Assembly (NCBI GenBank): GCA_044231675.1
Contig: CM094664.1
Coordinates: 14,168,162 to 14,232,161 of the forward strand
Origin: Synchiropus picturatus
Taxonomy: Eukaryota
DNA length: 64,000 nucleotides
Direction: 5' to 3'
In this document: in pieces, positions 1-64,000 of the stretch
How the letters are laid out: the number at the start of each line of letters is the position of its first letter
How positions within the stretch are numbered: the first letter of the stretch is position 1
Program-made: the position numbers and the translations under genes
The notes under the pieces: model-generated
What the model was told of the DNA's origin: nothing
Seen by the model: the letters and a program-made list of their open reading frames with translations, nothing else
Databases searched by the model: none

Positions 1-849
1 GGACCCCATTTACAAATCGTGTTTCTAAACGTGTAGTCCGAAGTGCTCCCCCTAGTGGCAGGCGAATAAGATGAACGTTAAGTAAAATATTTGTCATAAA
101 TTCTCATGATGAGCCCTATATCAGGAAGTGAGGTAAAAATACATTTATTTAAATAAATGAAAAATCATTCAAGAAAGACCTGTAATCTTTAAAATTAATA
201 AATAAATCATATCCATTCATTATTTATTCAAAGTGAATAATAAAATTAATGAAAAAGAAAAGAAATGAATTTTTAAAAAGTACATTTATGACAAGAAGAA
301 CGACGAGGAAGACAAATATTTGGCCAGTCAAAGTGTCTGAGGAATATGATTACATTAAAATGGAAAAATAGTAAAAAGGAATTCAGAAGTTAAACATCAT
401 TTGCTATTTAAATGAAGAATTTGAAAATGAAAGGGACAGAAAAAAATGAAAGTGTAGTAAAATCATAATAAATGGAAGGCAAATGACATATATTTAAATG
501 AGTCTGCGGCAGGTGAGAGACACTGGGCAAATGAAGGAATCAGGTGACGAGTCTCTTTGCAGACAAAAACAGGTCATAAATTCACTGAAGAGTCAGCGTT
601 GACTTGAGTTTAATGGAGGTTAAACCTGGTGTGAGCGACAAGAGCCAGCTCTGTGAGGTCAGACATGTCAGGCACACGAGTCCCACTAGCTTCCTGTCAT
701 GACTCCTGACCAGTCACCTGAGATGAACGACTCTGAACTACAGTAGACAACTACCAAGTGCGCCCTCTGTTGGACGGTACATGCAGTAGAACAGGAGTAT
801 CAGGGTCACCCAGCCACCTCGGTGATGGACCTGTAAGTGGGCGGAGGCC

Positions 850-1160
850 CCGGGGCAGAGCCATAACTTGCTTTAGAGGTCAGTTGGAGATGGACCACTC
901 CATGATATGCTGCAGTGGTTCCACTGCGAGTCTCTCATTGATATCAGGGACCCTCAGTCTAGGACCATGTAAAGTCAGAAGCTAAAGATCTGCTCAGTGA
1001 GCTGGTGAGGGAGGGAACCGACCACCCCGCCCTCACCCCTCCTCCCTCTCCTCTCTCACCCCTCCTCTCTCTCTCCTCCTCGGTTCAGTCGCAGACTCCT
1101 CTGGAGCCGGGGAGAGTTGGTGCGCCTCTCTCCTGCCGCTGCTTCTCTCGCTCCCTCATC
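850..1160 (+). promoter_or_regulatory. Putative promoter / 5'UTR of the CNTNAP-like gene: CT-rich, CpG-rich block with Kozak context catcATGg
   Basis: GC- and CpG-rich block immediately upstream of the exon-1 ATG. No TATA box. The transcription start was not determined. Confidence 0.3.
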
Positions 1161-1245
1161 ATGGATCCGCGGACTAAAACCACCACTGGGATTATTTTTC
1201 AGATGGTCCTGCTCCTCTGGGTCTCACCCCGGACGTCAGGAGAAG
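1161..1245 (+). CDS. cntnap2: CNTNAP-like exon 1: start codon plus signal peptide (MDPRTKTTTGIIFQMVLLLWVSPRTSGE), ends phase 1
   Basis: ATG in Kozak context, hydrophobic core, GTGAGC donor at 1246. Its phase matches exon 2. Confidence 0.65.
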
Positions 1246-1633
1246 GTGAGCGGTTCGTCTGTCCGGTCGGCGTCAAAGTTCCGACTCATTTAGCGCGGTT
1301 TTATCCCGAGTCGGAGCGCTGGTTCTCCTGACCGCGCGGTGATCCGACAGCAGAATTATTCGCGTTGGCAACATTGACTTTGCTGCTCATATTTGCTGAC
1401 TAAACAAGCAGCTCTCCATGATCCGGATCATCGTGGTCCGTGGAGGATCTGAGCTTCGCACCTGAAAGTGGACCAAATCAAACATTGACTCGGCGAAGAC
1501 AGTTCATAACTGCGCGTAAAACCTGTTATCGCCGCGCTGCGTGCGTGTGCTGGGGCGCGTGTTTGAGAAGTGGATTATTGTCTGCTGCTTTTCCCACACA
1601 ATTAATTATCCGCGTCAGCTTCTCTGATCATTA

Positions 1634-1660
1634 ATGCAAATACGCATGTGACGTCACATG
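1634..1660. promoter_or_regulatory. Octamer motif ATGCAAAT (1634-1641) adjacent to 16-bp perfect palindrome CATGTGACGTCACATG (1645-1660) containing a full CRE TGACGTCA flanked by CATGTG/CACATG E-boxes, in intron 1 about 400 bp downstream of exon 1
   Basis: Both motifs read directly from the sequence. They lie inside the promoter-proximal CpG island. Confidence 0.5.
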
Positions 1661-1824
1661 TATCAGATTATCACTGATCTTTCGAGCAGGTGCTGCTTGT
1701 TCTCAGCGTTTACGCAGCATCTTCATCAGTAAAAGCCAGTTGGGGCCGAGCCCGGGAGCACGACACGTTAACCCTTATGGACCTCGAGCGTTCACACGAC
1801 AGTCGCCTCACAAACGCCACCAAG

Positions 1825-1842
1825 GTGTGTGTGCGTGTGTGT
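1825..1842. repeat. (GT)n microsatellite, interrupted
   Basis: gtgtgtgtgcgtgtgtgt. Confidence 0.9.
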
Positions 1843-4800
1843 AGGAGGTAATACTTCAAGTATGCGAGTCTGCAGCGAGCGGATTCCTTCATTCCGGAGC
1901 CAAATGTCACAAGTTTCTTTCACTCCAAAATTGTAAATGTGTGTGTTATACTGTACTTGAGGAGGAACAATAGGACGGACACAGACAGGTGGACTCAAAT
2001 ACACCTTCAACAGAGACACAGCGCTGTCATACACACCACTTCACAGATCCTTCCCACAAATAAAAACCAAGTCAATACACACACTGAAGCAGAGATGTGC
2101 GATATAAACACAGGCAGGAAGCAAGTGCAGGAACACACTGTTGCATTTGGACGTGTTTAAGTCAACACACACCGGCGCCTGTGCAGCTATCTCTGTGGGC
2201 ACATTTCATTGGCTTTCCTCAACCTCTCACCCTCAAATTCTGCAAAAATAAATGGCTAAACTTAACCAGGACTCTGAACCAAACCTATACTCAATCCTAA
2301 TGACCCATTTATTTTGACCTTTCAACCCTCAAACTGAAGGTTAACTCATGGGGACAGGTAAAAATGTTGATGTCCTCTCAAGAGCAGTTGGTGTGTTTCC
2401 AAGAATTGTTCCCCACCAGTATAGCTTAACCAGGTACACTCATTCATTTGGATTCCTCCACTACATTATAGCAGACCTGGGCAAAGTGCGGCCCAGGGGC
2501 CGTATGTGGACCTTTGCCTGTGTTTTTGTGGCCCTCATGAGGTCAGACTAAAACTATAGACTATTTTCTGTCTCGTTTCTTTCTTCGCATTACTATTTCT
2601 ACAGTAATAATAACATTTTCAGGACTAAAATTTCATTTTTTGTTCCTTAAAATACATTGAAAATTGAAATATCTATTTTGAAATTAATTTCCTTTTAATA
2701 TTTCATAGATATGTGTGCTATAGTTTTTTAAATTATTTATATTCAAATTAAATCACATATTAAATTGAATATTTTTATAGGTTTCATGCCATATTTGCTC
2801 TTTTTAATGGTTCATTTCATCCTGGTTACTTAAGATTTTTTTCTGTCACATTTCTTAGTCATTGCCACCTTCCTTTTCACATTTCAAATGTAAATGCCCA
2901 CCTTTGCATTGCACAATCCCCAGCCTCTCACCCTAAACCTACCCATCCAAAAAATCCTGACCTTAACCAGGACTCTGAACTTAAAAGAAGAAGACTTAAG
3001 ACCAATGATAATGACCCAGTTATTTTGACGGTTTAATCCTCAAATTAAGGGTTCAACTTGTGACCGGCCAAAGGTCCCCACAAAGCAAACTATCCTCATG
3101 AGAAGGTTTCCAAGAATTGGTCCCCATAAGTACAGCTAAACCAGATACACAGACACTCTCAGAAAGAGTAGGCACTGGCACGCACAAACCCAACACAAAA
3201 TGCATAACAAACATCACAAGAACGAAGTAGGGCAACCACATATACAACTACACTGTGATACCAGCTTCATAAAAACCCATGGATTTCAAGTGGCAGTCAA
3301 GGCACACACAACAATGAGTGACATAGAGAGTGAGACTTCATACACTGATACTGTAGCATGCTGTGTATATGTGAAGAAACACACGCAAGGGACAGGTATA
3401 TCTACACAAAAACACTCATGGCTATGAAGAAGGACACTGTTGCTAGAATGAAGAAACACACTGTGCACACACATGAATATTGAGAAGCAGAACAGAGGAC
3501 ACACACAGAAGAAGCCCTCACATAGTCGCTACAAACCCACACAAAAACCAAGAGTGGGATGCTACATTGTTAGTGTGTTCATCAGGGTTAGCGGATGTGT
3601 GGCGGCTCATTCGTATCAGAGCAACATGACAAAACTTCAACCCACTGAGAGGCAGAAAACGGGTCGGGATGGAACCACTGTGCGCCGGAACATGGTCCAA
3701 CATGGAGCTACACAACCAAACAGTGAATGTTTGAGTGATGGCGTCCCCTGCTGCTGACGTGCAGATACATATTTGAAGGCCCAGATGGCGCTGCGGGGGC
3801 CCCGGGGTGGCTGGGTAAGAAGATCAGTGCGTGCAGCAGCGACCCGGGGGCGGCCATGTCACAGCAGACGAACACCACGGCCGACACTCGTTCAAAGAGA
3901 TTTGGTTTATGGTGGTTAATTCCATGTTCACGCACCAGGATGGGTGATCTCACATCTGAAACCCCAGTGTTGGTCCCCGGGACACCAGCACATATGAGGT
4001 GCCGTAATCTCACCGCAGGGTCATGCTGGATTAGCTGCCGATCAAGTTTGGAATTGTACACTCACAACATACACACATCCAACTGTGTTTGAAGAAGAAA
4101 AAAAAACATAATTTTCACAAACTGGTTTGAAAACATGTTTATTTTTTCTGTTTATTTTTGCATATTCTACTATTAATTTTTGAAAATAAATATGTAATAT
4201 ATGTTGAATATGAGAAGTACATATTGATATGAAACATATATAAAAAAATTAAAATTATTATTTTTTTCCTCAGAAAAATTCCTCAAACTATAAAACATTT
4301 TTGCTACAGTGTTTATCATAAATACATGCGATCTTCTATATCTGAGTACACCTTGTTCATCTCTGGCGCTGGGGAGCGTAGCAGACCCCTCAGTTGCCTC
4401 TGGGCCTGTTATGATCTGGATAAAGCAGATGGTTGTGATAATGGGGGGCACGAGCGAGTGGGTGTTGTTCTACTTCATTCTCACATCTTCATCCATAATT
4501 GAGGGGCCGGCTGTGATGAAGAGGCTCTTCCTCCTCACCTCCTCCAGTGTGCTGATCACGTTCACTCGGACGCTCGCCTCTGTTCGTGTTCATGCACTGT
4601 GAGATTCACCTCCAAGGCTCAGTAGACCACATCTTTGTTGAAGCTCTGACCTCTGTTGCGCGGTAACGTTTGGCTCGAGGGCCACATGAGACTGTCTCAC
4701 TGAGAATATCTGGCCCTGATCGTCCGTCGTCTGTTTACTGTTTTCACTTCAAATCTTTCCTTTTTTCATCCTTATTCCACTGATATTGAAACTTTTCAAA

Positions 4801-7800
4801 ATAAAAAAAATCTCAGAGTCCGCACCATTGATAAATATTTACACCATTATTTTCTGTTTCTGTTTGTTGCTCCCCCACCCTCCAAAAAAAAAAAAGTCAA
4901 GCCAGAAATGATCTGACGGCTTTAGTTGCTTGTTTTTTCAGCTAGTGAAGTGGAACATTGCAGGTGATAAACAGAGGTTTTCAACATTCTGTTCGTGCTC
5001 CAAGAGTCAGAGGAAAGGAAACAGCAACAACAAGAATTTGAATAAATGCGCTTTAAAACTGTCCGTGGGCATGATGTCATTAGCGTTTGGGCTTCAGATT
5101 ATTCCTCTTTAATTAATCTCCTGGCCGCTGTGAGTCTCCTCTCCAGGTGAAAATTGACAGAAGCAAATGAAAAGAAAGGATGGAGCCTCCCGAGAGGAGG
5201 AAGAGAAACTCCTGACCTGCTAATTTACACAGCAGAGTTTGTTTTGGAACAGAGCAGACACCACCCCCCAGCTCAGCTACCTCACATACCCAGAAATTCT
5301 CAAAGTTATTCTTAAAGTGCTGAATATTTATGACGCAGACGTTAAACAAGAGTTGAATTCAGGACCCAAATGCAGCTCATTTTTCAGTACTCAGAATGTA
5401 AAGACCGGTGTAAGCGCCCCCTTGTGGCTCGTGAGTATAAAAATAAAATATTGAAAATATTTGCGTTGAATATCATATCATAAGAAGAAAGGAAATGCGA
5501 TAGGGTCCATTTAAAATTAAAATAAAAAACGATTGTGAAGAAGGAACAAATGAAACTACACAACAACAATATAAATTAAACAATAAGATATTTGTAAGAT
5601 ATAATATAAAAAATATTATTATTAAATTTATATTTTAAATAGAATTGTACTTGGTCAATATTTATAAAAGGAATACAATTAAAATGATATTGTAATATGT
5701 TGAAAATGGAAACAGAAAAAGAATAAACATAAGGAAATTGAAGTAACAATTACAATATAAAGACATGAAAATAAGGAAGTAACAAAGGATCAAACAAAAC
5801 CAAATGTTAGTTCTAATGCAACATCACTTTGTTGACAGAACGCCCTCGTGAGGCCCACGGGCTGTGTGCTGGACTGAAGTTTGGTCTTGTGGTTTTGGAT
5901 GTCGCTCATGGCGGCACGCCGTCACGCTGAGTCAGCAAATCGAAGGCGCTTTGTTTTGCAAAAATGTGCTTCTTGAATTTAACCGCTAGCACAACCTGTT
6001 GCTGAATATCAGCCAAGTGGCTCCGACTGTCCGCGTGGAACAAAACAGCAGTAGTTTGTTGTGACATCAGCCGACAGTTTCAGCGAAGCCTCTTGTGCAG
6101 TTTGACGGACGCTAGAATGTTGTGGTTCAGAGACCTGCTGTGACTTCAGTGGAACCCTCCCTGCTGTCGACTAGAGACGCGCGCGCCTTGTGAAAGTCAC
6201 AACAAAGCGACATGTTCCTCCGCAGCTCTCTCTCCTCATGACATTTGTTTAGTGCCCCGTCAGAGCCGCAAGCAGGTGGGTCCACGCACCAGAGAGCCAG
6301 CAGACGTCGATCTCACTTCCTGTTAGTGAGAGCGAAGCGCAACATTTGTTTCAATGAAACGCACAGCGAGGCAGTTTTATTGAGATATTCACAGACTATT
6401 CATCTTCCTCTCCGCCCCCAACCAAGTGGCTTTCAATCGAAAGATCTGCGCGTCTCAGAGTTGGGATGACGAGTCCCAGCTAGCCAGGGCACCCGCGGCG
6501 GTATTGATCCCATTGGCGCTCCTTTTGTACTTGGCATTGATCTCAGCTCGCTTTTCTTTGACGTGAAACTGAAGCCTGGATTGATTTGAGGCTCACTGCT
6601 CACAGAAAACAGGGCTGTTAAACATGGTGGTCACGAGTGGTCGTAATAGCTGGATTATTCAGAGTCAGATCAGGAGCTGGAGCGCCCATCACTTCCCGGC
6701 AGAGTGACCAAACATCGATAGGTCGCCGGTTAGCAATTAGCCGCTGATTTGCAGCGAGGCGACGCGCCGACGCCGAATAACAATTATAGAGGGGCCTGAT
6801 CGATGCTGTGTTGAGGTTCCAGTGGTCCAGGTGAGCTGCTCTCGCAGGAGCAAACATGGGAACATAAACACAGGTCGGCTGGCGCACGACAAGAGCCGCA
6901 GCATCTTAATGAGCTTTCTTTTATCTCGACGATCGGGAGCTCTGCGGGCGGAGAACACGTGGAACTAATAAAGATGATAATAATGGAAAGTAAAGAGGCA
7001 AACACGGCAAGGAATTATAGCCTTCTGGGACTGGAGGAATGTGGGCCACGACTCGTGCGTCCACACCGACACCACTTGTCAGTCCAGAGCAGCACTGCTG
7101 TGTTGTGATGCAGCAGGATGGTGAGGTTTCCCTCACTCGTGAACAAGACCCTCAGACACGGACGGGACGTTTCACTCCCTCAAAGCTTCGCCCAGGCTCG
7201 GAGCTGTCAAAGGGCCACTGTTCTTAAGAGGACTCAGGCTTAAACAGACTTAAGGTCCATGTATGCTCAACGTTACATACGGATCTGGATCGTAACTGGA
7301 CGTGGACGTAACTTTCTGCCTTCATTTCGTCCCTATTTCTGCACATTTCCACATATGTTTGTTTTGGAGTTTGTTGTTGTCATTAACTTTTGACTCTGGG
7401 CTGCGCCCCCTGGTGGATATATTGGTGAACAGCAATACCAACACAAATAACACATGGAAACATGTGATCAGTGATGGTAGCATCGTTTTAAATGGATAGG
7501 TAAAGGGACAATAAATGGGCCCTTCAGTTTAAAGAAGTATTGGGGGTCATGTGACAGTGAAAAGGGTCCTTAGTGTGGCACATCTGGTTCCTCAAAAGAG
7601 CTTTGAAGTTCTTCTCCTCCACAGGGAGACTCGAGGTGACCCGTAGTTCATCGCTCTCTCACTCGCTGCGAGGTATATTAGCATCATTAGTCGAGGATTA
7701 TACTCTTAATGTGCCTCAGATTATCTGCCGTGAGGTCGTGATATAAGTGCAGACTCAGCAGATTCTCAGAGGAGACGGACAGCGGTCCAGAGTTGGAGAA

Positions 7801-9814
7801 TCATTTCTCAGAGAGAAACTAGCGGGTGGCTCACAGGTTGTGAGAGAGACGGCATCACAGGCGATCGACCGCAACACCACGGTTATGTTCCCAGCTCCGT
7901 GAGGCGGCTGGCGACTGGCGACCATGTGAGCTCGTATTCTGCTGCGTTTTTTGGTCCATTTCTCAGTCCTGGTGAAAAAGCCGGATGAGTTTACCGCCTG
8001 GGCTCATCTGTGACTCTCAGGACAGCGTGGCTCTTTCAACACCGTTCTGGTCCACTGTTCATGTGAGGACCTCTCAGGGGAATGAAACCTCCTCAGAATT
8101 CGTCCAGCTGTAGCTTTGTTGTTCACAGTTGAGTGGTCAGGCCTCTTGGCAAGACGGTCGTGGGCTGGGATCCAGCTCGAGGCAAAGATTTTCTTGTTCT
8201 CCCTGTGAGGGGGTCCCCTGGGCACTCTGATTTCCTCCCACCGCACGAGAACATACACGGGTCGGTGACAACTCTCTCTTACGATTCGATGTGAGTGGTT
8301 GTCTGTGATGGACTGGAGACCTGTCCAGGGACTCCTGTGGCGTACAAGAACACTTCAGATTCACATGAAAGTTTAGAATCGTTCATCCACCCCAGAATCG
8401 ATTCACTAGCAACACCTTCCAACAAAGTCACTTCTAACTTGACTTTTTGGAAATCAGCGTGAAAGTCCATGGAGGGAGCCGTTTGTTGACTCTGGGCCGA
8501 GAATAATCCATCTGTTCACGGTGAGATTATCGAGGCTGCGCTGTGTTTATGAAAGCAGTAAATACGTAAGGAATCACCTGGAGGCCGATTTAAATTCAAG
8601 GATGCTAGTGCCGACTCCAAACAGCTGGCGGGGAAGCCTCACAAAAGCGCCGTCTTCTTTAAACCCCTGGGCTCGGGGGAAATATTAGGAAGGCTCCATT
8701 AAATTCCCAAAGTGTCCCTTTTCCCTCTCAGGATTACAAGACGAGCACAAAGCGCTGAGGAAAAAGTGAAAATTCAGACTCTGGTTTGGTCCTGTGGGAT
8801 TGTTTACCGTCTGGGCTGGTTGTTTTGTTGAAGCCGAGGAACATCAGACTCCGTCAAATGTAAACGTGGAGATTGATGACGGCAGAACCGGGCTGAGGGT
8901 AACTTTCCGCCATATTTCTGCCTAACAGTCGTTTATGGAAATGTGTGCGAGTGGAGCCGAATGAGACGTGATGAAGTCAAGGTTAAGAACGGAACCTGCC
9001 AGTCATGAATCTGGGTTATTAACCTGCCGCCAGAGGATTGTGAGGCACCGACCGCGACAACAAACCACCTATTTATGACTTCAGAATTCATCTCTGATGA
9101 CAGGTGTTCTGAGCTCTGATTTGTTCCCCTTTCATTTATTCCTCAACTATATCAGCTGAGCACTCATAATGACTCTCCTGGAATGTGATTTGCTCCTTTT
9201 TATTGACTTCTTATTAAAGCTTATTTTCTAAAATGTGAGCTCCCCCAAGAGGTGAAATAAAAAAATGATTTCACCACTGAAAAAATATATTATTTTAATC
9301 GCTAAATGACCCCTCTTTGCCTAATCTATTTACAATTAAAATGAAATATCAGCTATTATCATAAAGTTATGACACAATGACCTGAAATTATTTACAAAAC
9401 ATGATATACTTAAGATACAATAATGATTCTGCAATTAAAGGTTATTAAAATAAAAAAAAACAGAAAAAGACAAGAGGCTCTACATATGTCATCATAAATG
9501 TCACTACAATAAATAAGCAATGATTTTATCAGGAAGAAGAAGTATAGCTACAATCTTGAGGCTTGGACATGAAGACACTCGGATGAGAGTGTGCGTACCA
9601 TGTTGTGATGTCATTCTTCCCCGCCGCTACAAATTGTTAGCTTAAAATGCTATGCGGCTAACGAAATGCTAGCAGATGTCAGAAAGACGAGAGAGACAAC
9701 ACGCGTTTCCGCAACCATTTCTTGTTAGCGTTTCGACGACTAGCTTAGGAAGCACGTCCGCGCCACTCATATGACTCGCCCCTGAGATCCAGATCAACCA
9801 CAAAAATGATAGAG

Positions 9815-9912
9815 GCTCACACACAGTGGTCACTATGTTATCACAGAGGAAAATAAATAAGTGGGTAGTAGGGAGCAGGAGGTCATGGGTTCGAATCCCA
9901 ACACCTGTTGGC
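9815..9912 (+). mobile_element. tRNA-like fragment (B-box GGTTCGAATCC at 9883-9893; weak A-box-like AGTGGTCA upstream); probably a SINE head or tRNA pseudogene, not a functional tRNA
   Basis: GGGTTCGAATCCC T-arm motif with a pairing stem (TGGG...CCCA). I could not find an acceptor or anticodon stem. Confidence 0.3.
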
Positions 9913-11689
9913 TGAGCTGAGCTCTTCTTTCCCGCCACAGAGCCGTGACATCATCACAGGGTCCCTCGCCTTACAGCAGAAGTTACAGGCAGTAATCATT
10001 TTAATTCGGTGAATTGCTGTTGTGATGGTTTCATTTGCTTCCCCACGCAGCCTCCCACAGCCGCGTCAAACTCTCATTTCTGTTGCGGACTTTCAAGAGC
10101 ACGTCGTTGATTAATGTGGCGCTGTAAAGAGCGCGTGGGCCGCTCGCACTCGCCCGCACACGTGTCAACCATCTGTCACCGCCGGCCCTTTGACAGGAAG
10201 AGAGTCTTTTATTAGACGACTTCTCTTGATGGCTCTTTCTTATTTGATTTGCTGCAGTCGAGACGAGAGAAGGTTTAATTAAAATAGCTCCGAGGTGAAG
10301 TCACACTGGAATAATGCGTATGTATTTATTAAGATGAAGACAATTACATCTGCACTTTATCTCCACTTCCTGCTGCTGACTGGTTTCACTTGAGTTTTAA
10401 TGTGCGTTTGCATGTTTTAGTGCTGATTTTTAATATTATTTATTTGCTTTTTGGAAGTGATTCTATTTCTTTTAGCCAAAATATTTTTCTAGATTCTTTA
10501 GGAACGCTTTCTGTATATTAACATTTTTTTAAGATATAATTTTTGTTTTAATAGTTTAGTATTTGTTACATTTCAAGTTCATTTATTTCCCCCACATTTC
10601 TGGTTCTCAATTTTCTTTTACATTTTTTTCTATTTCCGACTTTTTTTCAGGTCATATACTGTATGTAAATAGATTTACTTTTTTTGATAATCATATTTTC
10701 CTCAATTTTTTTGTGTGAATCATATCACCACATTCTTAGACCACATTTTTTAAGGACATATTTTTTTGTTTTGTTTCACTTTGTTTTGACTAGTTTGATC
10801 TGCTTTTATTACCTTTTTGACTGTTATTTTTCATGTGATATTTATTTGCTTGTCTTAGAAAAATAAAAAATAGATAATTTTAAATTAAAATTAACACAAA
10901 TTTTCCCCCCTCTACATTTTTTTATAAAATAAAAGTTCAAATTTCTGTATTTTCTTCTTAAAATATTTCCAGCTTCTTATTTCACTCACGCATTTCCCAA
11001 CAGGCAATTGTTTTGCTTCTAACAGAATTTTTTTTTTGTGTCTGGTGGTGAAGGAATGTTTTTATGCTATGTTGCTAAGATTATTATCTCCTCGCCTCCG
11101 CAACATGTTCTCTCCTTCCTCCTACAATTCCTCATCAAACTTTCATTCTGAAGTGAAGCCGATCAGTCACAGCTTCACATCTAAACTGAGGAGTAGCTTG
11201 AGAGCCATAAAGAACACGGGTCTCATAATGGCTCTCCTAATTCCTCGCTACTGTCTCTTTGTTGTTTGATCAATCTGCTTTTTCAGCTCTAATGAGTGGG
11301 AATAATGATTTAATGAGTTAGCGGGGGCGGCGGAACACGCTCGGCGCCATATGCCAGACGGAGCCGCCGTCAGATTCCGCCGTCCTCCTCGATTCATTTG
11401 GCGTCAAAGGCGCTAATGAAAGCGCTCCTGCCATGTCTTCACCTTCAGGATATTAGTTAGCGCCACGACGCCCTGCATGCCAATTAATCAATTAACAAGT
11501 GGGCCACGGGCGGCCCGGAACACACACCGCTGCTGCTGAATAATGCAGGAGTCGTAAGCAGCGCGCTTGATACGGCGGATCGCACAGGGAAGTAAATGTC
11601 ACACCTGGAGTCACAACAAGAGTTTGGTCGGCTGCGTGAGGCTTGTTTATCGTGGCTTCGTCGTTCAGCCGAGACGACTTTTACCAAAA

Positions 11690-12380
11690 AATCTGAGTGT
11701 GTCAGCGAGAGGTTTTCTCATGGCGCGTATGTTTCCATGTTTTCGTGATTTCATTAGCATGTTAGCTTTCTATGTTAGCATGCGGTGTGTGAGGGGGTCG
11801 CACTTTGTGGGGTTTTCATATATCCGAGGTTCAATTCTTGTTCAGCAAAATGTAAGCTTTGTCTCTACGAGGTTTTTGTACGTGTGTGCAAGGTTTTCAT
11901 ATGTGAGAGTGCAAGTTTATGCATGATGTTGTTACATGGTAGTGCTGACATATTTTAGCGGTTCGGTGAGAGTTTTTTCTCTCGTGTGTGTGAGGTTGCA
12001 GGGAGAAATTTAGAAATATGTATATGTGACAGGTTTTCACTTGTGTGTTAGATTTTGACTTTTGTTTCAGGAGAGAGATTTTGTGTGAGAACTGCATGTT
12101 GCAACGTGTACGTGTGAGATTTTAACTTTTCCAAGATTTCCTATGCATTGTATCTGAAAGGTTTTCCACTTGTGTTCATTTGCGTGTGAGGGATTTTCCC
12201 ATTTGAATGAGGTTATGACGTTTGCACATGTTCAGGTTTAGAATGTTTGAGAGGTTTTCCTTCAGATGTGCGTAAGCTTTTCATGATTTTTCCTGTGTAT
12301 GAGAGTACCACGTATGTATGTGTGTGAGATTCTAACAGGTTTTAGCACGTGTGAGAGGTTGTTTTATGTGAGTGTATGTT
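11690..12380. repeat. Degenerate minisatellite in CNTNAP intron 1 with motif GTGTGAGAGGTTTTC(C/A)
   Basis: Repeated gtgtgagaggttttc / caggttttcacttgtgtg / gagggattttcc units throughout this block. Confidence 0.7.
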
Positions 12381-14884
12381 TTACAGTGTTATTCCAAAAA
12401 AACACCTTGCCTCGCTCATCTGGAGTATTTTGTGCGAAACACCTGAGGTTGCGGCGCCTGAGAGGAGAAATGTGAGAGCAGATTCTCTCGCTCACATCTT
12501 TGTCAGGAACTTTAGAGAAGCTGCCAAACTCTGCCGAAGCTATTTCAGGAGGAAGTGGCGAGGAATTATTTGCGGTTCCTTCTGTGTTCTCTGAAAACCA
12601 AGCCTCATTATCCTGCGTCCTGCCATGGAGGAGCAGCGGGCTGGTCTGGTGGAGCTCAGAAGAGCGAGACCTTGTGTTCTCTGCTGTGTGGGGGGAGATG
12701 GATGGAGCTCATCAGTATTCAGGGTCTCCGCTCAGCGCTGCAGGAGCTTCAGACGCAGGTGAGGGAGCGGCGTCTTCAGAGGAGCGTCCGTCCGTCACGT
12801 CCAGAGTGATTGATGGTGTCTGTGAGACCCCCACACTCTTCTGACTCTCACTCTCAATGCCCACTCTGACACAAGGGGTTTTATTCGGGAGAAATGTTTC
12901 TGTGAGTGTCGGTGGAGTCTCAGCTGAACCTGACTCGCACAGGTGGAGACAACATCAGCTGTCACTCACACTGGTGGTGTTACAGGAAACCAAACAACCA
13001 GGTCAGCAGCAGCTTCGACTGCAGAGGCTTCTGTACGTGTGCAGGAGAGAACTTCGCTGGACAGGCTCCAGGGAAGTGGCTCTCACATATGTGTGGTGCA
13101 AATGTGTGTGGGGAAGTGTTTGTTGCTCATGAGATGTTTGTGTGGGAGGATTTCAAGTGTGAAGATAAGGTGTGTTTCCCACACTTCCGAAAATATTTTA
13201 TAGTGCACATGAAGATAAACGTGTGTGTGTGAGGAAAACACCTGAGCAAGGAGGATCACACACACACGTACGCACGCACCAGGCAAATACGTGTGCGACT
13301 TCACTCTCTGATGGAAGAGAGAATCTCTGCACATGGCTGTGTGACGTGAAGATTTTCACTTTCTGCTGTTACATATTGCATCCAGTTGCTTTCACCATCG
13401 ACTCACTTGTTGATGCCGGCTTCAGGGGCCACGACCCTAGATAGCTGGGACACATCACAACTACATGATATAAAAGCCGGAACATAAAGTAGACACCAGA
13501 AATTTGTGAGTGCGGAACAGTAAACGTGCTGACTCGACACCCGGCTGACCCGCAGTCTTTCCGACTGCCGACGCTGTCAAACTCAGAAATGTCAAGATTT
13601 CGGCTGTTAACCCGGCTAAATGCCAGCGGAACACACTTTTTGTTGCCGTACCCTTTTCCAAACCTCCAGTCTGACAGAAGACTGTACGCTGCGGCGGCGC
13701 CGAGTGCTTGGTATTCAGGACGCCGCTCCTCCTATACAGCAGGGGTCACTGCCGAGGGTCAGCGGCAGGCGGCTCCAGCAGGTATCCAACATTTAGCTCC
13801 ATTTTCCTCCCACATGACCGCTGCTCAGTCGGTCGCTGAAATGCCACACTCCGGCGCAGGAGCGGATCTTTCTTTGAAGAGTCGGTTGGCGTCGTGTCTG
13901 ATTCACCTTCACAGCGATGTTCCACTTCAGCTCACCAAGGCGAACCTACGAGTGGAAACTCCACTTGTGAATCCACATGGGATTTCCTGCTCAATCCTGC
14001 TCATGAAACAACTTTGAAAACTTTCACACTTTCACAACTTTCGCACAGCTCCTCCGCTGAATCCAAGCGAGGCTGAACTGCACTAACAGCTCACTGGGCG
14101 GCAACATGAATCATTCACGGCAACAACAAACAGACCTGCTGCGAGAACACAACTGAATCACAAACGACAACACAAGATCATCTGACTTGACATGACTCAC
14201 TTAACACCAGCGCGAGTCACAACATGGAACAATGACTCACAATGACAAATCATTTGTCACTTGACACAACTGTGCGTCACTTCTGAGATCAGTGACTTGT
14301 ACTAAAATGAGTCACATGCCAGAAGATTGAATGAACACTTCTTATACACCTGAGTGAGAAACGTCATGCTAAAACAAAGGACTAGAAGCCTCAATTCATT
14401 CCACAGTGAATCACTGAACATAACAGTGAGTCTCAGCGATCAACCAATCTCAACACTCAGTAACAGCTTATCATGAAGCACAACAGACGAATGATCAATA
14501 ATTGCAACAAGAGCCACGAGTCACAGAAGAAAACGAAGAATCTCGACCCACTGAGTGCATCTACGCTTCACTAACAATGACACTGAATCACTGTGTCAAT
14601 GATAGTGAGTCACTACAGAGTGACTCAGAGATTAACAAATCGTTGAAGACAAATGGTGGAGTTGTGAGTCACAAAGACTCAAACTTACCTGCACAAGAAC
14701 GAATCAGTAAATGATAAAAATCTTCTGACTTGTTAGTGAATGACTCACTTGAATCATGTCAACAATAATAGCTAAACATAATGACTCAACATCTGAGTGG
14801 ACACTACAACAAATCCGTAAACACAATGAGTCATATCCTTGGTGACTCAAACAGATTTGTCTATAGCAGATTTGTGGGCTCTGA

Positions 14885-15058
<174 letters not shown>

Positions 15059-18000
15059 TGACCTCCAACTCAGTCAAGGTCGATGGATGAAGAAGACTGT
15101 GAGATGGTCACTCCCACTTTTGCCTGAGCAAAACTCCAGTCACCTGGATTCATTTCCTTCCCAAAAAGTCATGTCACAAAGACTCAGATATGTCTTGAGT
15201 GCAGGCCAAGCGATGGACAGTCGACATGTTTGACTCATGGGTTTCTGGAGCGCAACAATTCACACAGATTCCCTTTCATGTCCCCGTCTGTTGGCTCCAT
15301 GTTTCTCCAGCAGTGGGAACTCATTTAGTGGCTTTTGTCCGCTGTGATCCGACAACAAAGATCGCTGGAGGAGAGACGACAGACGAACAAATTGGAGCTG
15401 CAATCATCCGTCGCTTTAATTGGAAGTTAAAAATATGAAATGCAATTACAGCCTGTTCTGGTTTGTGTGATTTGATTCACAAGCTTTTGTTGGCTGTTGT
15501 GACTGTTGGAGAGAATTCTGAGGATAAAGAGAGTGGAGTCGTCCGCTGGAGGCAAGTCCCTCTCAGCACCACTGCACTGGTGAAAACAAATGACTGAAAC
15601 AACAGGAAGATGAAAATAAAATGCAAAATCTGAAAGTCAAATGAATAAATAAGTAAGTAAATATGTGAAAGTAACAATAAGAACTAATCAGAATTGGAAT
15701 AAATGTCTGTCGTATGATATAATTTTTATGAATGAAATCATAAAAACAACATGGAATATGAGTTATAGGTTATAATATTGCCTTACATTAACAAAAAAAT
15801 AAATCTTAAAATGTAAATGCAAGCGATAAATAACATGTTCTAAAATTGATGAACATAAAAATGTTGTGCAAAAAAACAAAATTAACAACAAACAAAATTA
15901 GCATTCATAACAATACAATCACTTTGACATTTAAAAAAATGGTGCTTGAAAATTAAGAATTTAATATAATTATTTAAAAAAAAGATGAATAAAATGCCAG
16001 GAATGATAATTGAAGTAGGATGAAACTTTCAAAAATAAAAGTATATAATACTATAGAATGAAAATGATCAGAATCATAAATAATAAAGATCAAAATGCTT
16101 AATTTATAAAAAATAGTCACCAAAAATATAATGAAGCGGATGTTGAAAATACAAATTGTATGCAACTTTGACGTTATAATAAATAATGACACCAGACCTA
16201 GAATGAAATAGATATTTTAGCGTGACCTCTTGAAGCGACCCCGATGACCCGGGGCCTCAACATCTGGACTCCCCACGTGCTCTTGAGCAGCAAACAATCA
16301 GACGCAGTCGCTCACATATTTGTGAATGAGTGACATTTGCTCCGGCTTTCTCCCGTTCGTCCGTCAACTGGAATATCGCTGCATTATTGAGGAGCCTTGT
16401 CGTGGCTCCATCTGCTCCTCCTGCCTCCTCGCCCAGCTCCTCAGCAGCAGAAGGTTCAGCTCCACTGGCTGCACACACACACACGCACTGCACCGCTCTA
16501 ATAACGGCCAGAGACAAATTGAGCAGGTCTCAGGTGTCACACTCTTTACGGGTGACAGATTGCAGGAGAAGCATGAATGAAGTGAAACAGCACTCACTCC
16601 AGGTTTCACTTACGACTCCTCTGTTCTTGTCATCTTCTTCACCACCATCATCATCACAGTAGATTAGATCTTTGGGGGTTCGACTAGAGTGTGTTTGCAG
16701 AACCACACTGAGCCCATTTTACCAAGCGTGGAACAGACCATTCCTTTATCCAACTTTCAGAAACAAAATAAAAATATAATATCACAATTTCATTTGCTTT
16801 TTATTACACCTTTTTTTTCTGAGAATTTTATTTTCTAAAAGAAATACCAAATGTATTTGTTTTTCACAAATAATTATATATTTTTTTATTATTTTATTTT
16901 TAACAGTCAGTAAGTCGTCACAGCTTTGACTCGCTCTCAGCTGGGACTCGACCTATTGATGACAAAGAGATTGTGACTTATAGAGACGTTATAAACTCTG
17001 TGTGAAAGTGTGAGCTCAAATGGCTGATGGAGATGATTCGACTCATCTCTGAACTGAAGACAGGAGTCACAGTCAGGTGAGTCAGGGATGAAGGCACTGA
17101 GCTTCTCATTGAGATGCAGAGAGTAGCTCGACTAAAGGCAACAGCTCGACCGATCCGATTGCGTCTTAGTCACCCGGTTTCAGTCGAATTACTGAGTAGT
17201 CGCCTCCGTGATGTGGAGTGGCGCCATGAGCTCTTCATCCCTAATGGTTCCTAAAATCGTAGAGGGAGAGCAATCGAAATTGACAGGTAGCAAAAAGCCG
17301 CTTCGGACCGTTATATCGAACTAACTTGTAACTTGACAGCGATCGTGCTGATTAAACTGCTAGTTTAACTTCAGCGATCCAGAATCATGCGAGGGTCTTG
17401 TATTAGCCTCCGACTAATATAGCAACAGAGGTTTGCAAATATTTTAGTAATTGGAGGTCAAAGTTCACGATCTTGTTTGGATGAATTACACAATGAAACA
17501 GGGTTTTCTCCCAAAATATACATATAATGTCTCCAAAGTTTGTCATGTGATAGACACTACCTTCCTGTTAGGATATGATGGTGGTTTTGACAGAGGTTTG
17601 CAAACTTTTTAGTAATTGGAGGTCAAAGTTCAACATACTTCACTACAACTAAAATCCGTATTTACATGGACTACACAATAAAAACAAGTTAAAGGAATAC
17701 AGGGATTGTGTTTTCATCCGCAAAAAGAACCAACAAGGCTTCATTCAATTAATTTATTTCGAGTTGCGGTCTGCAAACGTAATGCTTCGTCTAAACGCGC
17801 AATGTTTTTTTTTTGTTTTGTTTTTTTGCTGCGGATGACTTGACTGTGTGTCGGATAGCTTGACGCTAACGTGGTGGTGTCGTCGTCTCCTCAAACCAAC
17901 TAACCACGTGTTCTTATGAGAACTAACGATCAAAACGACCCGACCCTGAAGGTAGTTGAAGACAAATCTGCAGATCATCATCGTCGCGAGTTATAAAATT

Positions 18001-19040
18001 GATATCAGGTTTGTCACGTGTTCACCGCAGACACACTGCATCAGGTTACACACACGACTTCTCAAAAGTGTCGGCTGTTCGGCATCATTACGAGTTTGTT
18101 TACTTCCGCTGCGTAGCGGAAGCTCGCGCGACCGCACATTAAGCGGCTCTTAGTCGAGCTACATGCTAGTTTAGTCCAGCTATTAAGCCCATTATCCACG
18201 TCCGTCTGAGAAAAATTCCCCAAAAATATAGCAGATTTTAGTCGGACTAACGCAATAATTGGGATTTCTGAGGCGTCATTGCATCTGAGAGTGACTCGAA
18301 AGGACCGGATCCGAGCAACAGGTGAAGAAGTTTGGAGACCAAGTTAGACACCAGGGGAGGAGAGTCAGAGTTGGACCAAAGATGTTGGAGATGAAGAAGA
18401 GGAGGACAACCAATGAGGTCCACGATGAAGGAGGACAGGAGCATGTGACTGGAGGATGATGACGACAGAGGAAGGTGGGGGACCTGCTGAGGGGAGATGC
18501 CCGGAGAAGTAATGCTCAATATGTTGTAGTGTGGTAGGAAGCAAGTGTGTGTCAGTGAGTGTGTGTGAGAACCAAAGTGCTTGCTCAGGTCAATGTGATG
18601 CCTCCGAGCTCAAACACCAGATGGACAGAATTCGAAAGAAGCTGCTGACCAGTGTCCGTCTGAGTGTGCAGGTTCTCACACACACAGGTCTGTCTACTTG
18701 TTTTAGTGAGGACTGTCGTTGTCATAACCCTTTCCCCAGCCTCGCATCCTAAACGGAACCATTAAAACTAAATGGCTGAACTTGACCTTTACTCTTAACC
18801 ACCTGAAACACAATTATAATAAGCTGTTTTGTAGTTTAAATCCTCAAAATGTGACTCGACAAAGTAGGGACAGGCCAAAATGTCCTCACTCTGTTGGTTA
18901 AAAACTCATTCACCTACTAAAGTAGTGTGTCGCAGACCTTCTGTTTTGATGACAATTGTAGCGTATGGGCTTCAATCCTCAACTGAAAGTGGTCTGAGCC
19001 GCACCACAGGACCTGAGGTCAGAGGTCGGAGGTTGTTTAA

Positions 19041-19292
<252 letters not shown>

Positions 19293-21877
19293 TGAGAAGA
19301 AAACTGCATTTTCTGTGAGTGCGCCGTCTAGTGGGGGGACGCGGAAATTGCAGCGAACAGTAATGTCATTTTGGAGCAGAGGATCATGGGGATATTAGTA
19401 CTGCTGAGACAAGATAGTGGCTGCATTGACGTGAAAGTTGACCACACAAACCAGTGTCGACCAAGACGCTCGTGAGCCCAGGTCCCACTGCACGAGCTTT
19501 GCAACTCAGCGACGGTTTAATAAGGTGTGCAGTGACTGGCTTGATGGGCTGGATGTGGCCAATTTTTCCTGGTGTGACAGTGGATTGCATGCAGTTTCCA
19601 CAAGCGCGTCTCTTCTCCGCTCTCTGTCCATCAGCAGCACGTGACAGCGTTTGGCAACAGGTGCGCGCAGTCAGCACAAGCCTTCCCTGTGTTCATCCAT
19701 TATTGATGAGAAGTCAAAGGCTGCAGATGAATGTGATTATCCCTGCAGGGAGGGCACTTTCCCGCCGAGACCGCAGCGGCGATCGCCTGTCAATACGAGC
19801 ATCAGTGAAGACGAGACTCTGAGTCCTGCATATTTATCGTGCTGTCCACCAGGAGGCGCTTCTAAAGAGAGTTCCCTGGAGGTGCTTTATTTTAAAGTCA
19901 ACCTTAGCTCCTGTACAAACAGGATGCGGGAAAGTATTTCACCACATTGGCCTTCTTTTAATGATTTTTGAGGAAGGTCAAGATTAGAAACAAAAGCCTC
20001 TCAGAGTTCAACAGCTCAAGGGAACCAAGGAAGGCACTTCATCTCGGCTGAATTAAAAGGTTTTCTTTCCTAAGTGCACTTTTAATGGACCCAAGCTTTT
20101 ACAGACGCGCGCAGAAACACTCAAAGAAATGTTTCTCACGATGTCCTTTAGCAGCTGATGAAGATGAGGGAGAGCTTCACGTTCATCTCTGAGAGTTAAC
20201 ACGCGCTCGCCGTGACATCATCGGCGTGGACGAGCGTTCAAACCAACTTGGAGTGGAGAGCTCTGCAGACTTGGTCCCGGCTCCGAGGATTTGCCCTGCG
20301 AGGAGTCAAACCTTGAAACGTGTTGACGTGATCCTCAGAAGTGTGATCAATCCCAGCGACATTTCAAAGTGTTGCTCAGCCTCCGTGCGAGAGGCTGTCA
20401 GGAGAGAAACCCGAGCCGCCGGCGAGAATAAAGCATCTTAAATGTCTCATCGCAGCCCGAGAAATCGGCCTCTGGATTAACGCGCGGAGGGATATTTTCA
20501 ATTCTCACATGCCGGTTTCTCATGTGTGATTGAAGCCGGGAGGTTAAGATGCATGAAAATAGTTAGTCATGTTAAAGCAGTTTGTTCTTTTTCCTCCCAC
20601 TGGAGACACGCAAACGGTTGAAGTTCGCTGACACACTTACCGACCTGAATATCATATTTGAGGCGTTTAAACTGTGTGAAGTTTATTCAATGTGACGAAT
20701 ACAAGAAGCCGTTCTGAGAACTTTAAGAAGCTTGGAAAGCTCCCTGAAGCTGCAGCAGACTGAGAATAAAAAGGCCCAAATGAGTCTTCAGTACAGATAC
20801 TTTTCGAGCATCAATATTTTAATCAACCTTCAGGAAGACTCGATCCGCCATGATGAAGAATGTCGGGTCCCGAGCGCTGATCCAGGACCGTCTCACTTTA
20901 GAGTCAGAGTGTCCAGTAAACTTCCGACTTGTCGTACGTTGATTCACTTCCACTGCAAACATCAGCTCCAGAGCAGCAGCTCTTGGCTGATTACACAGCC
21001 AATATGCAGATTGAGGCTGTTCGCACTTCTTCAGGCGCCAGTTAACCTGCGAGTCAACTGCAGCGGAGGGAGGTGATGAGAGGCGACGGCCAGATGGAGG
21101 CGATGAGCGAGGCGGAGAGCTGGATTCATCAGAGCCAATATTATTTTAACATCGCAACAATGGAGCTGTCACACGCCATCAAACGCGTTAGATGTAAAAT
21201 TAGATTCCTCTATTTATAAATGGATCACTGACAGTTGTGTCAGGAAATCTTTTTAATCTTCTTCTGTCACGTTGGGAAGAAGTTGCAGCGCACACATGTG
21301 GGCAGCGCAAAACGACATCAGTCAGCGAATCGACACATTTCTGAGTTTCTTAGCTGCATGAGGCTGACATCACTTCCTGTTCCTGTGTATCGGGATGAGA
21401 GTGTGTCAACTGTAGGAGTTGCTGCTTTGTACCTCGGTAGGATTCACTCATTTGGCTGGGACTCGCTTGATATTGTAGAGTCAGAAGAGACTCCAGAAGG
21501 TGGCTGTGGAGGAAGTTAAACCTGGTCAACAGTTAGAGAGACTGACCGCAGTAAATCCATGAGAGTCAGGTGCTTTGAATTCTGCTGATTCAGCATGCCT
21601 TTTGAATATGAACGAGTGTATGGGGAGGCGGAGAGATGAAGGTTGTAGATACACATTTGGCTGACATTTTTGTTGAAGAGGAACTTATTTATGAAGGTCT
21701 AAGAGGAGTGATAACCGATGTAGACGACGATAGGTCCCTTGCTCCTCCTTCAGGCTGTTGATGGGGCCTTAGCTATGAAGCTCCTCCATCAGTGACCTCA
21801 TTGCTCAAGAGAACACTGTATCTTTTCACCGTTAGGAGACGACCGGCCTGTCCTTCTACTGGAGCAGATCTGACTGA

Positions 21878-22326
<449 letters not shown>

Positions 22327-22439
22327 GTTTGTTTTGTGCTCTTCATTTCCAAGTGTTTTAAATAGAAGCGCGAGGTACGAGTCAGTTAATCCACCTGCTC
22401 TCTCAAAGCGGGCTCTGTCGATGAGCAACCGACCCTGTG

Positions 22440-23230
22440 ACACACCCTAAAAGCATCTTTGCCAAGCTGCTCACCTGAACACTTATGAAACACTGGTGAT
22501 GCAGCCAGTCCACTCATTGATAAGTTGATGCAAACATCATCCGTTCATTACTCACTCATACGTCCAATAAACACAGTTCCTACAGTTCTGACCCATTAAT
22601 CCATCCATCAGTTGTGGAGTTCATTAATCATTTTAATTCACCCTTCTGAAACATTCACCCATTAAACATCGTGCTTTCTTGGTTGAGCCAGTGAAATTGT
22701 CTTTTCATTCCTTCTTATTTTCACCACCCAACTGGAAATTCATCCCTCCGTCCAGCCATTGATTCACTCATCAACACAGTCATCCATAAATTGAACAGAA
22801 CAGCCGAGCCTTCACTCATTCGCCTGGTTTCGTGCCCACACATTCATCCATGCATCCGTTGAAGACTTTCTTACTTTTAATCCATTCAGCCATGTATGCT
22901 CCTAGTCATCCCTTCACAAGCTGTTCATAATTCACTCATCAACCATGACATCTCTTTGCAATGGACTTTCATCCATCATCCGTTCATCTGTGATTCAACA
23001 GTCACGCCTCTCTTTTAGTAAATCCACCCTCATCCATCAGAACCCTCCACCATTCACCACCTCACTCTACCCTTATTCCACTATCCAACATCTCTGGTCA
23101 CAGTGTGTTACCACATTCATGTGTTCACCCATCCATCCACTCACTGTATCACCGCTAATGCGCTGTAACTGCCCTGTGAATACAAGCCAGAGTCCAACAA
23201 CGTTGTTTTCCCCAGTCGCCTTCTCGTTCT
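22440..23230. repeat. Low-complexity (CATYCA / TCACTCA)n-like block in CNTNAP intron 5
   Basis: Dense recurrence of catccatc, cattcac and tcactcatc words. It is stop-poor in one frame (ORF 22945-23241). Confidence 0.6.
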
Positions 23231-25096
23231 ATTTAATCTGAGGATTGTAATTTCATTTTTATTTCAGCCCCTGACCGGCTTTTGTAATCTGCTCTCTTCA
23301 GTCTGATGCCCTTTTGTTTTCCGGCCTCATTATTTCTCCCGCCGACGTCTTCTCCCCTGTCCCCGGCCCTCCTCGCTGTGAGTGTCGGGGTTGTGTAACG
23401 GCTACTGACGGGTCAGCTGCTCAAGTGAAGGATAAGTGGCATCCCAGGAGGCGGCGCCATGCGCCTCGCTGACAGTGCTTTAAAACATTTACATTTAACG
23501 TCAAAAATACATTTGAAGAGCGACAGACTTTTTTTTGTTTTGTGATATATTTTTTTTCAGCCAACTCATCTGGTCTTTATTATACTATATATTATTATTA
23601 TTTATATTATTGTTATTATTATAATATATTTTTCTTCTTATTATTATTTTATTATATTCTTATTATTTATTTATATAAGTGTTAAGAAATGTAATTACTG
23701 TAATTTCCGTACTTGGAGCACACCTGACTTAAGACAAACTGAATATTTGATTCATCTTGCGTGGCTCAAAGGCAGTGAATGACTCATGAGTTACTTGAAC
23801 TCACCACTCAAGGTCACCCAAAACCACAGAAAAAGAGTCATAAACACAACAAGTCACCCTGACCCTTTGACTGAGTTTTGATGTGTCAAGTCAAATATGA
23901 ACGACTCTCTCCAGGAGTGAGACTCATTTGCAGGTCCCTTGCAGCTGACTCCTTCACATTGACCTCCGCGACCACTTGAACCAATGTGGCTCTTCGGCTT
24001 CTCACGGCTTCTAAATTTAAGGAACGACTCCTCTGGGTGTGAGATGTCTGAAAACAACCTGATTCTAATTTCATGTTTCAGTTCGCCCGCCTGTATTTTT
24101 CTTCATTTACTCACAAAGATATAAACCCAAATTGCTGCGGAGACTGGAAACTGCGACTGCAGAGTCGAACCTTTACGTTTATAGTCGCTGATGAAAAAGC
24201 AGTGAAATTGATTTTCGCCGTCTCCCTGCTGGATTGAAGAAAGGAATCACAGGAGAGGACATGAAGAGAAAGAACAGAGCTGTTGAGGCTTCTATATTAA
24301 CATCGACGCTGCGTCGTCTCCTCTCTGCCCTCTGCTCTGCCATCGATCCGTCTTCCAGTCATTCACACAATAATAAAATCACCCCGCGTCAGAAGGCTCC
24401 ACCTGCCGCCCCGTCATGAATATTCCCTCTGTTGGACGCCTAAACTTATTTACCATTAACTTGTTTTTGAGTCTTTGTCAACCGAGACTCCCCGGTGTCT
24501 CAGGCTTCTGCTCAGAAGCATCAAAGCCGCGCTTGTCCAGCGAATCCGTCCTCCTCTTGTGTGTCTGTTTGTCTGAAGTGGTTTCTCCCCCAAGACCGCC
24601 TGATGCATTTTTAATGACTCTGTGTTCAGCTCTTTTCTGCTGCTGCTCTTCTTCTCAGCAGAAACAGAGGGCTTCTTTCCCTCCACTTTGGGGGATTTCT
24701 GAAATGGATCCACTGGCTTGGACGTGAGCTCATCAAACATTAATGTCGTCTGGCGAGCGTCGGTGCTGCGTTTTCCCGAATCATCACATATTAGTGTTGG
24801 TTTTGGCATCTGGGCTTCTGACGCCCTGATTGAGATAAGAAGTGACCGCGGCGAGAACGTCTCACAGGGGCTGAAGAACTTAAATGGTTTGCTTTGAAGA
24901 GCTGAGGCAAGAGATGAAGCTCTTCATTGACCGGTGGATTTTAGTCTCAACACCGTGACCAAAATAACATACAGGTTTTCTGGACTCCAGTTGAGGTGGC
25001 TCTTATCATCGGAATAAAATTGGGACTTCCTAGCTCCAATAATACTGACTGGTAAAAACGGCCGATAAAGTTTGTGTGCTTGTTTACTCTCTGCAG

Positions 25097-25266
25097 GTGG
25101 AGCTTCTGACCCTCGACGTCTCGCCGCCCTCGGCAGCCTTCTGGACGACCAGCACTGGCACCGAGTCGCTGTGGAGCGACGTGGCTCTCTCCTGAACCTC
25201 ACCGTGGACAAGCACGTGGAGAAGATCAAGATCCCAGCAGAGTTCGACCACTGGAACGTGCGTCAG
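25097..25266 (+). CDS. cntnap2: CNTNAP-like exon 6: LamG1 ([57 protein letters not shown])
   Basis: Matches Caspr2 [31 protein letters not shown]. ctgcAG acceptor, GTGAGG donor. Confidence 0.9.
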
Positions 25267-25678
25267 GTGAGGACTTGAGATACTGGATGGAGCATCACCA
25301 GGATGATCAAAAAAAGAAGGCCTGATAATGAGGTAGCATGATGTCCAGGGGGGGAACGGTACATCACCCTTCAACCCTGTACTTAAGGAGGACCTGACTA
25401 TGTGGCTTTAGGGATTCTGAAATGGTCTAGCCTGTTGAGGAGGCTTGGCTGGTCTGTATGCCTCCTGGACCCCTCCATGATGGGGTGACCTAGTTGACCT
25501 TGGAATACCTCTGTATTCCCCCAGAAAATCTGGTTTCGAAGAGGGTAATCTGGCTTGAAGACAGATAGATGGGGTGGGAATGAGTCCAGCAACGGTTGGG
25601 AGATCGAGGGATGGACAGTCGAACGAGCTGAACCAAAAGGCAGTTTTTGATAGACCTGTGTTTGTTGTGTCGGTGCAG

Positions 25679-25810
25679 CTAAATGTGGGAGGCTTCCTGA
25701 AACCTCACCCGACCAACAAGCCCTTCCACGGCTGCCTGGAGAACCTGCAGCTCAACGGCATCAGCCTGATAGACCTGGCGAAACACGGCGATCAGCAAGT
25801 CACGATGACG
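25679..25810 (+). CDS. cntnap2: CNTNAP-like exon 7: LamG1 end (LNVGGFLKPHPTNKPFHGCLENLQLNGISLIDLAKHGDQQVTMT)
   Basis: Matches Caspr2 FGGIPVPGKP...[26 protein letters not shown]. gtgcAG acceptor, GTGAGT donor. Confidence 0.85.
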
Positions 25811-26326
25811 GTGAGTTATTCTGGCCCCAGTGTGACGCAGGGTGGAAGGACTTCATGATGCTGTGGCGCCATGACAAGGACCCCGGAGACTTATTTGAAG
25901 TCACCCTGACTTCAACCCGCCTCCCAATTGAGCTGGCCGACCAAAACACAGCTGGTGCCCCCTTGTTACTGAGCAGCTCATTTCCACAGCCGTCACTCAG
26001 GCGAGCAGTGATGGGCTCATGTGCTCCTGGGGCAGAGATGCAGCCGGCTGATAGTCGCTGCGCTTGATTCAGAATCTACTCGATGGCTGAAAGTGATATT
26101 CGGCTGGGCTTTATCTCCACTCCTGCACCAGCAGGTGACTTTGCTGTTCGCTTCCTTAATGTTATTCTCTGTCTCCGTTATCGTTATGCTAATGCTCGCG
26201 TCCTGCTTAAGGAGACTGGCTGATGAGATCGCAGTGACACGGGGGTCGCAGCGACACACCTCTGCCAGGGATTAATATTCATGTTGCCTTTATTTACTGT
26301 AATGATCCTCCTCCTCTCCGACTCAG

Positions 26327-26594
26327 GGCAACGTGACCTTTGCTTGCGCCGAACCCGTCTCCGTGGCGCTCACCTTCCCCGGCCCGCGGAGTTTCCTGCA
26401 GCTACCGGGAGTCGGGGACGAGTCTTCTGGGAGTCTGTCCGCGGGCTTCCAGTTCAGGACGTGGAATAGAGGCGGCCTCCTGCTCACCTTTCAGCTGCCG
26501 CATCGAGGGGGCGTGGCCTGGCTGTACCTGAGTGAAGCCAGGCTGCGCCTTCAGATACACAAAGGCGGACGAGCTCTGCTGGAGCTCAGCACGG
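26327..26594 (+). CDS. cntnap2: CNTNAP-like exon 8: LamG2 (GNVTFACAEPVSVALTFPG...GFQFRTWNRGGLLLTF...ELSTG)
   Basis: Matches Caspr2 GNVTFSCSEPQIVPITF...SFQFRTWNKDGLLLS. ctcAG acceptor, GTCAGT donor. Confidence 0.9.
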
Positions 26595-26740
26595 GTCAGT
26601 CCACAAACGCCCACCGAATGACCTTCCAGTGTTCTTCTCAAGGACACAATCACATTCACTGCACATTTGTTCTGGTTGTGTTCCTGATTTGTGGTTCATG
26701 TAGTTGGTGTTGTCGACTGATTCGATGTTCTGGTCGGCAG

Positions 26741-26890
26741 GTTCTGCTCTGAACGACGGTCAGTGGCACTCAGTGGAGCTGAAGTCCAGACGTGGACGTC
26801 TGACGCTCACGGTGGACAGAGAGGAAGGGTCCGGCGCCCAGGCCAGCCCCTCCTTCCCCGTGTCCATGGAAGGCCACATCTTCTTCGGCG
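26741..26890 (+). CDS. cntnap2: CNTNAP-like exon 9: LamG2 (SALNDGQWHSVELKSRRGRLTLTVDREEG...GHIFFGG)
   Basis: Matches Caspr2 [25 protein letters not shown]...YYFGG. ggcAG acceptor, GTGAGA donor. Confidence 0.85.
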
Positions 26891-26951
26891 GTGAGAAGCG
26901 GTTTTAGGAGCCCACTGGGCCCGACGTGTCGACTCACTCTGCACTCCCCAG

Positions 26952-27117
26952 GGTGTCCTGACGACGAGCACGAGTGCAGGAACCCCTTCAACGTCTTTCA
27001 GGGGTGTCTGCGGCTGCTGACTCTGGACCAGTCTGCCGTGGACCTGATCCGAGTGCAGCGGAAACAGCTGGGCCGCTACAGCGACCTGCAGTTCGACATG
27101 TGCGGGATCCTCGACAG
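26952..27117 (+). CDS. cntnap2: CNTNAP-like exon 10: LamG2 end (CPDDEHECRNPFNVFQGCLRLLTLDQSAVDLIRVQRKQLGRYSDLQFDMCGILDR)
   Basis: Matches Caspr2 [37 protein letters not shown]. ccccAG acceptor. The GTCGGT donor is weak. Confidence 0.8.
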
Positions 27118-29761
27118 GTCGGTCGTCCTCTCTGAGCGACTTGTTACCAGACAGGAAACGTGTGTTTGGACGAAGCCGTTTGTGTTTGGCCTTTTTCTCA
27201 TTCCACCAGGACGATCGGCGAGGAAATGATTTGTTGCTGTGGTGCTACTACTGAATATGTGTGTGTGTGTGTTCCTGCTGCGGCACCATCCTTCTGGATG
27301 GAATTAGTTTCTGATGCGACCATGAATAATAAGGCGCCAGCGCCAAGCCGCAATATTTATTCTCACGCCCACACGCCGCCTGAACTCGTCACAAAACTCA
27401 CACTGTTCAAGAATATGTTGCATTCAGACTTTGGAAACTGTTGACTGCCACGTTCGTCGCCAAAATAGCGTCCGAAGCGTCGGCTGGATCTTCCTCCGCA
27501 GGAAACTTTCCTCCAAACTGTCTCCTGCTAACAACAGCGAGGAGTCAGGTTGAGTCCGGACGAATATAAACTGGGGCTGAGTGAACTCCAGACGAGTGGG
27601 GAAGAATAGCGACTGGGAGATTTTAGTTTTGTCTACAGCCCGTCGTCTGGAGAGATGAGACCACTAGCCTTACAAGTCACTCGAGAACTCGCCTGAATAG
27701 CAGCTACAGCACCCACAGACTCATGATATACTGAAACTAGCTTTGACTCCCTCAGTGAGTTGTGCTCATGTTGAAGGTCTGTGTGATTCAAATCGCAGTG
27801 TCGACGACGACTCCCGACGTCCCAGGTCTTGTCTTGAGTATCGCAAGCTAGTTGATGTTGATTACCTTAGCGGCAAAAGTAACTTCCTGTCAAACTCTGC
27901 ATGAAACTTGTGGGATGACTCTTGGTACTCACTCATGGCACTAGCTGTTCAAGTCATGGGGAACTTTCAGCTGCACCTGTGACCAAACGCAGAGTGGTGA
28001 CTCATTGGACACAAGTCGAAATGGAAAGCACAGCGTACAGTCACCATGACCAAGACTTTGAGGGCCCAAAATCCAGTCCAGTTTTTTTTAATGGTCTTGG
28101 TCCTTCCCTCATAGACATCTGTCTTGACTCGGCTTAGGTTTTCTCGACATGAGGCAAACTTGGTGATGACTCTCTCTGACAGTCGAGATCCAACCTGAGA
28201 TGACAAAATGAACTTTTAAAGACACCACGCAGGGATTCTGTAGACTTTTCTAATTGACACCTGCAACACAAGTCACTTTAGAACTCTCAACAACGTCAAT
28301 ACACAATGAATGAAGGACATATGAGGCTGAAGTGTGTAAATATGATCGAACACGCAACAATATTACTCGTCAAAACGTCCACCATTCTGCCACTGTGACT
28401 CACTTTGACACACTCTGACACACTCCAACTCACTCTGACTCACTTTGAGCCCATGCCGAGTGGTGATGAAAGTCTGGCGAGTACCAGTAATAGGAAAACT
28501 CTTTGCAGGACTTGCTATGACTCCTTCACTGCATAATAAAACTCAATAATCCGAGGCAAGACTCACATGAGACTCGTGGTTTCGATGCAACTCGTCAGCT
28601 ATTACCTGAAGCAGCACTCGCAGTTTGACTAGAGAACTCACTATGACTCATCAGGCTGGCAATGACTCTACAACTCATGGACCTCCTCCACATCATCCAA
28701 AAAACTGTGGCCCAAAGTTTCTAGAAGCTGCTGTACGACTTCAGGATGCTAAAGTTCTAGTCACTGGCTCCATGTTTGTTAAAGGACTCGGGGAGACTGG
28801 GACCAGATCACTGCGGTGTGGACGATGATCAGAGTGATAACCGCGACCCCCGCGGAGCCGACGCAGGAAAGAAGGGCGCGGAACCAATCGAGTGGCGTCT
28901 GGTTGCTTGGGCAAATCTCAGCACAATTAATCGGACAATTACGAGCATTATGAAGCTTCTCCTGCGGGCACCGACACCGGCGCAGCAGACAGTGAATTAA
29001 ATGTAGGGACAAATATTGAACCAGCGGCACATCCCCCCGCCAGATAAGGAGCCTGCTCCAGCGAGTTTAATTAAATGCTCGCTTGTTTCTGCGCTCGCTG
29101 CCCTGCATCGGATCGACTCGTCAGAGCAGCAGAAAAATACACCAGGAGAAGCTGCAAACATCCGCTCCAGCGCTGCGTGTGTGCTGGTGATTGAATTCGT
29201 GCCCTCGAGATGTTGTGCAGGGGTGAACATGTACTGGTGAGTTCAATGGGGCGGTCAGTGTAGCTGAGTTACTGTAAGTGTGTGGTGAGTCGCTGACACC
29301 AGATAAACATTCTCAAGTCAGCGTTTTCACACTTGACCTGCCGTGACCCTGACCAGCCCCCCAAAATATAAGCTTATGCTAATTTACGAAACTTTTCTTT
29401 GCATTAATTATGGATTTCTTTCTTGCTATAATTTGTTAAGATGATATTTAACTTTTTTTATCTTAGGTGTTCAACTTTTACATCACAATTTTCATTTACG
29501 GGTCTTTTCTTTTTTATAGTCATGAAAATAACGTTTTAAATGCTTCTATTCACAAAGATACATTTAGTTAAAATTCACATAATGGCTGCTTTTCTCGAAA
29601 AACTTGTGTTTTAAATAAAACGCAACAAAGACTACAAATATGGCCACACTGCAACTCTGCTCCAATTTCAACAAAATCAAAAATCACCTTTCCTCTGATG
29701 AATTTCATGATTTCATTTGTGTTTTTAATATTTACATTGAAAATAAATGATTTAAAAATAA

Positions 29762-30100
<339 letters not shown>

Positions 30101-31191
30101 TAAGTTGGACTCACTTAATTTCAAGTTTAGCACGTCCACTGTGACAACCACAATGTGACAAGAACAATACAATGCCACAAAATGAATCAACCTGTTCATT
30201 CAACTCTTCTTTGTCGAGTCAGATGTTGAGCCCTTCTTAGTAAGAGGGAGCCCTCTGGTGATGTAACACATTGATAAATAAACAATTCTCTATTGTTTCA
30301 CTCGCATCCCACTAGGGCGAAAAAACCCTAGAAAAGAGGTGCGGTTAAGTTGTCAGCTCGTACACAGAACTTTATAACCAGACTCTGTAACCTGAATGAA
30401 ATGAGGCTTGTGACTCATGGGTTAGTTAACAGCACGAATCTATTCTATAGTAGAAGTTTGAACCAGCATCATGTGTTCACGCCGCCGCCTCATCGTAGAC
30501 TTTTCTGATGACTCAGCACATGCAGACTGAGATGTGTTTTCTCTGAATCTGAGTTATTTGACTGTATTTGGTTCTGACAGATCAAATTAGGGAATCAGAA
30601 AGCCAGGAATATGCAGAGATGACAAACCATAGGTGATAAACTGACGCGTAACAGAAACAGTGGAGGTGAACTGATGACTTTGTCGCCCTCCAAGGAGAAA
30701 TTAAAGCGAACAAATAAAAGCGGTGGAGAGATTCTGTCGTCACTCTTTCTCTGGCTTTATTGGCCATTCCCTGCCTCCGCTCGTCTGCGGCGGCTAACTA
30801 CTGCTAATATTTCAGCTCCAGAGCCTCCTGTTAATATCTGTGTAACGACGTCGCTGAACCGAGTCGCATCATTTCGGATGAGTTGGACTCGGATGAATGT
30901 CTCTGGGGAAACGTTTTGGGTTGGTGAGGAGAGGAGACCGGGGGAGTCGCAGTTGACTCTGGTCAGGTGAGCGAGCGCTCTGGAGGAGAGAGATAAACAG
31001 CTGCTGCGGGTCGGCTGGATTAGTGCTCTTTACTGGTGTCAGGAGGGAACATGGGTTGTTGGCGTGACGAGAAGGTAACCCTGCATGAAATACCAGCCGG
31101 CGGCGGGAGTCAGCTGACCTGGAGCCAGCTGCTCCGAAACTTCTCTGACTAGAAGTTTCTGCCCCAGACTTGTCGAGCTGAGGTCTTATAG

Positions 31192-31990
<799 letters not shown>

Positions 31991-31998
31991 TCTTCTAG

Positions 31999-32193
31999 AG
32001 GAGACCACCTGGATGGTGATCAGGCACAACAACACGGAGCTGACCAGAGTGCGATCGCGAGCGAATCCACACGTCGTCCACTTCAACTACGCGACGGAAG
32101 AGCAGCAGATGTCGGCCGTCCTCGGCCAATCAGACCACTGCGAGCAGGAGCTGTCGTATCAGTGCAGGAAGTCCCGCCTCCTCAACACTCCAG
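31999..32193 (+). CDS. cntnap2: CNTNAP-like exon 13: fibrinogen-like region ([24 protein letters not shown]...SDHCEQELSYQCRKSRLLNTP)
   Basis: Matches Caspr2 [23 protein letters not shown]...[21 protein letters not shown]. ctAG acceptor, GTGCCC donor. Confidence 0.9.
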
Positions 32194-32963
32194 GTGCCCT
32201 CCTAAGGATCTTCTGTCTCCGCTCCACATCCTAATTACTGCTGAGTCAGGAACTATGGAGCAACAGAAGCTGCTCTGACCAGACGTAAAATCATTTCAGC
32301 GGCAAACAGAATCAGACTTCCAGCCTGATGTTGTAAACCGTGTTTTTAATATTATTCTGTCTCCCCCACTTTCCTCACATTCACCCTAATAACATTTCCC
32401 TCACGCCGCCAGCACTCGGGCTGGCGGCACACAATATTCAGCTGTCTGGTGTCGCCGTGAAGATTTCTTCATCTGTGGAGGAAACAACAACAGGTCTCGT
32501 GACTCATTCAGAGGATGAGTCCTGAAATATTTTCCATCTTTGGAGATCGGAAATAAAAAGATGAAAAGCTGTGCATGGTGATAAATAAATAAACAATTTC
32601 AATAATTTCTCAGCCTAAAAACCAGGTGTAAATAATTTGTTAAATTAAATTAAATTATTTTTATTAAAGCAATCGATTGTTTTCATTAATAAAAAAAAAC
32701 AATTAGTCCCAATAAATTAAAAACAAAAATATAGCAAAAGAAAGTGAAACTAAAGTGGCACTAGGTTAAAAAAAAACAAAACTCTGGAGAGAAAAACAGC
32801 CCTTCAAGAAAGAAAAACTTGAATAAATGATAATGAGGACTAAAATAAAAGAAAGATAAAAGAAAACGTTGGTTTAATAAGGATTAAGAAAGATTAATAA
32901 AGTCAAAATGGAATGCGAGGCAGAACCAACATTCATGTGTCACTTGTGTGGCCTGTCTTCCAG

Positions 32964-33126
32964 AGGGCTCTCCCTCCAGCTGGTGGTCCGGTGGTCCCGG
33001 TCCAGGTCGTCGTCAGAGTTACTGGGCCGGCGCTCAGCCAGGAAGCCAGCAGTGTCGGTGCGGCCTGCAGGGCGACTGCGTGGACCCTCATCACTACTGC
33101 AACTGCGACGCCGACCGCTCCGACTG
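32964..33126 (+). CDS. cntnap2: CNTNAP-like exon 14: fibrinogen-like end (EGSPSSWWSGGPGP...QQCRCGLQGDCVDPHHYCNCDADRSDW)
   Basis: Matches Caspr2 DGTPFTWWIG...[27 protein letters not shown]. tccAG acceptor, GTACTG donor. Confidence 0.9.
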
Positions 33127-33504
33127 GTACTGTTCCGACCTCTAGCGTGTGCGACAGCGGGTCAGGGAGGGTAAGCTGGGAACAGTCTTCTCTGCCGCTG
33201 TAAACGAGCCTGCCGCTCCGCTCCCGTCCGTCTGTACAGCAGCCTCTATTTTTAAAGAGCGCAGCAGCTCTTCAATATTTCAGCAGAGTCACAAAGTGCT
33301 GCCGGCCCGTTTATTTCTGCACATAATCTTCCCGACAACAGCAGAACTGCAGGAGCTTATTTTAAAGCTGCGTTTGTTCTCACGGATTTCAGGGTCGAGT
33401 TTGGTGACTCGAACCCTATGTGGCAAGAGAACTTTCCAGATCTCAACTTTTTAAATGAAAGTACTTGAATCTCCAAGTCTGATCCTTTACTGGTCTTCTC
33501 TCAG

Positions 33505-33632
33505 GAACGAAGACTCTGGTCTGATCACCCACAAGACAAGTCTGCCCGTCAGGTCTTTAGTCTTGGGCGACGTCAACAGACCTGGGTCGGAGGCGGCCTA
33601 CAAGGTGGGCCCGCTGCGTTGCCACGGAGACA
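33505..33632 (+). CDS. cntnap2: CNTNAP-like exon 15: LamG3 start (WNEDSGLITHKTSLPVRSLVLGDVNRPGSEAAYKVGPLRCHGD)
   Basis: Matches Caspr2 [43 protein letters not shown]. tctcAG acceptor, GTAAGT donor. Confidence 0.9.
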
Positions 33633-33684
33633 GTAAGTGCATCTAAATTCCACACCAGGATGCCACCACTAGGTGTCGCTGTGA

Positions 33685-33927
<243 letters not shown>

Positions 33928-35418
33928 TAAACATACATTACTGTGTTTATCACATGCTAGCATGAAGCTACATGTTCGCCAGCATCATTTCCTGTATTTC
34001 AAATGTGTTTTGGATCTTTTTGAGTCAGAATCAGACTTTAGTCAGGATGTTAAACCTGGTCAGTGCTCTGAGAGACTCGAGTTGCACTCCAGTCACAGGG
34101 CTCAAGTCGAAGCCTCATGAGTTGTTTATTGTTGACAACAGAATTCAGAGCTCCTGATTAAAGAACCCTGGTTCCACGTGAGTGAGTTTCACAGCAAGAA
34201 GCTAAGAGACAAGTGCGTAATTTTAGGAGCGACATGTGTCGGTGTATCAGGAAGAGAACAAATATCCCGCAGCTTCGCTGCAGTTTGGGGTTTAGTTTAC
34301 GAGGGTAATAACCTGCTCGCTGTCGTTTGGTTTACGGCGTCGTTGAATCGTGGCGAGGTCTTTTACGGCCCTCTGTCGAGGGTTCCGTCTGAAATACAGC
34401 TGCGCCGGCGTCCTTGCGGCATCGGGGACGCGACCCAACACACTGCTGATTCTCCGCAGAGCCTGCGTTTAAACCGCAGGAGGAGGGTTCCAACACAAGC
34501 TAATCCGGAGTCGGTGGAAGCACCTCTTGCTTCCTTCTCCGGGGAAATCACATGCTGCTGCTTCAGTCGCGGCTCACTTGAAGATGCAGTCGAGGAAATG
34601 AAGTTATAAAGGAGGCGCCATTTTGCTTCATGGCTGTTGGCAGAGAGGGACGTTGGTTCACTTCCCAAGAACTTCTTCTCTCCATCTCCTCTGTTTCTCC
34701 GACCTTTCAAGCTTTACATACTGAAGAGCACCTGAGGTCTGCAGCCTGATGGTGTGTGTTTTTGCTGGGATTTATGTTGTGTTTATGTGTATTTTGTAGC
34801 GTAGTAACGTGGTAGCATAGTGTGTTTTTTATGTGTGCGACCCTTGATGTAGGTGTGTGTCTTTTTGTTTGTGTGTGATGAGAGCTTTGGTGTACATTAA
34901 GTGAATCTGAACACGGCCGTAAGTGAGGTTGTCTCCAGGTGTTTAGGCGAGTGTGAGACTGACGTGTCTGTGGTGAAGGCGGAGCTGAAAGTTAAGTTGA
35001 AGACAAAAGAGTCTGGCTGCTCCGCGTCGCACACGTGTTGTTGTTGCTGGCGAGTAATTAAAAGACTGGTCTGGCCTCCGACACACAAACTTCCAGACGC
35101 TTGTTATCCCTGGCGTCTCTGCAGAAGCTTCTCCGTCGCCTCGCTGCCGGGCAGGACTTGTTTGTGTTGAAGATTCAGTAAGACTCATTATCGTTGTTGT
35201 TCCCATCCTCTAAAGTGAAACGTTGCTGTGGGACCTTTGAGGAGTCAGAGTCCTCTGGAGTTTCTTCCATCAAACGCAGATTGATTTTAGAATTATAGTC
35301 GTCTCTAATCATCCGGGCTTCAGAGAAACCATCTTCTGGCTCAGCTCTTTCATCCTCCGAGATGCTTGACCTCCTTCCCCTGGGGAAGATCTCATCTATG
35401 TCTGGCTACTGTTCCTAA

Positions 35419-35718
<300 letters not shown>

Positions 35719-35813
35719 TGAAGAATAGTTCCATGTGTAATGACTTTGGGTCGGAACCAATTTTGTGTGTTTTAATCCATGCATGTGTGTGTTGTGCATT
35801 CAAGTGTCTGAGA

Positions 35814-35834
35814 CACACACACACACACACACAC
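35814..35834. repeat. (CA)10 microsatellite, CNTNAP intron 17
   Basis: Direct read. Confidence 0.95.
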
Positions 35835-37973
35835 TTGCTGAAGCTTGTTGTCTCATGGAAGCTTCCCTGTCGCCTCGCTGGTGGGCAGAAACTGTTTGGG
35901 TTGTCATTCCGCTGTCCAACCTTCACAAAGACTTGGTGTGTGCCAGTTTGTGGGTGTGTTTTTATTTAGGTGTGTGCTGGAGTGGGAGCTTTGGTGCGCC
36001 TCTGTGTGTAGTGCAGTGTTTGTTTAGGTGTGAATGCATATTTTCCGCCATGATGCCCAGTTCCACCTCAACACCTGTGAGTTTGGCAGCACCTCCTCAT
36101 GTGTTTCTCTTGCTCCCATGGTCGACACTCTCTGACTGATGATGAAGTCCTCAGCGTCTTGCGGTCATAAAAAAAATCACCCTGCTCGCTCGGCAATATT
36201 GAGATTGCTGCGTTTAATCTACGCCAGAATAAATATTCAGATGAGGCCGGGTGAAAGTCATCAGCGCTTAAAGAACGCTGAGTCAGCTCTGCCCGACCAC
36301 AAAACAATAATCGCCAGTCATAAATTTGCAGCACCAAACGCTTGAGTGGAAGGCAGAACTCCAAACAACTCCCAAATTTAGGTATTCAGAGCGGAGGCAC
36401 TGTGTTACTGTAAACACGCCGAGTCGCTCCAAACTTGAGTCACAATTTTGAGTCCGATAGGTGCCATCCAGAGGGCGCTGTAGATCCATCCCTATGTTCC
36501 AGACTAGAATCCGAGACTCCAGAGAAGGCGAGACTTGTCAAACTCTACCAGACTCCCTGAACTCTCGGGTACAAACACATCCGAGTGAGTCCTGAAGGCT
36601 GGAACGCTTCACATGTATTTCAAATCACGGGACGTGAATTCTGCTCTTCAGCTCAACACTTCAGCTCCTGATCTCTCTTCTATGTTTTCAATTGAAAGGA
36701 CAGGAAATGGATCGACAACAAACAGCCTCCTTCCTTCCTGCTGACGTCCTACATGCTGATTCGGCCTTTAAGTGAAAGTGCTGAGTCATGTTTTTGACGG
36801 TTAGCTGTGATTACTAACAACGGGGCGTGTTAGAGCTCGACTCCTCACCGATCAATACTTCATCTATCAACGCACTCGATCGGTGGGAATCTATACGGTT
36901 CTGCACCAAGACTGGTGTGAGTCTGTGGGGCGGCCATGTTGCTGTTGGCAGGGATCCTGGTGGCTATTGATCTGCTGGGTGTGATTCTGGGCCGCTTCGT
37001 CATTGTGTGATGAAAGTGGTTCACGCTGTACAAACCACATTTCTAGGGATTCATAAAACATGATTCTGACGTGAGCCTCAGTCAGAGTGTTTCAACTGTA
37101 ACAGCTACAAGATTCCGTCTCTGCTATGTAAATGTCTAACGAGGCAGCGTCAGAAGTTTGACTTTGTCCAAGGATCAAAGCTCGCAGCAGGAGGTCCGCG
37201 AGAGCCTCCAACCAACTCCGATCCAGCGGGACGATTAAAGTCTCTCACCTGACGAGAGCAGGAAATAGAAGCCAGCGAGTGGGTGAACGCAATTAGTGAA
37301 ATTATTCTTCAAAGACGATCTGAGTTTATCAAAACACAGTCAAGACTTCGACTGAAACCTTTGAATCTGAGCGGGATTTTCACTCCAGATCACAGTCGAA
37401 CCACAGTTTTTTGGCACATTTCCACAGAGATGTGTGAGATGTGGACACAGTGCAGCGAGCAATAGGGCGCCACAGGGATCCACCCTAGGGACCTTATTGT
37501 CAAAATACAATTTTTTTTTTGATTTTTTTTTTTCTAATGTTAAACGCAGGTTATGAAAGTGATGCATCAGCAACATTTCAAGACATTGTTGAGGAGTTAT
37601 TTTTAACACCACTTTGTTTGCAGAGAAGTTGAATAAAAGAGAGTCTTGTTTGTCATGAAAAACAAAAGGAAAAGGACAAAGAAAATAATGCACGAGTGAA
37701 AAACATCAATGCAAACGTTGAATTTTACATCAGTGAAACACGTCAGACTCAACTTGAGGAGAAACTGTCACAAATGTTTACAAAAAAATCAAATCCACTT
37801 AATGGAAAACCCATCTAATGAATATCAAATACAAACAGTAGAACAGGAAAGGATGAGAAGTTCCCAAAAACAATGACAAAAGCTTCAACTGGTGGAAAAT
37901 AAAATGTGACAAATGTTGACAAATACCTTGAAAAAAGTCAAAATCTTGACAAAAAAAAAACATAAAAAGCTAA

Positions 37974-38339
<366 letters not shown>

Positions 38340-38383
38340 TAGAGCCCAGTTGCCTCTATCTCTCTCTGCTCTCCATCATCCAG

Positions 38384-38608
38384 AGGTGTCGGCCAGCTTC
38401 ACGCCACAGACCTCAGTCAGCTACACCTTCAAGGAGCCATACGAGTTGATGAGGAACAGCAGCGCTGCACCGTCCTCCATCTACTCCGACATGACGCTGC
38501 GCGGAGAGAACGTCTCCCTGAGCTTCAGGACCAGCCAGAGTCCAGCTCTGCTGCTCTACGTCAGCTCCTACTACCGAGAATACCTGGCTCTGCTGGTCAA
38601 CAAGCACG
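38384..38608 (+). CDS. cntnap2: CNTNAP-like exon 19: LamG4 start (EVSASFTPQTSVSYTFKEPYELMRNSSAAPSSIYSDMTLRGENVSLSFRTSQSPALLLYVSSYYREYLALLVNKH)
   Basis: Matches Caspr2 [63 protein letters not shown]. tccAG acceptor, GTGAGG donor. Confidence 0.85.
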
Positions 38609-38697
38609 GTGAGGACCTGGGCTGATGCTGCTCTCTGGACATGCACTTCTACCACCAGGTTTTTATGGTGCATCTCTGTGTGCGTGTGTGTGAGAAG

Positions 38698-38831
38698 ACA
38701 AGTTGGAGGTTCGTTACAAGCTGGACAGCAACAAAGATGCCGACGTGTTGAGGAGTCGAGTGAAGAATCTGGCCGACGGGCAGCTTCACTCTGTCATTAT
38801 CCAGCGGCAGAGCCAGAGTGTGTTTGTACAG
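38698..38831 (+). CDS. cntnap2: CNTNAP-like exon 20: LamG4 (DKLEVRYKLDSNKDADVLRSRVKNLADGQLHSVIIQRQSQSVFVQ). The acceptor is ambiguous: tandem gAG|aAG sites, so the alternative start is 38695.
   Basis: Matches Caspr2 [49 protein letters not shown] donor. Both candidate acceptors keep the reading frame. Confidence 0.7.
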
Positions 38832-38834
38832 GTA

Positions 38835-38848
38835 CACACACACACACA
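38835..38848. repeat. (AC)7 microsatellite immediately after the exon 20 donor
   Basis: Direct read. Confidence 0.9.
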
Positions 38849-40589
38849 CGTCTGATACCTTGCTGTAAACAAGTCCAACATCAATAAAGTCGGTGCTAGA
38901 AACAGATGCTAATGGCTGCAGTACAGAGGTCCACTCACTTCCTGTCATGTGACCCCTGTTGACTCCAACTAGAGGAAGTAGATTCTCACGTATATGAGTC
39001 TTACTCACTTCCTGTTGAGTATAGTGAGTCCACAAAAGAGAGTCACCTGAGTTCAGTCAATAGATGCTGCTCTGCTAGTCGACACCTGTTAGCCTGAGTT
39101 GACGGTGCCCCTTGTGGACGATAACATTGTCGACCGGGTTGAGTCGCTTTACTGAACCCTTGTCAGCTGGAGGAGGCCACGGGCAGAGCCAGCACTGGAG
39201 CGCCATAAATCATCTCCAACAATAAACATCACCAACACTATCACGCCGTTTCCTCGTCAGCTGGTAATAAACGCCGTCGTGAACGTTCCGCCGGCAGCGA
39301 CAGTTAATCTCAACTGCCAGAGTTTAATTTTAATTACTGATGAACGATCTGACGCTGGGTAAAACCTGTCGTCTCCACAGCCCCGAGCCAACACTTCAAA
39401 TATGATTTCCAAATCCAACTGCAGACAGATGAAGGCGACGCTCGGTTGTGGGCGGCATTACGAGCTGAAGGAGAAGGTGACCTTGTCTGAGAGTGACGCT
39501 GGCGAGTGGGACTCCCGCGCACCACTCTCCTGCAGCCGCCGCTGCCGTCCGCCACAGTCGCAGTCACCTGAAATGGGCCGTTTTTACTGACTCCAGTGTG
39601 ACTCACTCTGTACCACTAGAGGATTCTGCAGATGTGTGGGACTCTGTGAGTCCAACTTTCCTCCTCTTAAGTTAGTTCAGGCCGTGAGTTTCTGTCGGGT
39701 CGCATGACTGGAGTCATTTGAATTGTGACTCAGGGGTTAATGCGACTGATCTTGACTGTAATATCACACAGCGCTTTGACTCCTCCAGATAAATTAAGAA
39801 TCTCACCGTGCACTCTCCTGCCCATCATCATCCTCCTCATCCTCATCATCCGTGGCGTGTCAGTTACTCAAACATCAGATCCAAGACTTCTTCTGCCTCA
39901 GATCGACTCGGTGGTTCAGGAGCGCTTTCATGTTTCATCTGGGCTGCTCAGCAGGATGGTTATTTTAATGAGTCTCACTGTGTGGTGGGGAGTCAAGGTC
40001 TGCAGTTAAGACTCTCATGAGTTACACGCTGATATTCTTACATTCCGACGCTAATCGGCCAGGAGAGAACCGCACGAGTCAGATTGACTTGGCAGAGCGG
40101 AGAGATTTGTTACATGTTTCTGGCCTGACTCTGGGTCTGCCCTGTGGCCTCCTCCCTGCTGGAGATGCCTTTTGAAATTCCCCCTGGTGAGTCACTCTGT
40201 ATCTTCCATCACCCAAGAATATTTTCCTTTCTGACTCACTGTTCTTAACAGCATCTGAGTCAGACCTCAGGTGCCAAACTTTGTAAGGACTCCCAAGAAC
40301 TTCCTGGAGTTGTGAATCATATCCAGATGCATGGGCATCAGGTGGAACTCTGTGGTTTGACTCTTAAAAAAAGACTCAAACAAAAAATGTGTGGCTCTTC
40401 TTTTGACTCACAAGAACAGACTGTTTTCATGTATCCTTCTAAGACTTCTATATGTGCCGAGCCATCCGAAGCAGACCTGAGTCCCTCGACCTATTGACCA
40501 GGTTTAACCTCCTCCACTGACACTGCAGCACAATGCTCCTGAATAAAAGTGACTCTAAAACTGCTTTAATGACTCTGATTTCTTCTCAG

Positions 40590-40677
40590 ATCGACCAGAA
40601 TCCTGGGGAGGAGTTGAACCTGACAACTGATGGAGAATTCAACGCCATCAAGTCGCTGGTGCTGGGCCGAGTTCACG
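40590..40677 (+). CDS. cntnap2: CNTNAP-like exon 21: LamG4 (IDQNPGEELNLTTDGEFNAIKSLVLGRVH)
   Basis: tctcAG acceptor, GTGAGC donor. Phase links exon 20 (phase 0) to exon 22. Corresponds to Caspr2 [29 protein letters not shown]. Confidence 0.8.
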
Positions 40678-42238
40678 GTGAGCAAGGCTTCAAATCTTGA
40701 ATTTAAATAAGAGTTGTCAGACAGAGAGGAGCATCTGGAGCAGGCTCTCACACGGCTGTAGGTGTGGTGAGTGTTGAGTGAGTCACTGGTGCTCCACACT
40801 AGATCTTCTGTTCCTCCGTGATGTTGCGAGGGTCGACGTGTGAACTGACCCGGCCGTGTCAGCGCGTGCGACCCCTCCTCCCTCCGTCTCACCGGTGCAG
40901 CAGATCAGCAGCAGGAAGTGGATTTTCTGTCTCCAGCTGTCGCCACCGTCGTCCATCAGCCTGACTAATGGACCCATGGAGAGTTTCGGCTTCTCCAGCC
41001 GACACGGTGAACGTCACCTATCAGTCAAGAGAGCAGACGGCGATGCAGCTGGTTACCGTGGTGATGTCGGCCGGCGCAGCTGCTTCGCTGAATGATGGCG
41101 GGATGGAGGAGGAGAGGGGGGAGACATCACTCTTCTGACCTGACAAACACAAGTTTTATTGTGGCTCACGAGGAAATAAACTCAGTCCAGAAGCACCAAA
41201 TCATTATGACCATCTGCTACTGACAGGAGGATCCTCTCGTCTGCTGCCACAACTCTTGTCTATCACTTCCTGCGCGGCTTTTGACTGACATGGAGGCAAA
41301 TAACTCGAAATAGAGAAGTGTAAAATGGTGGCTATTTTTACAAGGAGAAGGAATTTTAGTTTTTTTTATTTATTTTTCGAATTCCTGTTTGTGTTATTTT
41401 CTCATTCATGAAATTAATTTCAATTGATTATTTTATAGTATTTTGTTAGTCATCTAAAACATATATTCATATATATTTTTCTTTCAAAATGTTGTCTTTA
41501 CTTTGGATCATTTCAAGTAATTATGAAGTTATTTGAGGTCTCTTTGTTTTAAATGAATGTGAAATATTGTTTCATTTTGATTTGTTTTCTTCTCTAATTT
41601 CTTATGACTTCTTCTCATATTTCATTGTTGTTTTTATTTTTATGTTTAGTCCCAGTACAATCATTCTTAATTTATGATAGGCCTCTTATTTTTTTGCTTT
41701 GTCCTAAATTTATTATGATTATGTTTATTTTTAGGTTTGTTTTTTCTCATTTTGTGATGTAAATTTTCTTCCATGTGGTATCAGTTATTTTTATTTATTG
41801 TTTTCAACAGAGAAAAAAATAAAATTAATAGAATAAAATATGGAACATGTAGAAAATATTAACAATATTTACTTTTTTTAATGACTTTTCAGGACAGTAA
41901 AGGCATCTGTCGTCTCAGTTCTGACCTGTCAGACAAAGTTCAGGGTCGAGACACAACTGTGTCACAGTGACCCACATTCTAGTGACGCCCAGCGACTCGG
42001 CTGATGCTCTGACTTCCTCTCATGGCTTTAATTAAGCTAAGAAGTTACCCCAACTTTAAGAGTTTATGATTTTGTCTAGAAGCGTGAAATCGGCACCGGC
42101 TCCGGCGCCCAACCATGGAAATGTGAAATTAAACAAGTTTCAAGTTCGCAGAGAAAACCTTTTGAAATGATGAAACTGGGAAAGTTCTGGACCATTTGCA
42201 TTCCTTTCATGTGATTTTCCATTATTGTGTGATTCCAG

Positions 42239-42454
42239 ACTCTGAGGCGCTGGACCCGGACCTGACCCGTCTGGCCTCGCTGGGCTTCACCGGCTGTCTG
42301 TCAGTGGTCAACTTCAACTCTGTCAGTCCCCTGAAGGCTGCTCTGCTCCACCCGGACAGCAGCCCCGTCGTCCTCACGGGGCCCCTGGTCCAGTCCAGCT
42401 GCGGGTCCTCGGGGGCCGGTGACCCCTACTCTGCGGAGAACGTCCACCGACTGT
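42239..42454 (+). CDS. cntnap2: CNTNAP-like exon 22: LamG4 end (DSEALDPDLTRLASLGFTGCLSVVNFNSVSPLKAALLHPDSSPVVLTGPLVQSSCG...ENVHRLS)
   Basis: Matches Caspr2 [56 protein letters not shown]. tccAG acceptor, GTAAAA donor. Confidence 0.85.
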
Positions 42455-43065
42455 CAGGTAAAACCTCAATTTAGATGTTGCAAGTCCTCCAAGACTTGGA
42501 GCTGTGGCCCCACAGATCTATGAGGAGCTCATCCTTTGGGGGTGTGAATGACCCCTGGGAGGCTGCATGTCCCCTCAGACAGGCTGTGATAATGGGTCCT
42601 CCTGAACCAATCCTTGAGGTCTAAGGTCCAAGAATGTGGGGTTACCAGGCCGGTGCATCAAAGTTTGAGGAGTCATGAGAAACACCAAGCAATTGAAATT
42701 GAAACCAAAGCTAAAGCTCAAGGTTCCTTACATTTTTGAGCTCAATCCAGAACTGTGGTGCTCCCACGGGTCCCCACAAGCCCCAGCCACAAGCCCCTGG
42801 ATTCCACCTGAGTCATCCAGGAGGTTCACCAAGCTCCATGTCCAGAATCTTGCTCCAAACCCTGGTACAGAGCATTCAGTTTCTGGCCCCAGCTGCGTGA
42901 AGTTCAGCTGCAGTGGTTTTGCTCTGCTCTCCGCTCTTCTCCCGACCAAGGTGACGTGGAGAGCAGCAACACAACCGCTCAGATCTGATGAGTCCATGTA
43001 GACCTTTATCTACCTTCACCTCAGATTTTCTCCTGCTCTTCTCATTCTCCTCCTCTCTGCTGTAG

Positions 43066-43137
43066 ACCAGTCGGGGTCTCTGGGTTCAGGTCAACCTCTA
43101 GTCAATGCCATGAGGACCGACTCTGCTCTGATTGGAG
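43066..43137 (+). CDS. cntnap2: CNTNAP-like exon 23: juxtamembrane segment (DQSGSLGSGQPLVNAMRTDSALIG)
   Basis: Matches Caspr2 ...TNAVRSDSAVIGG. tgtAG acceptor, GTACTG donor. Confidence 0.8.
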
Positions 43138-43268
43138 GTACTGAACCGTTCTCTGCTATTCTCCCTCGTACATGTAGAACCCTGCCTCTGTTGGTTCTCT
43201 CTCAGATGATTTTGATTCAAAACTCTCAACGTCATTGGAGTGTCAACACCTCGACTGTTTCCCTGCAG

Positions 43269-43465
43269 GAATCATCGCCGTGGTCATCTTCGTGACTCTG
43301 ACCGCTCTGGCCGTCGCCGCCAGGTTCCTGTACCGGAGGAAAGAGACGTATCGGACCCAGGAGGTGAAGGAGGTCCAGCCGGAGGACAGCCAGGAGTTCC
43401 CCTTCAACAACCAGACGGAGCCCCAGAACCCCCACAGGCAAAACCCAAAGGAGTATTTTATTTGA
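43269..43465 (+). CDS. cntnap2: CNTNAP-like exon 24: transmembrane helix plus cytoplasmic tail (GIIAVVIFVTLTALAVAARFLYRRKETYRTQEVKEVQPEDSQEFPFNNQTEPQNPHRQNPKEYFI-stop)
   Basis: Hydrophobic TM helix followed by a juxtamembrane RFLY..K basic patch, as in Caspr2. The C-terminal KEYFI matches the Caspr2 PDZ-binding end. TGA stop at 43463-43465. Confidence 0.9.
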
Positions 43466-45639
43466 CGTGGCCTCAGGACACTGCACGGACGGTGGACAGC
43501 AAAACTGTTGTACATTCACACGCAGTGAAGATTGGAGTGTAAATACTGAACCACCTTTACGTCCTGGTACGATCCTGGGGCGACATGTTGCTGTGTTTTT
43601 AAGATAAAGACAGGGACGGACGATGCTTCTGTGGAACACACGGGGAAACCAACGCTGCGTCGCGTGATGGACACTTGACGTTCACACACAGGTGTTTCAG
43701 AAATGTCACACTCATGAACTGTCCTTGCTTGTCTAGTCCAAACATTACGGTACGGAATCTTAAATAACTGCACCTTTATAAAAGCTTTTATTGTGGCTAA
43801 CAGCGAGGCTAGTTCCGCAACTCAAGTAGACAAGCAACTGCGACGTGTCATTTGTCATACTCTGACAGGAAAGAAAGAAACTTTACGATGTAAATGCGAT
43901 CAACTTTCTTGCTCCTCTCTTTTAGACATTAAGGGCGTTTCCGATAAAGGATAACTCAGTCAAGCTAGTTGTTGAAAAAGTAAGATCATATTTGTGTAAA
44001 GTTTTGCTTGATTAGCTTTGTGGCTAATAGGTGTTAGCACCGTAAACCCTGGAAAAGACAAGCAATGAAATAAGGAACGTGTCCTTGAAGGTGTTTTATA
44101 CTGAAGTCATGTTCAAAAGAAAAGACGATGAAATGTATGTGGATTTCAATATTTGTGAATTCTGTTGTGTCAGTTTTCTTTCTTGTCTACTCCAGACATT
44201 ACGGTTAAGAATACTTTCATGGGTAAACGCACCGACTCCCCACCAAAACAGTTGTTACCAAAATGCTGTGAATAGACGCGCGAGAAAGATCGGCTGGTTT
44301 CTAGGCGCAGAAGTCGTGTTCCCGCCTGGAAACTTTTCTTTTCTACCTATTTTATATTAAAATGTGGAGTAAAGTCTTCTCGGTGAGTCTGCTCTGATTC
44401 TTCTCCGCAGTTCTCATCTCGGGATTCGGCTCACAACAGTGAGGCCCGGGACTAGTGCTGCTGTTTGAAATGCTAAACTGCATCAGGAGACGAAGCTGCG
44501 ATCTAAATCAGGAAGTTTGCTTTCTTCTGAGAAGTTGCTGGAAGAAGGACGTGACGTTGGCCCGCTAACGTGCTAACAGCTCGACCAAAGACCATTTCAT
44601 CTTTTACACTGAGGAGATTTTAGCTCCTCTGTCGAGTGTTTTATTTCCTTTTCCACCTTCACTTTCACTCTCGACAGAAGCGGTCTGTAGCTCAACCTTC
44701 CCGGAGGCTGCTGGAGGCAGAGTCTGGAGGCTGGACTGCATCACGTACACCAGACATGAAGAAGCACTTGAACACCCTGCGGAGCTCAGGGAGGTGGGTG
44801 GGAGGGAACCTGCTCGCAAACTACCACTTCCATAAAGGCTTCTGCTCTCACTAAAACCTGCTGAGTCACCGCGACGAAGGACTTACAATGCTAATTAGCA
44901 TTAGCTAGCTGTACAATAGCAAGCATATCCATGATAAATTCTCAGTAAGACATGAATATATATGTTCAGTCTGAGTTCATAAACTGACCAGAACTTGGTT
45001 TACGAACTGTTCTTCAGTTTGCAAACACAACTCAGTGTTCCTGCATTGCTCTTCAGCAGCTGTGCTCTCTTGTCTCCAGCCCGTCCCGGCTGGGTGTTGG
45101 CCGTTACGGCGTCACTTCTTCTTCCTCGAGAGCAGCTCCGCTTCCAATTTAGCTCCTATGTGCTGCAACGCTGACATCTGTTTTGATGCCAAATGCTAAT
45201 GAGGCGCAGAAACGGGAGACTAAAGGGCGACGGGGGAGCACGAGTCTTTCTTCTCTTATCTCCTCTTTTGAATCAGATCAACAGCTTCGCCGTTCGCCAT
45301 CAGATGCTGCAGATGTTGTTTACCAGCCAGAATGTCGAGGAGCTTATCAGATTCTCACCAGGGGTTTCAAGGAGCGCCCCCTGCTGGACTGTGCATAAAT
45401 CTCAATTATAGATCTGAGGAAGAACTTTCATGAGCGCCACTGAAATGTGGCCAAAACGTGTCATCAAATACAGACTCCATTTTAGCATCCGCTTCCTCTG
45501 TTGGATCGTAAGTCGGATTTCCTTATCCGATTACACCTCCACTTTCAAAAGAACACAACTAGTGTTAAGCAAAACAAGGAGCACCGTACAGCCAAGTTAA
45601 CATGCACATATTGACGTTTACCGTGCCTCCATCTTACGT

Positions 45640-46350
45640 CGAAACAACGAAAGACAACACTTCACAAGTTGTAACTTTGAAACTCAAGATGTCAGAAGTT
45701 CGAACATTTAAAGTCTGAACATCGGAAGTCAAAACATCGGGAGTCAAAGTACGTTTGGACGTTGACGCTTCAGAAGTCGAAACATTGTTGGTCAAGGTGA
45801 CAGAAGTTGAAACTTTGGAATTCGAGATAGATTGTTGGATGACAAAACATCGGCATAATTCAAAACATCGGTATTGAAAATGTCGAAGTTGAGATGTTAC
45901 ATGTTGTACGTTGACACTTTGGAAGTCGACGTGTCAGGTACTTCAGAAATCTACATGTCAGAAGTTGAAACATTGCAGTTGAATCAATCAAAGACAACAC
46001 TTCACAAATTGAAACATCGGAAGTCAAGAAGTCAAAACATTGGGAGTCAAAGTATGTTTGGACTTTGACACAACAGAAGTCGAAACATTGTCAGTCAAAG
46101 TGACAGATGGTGAAACTTTGAATTCAAGATGTCAGAAGTCGGAATGTTGGATATTGAAACGTCGGAAGTCAAAACATCGGCACTGAAAATGTCGGAAGTT
46201 GAGATGTTACAAAATCAGACTTTTTGGACAAGTCGAAACAGAAGTCGACATGTCAGTTACGTCAAAAATCAACATGTCAGAAGTTGATTCGTCAGAAGTC
46301 AAAATGTCGGAAGTTGATACATCGGAAGACACTTCAGTAGAGGAAACAGT
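45640..46350. repeat. Complex satellite-like tandem repeat with 15-20 bp motifs (GTCAGAAGTTGAAAC / CATCGGAAGTCAAAAC), organised as two copies of a higher-order unit of about 330 bp
   Basis: Copy 1 is about 45640-45960 and copy 2 about 45965-46300, visibly collinear (aaagacaacacttcacaa...catcggaagtcaa...gtcaaagt...cagaagtcgaaacattg...gtgaaactttgaattc). Confidence 0.8.
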
Positions 46351-47049
46351 GTAGGTCAAAATGGCGTAGGTTAAAGTCAGTCGAAACATCGTCAACGAAA
46401 ACACCAGTAGCTGAGTGTCGCACATTTGCACGTCTACATTGAAATGAAGACATTGGAGAGAAGACTGGACCTGGATCACCCTCCGCTGCTGAAGAAGACG
46501 CCATTTAAACTGCTCGACATTGTGACAAAGTTGTGCGGCCCTGAAAAGTCGAACCAACAATCCTGCTGTTGCTTCCGTCCGTGGACGTTTCTGGCAGAAG
46601 TCTAATTTCATTTGTGGAGAATTCCATTTTGCCTTTTCCATCTCGGCGTCTTCACCTCGGATTAAGTGAACGTCTTCAGGTGAAACATTAAATATAGAAA
46701 ATAAATCTCTCATGAATAATTCATCCACAAATGCATCGACGTGAACCTCCATGTTTTCCCACTATAATTTTCCCACCGGGCACATTAGCGCTCGGGTTTT
46801 TTTAGGCAGCTCTGTGGGAGTAAAACCACAAGTGTGGGGCGGCTGGTGCGAGCGGATCAGCGCCCTGAGCTGCAGAGATGAGTCGCCTTGATGGCATCAT
46901 TTGCATTTCCCCCTCAGATAATTGCAGCGTCAAAATATTTGCTAATGTGCCGACGAAGTGCGAATCAGCAGGAAGGCTCTGCTTTCACGAGGCTCGGAGC
47001 GAAACCATCATCAACGTTCTCGAAAATGACAGCGTTCATTTGGTTTCCG

Positions 47050-47560
47050 ATGATGAAACTCACGACTCACGACGGTGTTGCTCAGAGGCCGCAGCACTGA
47101 CCACTGCCCCACCGCGCTGCCAGTCTCGCTCATCTCAAACTAAGACACTTGAAGAGTCCGTCTCGTTCTTTATAAGATTCCGGCGCTGGAACTCGCCCCG
47201 ACTGGGCTCCGTGGAGCGAGACCAAAGTCATTTTTCATTCGCCCACCGTCGATTTTGAAAGGCCCGAACAAAAACAGCTCCTCCGTCCGAGCGCGGCGAG
47301 GAATCGGTCTCTGTCTCGTGCCGCTCAGATTCTTGTAAACTAATAATCCATCATGGCGCGGCGACCTTGGGGCAGCGTGCGGCACGGATACAAAGTGAGT
47401 AATAGCACGGAGGAGGGGACGACCTTTAACACCCGGCTGGACCGCCGCGCTGCCCGCCCTGAATATGGATGAGCGGAGATATGGATCCAGGCGGGACGTG
47501 GTGGCGGAGCTGGGTACTAACAAACCTGAACAGAAGAGTCCAGGTCTGCAGTGAGACGCG
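47050..47560 (+). promoter_or_regulatory. CpG-island-like block with TATA-like TTTATAAG (47169-47176), octamer ATTTGCAT (46899-46906) and a candidate first exon ATG-GCG...AAAG|GTGAGT (47353-47395, peptide MARRPWGSVRHGYK)
   Basis: High CpG density. ATG in catcATGg Kozak context, followed 43 nt later by a consensus GTGAGT donor. No downstream coding exons identified. Confidence 0.3.
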
Positions 47561-49860
47561 CCGCTGCTGCGGATGTTGACCTCTTTGCTTTTGAAGTCAC
47601 TGAGATCCGGGTGATGAAACACAAGACGGTCGACTTTCTGGAAGCACCTGAGAGATGTTAGCATTAGCAACGTTAGCATCACAGTCCACCACACTCTTTT
47701 TTTAAAATCTACAATAAAGAAGCCCAACAAAAGTTTGAAATTCTGGAGCTGAAGTGCATAAATACATTTTTAAAATAGATTGACAGAAGAAACCTCTATG
47801 TATGCTGTAAGTTTGTTATTTTTTTCTTTCTAAGTTGATTTTAGCTGTGTTTTTTGGGACTGTTTTTCATTATTTATTCATTGTTTGTATTGTTTAAAAT
47901 TATATATATATTTTTTTTTCAATGCCTATTTAAGAAAAAAAAATATATATATATTATATTTTCGCTGTTGTCCCAGTTAATTGTTGAATTAACTTATTTT
48001 TTCTTGCTTTATTATTTATTTAGATTTAGATTTAGATTAGATTATTTTTTTAGATTTCTGCGATGATCAGCATTGGTTATAAAAATAATACAAATTAAAA
48101 AAAAGGTGGAAATATAAAATATCAATAAATGGCAGAAATGTACAAAAGAACCATCAATAAATAAATATAATATTCAAAAATCTCAGCAGTTATGGAATTT
48201 TATATTTCATATTGATTTTTTCAAGGTTTATTATTTTTTTTCTTTGTTTTTATTTTATCCATTTTGTTGTGGGTTACTTATTATTTATTTTGTGGTTGGA
48301 AAATTAAAAATAAAAATAAAAAATAGGCCATGTTTTGCCAATAACTTGTCTCCATTCGATCCAGTTGACGTCTTCAGTTTACCTCAAATTCTGTTCTCTT
48401 TTTTGACTTGTCACAACAATCGTATTCATGATTTAAAGCTACATTCTTTCAATATCTTTTGCCGGTGACTCGACAATTATTGAGTCTGACTCGAGTCGTT
48501 GGTGCGCTCATATAGCCCAAATAGTCTAAAAGAAGCCAAATGAGTTTTGAGCTGCATCATTTGCTCTTCAGCAAACGTCTCCAGGGAGCTCTAAATCCGC
48601 CCTCTGCTCTCCTTCACTTCTCCTGGACATAAATGAGTGAAAGTAAACGGCTGCGGGATCCTGAGGTGAAGAGTTTCCCGCCATGATTTCCCCGGAGTCC
48701 CGCAGCTCCTAATTTTGCGCCGGCCGGGTCATTCCGGTGCACTTGTCAGACCTTCTCACGGCTGGAGATATACGGCGGCGGCGGCGCCCCCTGCGCCCGC
48801 AGCGCTCCAATAACCGCAGCTCTCATATGTTTCCTTGTAAAACCGCATCAATACGTAATTTACTTTTCTATTCCAGGACTCGTAAAACTCTCACACCTTC
48901 ACCGCCGCCCTCCTTCAGCTCGGTTCTCCAGAGAGTCTCAGGTACAGAGGCGCTTTAAACTGACAGCCACCTGCCTGAAGGGGTTAGCTAAGTTGCTAAC
49001 TGCTGTGATGCTAACAAATGTTACGCGTATAAACGTTTGTTTCCACTGTAGCCATTAGGTTGCTCTTCCACTCAGCTCGGGCGGCACCGAGGTTCTGACA
49101 GTCCAAGCCTGTCTGTGTCTCTTGTTTTCAGCTCAGTGTTCCTCGACTGATCTGAGGATCTGCGGAGAAGAGACGCTCTCCTTCATTACCAGCATCACGC
49201 CGCCTGTCTGGAGCCGCCGTCGCGGATCATTAGCTCGGAGAATAATGACGCACAAACACACTGTTTGCTTCTGAGGAGCGCTGTCATCCATCAAAATTCC
49301 TCGCCAGCTCAAGTTGATGGAGAAGATGATTCATTAAAGCAGATTCGACTGTGAAGGTTCATGCACGGCGCGTTGTCACCCGCCACTCTTCACGGAGCGA
49401 CTTCCCATCATGCACCTCACCCGCCGCGCTCAGAAAACAAGAGCTCAAACATGTCGCCGTCCGCGTGACCTCCATCTGCGGATGTTTCAGGCAGAAGCTT
49501 CAAACTTTTCTCCGTCAAAGATTCAACATTGTGATGTTCAAACGACTCGACAGATGCCAAACTTGTCAGGTGATTAGCCGACGAGTCGTTGCTGGAAACA
49601 ACAAAGAGATGATGTGAGGAAGAGGAGGAGGAAGAGGCTCGCTGCCACGTCGCCGCTCTGCTTGACTATCAGTCGACTGCAGCCGGCAGAGAAGACCAGT
49701 GAAGAAACCAGTGAATCAAAGAATCAGTTCTGCTCAGATGGCGAGCTGCAACACTCTTCTTTGAAGAGTCACTTCCTGTTCCCGTATTTCAGAATAAGGC
49801 TCTGTGTCAGTGTCAGAGCTAATGTGCACGCAGACCAAGCTAAACCTGGATAAAGGTTTG

Positions 49861-50505
49861 AGGACTCACTTGGAGGTGTATGACTCCCCATTTGTTGTCC
49901 TCGAAGTGACTCACTCACAGGTGTGTGACTCTCCATTTCTAGTCCTCGAGGTGACTCACTAGGATGTGTGTGACTCCCCATGTCTAGTGCCTGAAGTGAC
50001 TCGCTTGGAGGTGTGGAACTCCCCATTTGTAGTCCCTGAAGTGACTCACTTGGAGGTGTGTGACTCCCCATTTGTAGTCCTTGAAGTAACTCACTCTGAG
50101 GTGTGGGACTCTCCATTTCTAGTCTTCGAAGTGACTCACTGGGATGTGTGTGACTCCCCATTTGTAGTCCCTGAAGTGACTCACTGGGAGGTGTGTGACT
50201 CCCCATTTGTAGTCCCTGAGGTGAGTCACTGGGAGGTGTGTGACTCCCCATTTGTAGTCCCTGAAGTGAATCACTCGGAGATGTGTTACTCCCCATTTCT
50301 CGTCCTTGAAGTGACTCACTCTGAGGTATATGACTCTGCATATCTAGTCTCTGAAGAGACTCACTCGGAGGTGTGTGACTCCCCATTTGTAGTCCCTGAA
50401 GTGACTCGCTGGGAGGTGTGTGACTCCCCATTTGTAGTCACTGAGGTGAGTCACTTGGAGGTGTGTGACTCACCATTTTATAGTCCCCAAAGTGACCCAA
50501 TCACC
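49861..50505. repeat. 45-bp minisatellite, about 14 tandem copies (consensus GTGACTCACTGGGAGGTGTGTGACTCCCCATTTGTAGTCCCTGAA); unit length is a multiple of 3 and is free of stops in one frame on each strand
   Basis: GTGACTCACT recurs at 49906, 49951, 49996 and 50041, exactly 45 nt apart. ORFs on both strands encode 15-aa repeats (MGSHTPPSESLQGLQ on - and VPEVTHWEVCDSPFV on +). Confidence 0.9.
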
Positions 50506-51599
50506 ACCTCAAAACACAAGTCTGAGTATTCACGAGCTCCATGAGTACTCGCCCCATCCTTCAGAGTGTTTTGAGGCAACCTCACTGAGCTACTCTGACA
50601 CTGACAGTTCCTAGATTCAGATCCACAGACTTGAGTCAATGACTGAGTGACTCAGTGTAGTTACCCACTCAAGCAGCTGGGACTGACGTGCCAAGTCCTG
50701 TTGAGGACTCAAGCAACTCAAGAGGTTGAACTGTGGATTCCAAAAGTCAGGCCGCAGTTGGAGAGAAAAGTGAGTCAGAGTCAGAGGATAATGTGGTTTT
50801 CCGAGATGCAGAGTTGTGGCTCAGTTTATTGGGACACTGCTGGGACTCCAGTGGCTCTGCTCTGACTCCCCTGAGACAATGAAGGGAGCCAGCGATCCGT
50901 CAGCGGTCGGGGGAGTGAAGGTCACTTCTAGCCGGGAGATCTCAGCGAGGAGCACGGCAGGAACTGGGAGAGATCCATCACTCGCCGCGCAAATTGGAAA
51001 GAAACTTCAGGAAGACAAAGTGGAAGTTGGGAATATTTCACCTTGAGTGTCTCCTCCTCGTCGTTCTTTCATGGCGGTTGGTATCTCCGTCCCGACTCTC
51101 CGCCGGCGGCGTCTCGTCTTCGCTGCCTCCGCCAGACGTCATTTGAGTCATTTGTTCACAAGCTCCTCTCAGAGTCAGAGAGAGAGAGTCCATACAGAGT
51201 TTGTCTTTTAATGTGGGAAATGTTTTACCCGCTCGCCAAAGTTCAGACTCACTGACTCGTCCACTTTTTTTTTTTTTTTAAACAAGCATAACACAAGTTT
51301 GTTTTGAAGTTTGCGTCCAGGAACTCGAGTCACTCTGGCTCTACACATATGCCTGAGTCGCCTCATTCCGTGAGTCAGAAGCGGTTCCTGTTTGTGCCTC
51401 CAGTGATGTCACTGTTGATGTAGCGCACAGATTGTAAAACACCGGCGTGACCCCATACCGTACGACCAGACGTTCCTGTTCCTGTATTTCAGAATAAGAG
51501 AATGTTGATCTTTCAGACTGGCAGTGACCAAATGTGAGCTAAACTGAGAAGATAAAGAGGTGAATATGGGGCGACTTGGTTCAAGTCGAGACACAAGTT

Positions 51600-52340
51600 A
51601 TGAACGTAGCAGTGCAGAGTCACAGCAGGAAGACGGAGAACAGTGTTCGGATCCAAGCGAGGCTTCCTTCGGGGAGTTTTCGTAACAAACAAAGGAGGCC
51701 GGCGGTGTCCTGCAGCGCCTCCTCTCTGTCTGACCTGGCGACACGGGTCAGAGGAGCAGATTGTTTTGGAGGCTGCAGAAGAAAATGAAAACCGTCTGAT
51801 AACTCGCAGTCGACCTGCAGAACATAATTGGTTTTGCTGCCCGAGGAGCCCGAACGCTGATGGACACTTCTGGAGAGGAGGAGGGCCGGCGAGGACCCGG
51901 CTCTGAGGTGCGGCGGGCCGGGCCCCGGGGCTCCTCGCTCAGCTTTAGCTTGAGCCTCTGAGCGGCGCTGATATTCTGACACGTGCGTTTAGCCTGAATT
52001 ATTGATGGGGGCGGCGGCAGAAGTGGGTCGGCGCGAAGCGGCGGGAGGACGCGGGCTGCTCTGCGGACGGGAACCGACTCGGGCTCGTGTGAGTCAGAGA
52101 GAGGAGGCTAATGAGCTGCGGCGGGAAGCTAATAACTTCTGCTAAAGTTTGTAAAAGCTGCAACTTTGAATAAAGCTTTCCGCTAACGACTCGGCAGCGG
52201 CAAACCACCGCCTCATCGTGCCGCTAACGGCTTTTTAATGATGTTTACTGACGAAGCTCTGGAAAAGTCCACCGACGACACACGCAGCTTCAGCGTGCTG
52301 CGGGGCCCAGGGGCCTCCGGCGGCCCCTGACTCTGCTACT
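51600..52340. promoter_or_regulatory. CpG-island-like block in the intergenic region (candidate promoter of an unannotated, possibly noncoding, transcript)
   Basis: Dense CG dinucleotides and GC-rich (gcggcgggccgggccccggggctcc...). No recognisable coding exon nearby. Confidence 0.3.
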
Positions 52341-53786
52341 GCTTTATCGACGTCTCAGATAGAAGAGCAACACACTCACTGCTCACAGAAACCAAGAGCT
52401 CAAATATACAAATGTAAATAACTCAAATACATGTTTAAAAAATGAAGGGAAAAGTCAATCAATCAATATTTCATTTATCATTCAATAAACTGGAACAGTT
52501 TTGATTAATTTTGGAATTTAGATGACATTACCTTCTCAGACGTTGGATAGGTATTGACATATTTACGTTAATTTTGCCTCTTGTTTTCAACAGTAATAAT
52601 TCTTAATATGAATCAAATTTCAAGTTTCAAGTTTTCTAACTGTCATATCAGTTTCTCTGTTTTTGTGACGCTTATGTTTGAGTATTACATTTTGCATGGT
52701 TTCCTCTGTTGCCTTTGATTTACTTTCATACTTAGTTTCAAAAAAATGAAAATGATTGTCTTATCAAACATGACAGAGGAGATGGACTTGAAAATTGTCA
52801 CTAGTTCAAAGGTCTGAATTAAGCACTTTATATATATATATATATATAATGTATATATAATAAAAAAAACTCAGGTTTAAATATATATATATGTATACAC
52901 AGTATACATAGTGTAGAAAACTCAATTACAGTTTTAAAAAATGCATATATCTTCTAAAAAAAATGAGTCTCACGGTCACAGTCAAATTTTATGAACAAAT
53001 TCATGTAATTGTTTAAAAAAAAGATCCAGATTCTGACTTGAATGTCTGATTTAAAAAAATCCAAATTTGAATGTTAAAGTAAAGCAGTAAAGCAGTAAAA
53101 GCAGCATTTACCAATAACATGTTTTACATTCAATTCAGTCATAGAAGCAAAACATTCTCAACAAAGTCTGAATTAATGAAGCAGGTCACGTGATGAAAAA
53201 GTCTCAAAGATTTGAGGTCGACACCGTGAACCAAGCCAAACCAAGACATGGAGGAGTGTTCCAAAGCAACGGCCGCCGTCGAGAGCGAGGTCACCAAAGT
53301 TCCTCGCGTAATTGTGACAAACGGCGCCGTAGCTTGGAGGCGTCGCGGCGTGAAATGAGTTTTAATTACTTTCACTGCTGCAGACGGCGAGCGGCCATCT
53401 TGTTGTTGTTGCTGTTGAGATGGTCCGCTTCCGTCTGCGCTCCGTCAACAACATCGCGGCCGCTGACAGCTGCCGAGTGTTGGGCTCCTGTTGACCTGCC
53501 GTCCCCTGGAAAATGGGAATGAAACAGCTTTTTCATTAGCTGTGTTTGACACCCGGGCTCAGAGATGCCACCAAATTAATATTTCAAAGGATTCAAGAAA
53601 GCAGGCATCAAACTGTTTACGACTACAATAACAGGCTACTATAGTCTTCACCTCGGACGCCACCTATTTACACGCCAGCGGCGACCTTGAAGATATATTA
53701 AATCTGTGCTACAAAAACATGCAAAACCAAAATCTTTCTAAAAATACAATATAATCCAGTTAAATTTGGTGAAAAAATTTAACTGG

Positions 53787-53788
<2 letters not shown>

Positions 53789-53825
<37 letters not shown>

Positions 53826-53830
53826 TTTTT
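53789..53830. repeat. (TA)14 followed by a T14 run; a second (TA)10 lies at 52829-52848
   Basis: Direct read. Confidence 0.95.
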
Positions 53831-53988
53831 AAGGAAAAAGAAATATTTATTTAATGATTTTATTTTTAAAGTGTTTAAATTTGTATCACTATTTTATAAA
53901 TGTTTATGTAATAGGAAAAGTTTGAGTTGCTTTTTGGGTAACAGTTTGTAAAGTTTTTACAAACATATCCATGCTGAAGAGGGGTCAC

Positions 53989-54003
53989 GGGGGGGGGGGG
54001 GGG
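53989..54003. repeat. G15 homopolymer
   Basis: Direct read. Confidence 0.95.
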
Positions 54004-54799
54004 TGCTAGCGAGCTCAGCCTCACTGTGTGACTGGAACATATCAGAATCAGAATTTTATTTTTTTATTGCCAAGGTGAGTGAGGATCCCACCAACCAGGA
54101 AAGTGCTTTGGAACAACGTGCAATAATGAACAAAACGTAATAATAATAAGAATAATGATAAGAATAATAATAAACAGAAAAATACAAGAGATATCGAGAC
54201 ACATAATATTGCCGGTGAGGTGAGGAGAGGATTTTTAGGATTCAAATGAATGTAAATGGATTCAAGGGGTAAAAGCAGCGAGCAAACCCTTTATCAATTT
54301 TATTGTATTATTTATAAAACCTCATGAATATTTACCGCCTTCATTTACAACAGCGTGACGAGGGAACTGTGCTTGTCCTGGAACTTTCCTGAATTCTGCC
54401 AGAGGGGACTGAAGAGTATAAAACTTGTTATATATTGTTGTATATTGTTGCATGTTCGGAGCGAACGAATACTTGTCAGCTGTCGCCGTTTCCCGCGGCT
54501 GCTGCAGCTCTGGCGCCACCTGCAGGTCAAACGTCGCATTCTCACTTGTATCCTCTGCCCACGACCTCCAGAGGTCACGTGATCGTCCGGCTGAGGATCG
54601 GTAAGATGGATGAACGGCTGAGTGAATGAATGGGTGAACGTGACAACACTCAGATCCCGCTCAGGTGAGCGCCACCTCACTGTCAACAAGACACGAGCGC
54701 CTTCATGTGGCGGAGTAGCGTACTGGACCAGAACAAGCGACTGAAAAGTAAACACAAGTTAAATGACTGACTCGGCAATGACGTCATAATACTTTTTTT

Positions 54800-56885
54800 T
54801 ATTGTGACAGGGAGTCATAAAAATGGAGAGAACTAAATACAATAGAAAAAGGAGGGCTGTGGATGTACAGAGGGACGACAGACGGGTGCAGCGCTCGACG
54901 GTTGGCACAGAAAAGGAACACTTGAATTTGGCTTCAGAAATAACTATAAAAAAGAGGAGCAACGTCTTCATCACAAGATCCTTCATCAAAACATGCTTTG
55001 TAAAATCACAGGGTTTCAGTAGCTTCATAACAAAGATGCACACGCAACACGTCCATCTGTGGCGTCGACAGGCCGAGTACATGTTCCAGATTTTTAGAGC
55101 TTTTTTTTATGTTTTTAAGACGAGCACTAAACAACTGGCCCGTCTCCAGGATGCTTTTCATACTAAAATATATTATCGTATCAAGTCGACTACAAGTTCA
55201 CTACACTGTAATAAATAACTCGACAGAAAATATAAAAATAAAAACATAAATATGAAAAAAAAAGCGACTAAAACTGTGAAATTAATACTGACAACAACAA
55301 AAAAAAAAACGGTACAAAACCATGAAAACACTGGTTGGTAAACTGTTCACTCGTGTTTGTTCCCAAAAATTTTATTTTATTTATTTAATTTTTAAACATT
55401 CATAACAATGTAATTTATTTTCAGATAGATTTGTGACACTTTTACCCATATTTTGCAGCAGTTATTTTTAGTTTGATTTTTATCTATTTAAAATATTTTT
55501 TGCGAAAATAGCTTTTGTTCTTTTCATCTCGAAATAATTCAATTTCCAATTTCTTTCTTTCTTATATTATAATGCCACAATCGATGCTCCTCAAGGATCA
55601 TTGGGAAATTTTTCATCACAGTGCAACTTCTCTGATTTTTTTCTGAAGACATTCTTCAAAATAAAACCCTGAAAACTCACTGTTATTTTAAAATTCATGT
55701 ATAAAATTGGAGTCAAGGTTTGGTCTGGCATCTCCTCACGTTGAATATGTTTATTATTTTTTATTATTAGAAATAGAAATCAAAGCGAAACAAATGGCAC
55801 ATCATTTATTTACACTAACCTTTGGTGTTGTGTTAGTGGAGGAGCCACAGAGGTCAAAGCACAAACATGACTTTTAATCTTCTCTGAAACCAAATTATTT
55901 CATGTAAAAAAAGAGGGACAAAACACTTACACGCTTCAGTAAAAGTTATTAGTGAACCTAAAAACATGATCACTCACATAATATTTCATTTTATTTTAAA
56001 GCTGCAGAAAATAATGACCATCATTCATCTGCACTTTGGATCACCACAGGGGGCGCTGCTCGTCCCACAGTGCAAACGTGAAAACTCATTTTTTTTCGAA
56101 GAAGCAAAGGTGGATGTGACAGTGGTTTGATGAAAGCGAGGGAACAAACATGAGTGAACGTGGGTAACAGACAGCGGCTACACGCGACAGAAACACTGTT
56201 CAATGGCACTTTAACAGCACACCGGTCTTGCATAAGGCTGGAGGCGTCGCGCGGCTCCTCGCTTCAGACCAACCCGGCGACATCCGGAGCATGTTACGAA
56301 GAGGCGCATGGGTTTTTTTTCAGAGCCAAAGACGCCCCCTGCTGGCTTTTGACTTCCCTGATAGGACTGATTTGGTGATACTGAAGCCGCGGTCACGTCC
56401 CGCCCCTCCCTCCCCGCCCCTCCCTCGTTTAAGGCTAACAGTCAACTAAAACGGTCGCTAGCAAAAGGCTACACAGTCGACGACGTGTCGCTAGCGGTAA
56501 CACGCGAGTAACACTGAAGGGCGTACGTGTATCCGCACAGGAATACTGTAGTGCACAGGTTTGTTCGTAGAACTCAATAAAATACTGATTCTCGGAGACA
56601 TTGGCAATAAAAAGGTTTAGAAATAACTTTACAGGTTCCGATCTAAAGGTTAGTAACACTGACGCCATGACAAACAAACAACCGTCTCAGTAACTAACAA
56701 AGTTTAAAATCTTCTATAAACAATTTTAACACTGATATTTTTGTTAAACTTCACAAGGAAAAAAAAAAAGGATGTTTTTTTTTTTTTTCTCTTTTTCGTT
56801 TTCAGGCACGCCGGGGTGTTTGTACACAGTAGTGGACCGTTTTGGACCAGGCGGCGCCGGAGTCCCACTCACCAGCCCAGGAGGT
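54800..56885 (-). other. zeb1: 3'UTR of the ZEB1-like gene (minimum extent to 55284 from miR-200 sites; poly(A) site not fixed; candidate AATAAA on the - strand near 54797-54802 and around 55370)
   Basis: Region downstream of the TGA at 56886-56888 on the - strand. It contains 8 perfect miR-200 family 7-mer seed matches. Confidence 0.6.
55284..56734 (-). promoter_or_regulatory. Cluster of 8 miR-200-family seed matches in the ZEB 3'UTR. mRNA-sense CAGUGUU (miR-200a/141) at + coordinates 55327, 56192, 56510, 56655 and 56728; mRNA-sense CAGUAUU (miR-200b/c/429) at 55284, 56542 and 56581.
   Basis: The + strand carries AACACTG five times and AATACTG three times within about 1.45 kb. The random expectation for 7-mers at this density is far lower. 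The ZEB1/ZEB2-miR-200 feedback loop is established biology. Confidence 0.75.
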
Positions 56886-57521
<636 letters not shown>

Positions 57522-58011
57522 TCACTGACTTTGATTATCTGTTACTGACTCCCAGGTTAGCAATAAGAGTCTAATCTAAAACTTGTCATGACTCTAGTCT
57601 CCACCAGAGGGCTCCCTCTGGACTCTCAGGGAAGCACTTGTTTCTTGGAGACTCAGCAAAGTCAACAGGAATAGAATGAAAACTGTGTGGAGTCCAACAG
57701 ACCTGAGTGAGTCCTACAGACTCGCACTGATACACAGGAAGTAACAGCGACCGTTTCAAGCAATCCTACTGTAAAGCTTTGGGCAAACAGAAGTTCATGT
57801 TTGCAGAGTATTATACTTGTCCACATGGCGGTGCCAGAGCGCAAATGAACCTGCTTGAAGAGTCGACTCATCCTCTAAATGCCTCAGGAAGCTTCATGTC
57901 ACCATCACTACTGTTGACCAGCACACATTCCCCTCCATCTTAAGCATCTGTGACTAGTGAGTTCCGTCTTCAGCTCAGAGAGATTTTCATCCAACACAAG
58001 GGCGTCAGTAC

Positions 58012-58189
58012 CTGTGTGTTCGTATTTGTGTCGCAGCAGGGAGCTGCCCTTCATGAAGACCTTGGAGCAAAGGTCGCAGGGGAAGATGCCGTTCTCCAGC
58101 CGCCGCTTCTTACAGGGAGAGTCCTGGTCGCTCTGCTCGTCCGGCGCCGGTGAAGCCTGCTCTGAGTTGGTGTCTGGCTTCTTCTCCAC
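58012..58189 (-). CDS. zeb1: ZEB1-like exon: first C-terminal zinc finger (VEKKPDTNSEQ...[34 protein letters not shown])
   Basis: ctgcAG acceptor, GTACTG donor on the - strand. Matches ZEB1 [36 protein letters not shown]. Confidence 0.9.
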
Positions 58190-58265
58190 CTGCAGACAAA
58201 TCCATCCATCAGACACACACCACCACATCAGCTACAGTGACCCAGGAACGTGTTGGGATTCTGAC

Positions 58266-60436
<2,171 letters not shown>

Positions 60437-60680
60437 TTAGCGGCTTGTTAGCAGACTGATGCCAGGCATGTCACACCTGGCCAGGTGTTGTTGTCGCCAA
60501 ACATAGCGGCCTCATCCACGTGTTAATGTGCTCTGGGACGTCTGAATCGAATCTGCCGGGACGTTTCTGGGTGTAAAATCTCAAGGGGGACCCTCTGTGT
60601 GATTTATTTGTTGGCAGTGAAAGTCCACCGAATACCGGACGCTAAGCTATGAACAGAACAGCCTTGCATCGCAGACTGAC

Positions 60681-60886
60681 CTGCTGCTGCTTGTTGCCAC
60701 GGTGATGGCTCATGTGGCGCTCCAGCTGCGAGCGGTAGGTGAAGGTGTAGCTGCAGTGCGAGCAGCTGTAGTTGTCGTCGCTGGTCTCGTGCCGGAACTT
60801 GATGTGGTCCTTCAGAGAGGCGTGGCGCTTGTAGCCGCGCGAGCAGAAGGGACACACGTGCAGCTGCGAGAAAGAGTCCGGCGTTC
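60681..60886 (-). CDS. zeb1: ZEB1-like exon: zinc finger 1 ([68 protein letters not shown])
   Basis: cacAG acceptor, GTCAGT donor. Matches ZEB1 [67 protein letters not shown]. Confidence 0.9.
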
Positions 60887-61472
60887 CTGTGGCACAGAGA
60901 CGCTCGCCGTCACACGGACATCTCAGTTCTCACTGGTCCAGTCTCTTGATCGCTGGATATTTAAACTGGAATTCTTATTTTGGTGAATTGAAACACTAAA
61001 AAGTATTGAAATCCAGCAGTAAAAAGACTTTTTTTAATGTAAACTTTTAATGAAAATAATGAATACACTCCAGTATTTTTTGTAATTAAAGATATTTAAC
61101 ATTTTATTATTTATGTATGTTCTACCTGGCTGTTGAAATAATATAATTTCAGCAGCATACATTCTAAAGCTTTCTTGTCTTTGATTGATTCACAAACATT
61201 TTCGTATAAAAAAAGGAATTCACCTTTAAAGTCCTCTGCTCTCATCTTAAATAAGTATCTGTCAAATTATTCACTTCCTTTTATTAAATTAAAATAGACT
61301 ACTGTTACTTACTTAAAAAAATCATATACTACTTCATAAATCTCATGGGTTGTAGCTGACATTCTTAACTCGGCATTGACACGGAGAAGCGTTTACATTC
61401 TTCTTCTTTGCATATCAATGACTTGTTATTCAGACAGAACCACCAGAGCTCTTCGCTCAACTCTGTTCTCAC

Positions 61473-61661
61473 CGTTTTCATCTGCTCCTCCGGTCTCAGC
61501 GGGACTCTGCTCGTCTTCAGGAGCTTCAGGGTAGATGATGGCCGTGTCTGCCTGCTGCAGAATCTCCTCCACCAGAGAGTCCTTCACATCCTTCTCCACT
61601 TCCTCGTCCTCCTCTTCGTCCTCCTCATCGTCCTCTCCCTCAGACAAACTCTCTTTCTTCA
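61473..61661 (-). CDS. zeb1: ZEB1-like exon: acidic N-terminal region (KKESLSEGEDDEEDEEEDEEVEKDVKDSLVEEILQQADTAIIYPEAPEDEQSPAETGGADEN)
   Basis: ttcAG acceptor, GTGAGA donor. The core matches ZEB1 [35 protein letters not shown]. Confidence 0.85.
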
Positions 61662-62826
61662 CTGAATAGGAGACAAATTATGACAGAGGAGCAAGATTTA
61701 AAATACAGCTTCAAGTCTCACAAGCTCTATACTGGAACAAAACTTTTTTTTTTCCCAAAAAATGCAACATTTTTCTTCCTTTGCTGCGGTAACGCCACTC
61801 TATTCATTCACACAAAGTAAATTCCTGGTATTAAAAGTCGTAAAAACCATTTCTGAGACTGAACCAAGCGGGAATAAAGCGTTTTAATAAGGCATTTAAA
61901 CTCAATAAAAGAGCATTTTCAGTAATAAAAGCGGCACTTTTGTTCCGTGAATATTGGCTGCTTTATAAGGTACCGCCACTAGATGGGGTGCAGGCTCCAT
62001 AATATACATAAAATACAGTTTACTTTCTGTTATGAACAATTACACAACGAAACAATGCAACACATGAATAAAACATAATTAGAAAATGGTAACTAATTTT
62101 TATTGTCTCTACCTACACTGCCAAGATGGAACCGATAATGACGTTTAAAATAAAAATTAATAAAAAAAAATGTGTTGGTATTTTGATATAAAGTCACACT
62201 CAAAGTGGTGAAACAGTAAAGGGAATAAATTGCAATTGGAGATACGAACTGCCTTTGTTTGTTTGTTTCTACCCGGAATATCAACAACGGAATGATAATT
62301 ATGTTTTTTTAAATATTAGTAAAGTGTATCATAAAAAAATGATATATAAGGGGTGGGACTGAATTGACACTTAATAAACATAAAAGGTATAGGAACTTAA
62401 CAGATAGTATGTGCCAATAAAATCATGCATAAAATGTTCTTTTTATAAGGTGCCATTATTGTGTAAGTGAAGAGACTCCATGGCAGGTTTACAGGGTCGT
62501 AAGTGTTTTCAGATGTCACACACTTGCAGCAGCAGGCTCAGCTGTTTCAGTATGAAGATGTCGGCTTCTGGCAAATCCGAGGGAACAGCTTACAGCTGTA
62601 AACATCCTCCTCCACAATCCCTTTATACCTCTCCCACAATACATGTTCGCCCCCAAGCTTTTCTTTTTTCCAACTTTCATTTTCTCCTCCCCCCTCTGAT
62701 CCCCTCCTCCCTCTTTCACCAACTGATACACTTCTCTGCATATTTTCCCACCAGAGTGAAAAACCTCACCGTCAAGACCAGAAGAGAAACACACGTGTGG
62801 GACATCAGAGTGGAATGAAAACAGGA

Positions 62827-62850
62827 TACACACACACACACACACACACA
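62827..62850. repeat. (AC)12 microsatellite
   Basis: Direct read. Confidence 0.95.
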
Positions 62851-63527
62851 CTCAGTGCTGCTCTCTACCTTGCCAGAACCCGTCACTGTGAATTCGCTCA
62901 GACTTTACGAGGCGAGATGGATCGGTGCTGCAGTGCGGGCCAGACTGCAGAACCATCCACCAAAAATCTCGTGAAATATTTCAGCTCAGCAACTTTCCCT
63001 GTCGCTCCCTCGACACGCTCTCGCCTCAGATTCATGTCTGTCAGGGAGGGAGGACAGGTGTGGAGCAGGTATGAGGGGGAGGCTGGGGAGGAGGTGGCTT
63101 CAACAGGCTCTGGAAACATCACAGAAGCGCAACCTTCCACCCAGCTAGAGCCTCCATTTAAACTCTGTATTAAAAAAATCTTTCCAAAAAAAAGATGGCA
63201 TCATCAAGTTACTAAAAAAAAAACCAAAAATGGAACATTATAAAGTTGATGACAAAAGGATTAAAGTCAACTTTGTGGGGGGAGATCACAAAAAATGATT
63301 TTAAAAATTCCAAAAAAGAAGGGAAAAAAACCCATATGACCATTACAATACAAGCCACAAAGTGACACTCTCTATTTGGACGAGGCCTTACATGGTCTCT
63401 GCTCCCACCTCTCCTGTGCGGGATGTTGACTCACCTTCTCCCGGCTTCAGGAAGTGTGTGTTCACCTGTCAATCAATCAAGTCTGCTGACACCGCAGCTT
63501 CAGAAGGCTTCAGTGCTGCAGAGCATC

Positions 63528-63530
<3 letters not shown>

Positions 63531-63564
<34 letters not shown>
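63531..63564. repeat. (GT)17 microsatellite in a ZEB intron
   Basis: tgtgtgtg... run read directly. Confidence 0.95.
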
Positions 63565-63568
<4 letters not shown>

Positions 63569-63855
63569 CCTGACACGAGGAGCAGCTTCCAGTTTCAGTC
63601 GACACAGGTATCAGAAGCTCAGAAGCTCATCTTTCATCGGCTGTCAAACTTTTTTTGTTCACCACCTCAGTGATTGTGGCTTTTTGCTTCTTTACCCAGT
63701 AGTTTTCTGTCAGAATCCACTTTCTTACTTCACTACACGTGTAATTCACGTGCTGTGACTGACGGGGAGACTCATGATGGCTGAAACAGGAAGTTGTCCT
63801 CTACTCTCTCACGTGAGCTTCACGGCCGCAGACACCCCGTCTATTCACGTCCTAC

Positions 63856-64000
63856 CTTTGGTCCAGGTCCCGTTGACGGGTAGCACTCGGGCGGTGGCGG
63901 CGGCGGTGTCCTTGGCGGCCCCCTCCTCGGTGTCCGGCGGACTCTTGCTAGACTCCTGGTCCTCCTCCACGATGTGTAGCTTGTCGTCATCGTCGGAGTC
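63856..64000 (-). CDS. zeb1: ZEB1-like N-terminal exon, truncated by the window edge (DSDDDDKLHIVEEDQESSKSPPDTEEGAAKDTAAATARVLPVNGTWTK), GTAGG donor at 63855
   Basis: Matches ZEB1 SDSDDEDKLHIVEEESVTD...QTVLPG. The reading frame is open to the window end. Confidence 0.7.

Follow-up and report, generated by a model that had tools for sequence, protein, structure and literature searches.

Which member of the CNTNAP (Caspr) family is encoded at positions 1161-43465 of the 64,000-nucleotide stretch of Synchiropus picturatus DNA analysed here (the window), and is the gene intact? An earlier note, made from the sequence alone, had described the locus as a complete Caspr2-like gene compressed into 42 kb. 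The reading preferred here, which can be held with high confidence, is that of an intact and constrained plus-strand gene of the neurexin superfamily with 24 exons, encoding a type-I membrane protein of 1,303 aa that belongs to a teleost-only clade and is not CNTNAP2.

The gene was rebuilt independently by tblastn of 120 database homologues, which gave 23 collinear homology blocks on the plus strand. For the junctions, all frame-preserving GT/AG pairs were listed and the joined peptides were scored against the homologues; exon 1 was positioned by hand. The exon boundaries are therefore predictions from homology and splice consensus. The resulting model runs from an ATG at 1161, in good Kozak context (CATCATGG), to a TGA at 43463-43465, spans 42,305 nt and can be used directly as a gene model:

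Exon 1: 1161-1245, plus strand; start codon, signal peptide MDPRTKTTTGIIFQMVLLLWVSPRTSGE, phase-1 donor GTGAGC; supported by four orthologue N-termini
Exon 2: 14934-15044, plus strand; start of the mature protein (DVCDSALVS...) and of the discoidin domain; 82% nucleotide identity with plaice
Exon 3: 19075-19268, plus strand; discoidin (F5/8 type C) domain
Exon 4: 21893-22040, plus strand; end of discoidin
Exon 5: 22117-22326, plus strand; start of laminin-G 1; 76-nt intron upstream
Exon 6: 25097-25266, plus strand; laminin-G 1
Exon 7: 25679-25810, plus strand; end of laminin-G 1
Exon 8: 26327-26594, plus strand; laminin-G 2
Exon 9: 26741-26890, plus strand; laminin-G 2
Exon 10: 26952-27117, plus strand; end of laminin-G 2; 61-nt intron upstream
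Exon 11: 29863-29969, plus strand; EGF-like 1
Exon 12: 31211-31330, plus strand; start of the conserved fibrinogen-like linker; 89% nucleotide identity with plaice
Exon 13: 31999-32193, plus strand; linker region
Exon 14: 32964-33126, plus strand; linker region
Exon 15: 33505-33632, plus strand; linker region
Exon 16: 33710-33880, plus strand; start of laminin-G 3
Exon 17: 35444-35662, plus strand; laminin-G 3
Exon 18: 38047-38286, plus strand; end of laminin-G 3, EGF-like 2
Exon 19: 38384-38608, plus strand; laminin-G 4
Exon 20: 38698-38831, plus strand; laminin-G 4; NAGNAG acceptor 38695/38698
Exon 21: 40590-40677, plus strand; laminin-G 4
Exon 22: 42239-42457, plus strand; end of laminin-G 4
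Exon 23: 43066-43137, plus strand; juxtamembrane extracellular stalk
Exon 24: 43269-43465, plus strand; transmembrane helix IIAVVIFVTLTALAVAARFLY, GNP/4.1-type motif RRKETYRTQE, C-terminal KEYFI, TGA

The independent rebuild bears out the earlier description of a complete CNTNAP-family gene of 24 exons with canonical AG/GT boundaries. All 23 introns are GT-AG (46 canonical splice dinucleotides), the phases chain across all 24 exons, as had been said, and the longest intron is indeed intron 1, given before as 13.7 kb and measuring 13,688 nt. The coding length of exactly 3909 nt was correct when counted without the stop (3,912 nt with it), and it corresponds to 1,303 aa; the 1302 aa quoted previously is one residue short, either because the stop was counted as a codon or because one junction lay 3 nt away. 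Splicing the exons as a check for internal stops uncovered none: the frame has a single stop, the terminal TGA, and the 3,909 nt are free of frameshifts. A chance match is excluded by the per-exon tblastn E values (1e-7 to 1e-48) and by the Pfam Laminin_G_2 match (9e-89).

The N-termini of four orthologues (P0028, P0031, P0062 and P0111) align exactly to 1161-1244. Near-equivalent alternatives exist at junctions 5/6 and 6/7 and at the NAGNAG acceptor that precedes exon 20, and the orthologues are continuous across the chosen junctions, these three included. At junction 5/6 the alternative 22335/25103 was ruled out by acceptor quality and orthologue length. Donor 25266 (GTGAGG) was chosen over 25257 because the ‘xxQ’ residues are kept in orthologues. 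Within the tandem acceptor of exon 20, position 38698 was taken; orthologue P0008 reads NKHDK-LEVRY at this point.

Against plaice, divergence at first, second and third codon positions is 0.18/0.12/0.37, and against Scortum it is 0.16/0.11/0.36; in the plaice comparison exon DNA is conserved whereas most intron sequence is not. These comparisons point to purifying selection on the gene. It is highly improbable that a recently inactivated or unexpressed copy has merely kept the look of an intact gene. Acanthomorphs have three paralogues of the clade, and such redundancy would make room for a pseudogene, but third-position divergence is two to three times that of the first and second positions against both species, neither stop nor frameshift interrupts the coding sequence, 46/46 splice dinucleotides are canonical, and the cysteine-rich EGF modules and tail motifs are conserved.

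The encoded protein begins with a signal peptide, after which come the discoidin domain, two LamG domains and an EGF module; some 200 aa of conserved sequence then lead to a further LamG, EGF and LamG, one transmembrane helix and a tail. The discoidin domain (PF00754, E = 1e-25, residues 47-173) also matches the structure of the human CASPR2 discoidin domain, 5y4m, at 1.7e-58. Pfam recognises four Laminin_G stretches (9e-89) and two EGF modules, which segment-wise hmmscan places at residues 214-333, 393-516, 815-933 and 1040-1169 and at residues 546-576 and 956-981, respectively; the signal peptide and the transmembrane helix were read by eye from hydrophobic stretches. The domain order reported earlier therefore stands for discoidin, LamG and EGF, but Pfam did not detect Fibrinogen_C in the linker between EGF1 and LamG3 even at E <= 1, a sub-threshold COLFI match being the only one. 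This linker is strongly conserved among family members, and PF00147 is absent from all database CNTNAP4/5 matches too.

The cytoplasmic tail of 42 aa carries a juxtamembrane RxKxTYxTxE motif (RRKETYRTQE) and a hydrophobic C-terminus, EYFI. In Caspr and Caspr2, motifs of this glycophorin C/neurexin IV/paranodin type are binding sites for band 4.1 proteins. The C-terminal KEYFI, said before to be preserved, is present, but it is not a feature of Caspr2: CNTNAP2 of Tenrec and Rhynchocyon ends in KREWLI, CNTNAP4/3 in KEYFF and tetrapod CNTNAP5 in (K/R)EYFI. Among the best 120 of 578 database homologues, 43 end in KEYFI. By analogy with the family, the protein would act as a receptor in neuronal adhesion and scaffolding. 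The ectodomain may engage cell-surface partners, which are contactin-type Ig proteins in characterised members, and its tail could recruit 4.1 and PDZ scaffolds, by which membrane domains or synapses would be organised.

The Caspr2-like label did not survive comparison with the family. A teleost orthologue of CNTNAP2 would share the 24-exon count and the domain order, as does the whole family, and the juxtamembrane RRKETYRTQE does resemble RHKGTYHTNE of CNTNAP2. However, identity is only 43.8% to tenrec CNTNAP2 versus 53.1% to CNTNAP4 of the lizard Podarcis, with emu CNTNAP5 at 49.8% (partial alignment) and bichir CNTNAP1 at 38%. The best match is not CNTNAP2 either, since the best 120 of the 578 homologues found at E <= 1e-20 are all named CNTNAP4, 3 or 5 and none CNTNAP2. 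The phylogeny proposed for fixing the paralogue put the gene on the CNTNAP3/4/5 side and never grouped it with CNTNAP2 (0/200 bootstraps), although the CNTNAP2 clade includes a teleost, a catfish. The C-terminus is EYFI, not EWLI, and the neighbouring gene is ZEB1. CNTNAP2 orthology, to which next to no probability attaches, is effectively refuted. In human, ZEB1 lies on 10p11 and CNTNAP2 on 7q35. A label from the cntnap4/3/5 group means that the gene is not to serve for modelling CNTNAP2-linked autism or epilepsy biology in fish.

Within the family, the closest relatives are teleost. The best teleost matches reach 70-79% identity over more than 1,000 aa, none of the listed matches exceeds about 79%, and teleost proteins named CNTNAP4 or CNTNAP3 range from 60 to 78% (seahorse, 60.5%). 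Two neighbor-joining (NJ) trees, which include partial sequences, place the window gene in a clade made up of teleosts only, with bootstrap values of 181/200 and 100/100. Acanthomorphs have three sub-clades of this clade, and the window gene lies in the one with sea bass, Anabas, Sparus, Labrus, Takifugu and medaka (bootstrap 100). The teleost clade to which it belongs is part of the CNTNAP3/4/5 group or adjoins it, and pipelines name the clade ‘cntnap4’ or ‘cntnap3’. It is an ordinary kind of teleost gene, already annotated in other fish.

The deep nodes that set the clade towards CNTNAP3/4 versus CNTNAP5 have bootstrap values of 20-69. Grouping with tetrapod CNTNAP5 was not recovered in the NJ trees (node bootstrap 20-41), and a separate teleost cntnap5-like group is present in Channa, Seriola and Cyprinodon. 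The chances that the gene is a teleost co-orthologue of tetrapod CNTNAP4, or of a CNTNAP3/4 ancestor, are slightly short of even. The highest tetrapod identity is to CNTNAP4, NCBI and Ensembl names for the clade are consistently CNTNAP4 or CNTNAP3, and no other teleost sequence was seen with CNTNAP4, while teleosts have their own ‘cntnap5’ group. Nevertheless, neither tree nests the clade with coelacanth and tetrapod CNTNAP4 (node bootstrap 12-48), and the tail reads KEYFI rather than the KEYFF of CNTNAP4/3.

The only neighbour gene within the window is of ZEB1 type (zeb1a type); it occupies 56.9-61.6 kb of the minus strand, tail-to-tail with the CNTNAP gene. In plaice the orthologue is followed after about 9 kb by an oppositely oriented ZEB1 homologue, in the same tail-to-tail layout; plaice is the one species besides the window in which this adjacency was seen, and no ZEB1 lies within 10 kb of the orthologue in Scortum or Micropterus. 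Tight ZEB1 linkage in two species, the CNTNAP5-type EYFI tail and, in both NJ trees, a clade that branches either outside tetrapod CNTNAP3+4+5 or from an unresolved polytomy with them speak for an older, ZEB1-linked paralogue, which would be an ohnologue of the gene on the CNTNAP5/ZEB2 side, kept in teleosts and lost in tetrapods. Human CNTNAP5 and ZEB2 are both on chromosome arm 2q. This history is nonetheless rather unlikely: the bootstrap values concerned are 20-69, long-branch effects could displace a fast-evolving teleost clade outwards, and in Brachionichthys zeb1b has no CNTNAP gene within 10 kb. A non-teleost member of the clade was not found, two sturgeon fragments falling with CNTNAP5 and CNTNAP1. 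If true, the clade would not be a co-orthologue of CNTNAP4, 3 or 5 but an ancient vertebrate paralogue of its own, kept beside ZEB1 in ray-finned fishes, and would amount to a ‘sixth’ Caspr subtype mislabelled by annotation pipelines. The significance of the locus is mainly one of annotation, and the relation of the ZEB1-linked clade to tetrapod CNTNAP3/4/5 is a matter of gene-family bookkeeping.

The size contrast drawn previously needs restating. Human CNTNAP2 has 24 coding exons in a locus of 2.3 Mb, and the difference of about 55-fold is not like-for-like because the window gene is not CNTNAP2. Against great tit CNTNAP5 (268 kb) and Komodo dragon CNTNAP4 (253 kb) the gene is about 6 times smaller, and over matching exons it is 1.5 times tighter than its plaice orthologue and 2.7 times tighter than that of Scortum. 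The argument for a compact teleost genome holds as far as the teleost origin and a gene far smaller than its tetrapod relatives; its genome-wide part is weak because genome size is not inferable from one gene.

Among known systems, the closest are the teleost genes annotated as ‘contactin-associated protein-like 4’ or ‘like 3’, e.g. those of Sparus aurata (A0A671VXK1, P0002), Dicentrarchus labrax (A0A8C4HPN6, P0013) and Pleuronectes platessa (P0055), with which the window gene shares 70-79% identity, the sub-clade with bootstrap 100 and the KEYFI end. The plaice gene shares in addition the tail-to-tail ZEB1 and exon-by-exon DNA conservation, whereas the plaice and Scortum orthologues differ in that the window gene is 1.5-2.7 times more compact. 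Mammalian CNTNAP2 has the same family architecture, 24 coding exons (in human, from the literature) and a similar 4.1-binding-type motif, but differs in its 43.8% identity, its clade, its EWLI end, its length of 1,319-1,344 aa (two mammals) and the much larger human locus. Tetrapod CNTNAP5 is similar in its C-terminal (K/R)EYFI, its 1,306-1,310 aa and its place in the CNTNAP3/4/5 group, and dissimilar in identity (emu, 49.8%, partial alignment), juxtamembrane sequence (LYQHKQSHRTNQ) and the 268 kb that it occupies in great tit. Tetrapod CNTNAP4/CNTNAP3 differ in the KEYFF end, the want of a supported grouping and the 253 kb of Komodo dragon CNTNAP4, yet they share with the window gene the highest tetrapod identity (Podarcis CNTNAP4, 53.1%) and the name that pipelines give to its teleost clade.

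The window has the character of eukaryotic DNA, with short, fragmented open reading frames and microsatellites, and a search of its entire length against Rfam gave no matches. The obvious open segments of the plus strand were joined and used as the initial protein query, which matched 578 database proteins at E <= 1e-20. The best 120 of these were all vertebrate contactin-associated proteins, nearly throughout from teleosts, and were named CNTNAP4, CNTNAP3 or, rarely, CNTNAP5; none of the 120 was named CNTNAP2. A tblastn search of the window with these 120 proteins yielded 23 homology blocks, collinear and confined to the plus strand, from 14.9 to 43.5 kb. All frame-keeping GT(GC)/AG pairs between neighbouring blocks were considered, and the joined peptide was scored against the references. 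Scoring the junctions by local alignment was dropped since, with many partial isoforms among the references, it rewarded artefactual exon trimming; the final choice used semi-global scoring, splice-site quality and read-through in orthologues. For exon 1, the open frame has its first ATG at 1161, in the Kozak context CATCATGG, the sole strong donor (GAG/GTGAGC at 1245, phase 1) fits a strong acceptor at 14934, and the N-termini of four orthologues align exactly to 1161-1244.

The assembled model has 24 exons, 23 of 23 introns of the form GT...AG, phases that chain throughout and a single stop codon, TGA at 43463-43465. The gene spans 42,305 nt, with introns of 61-13,688 nt (median 668), the largest being intron 1. 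This independent assembly bears out the earlier note on the complete 24-exon structure, the canonical boundaries, the 13.7-kb first intron and the coding length of 3,909 nt, which is the length without the stop; the sole discrepancy at exon level is the protein, reported as 1302 aa and here 1,303 aa. Close orthologues are continuous across all junctions, the three with near-equal alternatives among them (5/6, 6/7 and the exon 20 NAGNAG at 38695/38698). The exon 20 acceptor is a tandem NAGNAG (GAG/AAG, window 38693-38698), where splicing at 38695 rather than 38698 would lengthen the protein by one Glu; orthologues back 38698. Intron 12 (31331-31990) holds a CT-rich, strongly GC-skewed low-complexity stretch that continues on from exon 12 and leaves several plus-strand frames open (S/L/P-rich "peptides"). 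It shows no homology to CNTNAP proteins and was left out of the model. The window contains a real, intact CNTNAP gene that is ordinary for a teleost; genes like it are already annotated across many fish genomes.

The entire protein and nine segments of it were scanned with Pfam, with the following result.

Domains of the encoded protein (residues)
47-173: F5/8 type C (discoidin), Pfam
214-333: LamG 1, Pfam
393-516: LamG 2, Pfam
546-576: EGF 1, Pfam
581-800: conserved region, without a Fibrinogen_C match in Pfam
815-933: LamG 3, Pfam
956-981: EGF 2, Pfam
1040-1169: LamG 4, Pfam

Of the families expected earlier, F5/8 type C, LamG and EGF were thus found and Fibrinogen_C had no match. C-terminal to LamG 4 are a hydrophobic helix, IIAVVIFVTLTALAVAARFLY, and a 42-aa tail, which carries the motif RRKETYRTQE, near the CNTNAP2 motif RHKGTYHTNE, and has KEYFI as its C-terminus. 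The layout agrees with that given for the CNTNAP family in PMC10084454. From the plaice (Pleuronectes platessa) orthologue, codon positions 1/2/3 diverge by 0.18/0.12/0.37, and from that of Scortum barcoo by 0.16/0.11/0.36; in the plaice DNA comparison exons 2-19 are conserved and most intron sequence is not. Judged from such sequence comparisons, purifying selection acts on the gene.

The earlier note had labelled the gene Caspr2-like. Named anchor proteins, drawn from an exhaustive representative search (with the nearest homologue among the matches listed, Sparus aurata P0002, as proxy query), cluster look-ups and a profile search, were compared with the model protein by BLASTP. Identity was 70-79% to the best teleost "CNTNAP4/3" proteins, 60.5% to seahorse CNTNAP4, 49.8% to emu CNTNAP5 (partial alignment), 44% to lamprey and 38% to bichir CNTNAP1; tenrec CNTNAP2 reached 43.8%, against 53.1% for lizard CNTNAP4. 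Among PDB structures the CASPR2 discoidin domain alone was present, and the structure match does not decide the paralogue. Two bootstrapped neighbour-joining trees (51 and 48 taxa, 1,268 columns) both keep a CNTNAP2 clade (two mammals and a catfish) separate, which the window gene joins in 0 of 200 replicates. The gene falls instead in a clade of teleosts alone, which extends from eel to percomorphs and is recovered in 100/100 and 181/200 replicates, so that the Caspr2 label does not hold. KEYFI, taken earlier as a preserved Caspr2 feature, counts against that label, since in the retrieved sequences mammalian CNTNAP2 ends in ...KREWLI, CNTNAP4/CNTNAP3 in ...KEYFF and tetrapod CNTNAP5 in ...(K/R)EYFI, and 43 of the 120 best teleost hits end in KEYFI.

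Within the teleost-only clade, acanthomorph genes form three sub-clades. Each includes one sea bass gene, and the sampled Takifugu genes belong to two of them. The sub-clade of the window gene (bootstrap 100) contains sea bass P0013, Anabas, Antennarius, Sparus, Labrus, Takifugu P0048 and medaka. Micropterus P0045 was dropped as an orthologue, being a paralogue from a different sub-clade. In the trees, cntnap5-like genes of teleosts (Channa, Seriola, Cyprinodon) form a group of their own. The nodes that connect the ZEB1-linked teleost clade with tetrapod CNTNAP3/4, with CNTNAP5 and with the cntnap5-like group have bootstraps of 12-69, too low to place the clade firmly among them.

The small size of the gene had been set against the 2.3 Mb of human CNTNAP2, but that roughly 55-fold figure pits different paralogues against each other. 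Like-for-like sauropsid genes span 268 kb (great-tit CNTNAP5) and 253 kb (Komodo-dragon CNTNAP4), about six times the window gene; the Micropterus paralogue spans at least 50 kb. Compared with orthologues of two other percomorphs the gene is 1.5-2.7 times tighter, at 25.9 kb vs 37.5 kb in plaice (intron-1 block to exon 19) and 18.4 kb vs 49.8 kb in Scortum (exons 6-24). The gene's size fits a smallish teleost genome, in line with the compact genome proposed earlier, and does not prove one. Public annotations of both orthologues are defective. In Scortum (CM041533.1) a single gene is cut into two models of 793 and 803 aa, and the plaice model (OX374660.1) starts at an intron-1 block and ends after exon 19 beside a 200-N gap. 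Such defects may explain many clade entries shorter than 1,200 aa.

Several noncoding blocks are shared with plaice. Three in intron 1 (11421-11514, 12650-12730 and 13742-13808) are collinear and 78-84% identical. The block at 12.7 kb includes an ATG at 12702 (MELISIQGLR...) that corresponds to the one at which plaice P0055 (MELIGIQGLR...), a model lacking a signal peptide, is annotated to begin. An alternative coding first exon was rejected here, as the best donor (12758, GTGAGG) is off-frame with exon 2 and the peptide has no signal sequence; the region may represent an alternative 5' exon that is non-coding, a promoter or an intronic enhancer. At 19617-19749 (intron 3) and 24593-24679 (intron 5), short blocks share 75-76% identity with the plaice locus; the former matches in inverted orientation and is therefore probably a shared repeat, not a positional conserved element. 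The CNTNAP-ZEB1 intergenic region contains a minisatellite at 49863-50496 with a unit of 45 nt, a higher-order repeat of 180 nt, about 14 copies and matches of 84-87%. Both of its strands are open, giving ORFs of 220 aa and 192 aa with "GSHTPPSESLQGLQM" repeats; the 220-aa ORF has no Pfam match. Twenty stray ORFs from introns, intergenic DNA and the ZEB1 gene were scanned with Pfam. Five of six overlapping the ZEB1 gene match C2H2 zinc-finger or homeodomain families; the remaining 15, including every intronic or intergenic one, have no Pfam match.

The neighbouring ZEB1-type (zeb1a-like) gene is multi-exon and occupies 56,886 to at least 61,578 of the minus strand; its 5' end probably lies further out than 61.6 kb or past the edge of the window.

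Exon blocks of the ZEB1-type gene
61578-61471, minus: exon block
60887-60684, minus: exon block
60301-60176, minus: exon block
59936-58245, minus: exon block
58186-58010, minus: exon block
57461-56904, minus: exon block

It encodes N- and C-terminal C2H2 finger clusters and a homeodomain, and its 581-aa large exon (58209-59954) contains a PLDLS CtBP motif. Its best named matches come from teleosts ("zinc finger E-box-binding homeobox 1", "1a" or "1-like"), at 58-63% identity to it, against 35-40% for teleost zeb1b and tetrapod ZEB1. The CNTNAP and ZEB1-type genes lie tail-to-tail, 13.4 kb apart. In plaice a ZEB1 homologue lies about 9 kb downstream of the orthologous CNTNAP gene on the opposite strand. 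ZEB1 was not found within 10 kb of the Scortum orthologue, the Micropterus zeb1 flank has no CNTNAP exons (Tc1-like transposon ORFs and gaps lie there), and no CNTNAP homology was seen in the flank of Brachionichthys zeb1b. Adjacency to zeb1 is shown for only one of the three acanthomorph sub-clades, that of the window gene. Just past the ZEB1 stop, the 3'UTR (55290-56734, minus strand) carries eight 7-mer seed matches of the miR-200 family within about 1.5 kb (three CAGTATT and five CAGTGTT), where window-wide frequencies predict about 0.3. Blocks conserved with plaice lie at 54797-56843, reaching 96% identity at 56192-56245. As predicted target sites, the clustered seed matches correspond to the known ZEB1/miR-200 arrangement.

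What the first reader, a model, noticed from the sequence alone, without database searches (positions are those of the whole stretch)
1595..1715. Intron-1 proximal element: octamer plus 16-bp perfect CRE/E-box palindrome
About 400 bp downstream of the first exon of a neuronal gene sits ATGCAAAT, followed 3 nt later by the perfect palindrome CATGTGACGTCACATG. This is a full cAMP-response element embedded between mirrored E-box halves. A TAATTA homeodomain core (caattaattat, 1599-1610) and a FOX-like GTTTAC (1707-1712) lie nearby. A 16-bp perfect palindrome is unlikely by chance, roughly 1 in 65,000 per site. It looks like a composite activity-dependent (CREB/ATF plus POU plus bHLH) enhancer. 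Human CNTNAP2 intron 1 is known to harbour regulatory elements bound by FOXP2.
Basis: seen in the sequence. Interest (0 to 1): 0.6.

Follow-up and report, generated by a model that had tools for sequence, protein, structure and literature searches.

The report
Promoter-proximal CRE and octamer site cluster
A textbook cAMP-response element next to a POU octamer lies 400 bp into intron 1 of a dragonet cntnap4-like gene (not cntnap2); it is shared only with close relatives, so it is an ordinary, untested candidate transcription-factor site.

Summary
The motifs are real: ATGCAAAT (1634-1641), 3 nt, then the perfect 16-bp palindrome CATGTGACGTCACATG (1645-1660) around a full CRE.

The palindrome's length is not significant. 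The 64-kb window holds four non-microsatellite perfect palindromes of 16 bp or more, and 61% of shuffles give at least one.

The gene is misidentified. All 120 best protein hits are teleost "contactin-associated protein-like 4/3", and the whole gene spans about 42 kb.

The element sits 400 bp past exon 1, in a CpG-island-like stretch (observed/expected CpG about 1.2).

- Conservation among dragonets: the 16-mer is identical in Synchiropus splendidus. Neosynchiropus ocellatus keeps only the 12-bp core TGTGACGTCACA, the octamer and CAATTAATTAT.
- Motifs that fail: both E-box halves are lost in N. ocellatus. The FOX-like GTTTAC is already lost in S. splendidus.
- Deeper conservation: nothing matches in Aulostomus (two paralogues), Pampus or Chelmon, by blastn, MAFFT or an unfiltered profile search. 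Other blocks of intron 1 do align at that depth.
- No TATA box lies within 300 bp.

Best reading: a lineage-restricted, promoter-proximal CREB/ATF bZIP site with an adjacent POU site, probably bound constitutively rather than acting as an activity-inducible enhancer. Function is untested. Interest is low.

The parts
1161..1245 (+). Coding part of exon 1 (MDPRTKTTTGIIFQMVLLLWVSPRTSGE plus the first base of the next codon) of a cntnap3/4-like gene. The GT splice donor is at 1246-1247.
   Evidence: Read from the sequence. It is 100% identical to residues 1-28 of S. splendidus contactin-associated protein-like 4, XP_053739004.1 (P0126). The called gene starts at the homologous ATG in N. ocellatus (L001 6001) and S. 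splendidus (L006 6001).
1201..1800 (.). CpG-island-like stretch (observed/expected CpG 1.1-1.2, GC 0.48-0.56) covering the end of exon 1 and the start of intron 1.
   Evidence: Flanking 200-bp windows have observed/expected CpG of 0.0-0.6.
1399..1660 (.). Block conserved among dragonets at the start of intron 1. The motif cluster lies at its 3' edge, and alignment to N. ocellatus breaks down directly after 1660.
   Evidence: Identity to N. ocellatus is 88% over 1401-1560, 92% over 1561-1660 and 34% over 1661-1750. The three-species alignment A4 has 92% mean column identity. The profile built from it finds nothing outside the dragonets.
1599..1609 (.). CAATTAATTAT, with a homeodomain-type TAATTA core at 1603-1608.
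   Evidence: Identical in S. splendidus and N. ocellatus.
1634..1641 (+). Canonical POU octamer ATGCAAAT.
   Evidence: It is the only + strand copy in the window. Identical in S. splendidus and N. ocellatus.
1645..1660 (.). Perfect 16-bp palindrome CATGTGACGTCACATG. The full CRE TGACGTCA is at 1649-1656, and the conserved 12-bp core TGTGACGTCACA is at 1647-1658.
   Evidence: single exact match. Identical in S. splendidus at L006 6485. N. ocellatus has CCTGTGACGTCACACG at L001 6498-6513.
1708..1713 (+). FOX-like GTTTAC. It is not conserved and probably not part of any element.
   Evidence: S. splendidus has CTTTAC, and N. ocellatus cannot be aligned here. The hexamer occurs 18 times on the + strand of the window, and its reverse complement GTAAAC another 17 times.

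Best explanation
The element is a consensus full cAMP-response element (GTGACGTCAC) with a canonical POU octamer 3 bp upstream and a TAATTA core 36 bp further upstream. It lies in the CpG-island-like 5' end of intron 1 of a dragonet cntnap3/4-like gene.

Inferred mechanism, from established CREB/ATF biology rather than from anything shown here:
- A bZIP dimer (CREB1, CREM, ATF1 or another ATF) binds the two TGAC half-sites while the central CpG is unmethylated.
- An Oct/Brn POU factor occupies the adjacent octamer.
- Together they add to promoter-proximal activity or help keep the island open.

No TATA box lies nearby, and the site is at least 485 bp downstream of the start codon. It is therefore more likely a constitutively bound CRE/TATA-less site than a strongly activity-inducible enhancer.

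The four outer bases that extend the conserved 12-bp core palindrome to the perfect 16-mer (and that form the E-box halves) are incidental. The element is restricted to the dragonet lineage.
For: - **Sequence:** an exact full CRE, an exact octamer and a TAATTA core.
- **Context:** observed/expected CpG is 1.1-1.2 over 1201-1800, and the element starts 400 bp after exon 1.
- **Conservation:** the 12-bp CRE core, the octamer and CAATTAATTAT are unchanged in S. splendidus and N. ocellatus. Intronic stretches that align between the window and N. ocellatus are only about 76-84% identical.
- **Block level:** 1561-1660 is 92% identical to N. ocellatus, in the top 13% of non-coding 100-bp windows.
- **Local chance:** a full CRE plus an octamer appear together in 0.045% of shuffles of the 600-bp island.
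- **Not a repeat:** the region has no second copy in the window.
- **Literature:** CREB/ATF bind TGACGTCA, and methylation of the central CpG blocks binding (PMC7532970). CREB binds proximal CRE promoters constitutively, and efficient induction by neuronal activity was seen only at CRE/TATA promoters, where the TATA box lies within 300 bp downstream of the CRE (PMC5740062). An Oct-1/CREB partnership has been reported at the cyclin D1 promoter (Boulon et al. 2002, seen only as a title in the reference list of PMC11333461).
Against: - No binding, chromatin or expression data could be obtained.
- Conservation reaches only to family depth, where much of the intron still aligns. Within the block the motifs are no better conserved than their neighbours, so the constraint cannot be pinned on the motifs.
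- The block is absent from Aulostomus (both paralogues), Pampus and Chelmon.
- The transcription start site is unknown. The CRE is probably more than 500 bp downstream of it, outside the -500 to +300 bp zone that PMC5740062 calls proximal.
- The motifs were picked post hoc by a reader scanning 64 kb.
Confidence: 0.5

Rival explanations
1. The cluster is a chance set of motifs with no regulatory role. The block looks conserved only because the dragonet species are close and because unmethylated CpG-island DNA mutates slowly.
For: - 16-bp palindromes are expected by chance in a window of this size.
- The other long palindromes in the window also happen to contain recognisable motifs: a TAATTA core in AATGCTAATTAGCATT at 44887, and two CAGGTG boxes in ACACCTGGCCAGGTGT at 60473.
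- Window-wide counts of the CRE and the octamer are at expectation.
- 13% of non-coding 100-bp windows are at least as conserved as this block, and several longer blocks are conserved better.
- Nothing is detectable outside Callionymidae.
Against: - Thirty-one motif bases (12 + 8 + 11) carry no substitution across three species, against a background divergence of roughly 20% to N. ocellatus.
- The two exact 8-mers lie 3 bp apart inside a promoter CpG island, where both co-occur anywhere in only 0.045% of local shuffles.
- By my recollection of Zhang et al. 2005 (PNAS), not checked here, full CREs in unmethylated promoter islands are usually occupied.
Confidence: 0.35
2. One reading: a composite, activity-dependent CREB/ATF + POU + bHLH (+ FOX) enhancer, comparable to the FOXP2-bound element in CNTNAP2 intron 1.
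For: All the motifs are present in the window. The CRE and the octamer are conserved in dragonets.
Against: - The gene is not cntnap2.
- Both E-box halves are lost in N. ocellatus.
- GTTTAC is lost in S. splendidus.
- No TATA box lies within 300 bp, which argues against strong inducibility.
- There is no deep conservation.
Confidence: 0.07
3. The CRE and octamer form the upstream part of an alternative, intron-1 promoter that drives a downstream alternative first exon or a non-coding transcript.
For: The element lies in a CpG-island-like stretch that continues to about 1800. The gene does use alternative first exons, since isoform X2 starts with MMTTEE.
Against: - The only alternative first exon found lies at 18456, 16.8 kb away in intron 2.
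- None of the six isoforms listed for the two Synchiropus species starts near 1700-2500.
- There is no TATA box.
- Sequence downstream of 1660 is poorly conserved.
Confidence: 0.05

Closest known systems
Promoter-proximal full CRE (TGACGTCA) bound by CREB/CREM/ATF1, of the CRE/TATA-less class
   Same: It has the exact 8-bp palindrome with G/C flanks (GTGACGTCAC). From memory, this matches the promoter-type CRE motif in HOMER. It lies in CpG-rich DNA next to the first exon, and no TATA box is within 300 bp.
   Different: - It lies downstream of exon 1, at least 485 bp from the ATG, rather than within about 300 bp of the transcription start site.
- Occupancy and inducibility are unknown.
- It is conserved only within one fish family.
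Paired octamer and CRE, as in the cyclin D1 promoter (Oct-1 potentiates CREB; Boulon et al. 2002, seen only as a title in the reference list of PMC11333461)
   Same: A canonical octamer lies directly next to a CRE, with a 3-bp gap.
   Different: The spacing and orientation in cyclin D1 could not be checked because the paper is not held. No evidence for cooperation exists at this locus.
FOXP2-bound regulatory element in intron 1 of human and mouse CNTNAP2 (PMC3131290)
   Same: Both lie in intron 1 of a Caspr-family gene.
   Different: The gene is a different paralogue (cntnap3/4-like). The only FOX-like hexamer here is not conserved even within the genus. No sequence relationship was shown.
Teleost conserved non-coding elements (CNEs)
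   Same: It is a non-coding block with above-background identity between species.
   Different: True percomorph-depth blocks exist in the same intron, at 8892-9024, 11424-11507 and 12651-12733. This block is not one of them.

Membership tests
Full cAMP-response element (CRE) | 8-bp palindrome TGACGTCA | tested here: met
   Exact match at 1649-1656.
Full cAMP-response element (CRE) | Central CpG unmethylated (needed for CREB/ATF binding) | not testable with these tools
   There is only indirect support: observed/expected CpG is 1.1-1.2 over 1201-1800, and the CpG is retained in three species.
Full cAMP-response element (CRE) | Promoter-proximal position (-500 to +300 bp of the transcription start site, as defined in PMC5740062) | tested here: inconclusive
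   The start site is unknown. The CRE is 488 bp downstream of the ATG at 1161, so it probably lies beyond +300.
Activity-inducible CRE/TATA promoter element | [quoted passage not shown] | tested here: not met
   No TATA[AT]A[AT] or its reverse complement occurs in 1345-1960.
Full cAMP-response element (CRE) | CREB/ATF occupancy and cAMP or Ca2+ inducibility | not testable with these tools
   This needs ChIP or CUT&RUN and reporter assays.
POU octamer site | ATGCAAAT consensus, retained in related species | tested here: met
   Present at 1634-1641 and identical in S. splendidus and N. ocellatus. Binding was not tested.
E-box (CANNTG) bHLH site | CANNTG retained in orthologous sequence | tested here: not met
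   The window and S. splendidus have CATGTG and CACATG. N. ocellatus has CCTGTG and CACACG.
Forkhead (FOX) site | GTAAAC/GTTTAC core retained in orthologous sequence | tested here: not met
   S. splendidus has CTTTAC, and N. ocellatus cannot be aligned here.
CNTNAP2 intron-1 regulatory element | The host gene is the cntnap2 orthologue | tested here: not met
   All 120 best hits are named contactin-associated protein-like 4 or like 3. The gene spans about 42 kb and its protein ends in KEYFI.
Conserved non-coding element (percomorph depth) | Detectable in orthologous introns of other percomorph orders | tested here: not met
   No match was found in Aulostomus L002 and L003, Pampus L004 or Chelmon L005 by MAFFT or by an unfiltered profile search. 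blastn, run on L002 and L004 only, also found nothing. The weak profile hits cover only the GT/GC-rich model positions of about 140-190.

The most novel reading that the evidence does not exclude
Dragonets (Callionymidae) gained a high-affinity CRE plus octamer module in the promoter CpG island of their cntnap3/4-like gene. Other percomorphs lack it. The module would put this synaptic adhesion gene under cAMP/Ca2+-CREB control specifically in this lineage, as an example of regulatory turnover.
Probability: 0.12. Interest if true: 0.25.

Novelty: new member of a known kind. Interest (0 to 1): 0.12.

Why it matters
If the site is functional, it is one more CREB/ATF-POU site near the promoter of a neuronal Caspr-family gene, and a small example of lineage-specific turnover of regulatory motifs.

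The practical lessons are cautionary:
- The gene was misidentified, so the analogy with the FOXP2 target CNTNAP2 does not apply.
- The palindrome's length is not statistically meaningful.
- Only three of the five proposed motif components survive a comparison with the nearest available species.
- The better candidates for conserved enhancers in this intron lie elsewhere, at about 8.9, 11.4 and 12.7 kb.

Tried and rejected
1. **Repeat or transposon end.** Self-blastn of 1247-2000 against the window found only itself. The repeat finder found no matching arms beyond the 16-mer.
2. **Structured RNA.** An Rfam scan of the whole window at gathering thresholds gave no hits.
3. **Bacterial-type promoter and terminator scan.** Uninformative for a vertebrate locus.
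4. **Translated-ORF route to more species.** I considered using an ORF across the block to find further species. No ORF spans the palindrome, so I ran no further search on it.
5. **Orthologous loci that could not be fetched.** Scomber (P0005), Takifugu (P0057) and S. picturatus (P0122) are not on record. The Thunnus gene is too long for DNA to be returned.
6. **A shared ancestral layout.** By eye, the distant species seemed to share TTAATT, about 45 bp, an ACGT-core motif and then (GT)n. Neither MAFFT nor the profile search supported this, so I dropped it.
7. **Link to the alternative first exon.** The MMTTEE exon lies at 18456 in intron 2 and is unrelated.
8. **Literature.** A full-text search for Cntnap4, CREB and promoter listed no paper whose title or abstract addressed CREB control of a CNTNAP4 promoter; I opened none of the listed papers. 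Boulon et al. 2002 is not held.
9. **A wasted call.** One search printed tblastn results for all 120 proteins by mistake. It was redone properly.

Full report
**1. Observation**

- ATGCAAAT lies at 1634-1641, followed by the 3-nt spacer ACG.
- The perfect palindrome CATGTGACGTCACATG lies at 1645-1660 and contains the full CRE TGACGTCA at 1649-1656.
- CAATTAATTAT is at 1599-1609, with its TAATTA core at 1603-1608.
- The palindrome does not extend beyond 16 bp.

**2. Chance**

A rate of 1 in 65,536 per site, applied to 64,000 sites, predicts about one such palindrome in a window of this size.
- Dinucleotide-preserving shuffles give a mean of 0.97 perfect palindromes of 16 bp or more, and 61% of shuffles contain at least one.
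- The real window has four outside microsatellites. Two of the other three also "contain" familiar motifs: AATGCTAATTAGCATT at 44887 has a TAATTA core, and ACACCTGGCCAGGTGT at 60473 has two CAGGTG boxes. This shows how easily a palindrome can be read as a composite element.
- Window-wide counts are at expectation: 2 full CREs against 1.08 expected, and 3 octamers against 3.12 expected.
- Within the 600-bp CpG-rich stretch 1201-1800 the combination is unusual. A full CRE appears in 1.65% of shuffles, an octamer in 2.7%, and both in 0.045%. That test was made after the motifs had been chosen.

**3. Gene and context**

- The coding part of exon 1 is 1161-1245 (MDPRTKTTTGIIFQMVLLLWVSPRTSGE), with a GT donor at 1246.
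- Exon 2 lies at about 14933-15046 and exon 3 starts at 19074. The last exon ends at 43462 with KEYFI.
- The whole gene therefore spans about 42 kb on the + strand.
- A search of 5.8 billion proteins returned, as all 120 listed best hits, teleost proteins that NCBI names "contactin-associated protein-like 4" and Ensembl/UniProt names "contactin associated protein like 3". None is named CNTNAP2.
- The gene is therefore a cntnap3/4-like Caspr-family member.
- The window comes from a dragonet (Callionymidae). Its DNA is 92-95% identical to the Synchiropus splendidus locus L006 and about 78% identical to the Neosynchiropus ocellatus locus L001.
- The palindrome starts 400 bp after exon 1, inside a CpG-island-like stretch. 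Observed/expected CpG is 1.1-1.2 over 1201-1800, against 0-0.6 in the flanks.
- The region has no second copy in the window and no Rfam match.
- No TATA-like sequence lies within 300 bp on either side.

**4. Conservation among dragonets**

- S. splendidus has the identical 16-mer, at L006 6485.
- N. ocellatus has CCTGTGACGTCACACG at L001 6498-6513. The 12-bp core TGTGACGTCACA is kept, but positions 2 and 15 differ, which destroys both CANNTG halves and the 16-bp symmetry.
- The octamer and CAATTAATTAT are identical in all three species.
- The FOX-like GTTTAC is CTTTAC in S. splendidus. It lies in sequence that cannot be aligned to N. ocellatus.
- The half-CRE CGTCA at 1613 is also not conserved.
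- In a pairwise alignment of 19 kb with N. ocellatus, the block 1561-1660 is 92% identical. Identity falls to 34% over 1661-1750.
- That places the block in the top 13% of non-coding 100-bp windows. Several longer blocks elsewhere in introns 1 and 2 reach 93% or more.
- Thirty-one motif bases therefore carry no change across three species, against a background divergence of roughly 20%. However, the motifs are no better conserved than their immediate neighbours within the block.

**5. Conservation beyond dragonets**

I fetched orthologous loci from Aulostomus maculatus (two paralogues, L002 and L003), Pampus argenteus (L004) and Chelmon rostratus (L005). In all four, exon 1 and its CT-rich 5' flank are recognisably homologous.
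- blastn of the window against L002 and L004, the two loci readable in the scripting sandbox, aligns up to the exon-1 donor and then stops.
- MAFFT places the motif cluster opposite gaps in the other species.
- A sequence profile built from the three dragonet copies (A4, model R1) finds only those three copies.
- With filters off, the profile gives only weak hits to its GT/GC-rich positions of about 140-190, matching microsatellites. No hit covers the motif cluster at positions 200-268.
- None of the four loci has a full CRE in the stretch of intron 1 that was read, roughly the first 1.3 kb.
- Other parts of intron 1 do align at this depth: 8892-9024, 11424-11507 and 12651-12733. The comparison therefore had the power to detect conservation.

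**6. Interpretation**

What is shown:
- an exact full CRE with G/C flanks;
- an exact octamer 3 bp away;
- a TAATTA core;
- a CpG-island context close to exon 1;
- conservation to family depth only.

What is inferred from established CREB/ATF biology:
- Dimeric bZIP proteins bind the palindrome when the central CpG is unmethylated (PMC7532970).
- CREB binds proximal CRE promoters constitutively.
- Efficient induction by neuronal activity was seen only at CRE/TATA promoters, where a TATA box lies within 300 bp downstream of the CRE (PMC5740062). That feature is absent here.
- An Oct-1/CREB partnership has a precedent at the cyclin D1 promoter (Boulon et al. 2002). I know this only from the title in a reference list, because the paper is not held.

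My best explanation is a lineage-restricted, promoter-proximal CREB/ATF plus POU site cluster that contributes to basal promoter function (confidence about 0.5). The main rival is a functionless chance cluster that looks conserved because the species are close and island DNA mutates slowly (about 0.35).

**7. Novelty and score**

A consensus CRE near a promoter is among the best-known kinds of regulatory site. This copy has not been described, so at most it is a new member of a known kind. There is no functional evidence, no deep conservation, and the original framing used the wrong gene. Interest is 0.12.

Noticed in passing
window 8892-9024, 11424-11507, 12651-12733 (intron 1); 16493-16559 (intron 2): These non-coding blocks still align to Aulostomus and/or Pampus at 69-91% identity. 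They are the real percomorph-depth conserved elements of this gene's 5' introns and are better enhancer candidates than the palindrome block.
   Followed up: partly
window 18456-18474: An alternative first exon encodes MMTTEE and is followed by a GT donor. It matches the N-terminus of isoform X2 of S. splendidus and S. picturatus cntnap4-like (P0121, P0124), which skips the signal peptide and exon 2. A block at 18547-18666, 93% or more identical to N. ocellatus, lies just downstream.
   Followed up: partly
window ~56800-60400, minus strand: ORFs here encode ZEB-type zinc-finger clusters ([26 protein letters not shown]; [29 protein letters not shown]; [58 protein letters not shown]). A zeb1/zeb2-like gene appears to lie tail-to-tail with the cntnap4-like gene.
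   Followed up: no
window 49772-50541: A minisatellite of about 45-bp units reads as repeated LQMGSHTPPSESLQG-like peptides in a long minus-strand ORF.
   Followed up: no
window 142-159, 44887-44902, 60473-60488: Three further perfect palindromes of 16-18 bp: CATTTATTTAAATAAATG, AATGCTAATTAGCATT and ACACCTGGCCAGGTGT. The last two also contain textbook transcription-factor cores.
   Followed up: partly
window 54779-54786: The second full CRE of the window (AATGACGTCATAA) lies in AT-rich sequence between the two genes.
   Followed up: no
L002 and L003 (Aulostomus maculatus CM107631.1, 1.79-1.88 Mb and 2.04-2.14 Mb): Two cntnap4-like paralogues lie about 160 kb apart in divergent orientation. Their exon 1 and 5' flanks are nearly identical, which suggests a recent duplication or gene conversion. 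Several other species also list two such genes on one chromosome.
   Followed up: no
L006 19675-26930 (S. splendidus) against window 14620-14631: S. splendidus carries about 7 kb in intron 1, just before exon 2, that is absent from the window species. It is probably a transposon insertion or a deletion.
   Followed up: no
window 1020-1085, with L002 5600-5890, L003 5660-5890 and L004 3800-3890: A CT-rich (polypyrimidine) microsatellite-like tract immediately upstream of the ATG is present in every species examined. A (GT)n tract 0.5-0.7 kb into intron 1 is present in all except Chelmon (L005), where only a degenerate GT-rich stretch lies at that position.
   Followed up: no

Follow-up and report, generated by a model that had tools for sequence, protein, structure and literature searches.

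Eight conserved miR-200-family seed matches in the probable ZEB1 3'UTR of the dragonet Synchiropus picturatus

On the minus strand of the 64-kb stretch of Synchiropus picturatus DNA analyzed here (hereafter the window), eight matches to the two seeds of the miR-200 family follow the stop codon of a ZEB gene, raising the questions of whether they form a regulatory array in a transcribed 3'UTR, how far this UTR extends, and which ZEB gene it belongs to. The locus is very probably the minus-strand ZEB1 3'UTR of a dragonet (Callionymidae), harboring eight canonical miR-200 sites of two seed classes that would lower ZEB1 output. In miR-200-expressing cells, Argonaute with miR-200a/141 or miR-200b/c/429 would bind these putative sites, and the binding would lower both the stability and the translation of the ZEB1 mRNA. 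Combined with the repression of miR-200 promoters by ZEB1, this would establish a double-negative loop, which the initial annotation of the window had called well established and for which reciprocal repression of ZEB1 and miR-200 is indeed documented (PMC2396950). For Synchiropus picturatus itself, we infer that the whole stretch is transcribed, that miR-200 is expressed, and that ZEB1 is repressed by it.

The site array and the extent of the 3'UTR

The seeds CAGTGTT (miR-200a/141, class a) and CAGTATT (miR-200b/c/429, class b) were searched for as patterns on both strands of the window. Five CAGTGTT and three CAGTATT 7-mers were found on the minus strand 3' of the ZEB1 stop codon, all in the sense orientation and at 152–1602 nt from the stop, with site 1 lying 152 nt into the UTR (Table 1). 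The same eight matches, at exactly these coordinates (55284-56734), had been reported in the initial annotation, and the five sites that it placed within 230 nt (56510-56734) are packed into 225 nt. Four of the eight sites (56734, 56661, 56516, and 55290) are 8mers, with A as the next base, and the other four are 7mer-m8 sites. Several neighboring sites lie 32–43 nt apart, which is near the range for cooperative action of neighboring miRNA sites, and this spacing is compatible with such action. The miR-200 genes and seeds of Synchiropus picturatus are assumed from general vertebrate knowledge; in the mature miRNA sequences used for the seed assignments and the duplex check, we take the seeds to be the secure part. 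The duplexes predicted by RNAduplex with these sequences were ordinary ones driven by the seed (-8 to -18 kcal/mol), which carry no weight either way, and no striking 3' supplementary pairing was seen in them. Rfam gave no hit anywhere in the window, and thus neither the miR-200 genes nor any other known RNA family is located there.

Table 1. Positions of the last coding exon, the probable 3'UTR, and candidate regulatory elements in the window (retention counted among the seven comparison species)
Feature	Positions	Strand	Description
Last ZEB1 coding exon	56886..57457	-	C-terminal zinc fingers and acidic tail; splice-consistent ORF; tblastn
Probable full ZEB1 3'UTR	54780..56885	-	~2.1 kb; MAFFT conservation profile and BLASTN blocks
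Site 1, miR-200a/141	56728..56734	-	CAGTGTTA, 8mer; exact in 6/7 species, family seed in 7/7
Site 2, miR-200a/141	56655..56661	-	8mer; exact in 6/7 species
miR-182 seed match TTGCCAA	56601..56607	-	20 nt 5' of site 3; 6/7 species
Site 3, miR-200b/c/429	56581..56587	-	7mer-m8; exact in 7/7 species
Site 4, miR-200b/c/429	56542..56548	-	7mer-m8, 39 nt after site 3; exact in 6/7 species
Site 5, miR-200a/141	56510..56516	-	8mer; exact in 6/7 species, family seed in 7/7
miR-183 seed match GTGCCAT	56203..56209	-	11 nt 5' of site 6; 7/7 species
Site 6, miR-200a/141	56192..56198	-	7mer-m8; exact in 6/7 species, family seed in 7/7
Site 7, miR-200a/141	55327..55333	-	7mer-m8, first of distal pair; exact in 4/7 species
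Site 8, miR-200b/c/429	55284..55290	-	8mer, second of distal pair; exact in 6/7 species
miR-205 seed match ATGAAGGA	54979..54986	-	8mer; 4/7 species as 7mer-m8; Parambassis 7mer-A1
miR-96 seed match GTGCCAA	54902..54908	-	6/7 species
Probable poly(A) signal CACAATAAA	54798..54806	-	Last conserved word; identical in 6/7 species

The comparison set consisted of zeb1 loci, each including 10 kb of 3' flanking sequence, from seven teleosts, comprising two members of the dragonet's own order, Syngnathiformes (Aulostomus and Syngnathus), three other percomorphs (Gasterosteus, Parambassis, and Solea), a basal acanthomorph (Polymixia), and a member of the Galaxiiformes (Aplochiton). Identity to the window in the MAFFT alignment was high over UTR positions 1–750, low over 751–1500, and high again over 1500–2100, and then collapsed. 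BLASTN, which does not depend on a multiple alignment, gave blocks in most species at UTR ~45–460, 636–694, 1627–1744, and 1855–2089, and no match beyond UTR 2089 was found in the seven loci with a query running to UTR 3085. The conservation ends at CACAATAAA, which contains an AATAAA hexamer at 54803-54798 and lies downstream of all eight miR-200 sites. Since conservation, the miR-205 and miR-96 seed matches, and the conserved AATAAA reach ~500 nt past 55284, the ZEB1 3'UTR most likely ends near 54780, ~20 nt after the AATAAA, giving a predicted length of ~2.1 kb. The initial annotation had proposed a UTR reaching at least to 55284, a length of 1.6 kb; this is sound as a lower bound and too short as an estimate, the likely end lying ~500 nt further on. 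With conservation reaching CACAATAAA downstream of the array and ending there, all eight sites probably belong to the mature transcript, and the ZEB1 3'UTR in the window can be annotated from 56885 to ~54780.

In addition to the miR-200 sites, seed matches to other miRNAs were detected in the UTR. The most conserved UTR block (UTR 641–694, ~55 nt) was 94–96% identical in six species and 90% identical in Syngnathus; it contains the miR-183 match and, at its end, site 6, and the two constitute a composite miR-183 + miR-200 element (56209-56192). It has been reported that mammalian miR-183 and miR-96 repress ZEB1 and are repressed by it (PMC5173173). The miR-205 and miR-96 matches lie between site 8 and CACAATAAA, where they are collinear and conserved. 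Seeds of miR-150, miR-130/301, miR-23, miR-128, miR-33, miR-203, and miR-455 were absent or not conserved in the window, and matches to miR-101/144 and miR-139 were absent from the window and collinear in 6/7 of the other fishes. As a useful by-product, these comparisons map the UTR elements conserved across teleosts, namely the miR-200 array, the miR-183 + miR-200 composite, the seed matches to miR-182, miR-96, and miR-205, a block rich in AU, and the poly(A) signal. Such a map could help in designing reporter or knock-in experiments in fish.

The middle of the UTR (751–1500) is AT-rich and non-conserved, and a search for it as a dispersed repeat returned only its self-match in the window and none in the seven loci. 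This segment harbors six non-conserved AATAAA/ATTAAA hexamers at 55995-55381, and shorter isoforms are therefore possible. Long UTRs often undergo alternative polyadenylation, and the mRNA might mostly end at these upstream hexamers; only the six proximal sites would then act, and the distal miR-200 pair would usually be missing, as would the matches to miR-205 and miR-96. We consider this unlikely, as the sequence around the hexamers could not be aligned with any of the seven orthologues, and the conservation of the distal block up to CACAATAAA, and not beyond, would be hard to explain if that block were untranscribed.

Conservation of the array in other teleosts

All seven loci showed a dense run of miR-200 7-mers directly after the stop codon. 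The first 2–2.8 kb after the stop contained at least 4 such 7-mers in each locus and 9–12 in six of them, and the counts from the stop codon to the conserved poly(A) signal are listed in Table 2. In Syngnathus, at least 4 sites were counted; its UTR has diverged, and alignment of its poly(A) signal failed. Except in Syngnathus, the site order was shared by all species and consists of two sites, a pair of b sites spaced 39–43 nt apart, another site, and a site within the very conserved element. A distal pair, an a site and then a b site 43–71 nt apart, was also present in most species, with two b sites 41 nt apart in Syngnathus. The initial annotation had assigned the sites to the 3'UTR of a ZEB gene and had named their absence from orthologous UTRs as counter-evidence; they lie on the sense strand directly 3' of the ZEB1 stop codon and are present in the zeb1 3' flanks of seven teleosts. 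On this comparison, the miR-200 site array is judged to be ancestral to at least the euteleosts sampled.

Table 2. miR-200 seed matches between the zeb1 stop codon and the conserved poly(A) signal
Species	CAGTGTT (a)	CAGTATT (b)	Total
Synchiropus picturatus (window)	5	3	8
Aulostomus	5	4	9
Gasterosteus	6	3	9
Parambassis	7	5	12
Solea	5	5	10
Aplochiton	2	7	9
Polymixia	5	6	11

Compared with the 9–12 sites of the other fishes, the UTR in the window harbored eight, lacking the b site found ~30 nt 3' of site 6 as well as the extra site or sites that most other fishes have 5' of the miR-183 element. Its ~750-nt AT-rich middle segment was also unique and could not be aligned with the seven other fishes. 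It is conceivable, albeit quite improbable, that the dragonet lineage has remodelled an ancestral 9–12-site array by losing at least two sites and gaining a ~750-nt AT-rich, hexamer-bearing spacer, through which alternative polyadenylation could switch isoforms. If so, ZEB1 could be switched between a long isoform with eight miR-200 sites plus the miR-205 and miR-96 sites and a short isoform escaping the distal sites.

Each window site aligned with a site in most species by MAFFT. Exact retention averaged 5.9 of the seven species across the eight sites, and the mean rose to 6.25/7 when either family seed was accepted. By comparison, control 7-mers from the same UTR (n = 1990) had a mean of 0.73/7, with 5.5% of them reaching 6/7, and in 100,000 random draws of eight controls the observed mean was never attained. 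Among the 7-mers of the window that were conserved in six or more of the seven species, those recurring at three or more positions were the miR-200 seeds, TCAGTGT (which overlaps CAGTGTT), and TTTTTAT, and four further words, three of them AT-rich, recurred twice. Moreover, the seed class was flipped by a single G/A change, with a miR-200 seed kept, at site 1 in Solea and at sites 5 and 6 in Aplochiton, with Solea site 1 and Aplochiton site 5 carrying the b-class seed, which is the pattern that would be expected from selection on miR-200 family binding. Conservation of the motifs could in principle reflect something other than miR-200, for instance RNA-binding protein sites or a DNA-level regulatory element, given that sites lie inside longer conserved blocks (UTR 641–694 and 297–348) that may harbor other elements. 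This explanation is very improbable, as several orthologous positions differ only by the G/A change that converts one seed class into the other, and repression via these sites has been demonstrated by experiment in mammals, namely mouse and human, and has been reported for zebrafish zeb1b.

The array was also strongly enriched. For a 1451-nt span, the expected number of miR-200 7-mers is 0.19 when calculated with their density elsewhere in the window and 0.26 when based on the local base composition, in line with the ~0.2 put forward in the initial annotation, and the Poisson probability of eight or more is ~4e-11. No plus-strand CAGTGTT or CAGTATT was found by the pattern search between 51647 and 59114, and the enrichment is therefore strand-specific. 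A seed-agnostic 7-mer scan of 56885..54790 ranked CAGTGTT as the most over-represented non-homopolymer word, with CAGTATT near the top, and thus the signal is independent of prior knowledge of the seeds. A chance cluster in an AT-rich stretch, for which it may be said that 7-mers are short and that the whole-window totals are ordinary (17 and 8 for the two seeds versus 13.8 and 6.6 expected), is already refuted, its probability being negligible, by this local excess on a single strand and by a positional conservation in the seven other species that far exceeds that of control 7-mers. What is recognizable here from raw sequence is probably a genuine post-transcriptional regulatory module.

Identity of the host gene

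Splice-consistent minus-strand exons were recovered at 60298-60181, 59935-58266, 58189-58012, and 57457-56886, the last of them closing with a TGA stop codon at 56888-56886. Their spliced product of 845 residues had as its top hit the ZEB1-like protein of Synchiropus splendidus, with 98% identity over 100% of the query, and was colinear with residues 210–1057 of that protein, from which it differs by scattered substitutions, one 4-residue indel, and one 1-residue indel. The last exon alone matched residues 869–1057 at 98% identity (tblastn). Other percomorph zeb1/zeb1a proteins matched the 845-residue product at ~60%. The tblastn search mapped ZEB1 residues 29–1057 to 64000-56886, with N-terminal finger exons at 61662-60176; nearly the whole ZEB1 gene thus lies inside the window and runs off its right-hand end.

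The zinc-finger content agreed with this assignment. C2H2 finger matches were located at query residues 11–73 and 623–724, and the database hits of the product are annotated with zf-C2H2 Pfam families. PLDLSLP, a candidate CtBP-binding PLDLS motif, was read directly in the translated large exon, and a candidate homeodomain-like stretch was visible in the translated product. A Pfam scan of ten long ORFs, including the plus-strand ORF at 54823-55218 beneath the UTR and ORFs just downstream, returned no match, and there is therefore no competing coding reading and no identifiable neighbor gene. Judged by its protein, and not by the site count, the gene is a ZEB1 orthologue. The possibility that it is ZEB2 or another ZEB-like paralogue, raised by the fact that ZEB2 too has 9–11 miR-200 sites so that the sites alone cannot discriminate, has next to no probability, given the 98% identity to the S. 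splendidus ZEB1-like protein and the finding that, among the best 120 protein hits listed, every gene-named one is ZEB1/zeb1a and none is ZEB2.

A further CAGTATT, located within a coding exon (58830-58824), was weighed as a possible ninth site but discarded, the codon pair S-I at this position being S-V in S. splendidus. The database names of some close hits read zeb1a.

Comparison with known systems

It has already been published that miR-200 targets ZEB1 through multiple sites, that this arrangement occurs in fish, and that the seed classes interconvert at orthologous sites; the window represents a further species in a miR-200/ZEB1 circuit that is well documented across vertebrates. For human ZEB1, the number commonly given is eight sites (5 b + 3 a), a count that reportedly stems from Gregory et al. 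2008 and Park et al. 2008; a citable statement of it was not found in the literature searched.

Like mammalian Zeb1, the window harbored clustered, conserved canonical sites of both seed classes in a ZEB1 3'UTR. In mouse Zeb1 there are 9 sites (5 b + 4 a), and conversions between a and b have been described across vertebrates (Stefano et al., 10.1101/2025.04.29.651088), whereas the UTR in the window has 8 with the class ratio reversed (5 a + 3 b). When all nine mouse sites were mutated, the mRNA rose 1.3–1.5-fold, an effect that is modest but physiologically important (10.1101/2025.04.29.651088). Multi-site targeting is not confined to ZEB1, as mouse Zeb2 has 11 miR-200 sites (10.1101/2025.04.29.651088), and a passage of PMC4008290 cites nine miR-200 and two miR-205 sites for human ZEB2. 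The UTR described here resembles that of ZEB2 (SIP1) as a multi-site miR-200 target with miR-205, and differs in the gene, the protein here being ZEB1. The initial annotation had held that eight sites and their mix of seeds fit ZEB1; the assignment to ZEB1 is upheld by the protein, whereas the count fails as a diagnostic, with 9–12 sites in the six teleost zeb1 UTRs whose poly(A) signal can be aligned and 9–11 in ZEB2. Neither the count of eight nor the mix of seeds can thus serve as a marker of ZEB1, and in mouse the a:b ratio is reversed relative to the 5:3 seen here.

Among fishes, the window resembles zebrafish zeb1b and zeb1a as a teleost ZEB1 with many miR-200 elements, RNAhybrid having identified 10 MREs in zeb1b and 4 in zeb1a (PMC3696638). 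In the same study, the miR-200 family was found to be conserved in zebrafish, and miR-200a and miR-200b were reported to repress zeb1b via its 3'UTR, while knocking down miR-200 failed to recapitulate the gastrulation phenotype of zeb1 gain of function (PMC3696638). The UTR in the window also resembles the other euteleost zeb1 3'UTRs, with which it shares the site order, the ~41-nt spacing of the b-b pair, the miR-183 + miR-200 composite, the distal a-b pair, and CACAATAAA, with Syngnathus departing from several of these shared features.

Conserved elements of the ZEB1 3'UTR

A composite element was found in the most conserved block of the inferred ZEB1 3'UTR: site 6, the miR-200a/141 seed match at 56198-56192, is preceded at a distance of 11 nt by the miR-183 seed match GTGCCAT. 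The block spans about 55 nt, and its identity is 94-96% in six of the compared teleosts and 90% in the seventh, Syngnathus. In addition, seed matches to miR-182, miR-205 and miR-96 were identified, and those to miR-205 and miR-96 both lie past 55284, the position to which the initial annotation had extended the UTR as a minimum (1.6 kb). Moreover, at the position orthologous to the G-rich tract, most other compared teleosts were also G-rich (GGGG/GGGTGGG runs); this tract could form an RNA G-quadruplex. The conserved block that follows the distal miR-200 pair (55333-55327 and 55290-55284) looks like an AU-rich element. The middle segment of the UTR occurred once within the window and did not align to any of the seven orthologous teleost UTRs.

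Features of the ZEB1 locus and of a compared zeb1 UTR (window coordinates unless a locus is named)
Feature	Position	Strand	Remarks
CAGTATT, ninth	58830-58824	-	large coding exon, codons S-I
miR-182 seed match	56607-56601	-	conserved, collinear among compared teleosts
G-rich tract GGGAGGGGCGGGGAGGGAGGGGCGGG	~56425-56395	-	in UTR
Composite element, GTGCCAT + site 6	56209-56192	-	sequence match
UTR middle, 750 nt	56135-55386	-	69% A+T; six AATAAA/ATTAAA hexamers
Conserved AU-rich block ATATTTATGT…TTATTTTTATATTTTCT…TAATATATTTTAGTATGAAAA	55253-55155	-	directly 3' of distal miR-200 pair
miR-205 seed match, 8mer	54986-54979	-	conserved, collinear among compared teleosts
miR-96 seed match	54908-54902	-	conserved, collinear among compared teleosts
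Diverged zeb1 UTR, Syngnathus scovelli	L002 19858-23000		pipefish

Coding region and downstream sequence

ZEB1 is encoded at 56886-64000 (-) with 98% identity to the S. splendidus protein, from which it differs by scattered substitutions, one 4-residue indel and one 1-residue indel. The window thus derives from a close relative of S. splendidus or from a divergent haplotype, and does not belong to the S. splendidus assembly itself. The coding CAGTATT, considered as a further miR-200 site, is probably a chance match, and it is not conserved in S. splendidus because the residue there is V. Within 1-54700, none of the ORFs of 140 aa or longer matched Pfam and no Rfam family was detected in the same interval, such that these scans found no identifiable gene in the 54 kb that follow ZEB1 on its downstream side.

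The zeb1 loci of Syngnathus and Polymixia

In the zeb1 UTR of Syngnathus scovelli (locus L002), the proximal miR-200 sites are located ~350 nt farther downstream and several sites are lost, and CACAATAAA, the conserved word with a probable poly(A) signal, could not be aligned. This UTR also harbors a pair of sites, both of the miR-200b/c/429 seed class, at UTR positions 2877 and 2918. In Polymixia lowei (L007 72892-76763), the conserved C-terminal exon has its stop at 72894, and the gene is annotated as extending a further 3.9 kb, to 76763. This suggests that the locus has an alternative terminal exon or that its annotated end is an artefact.
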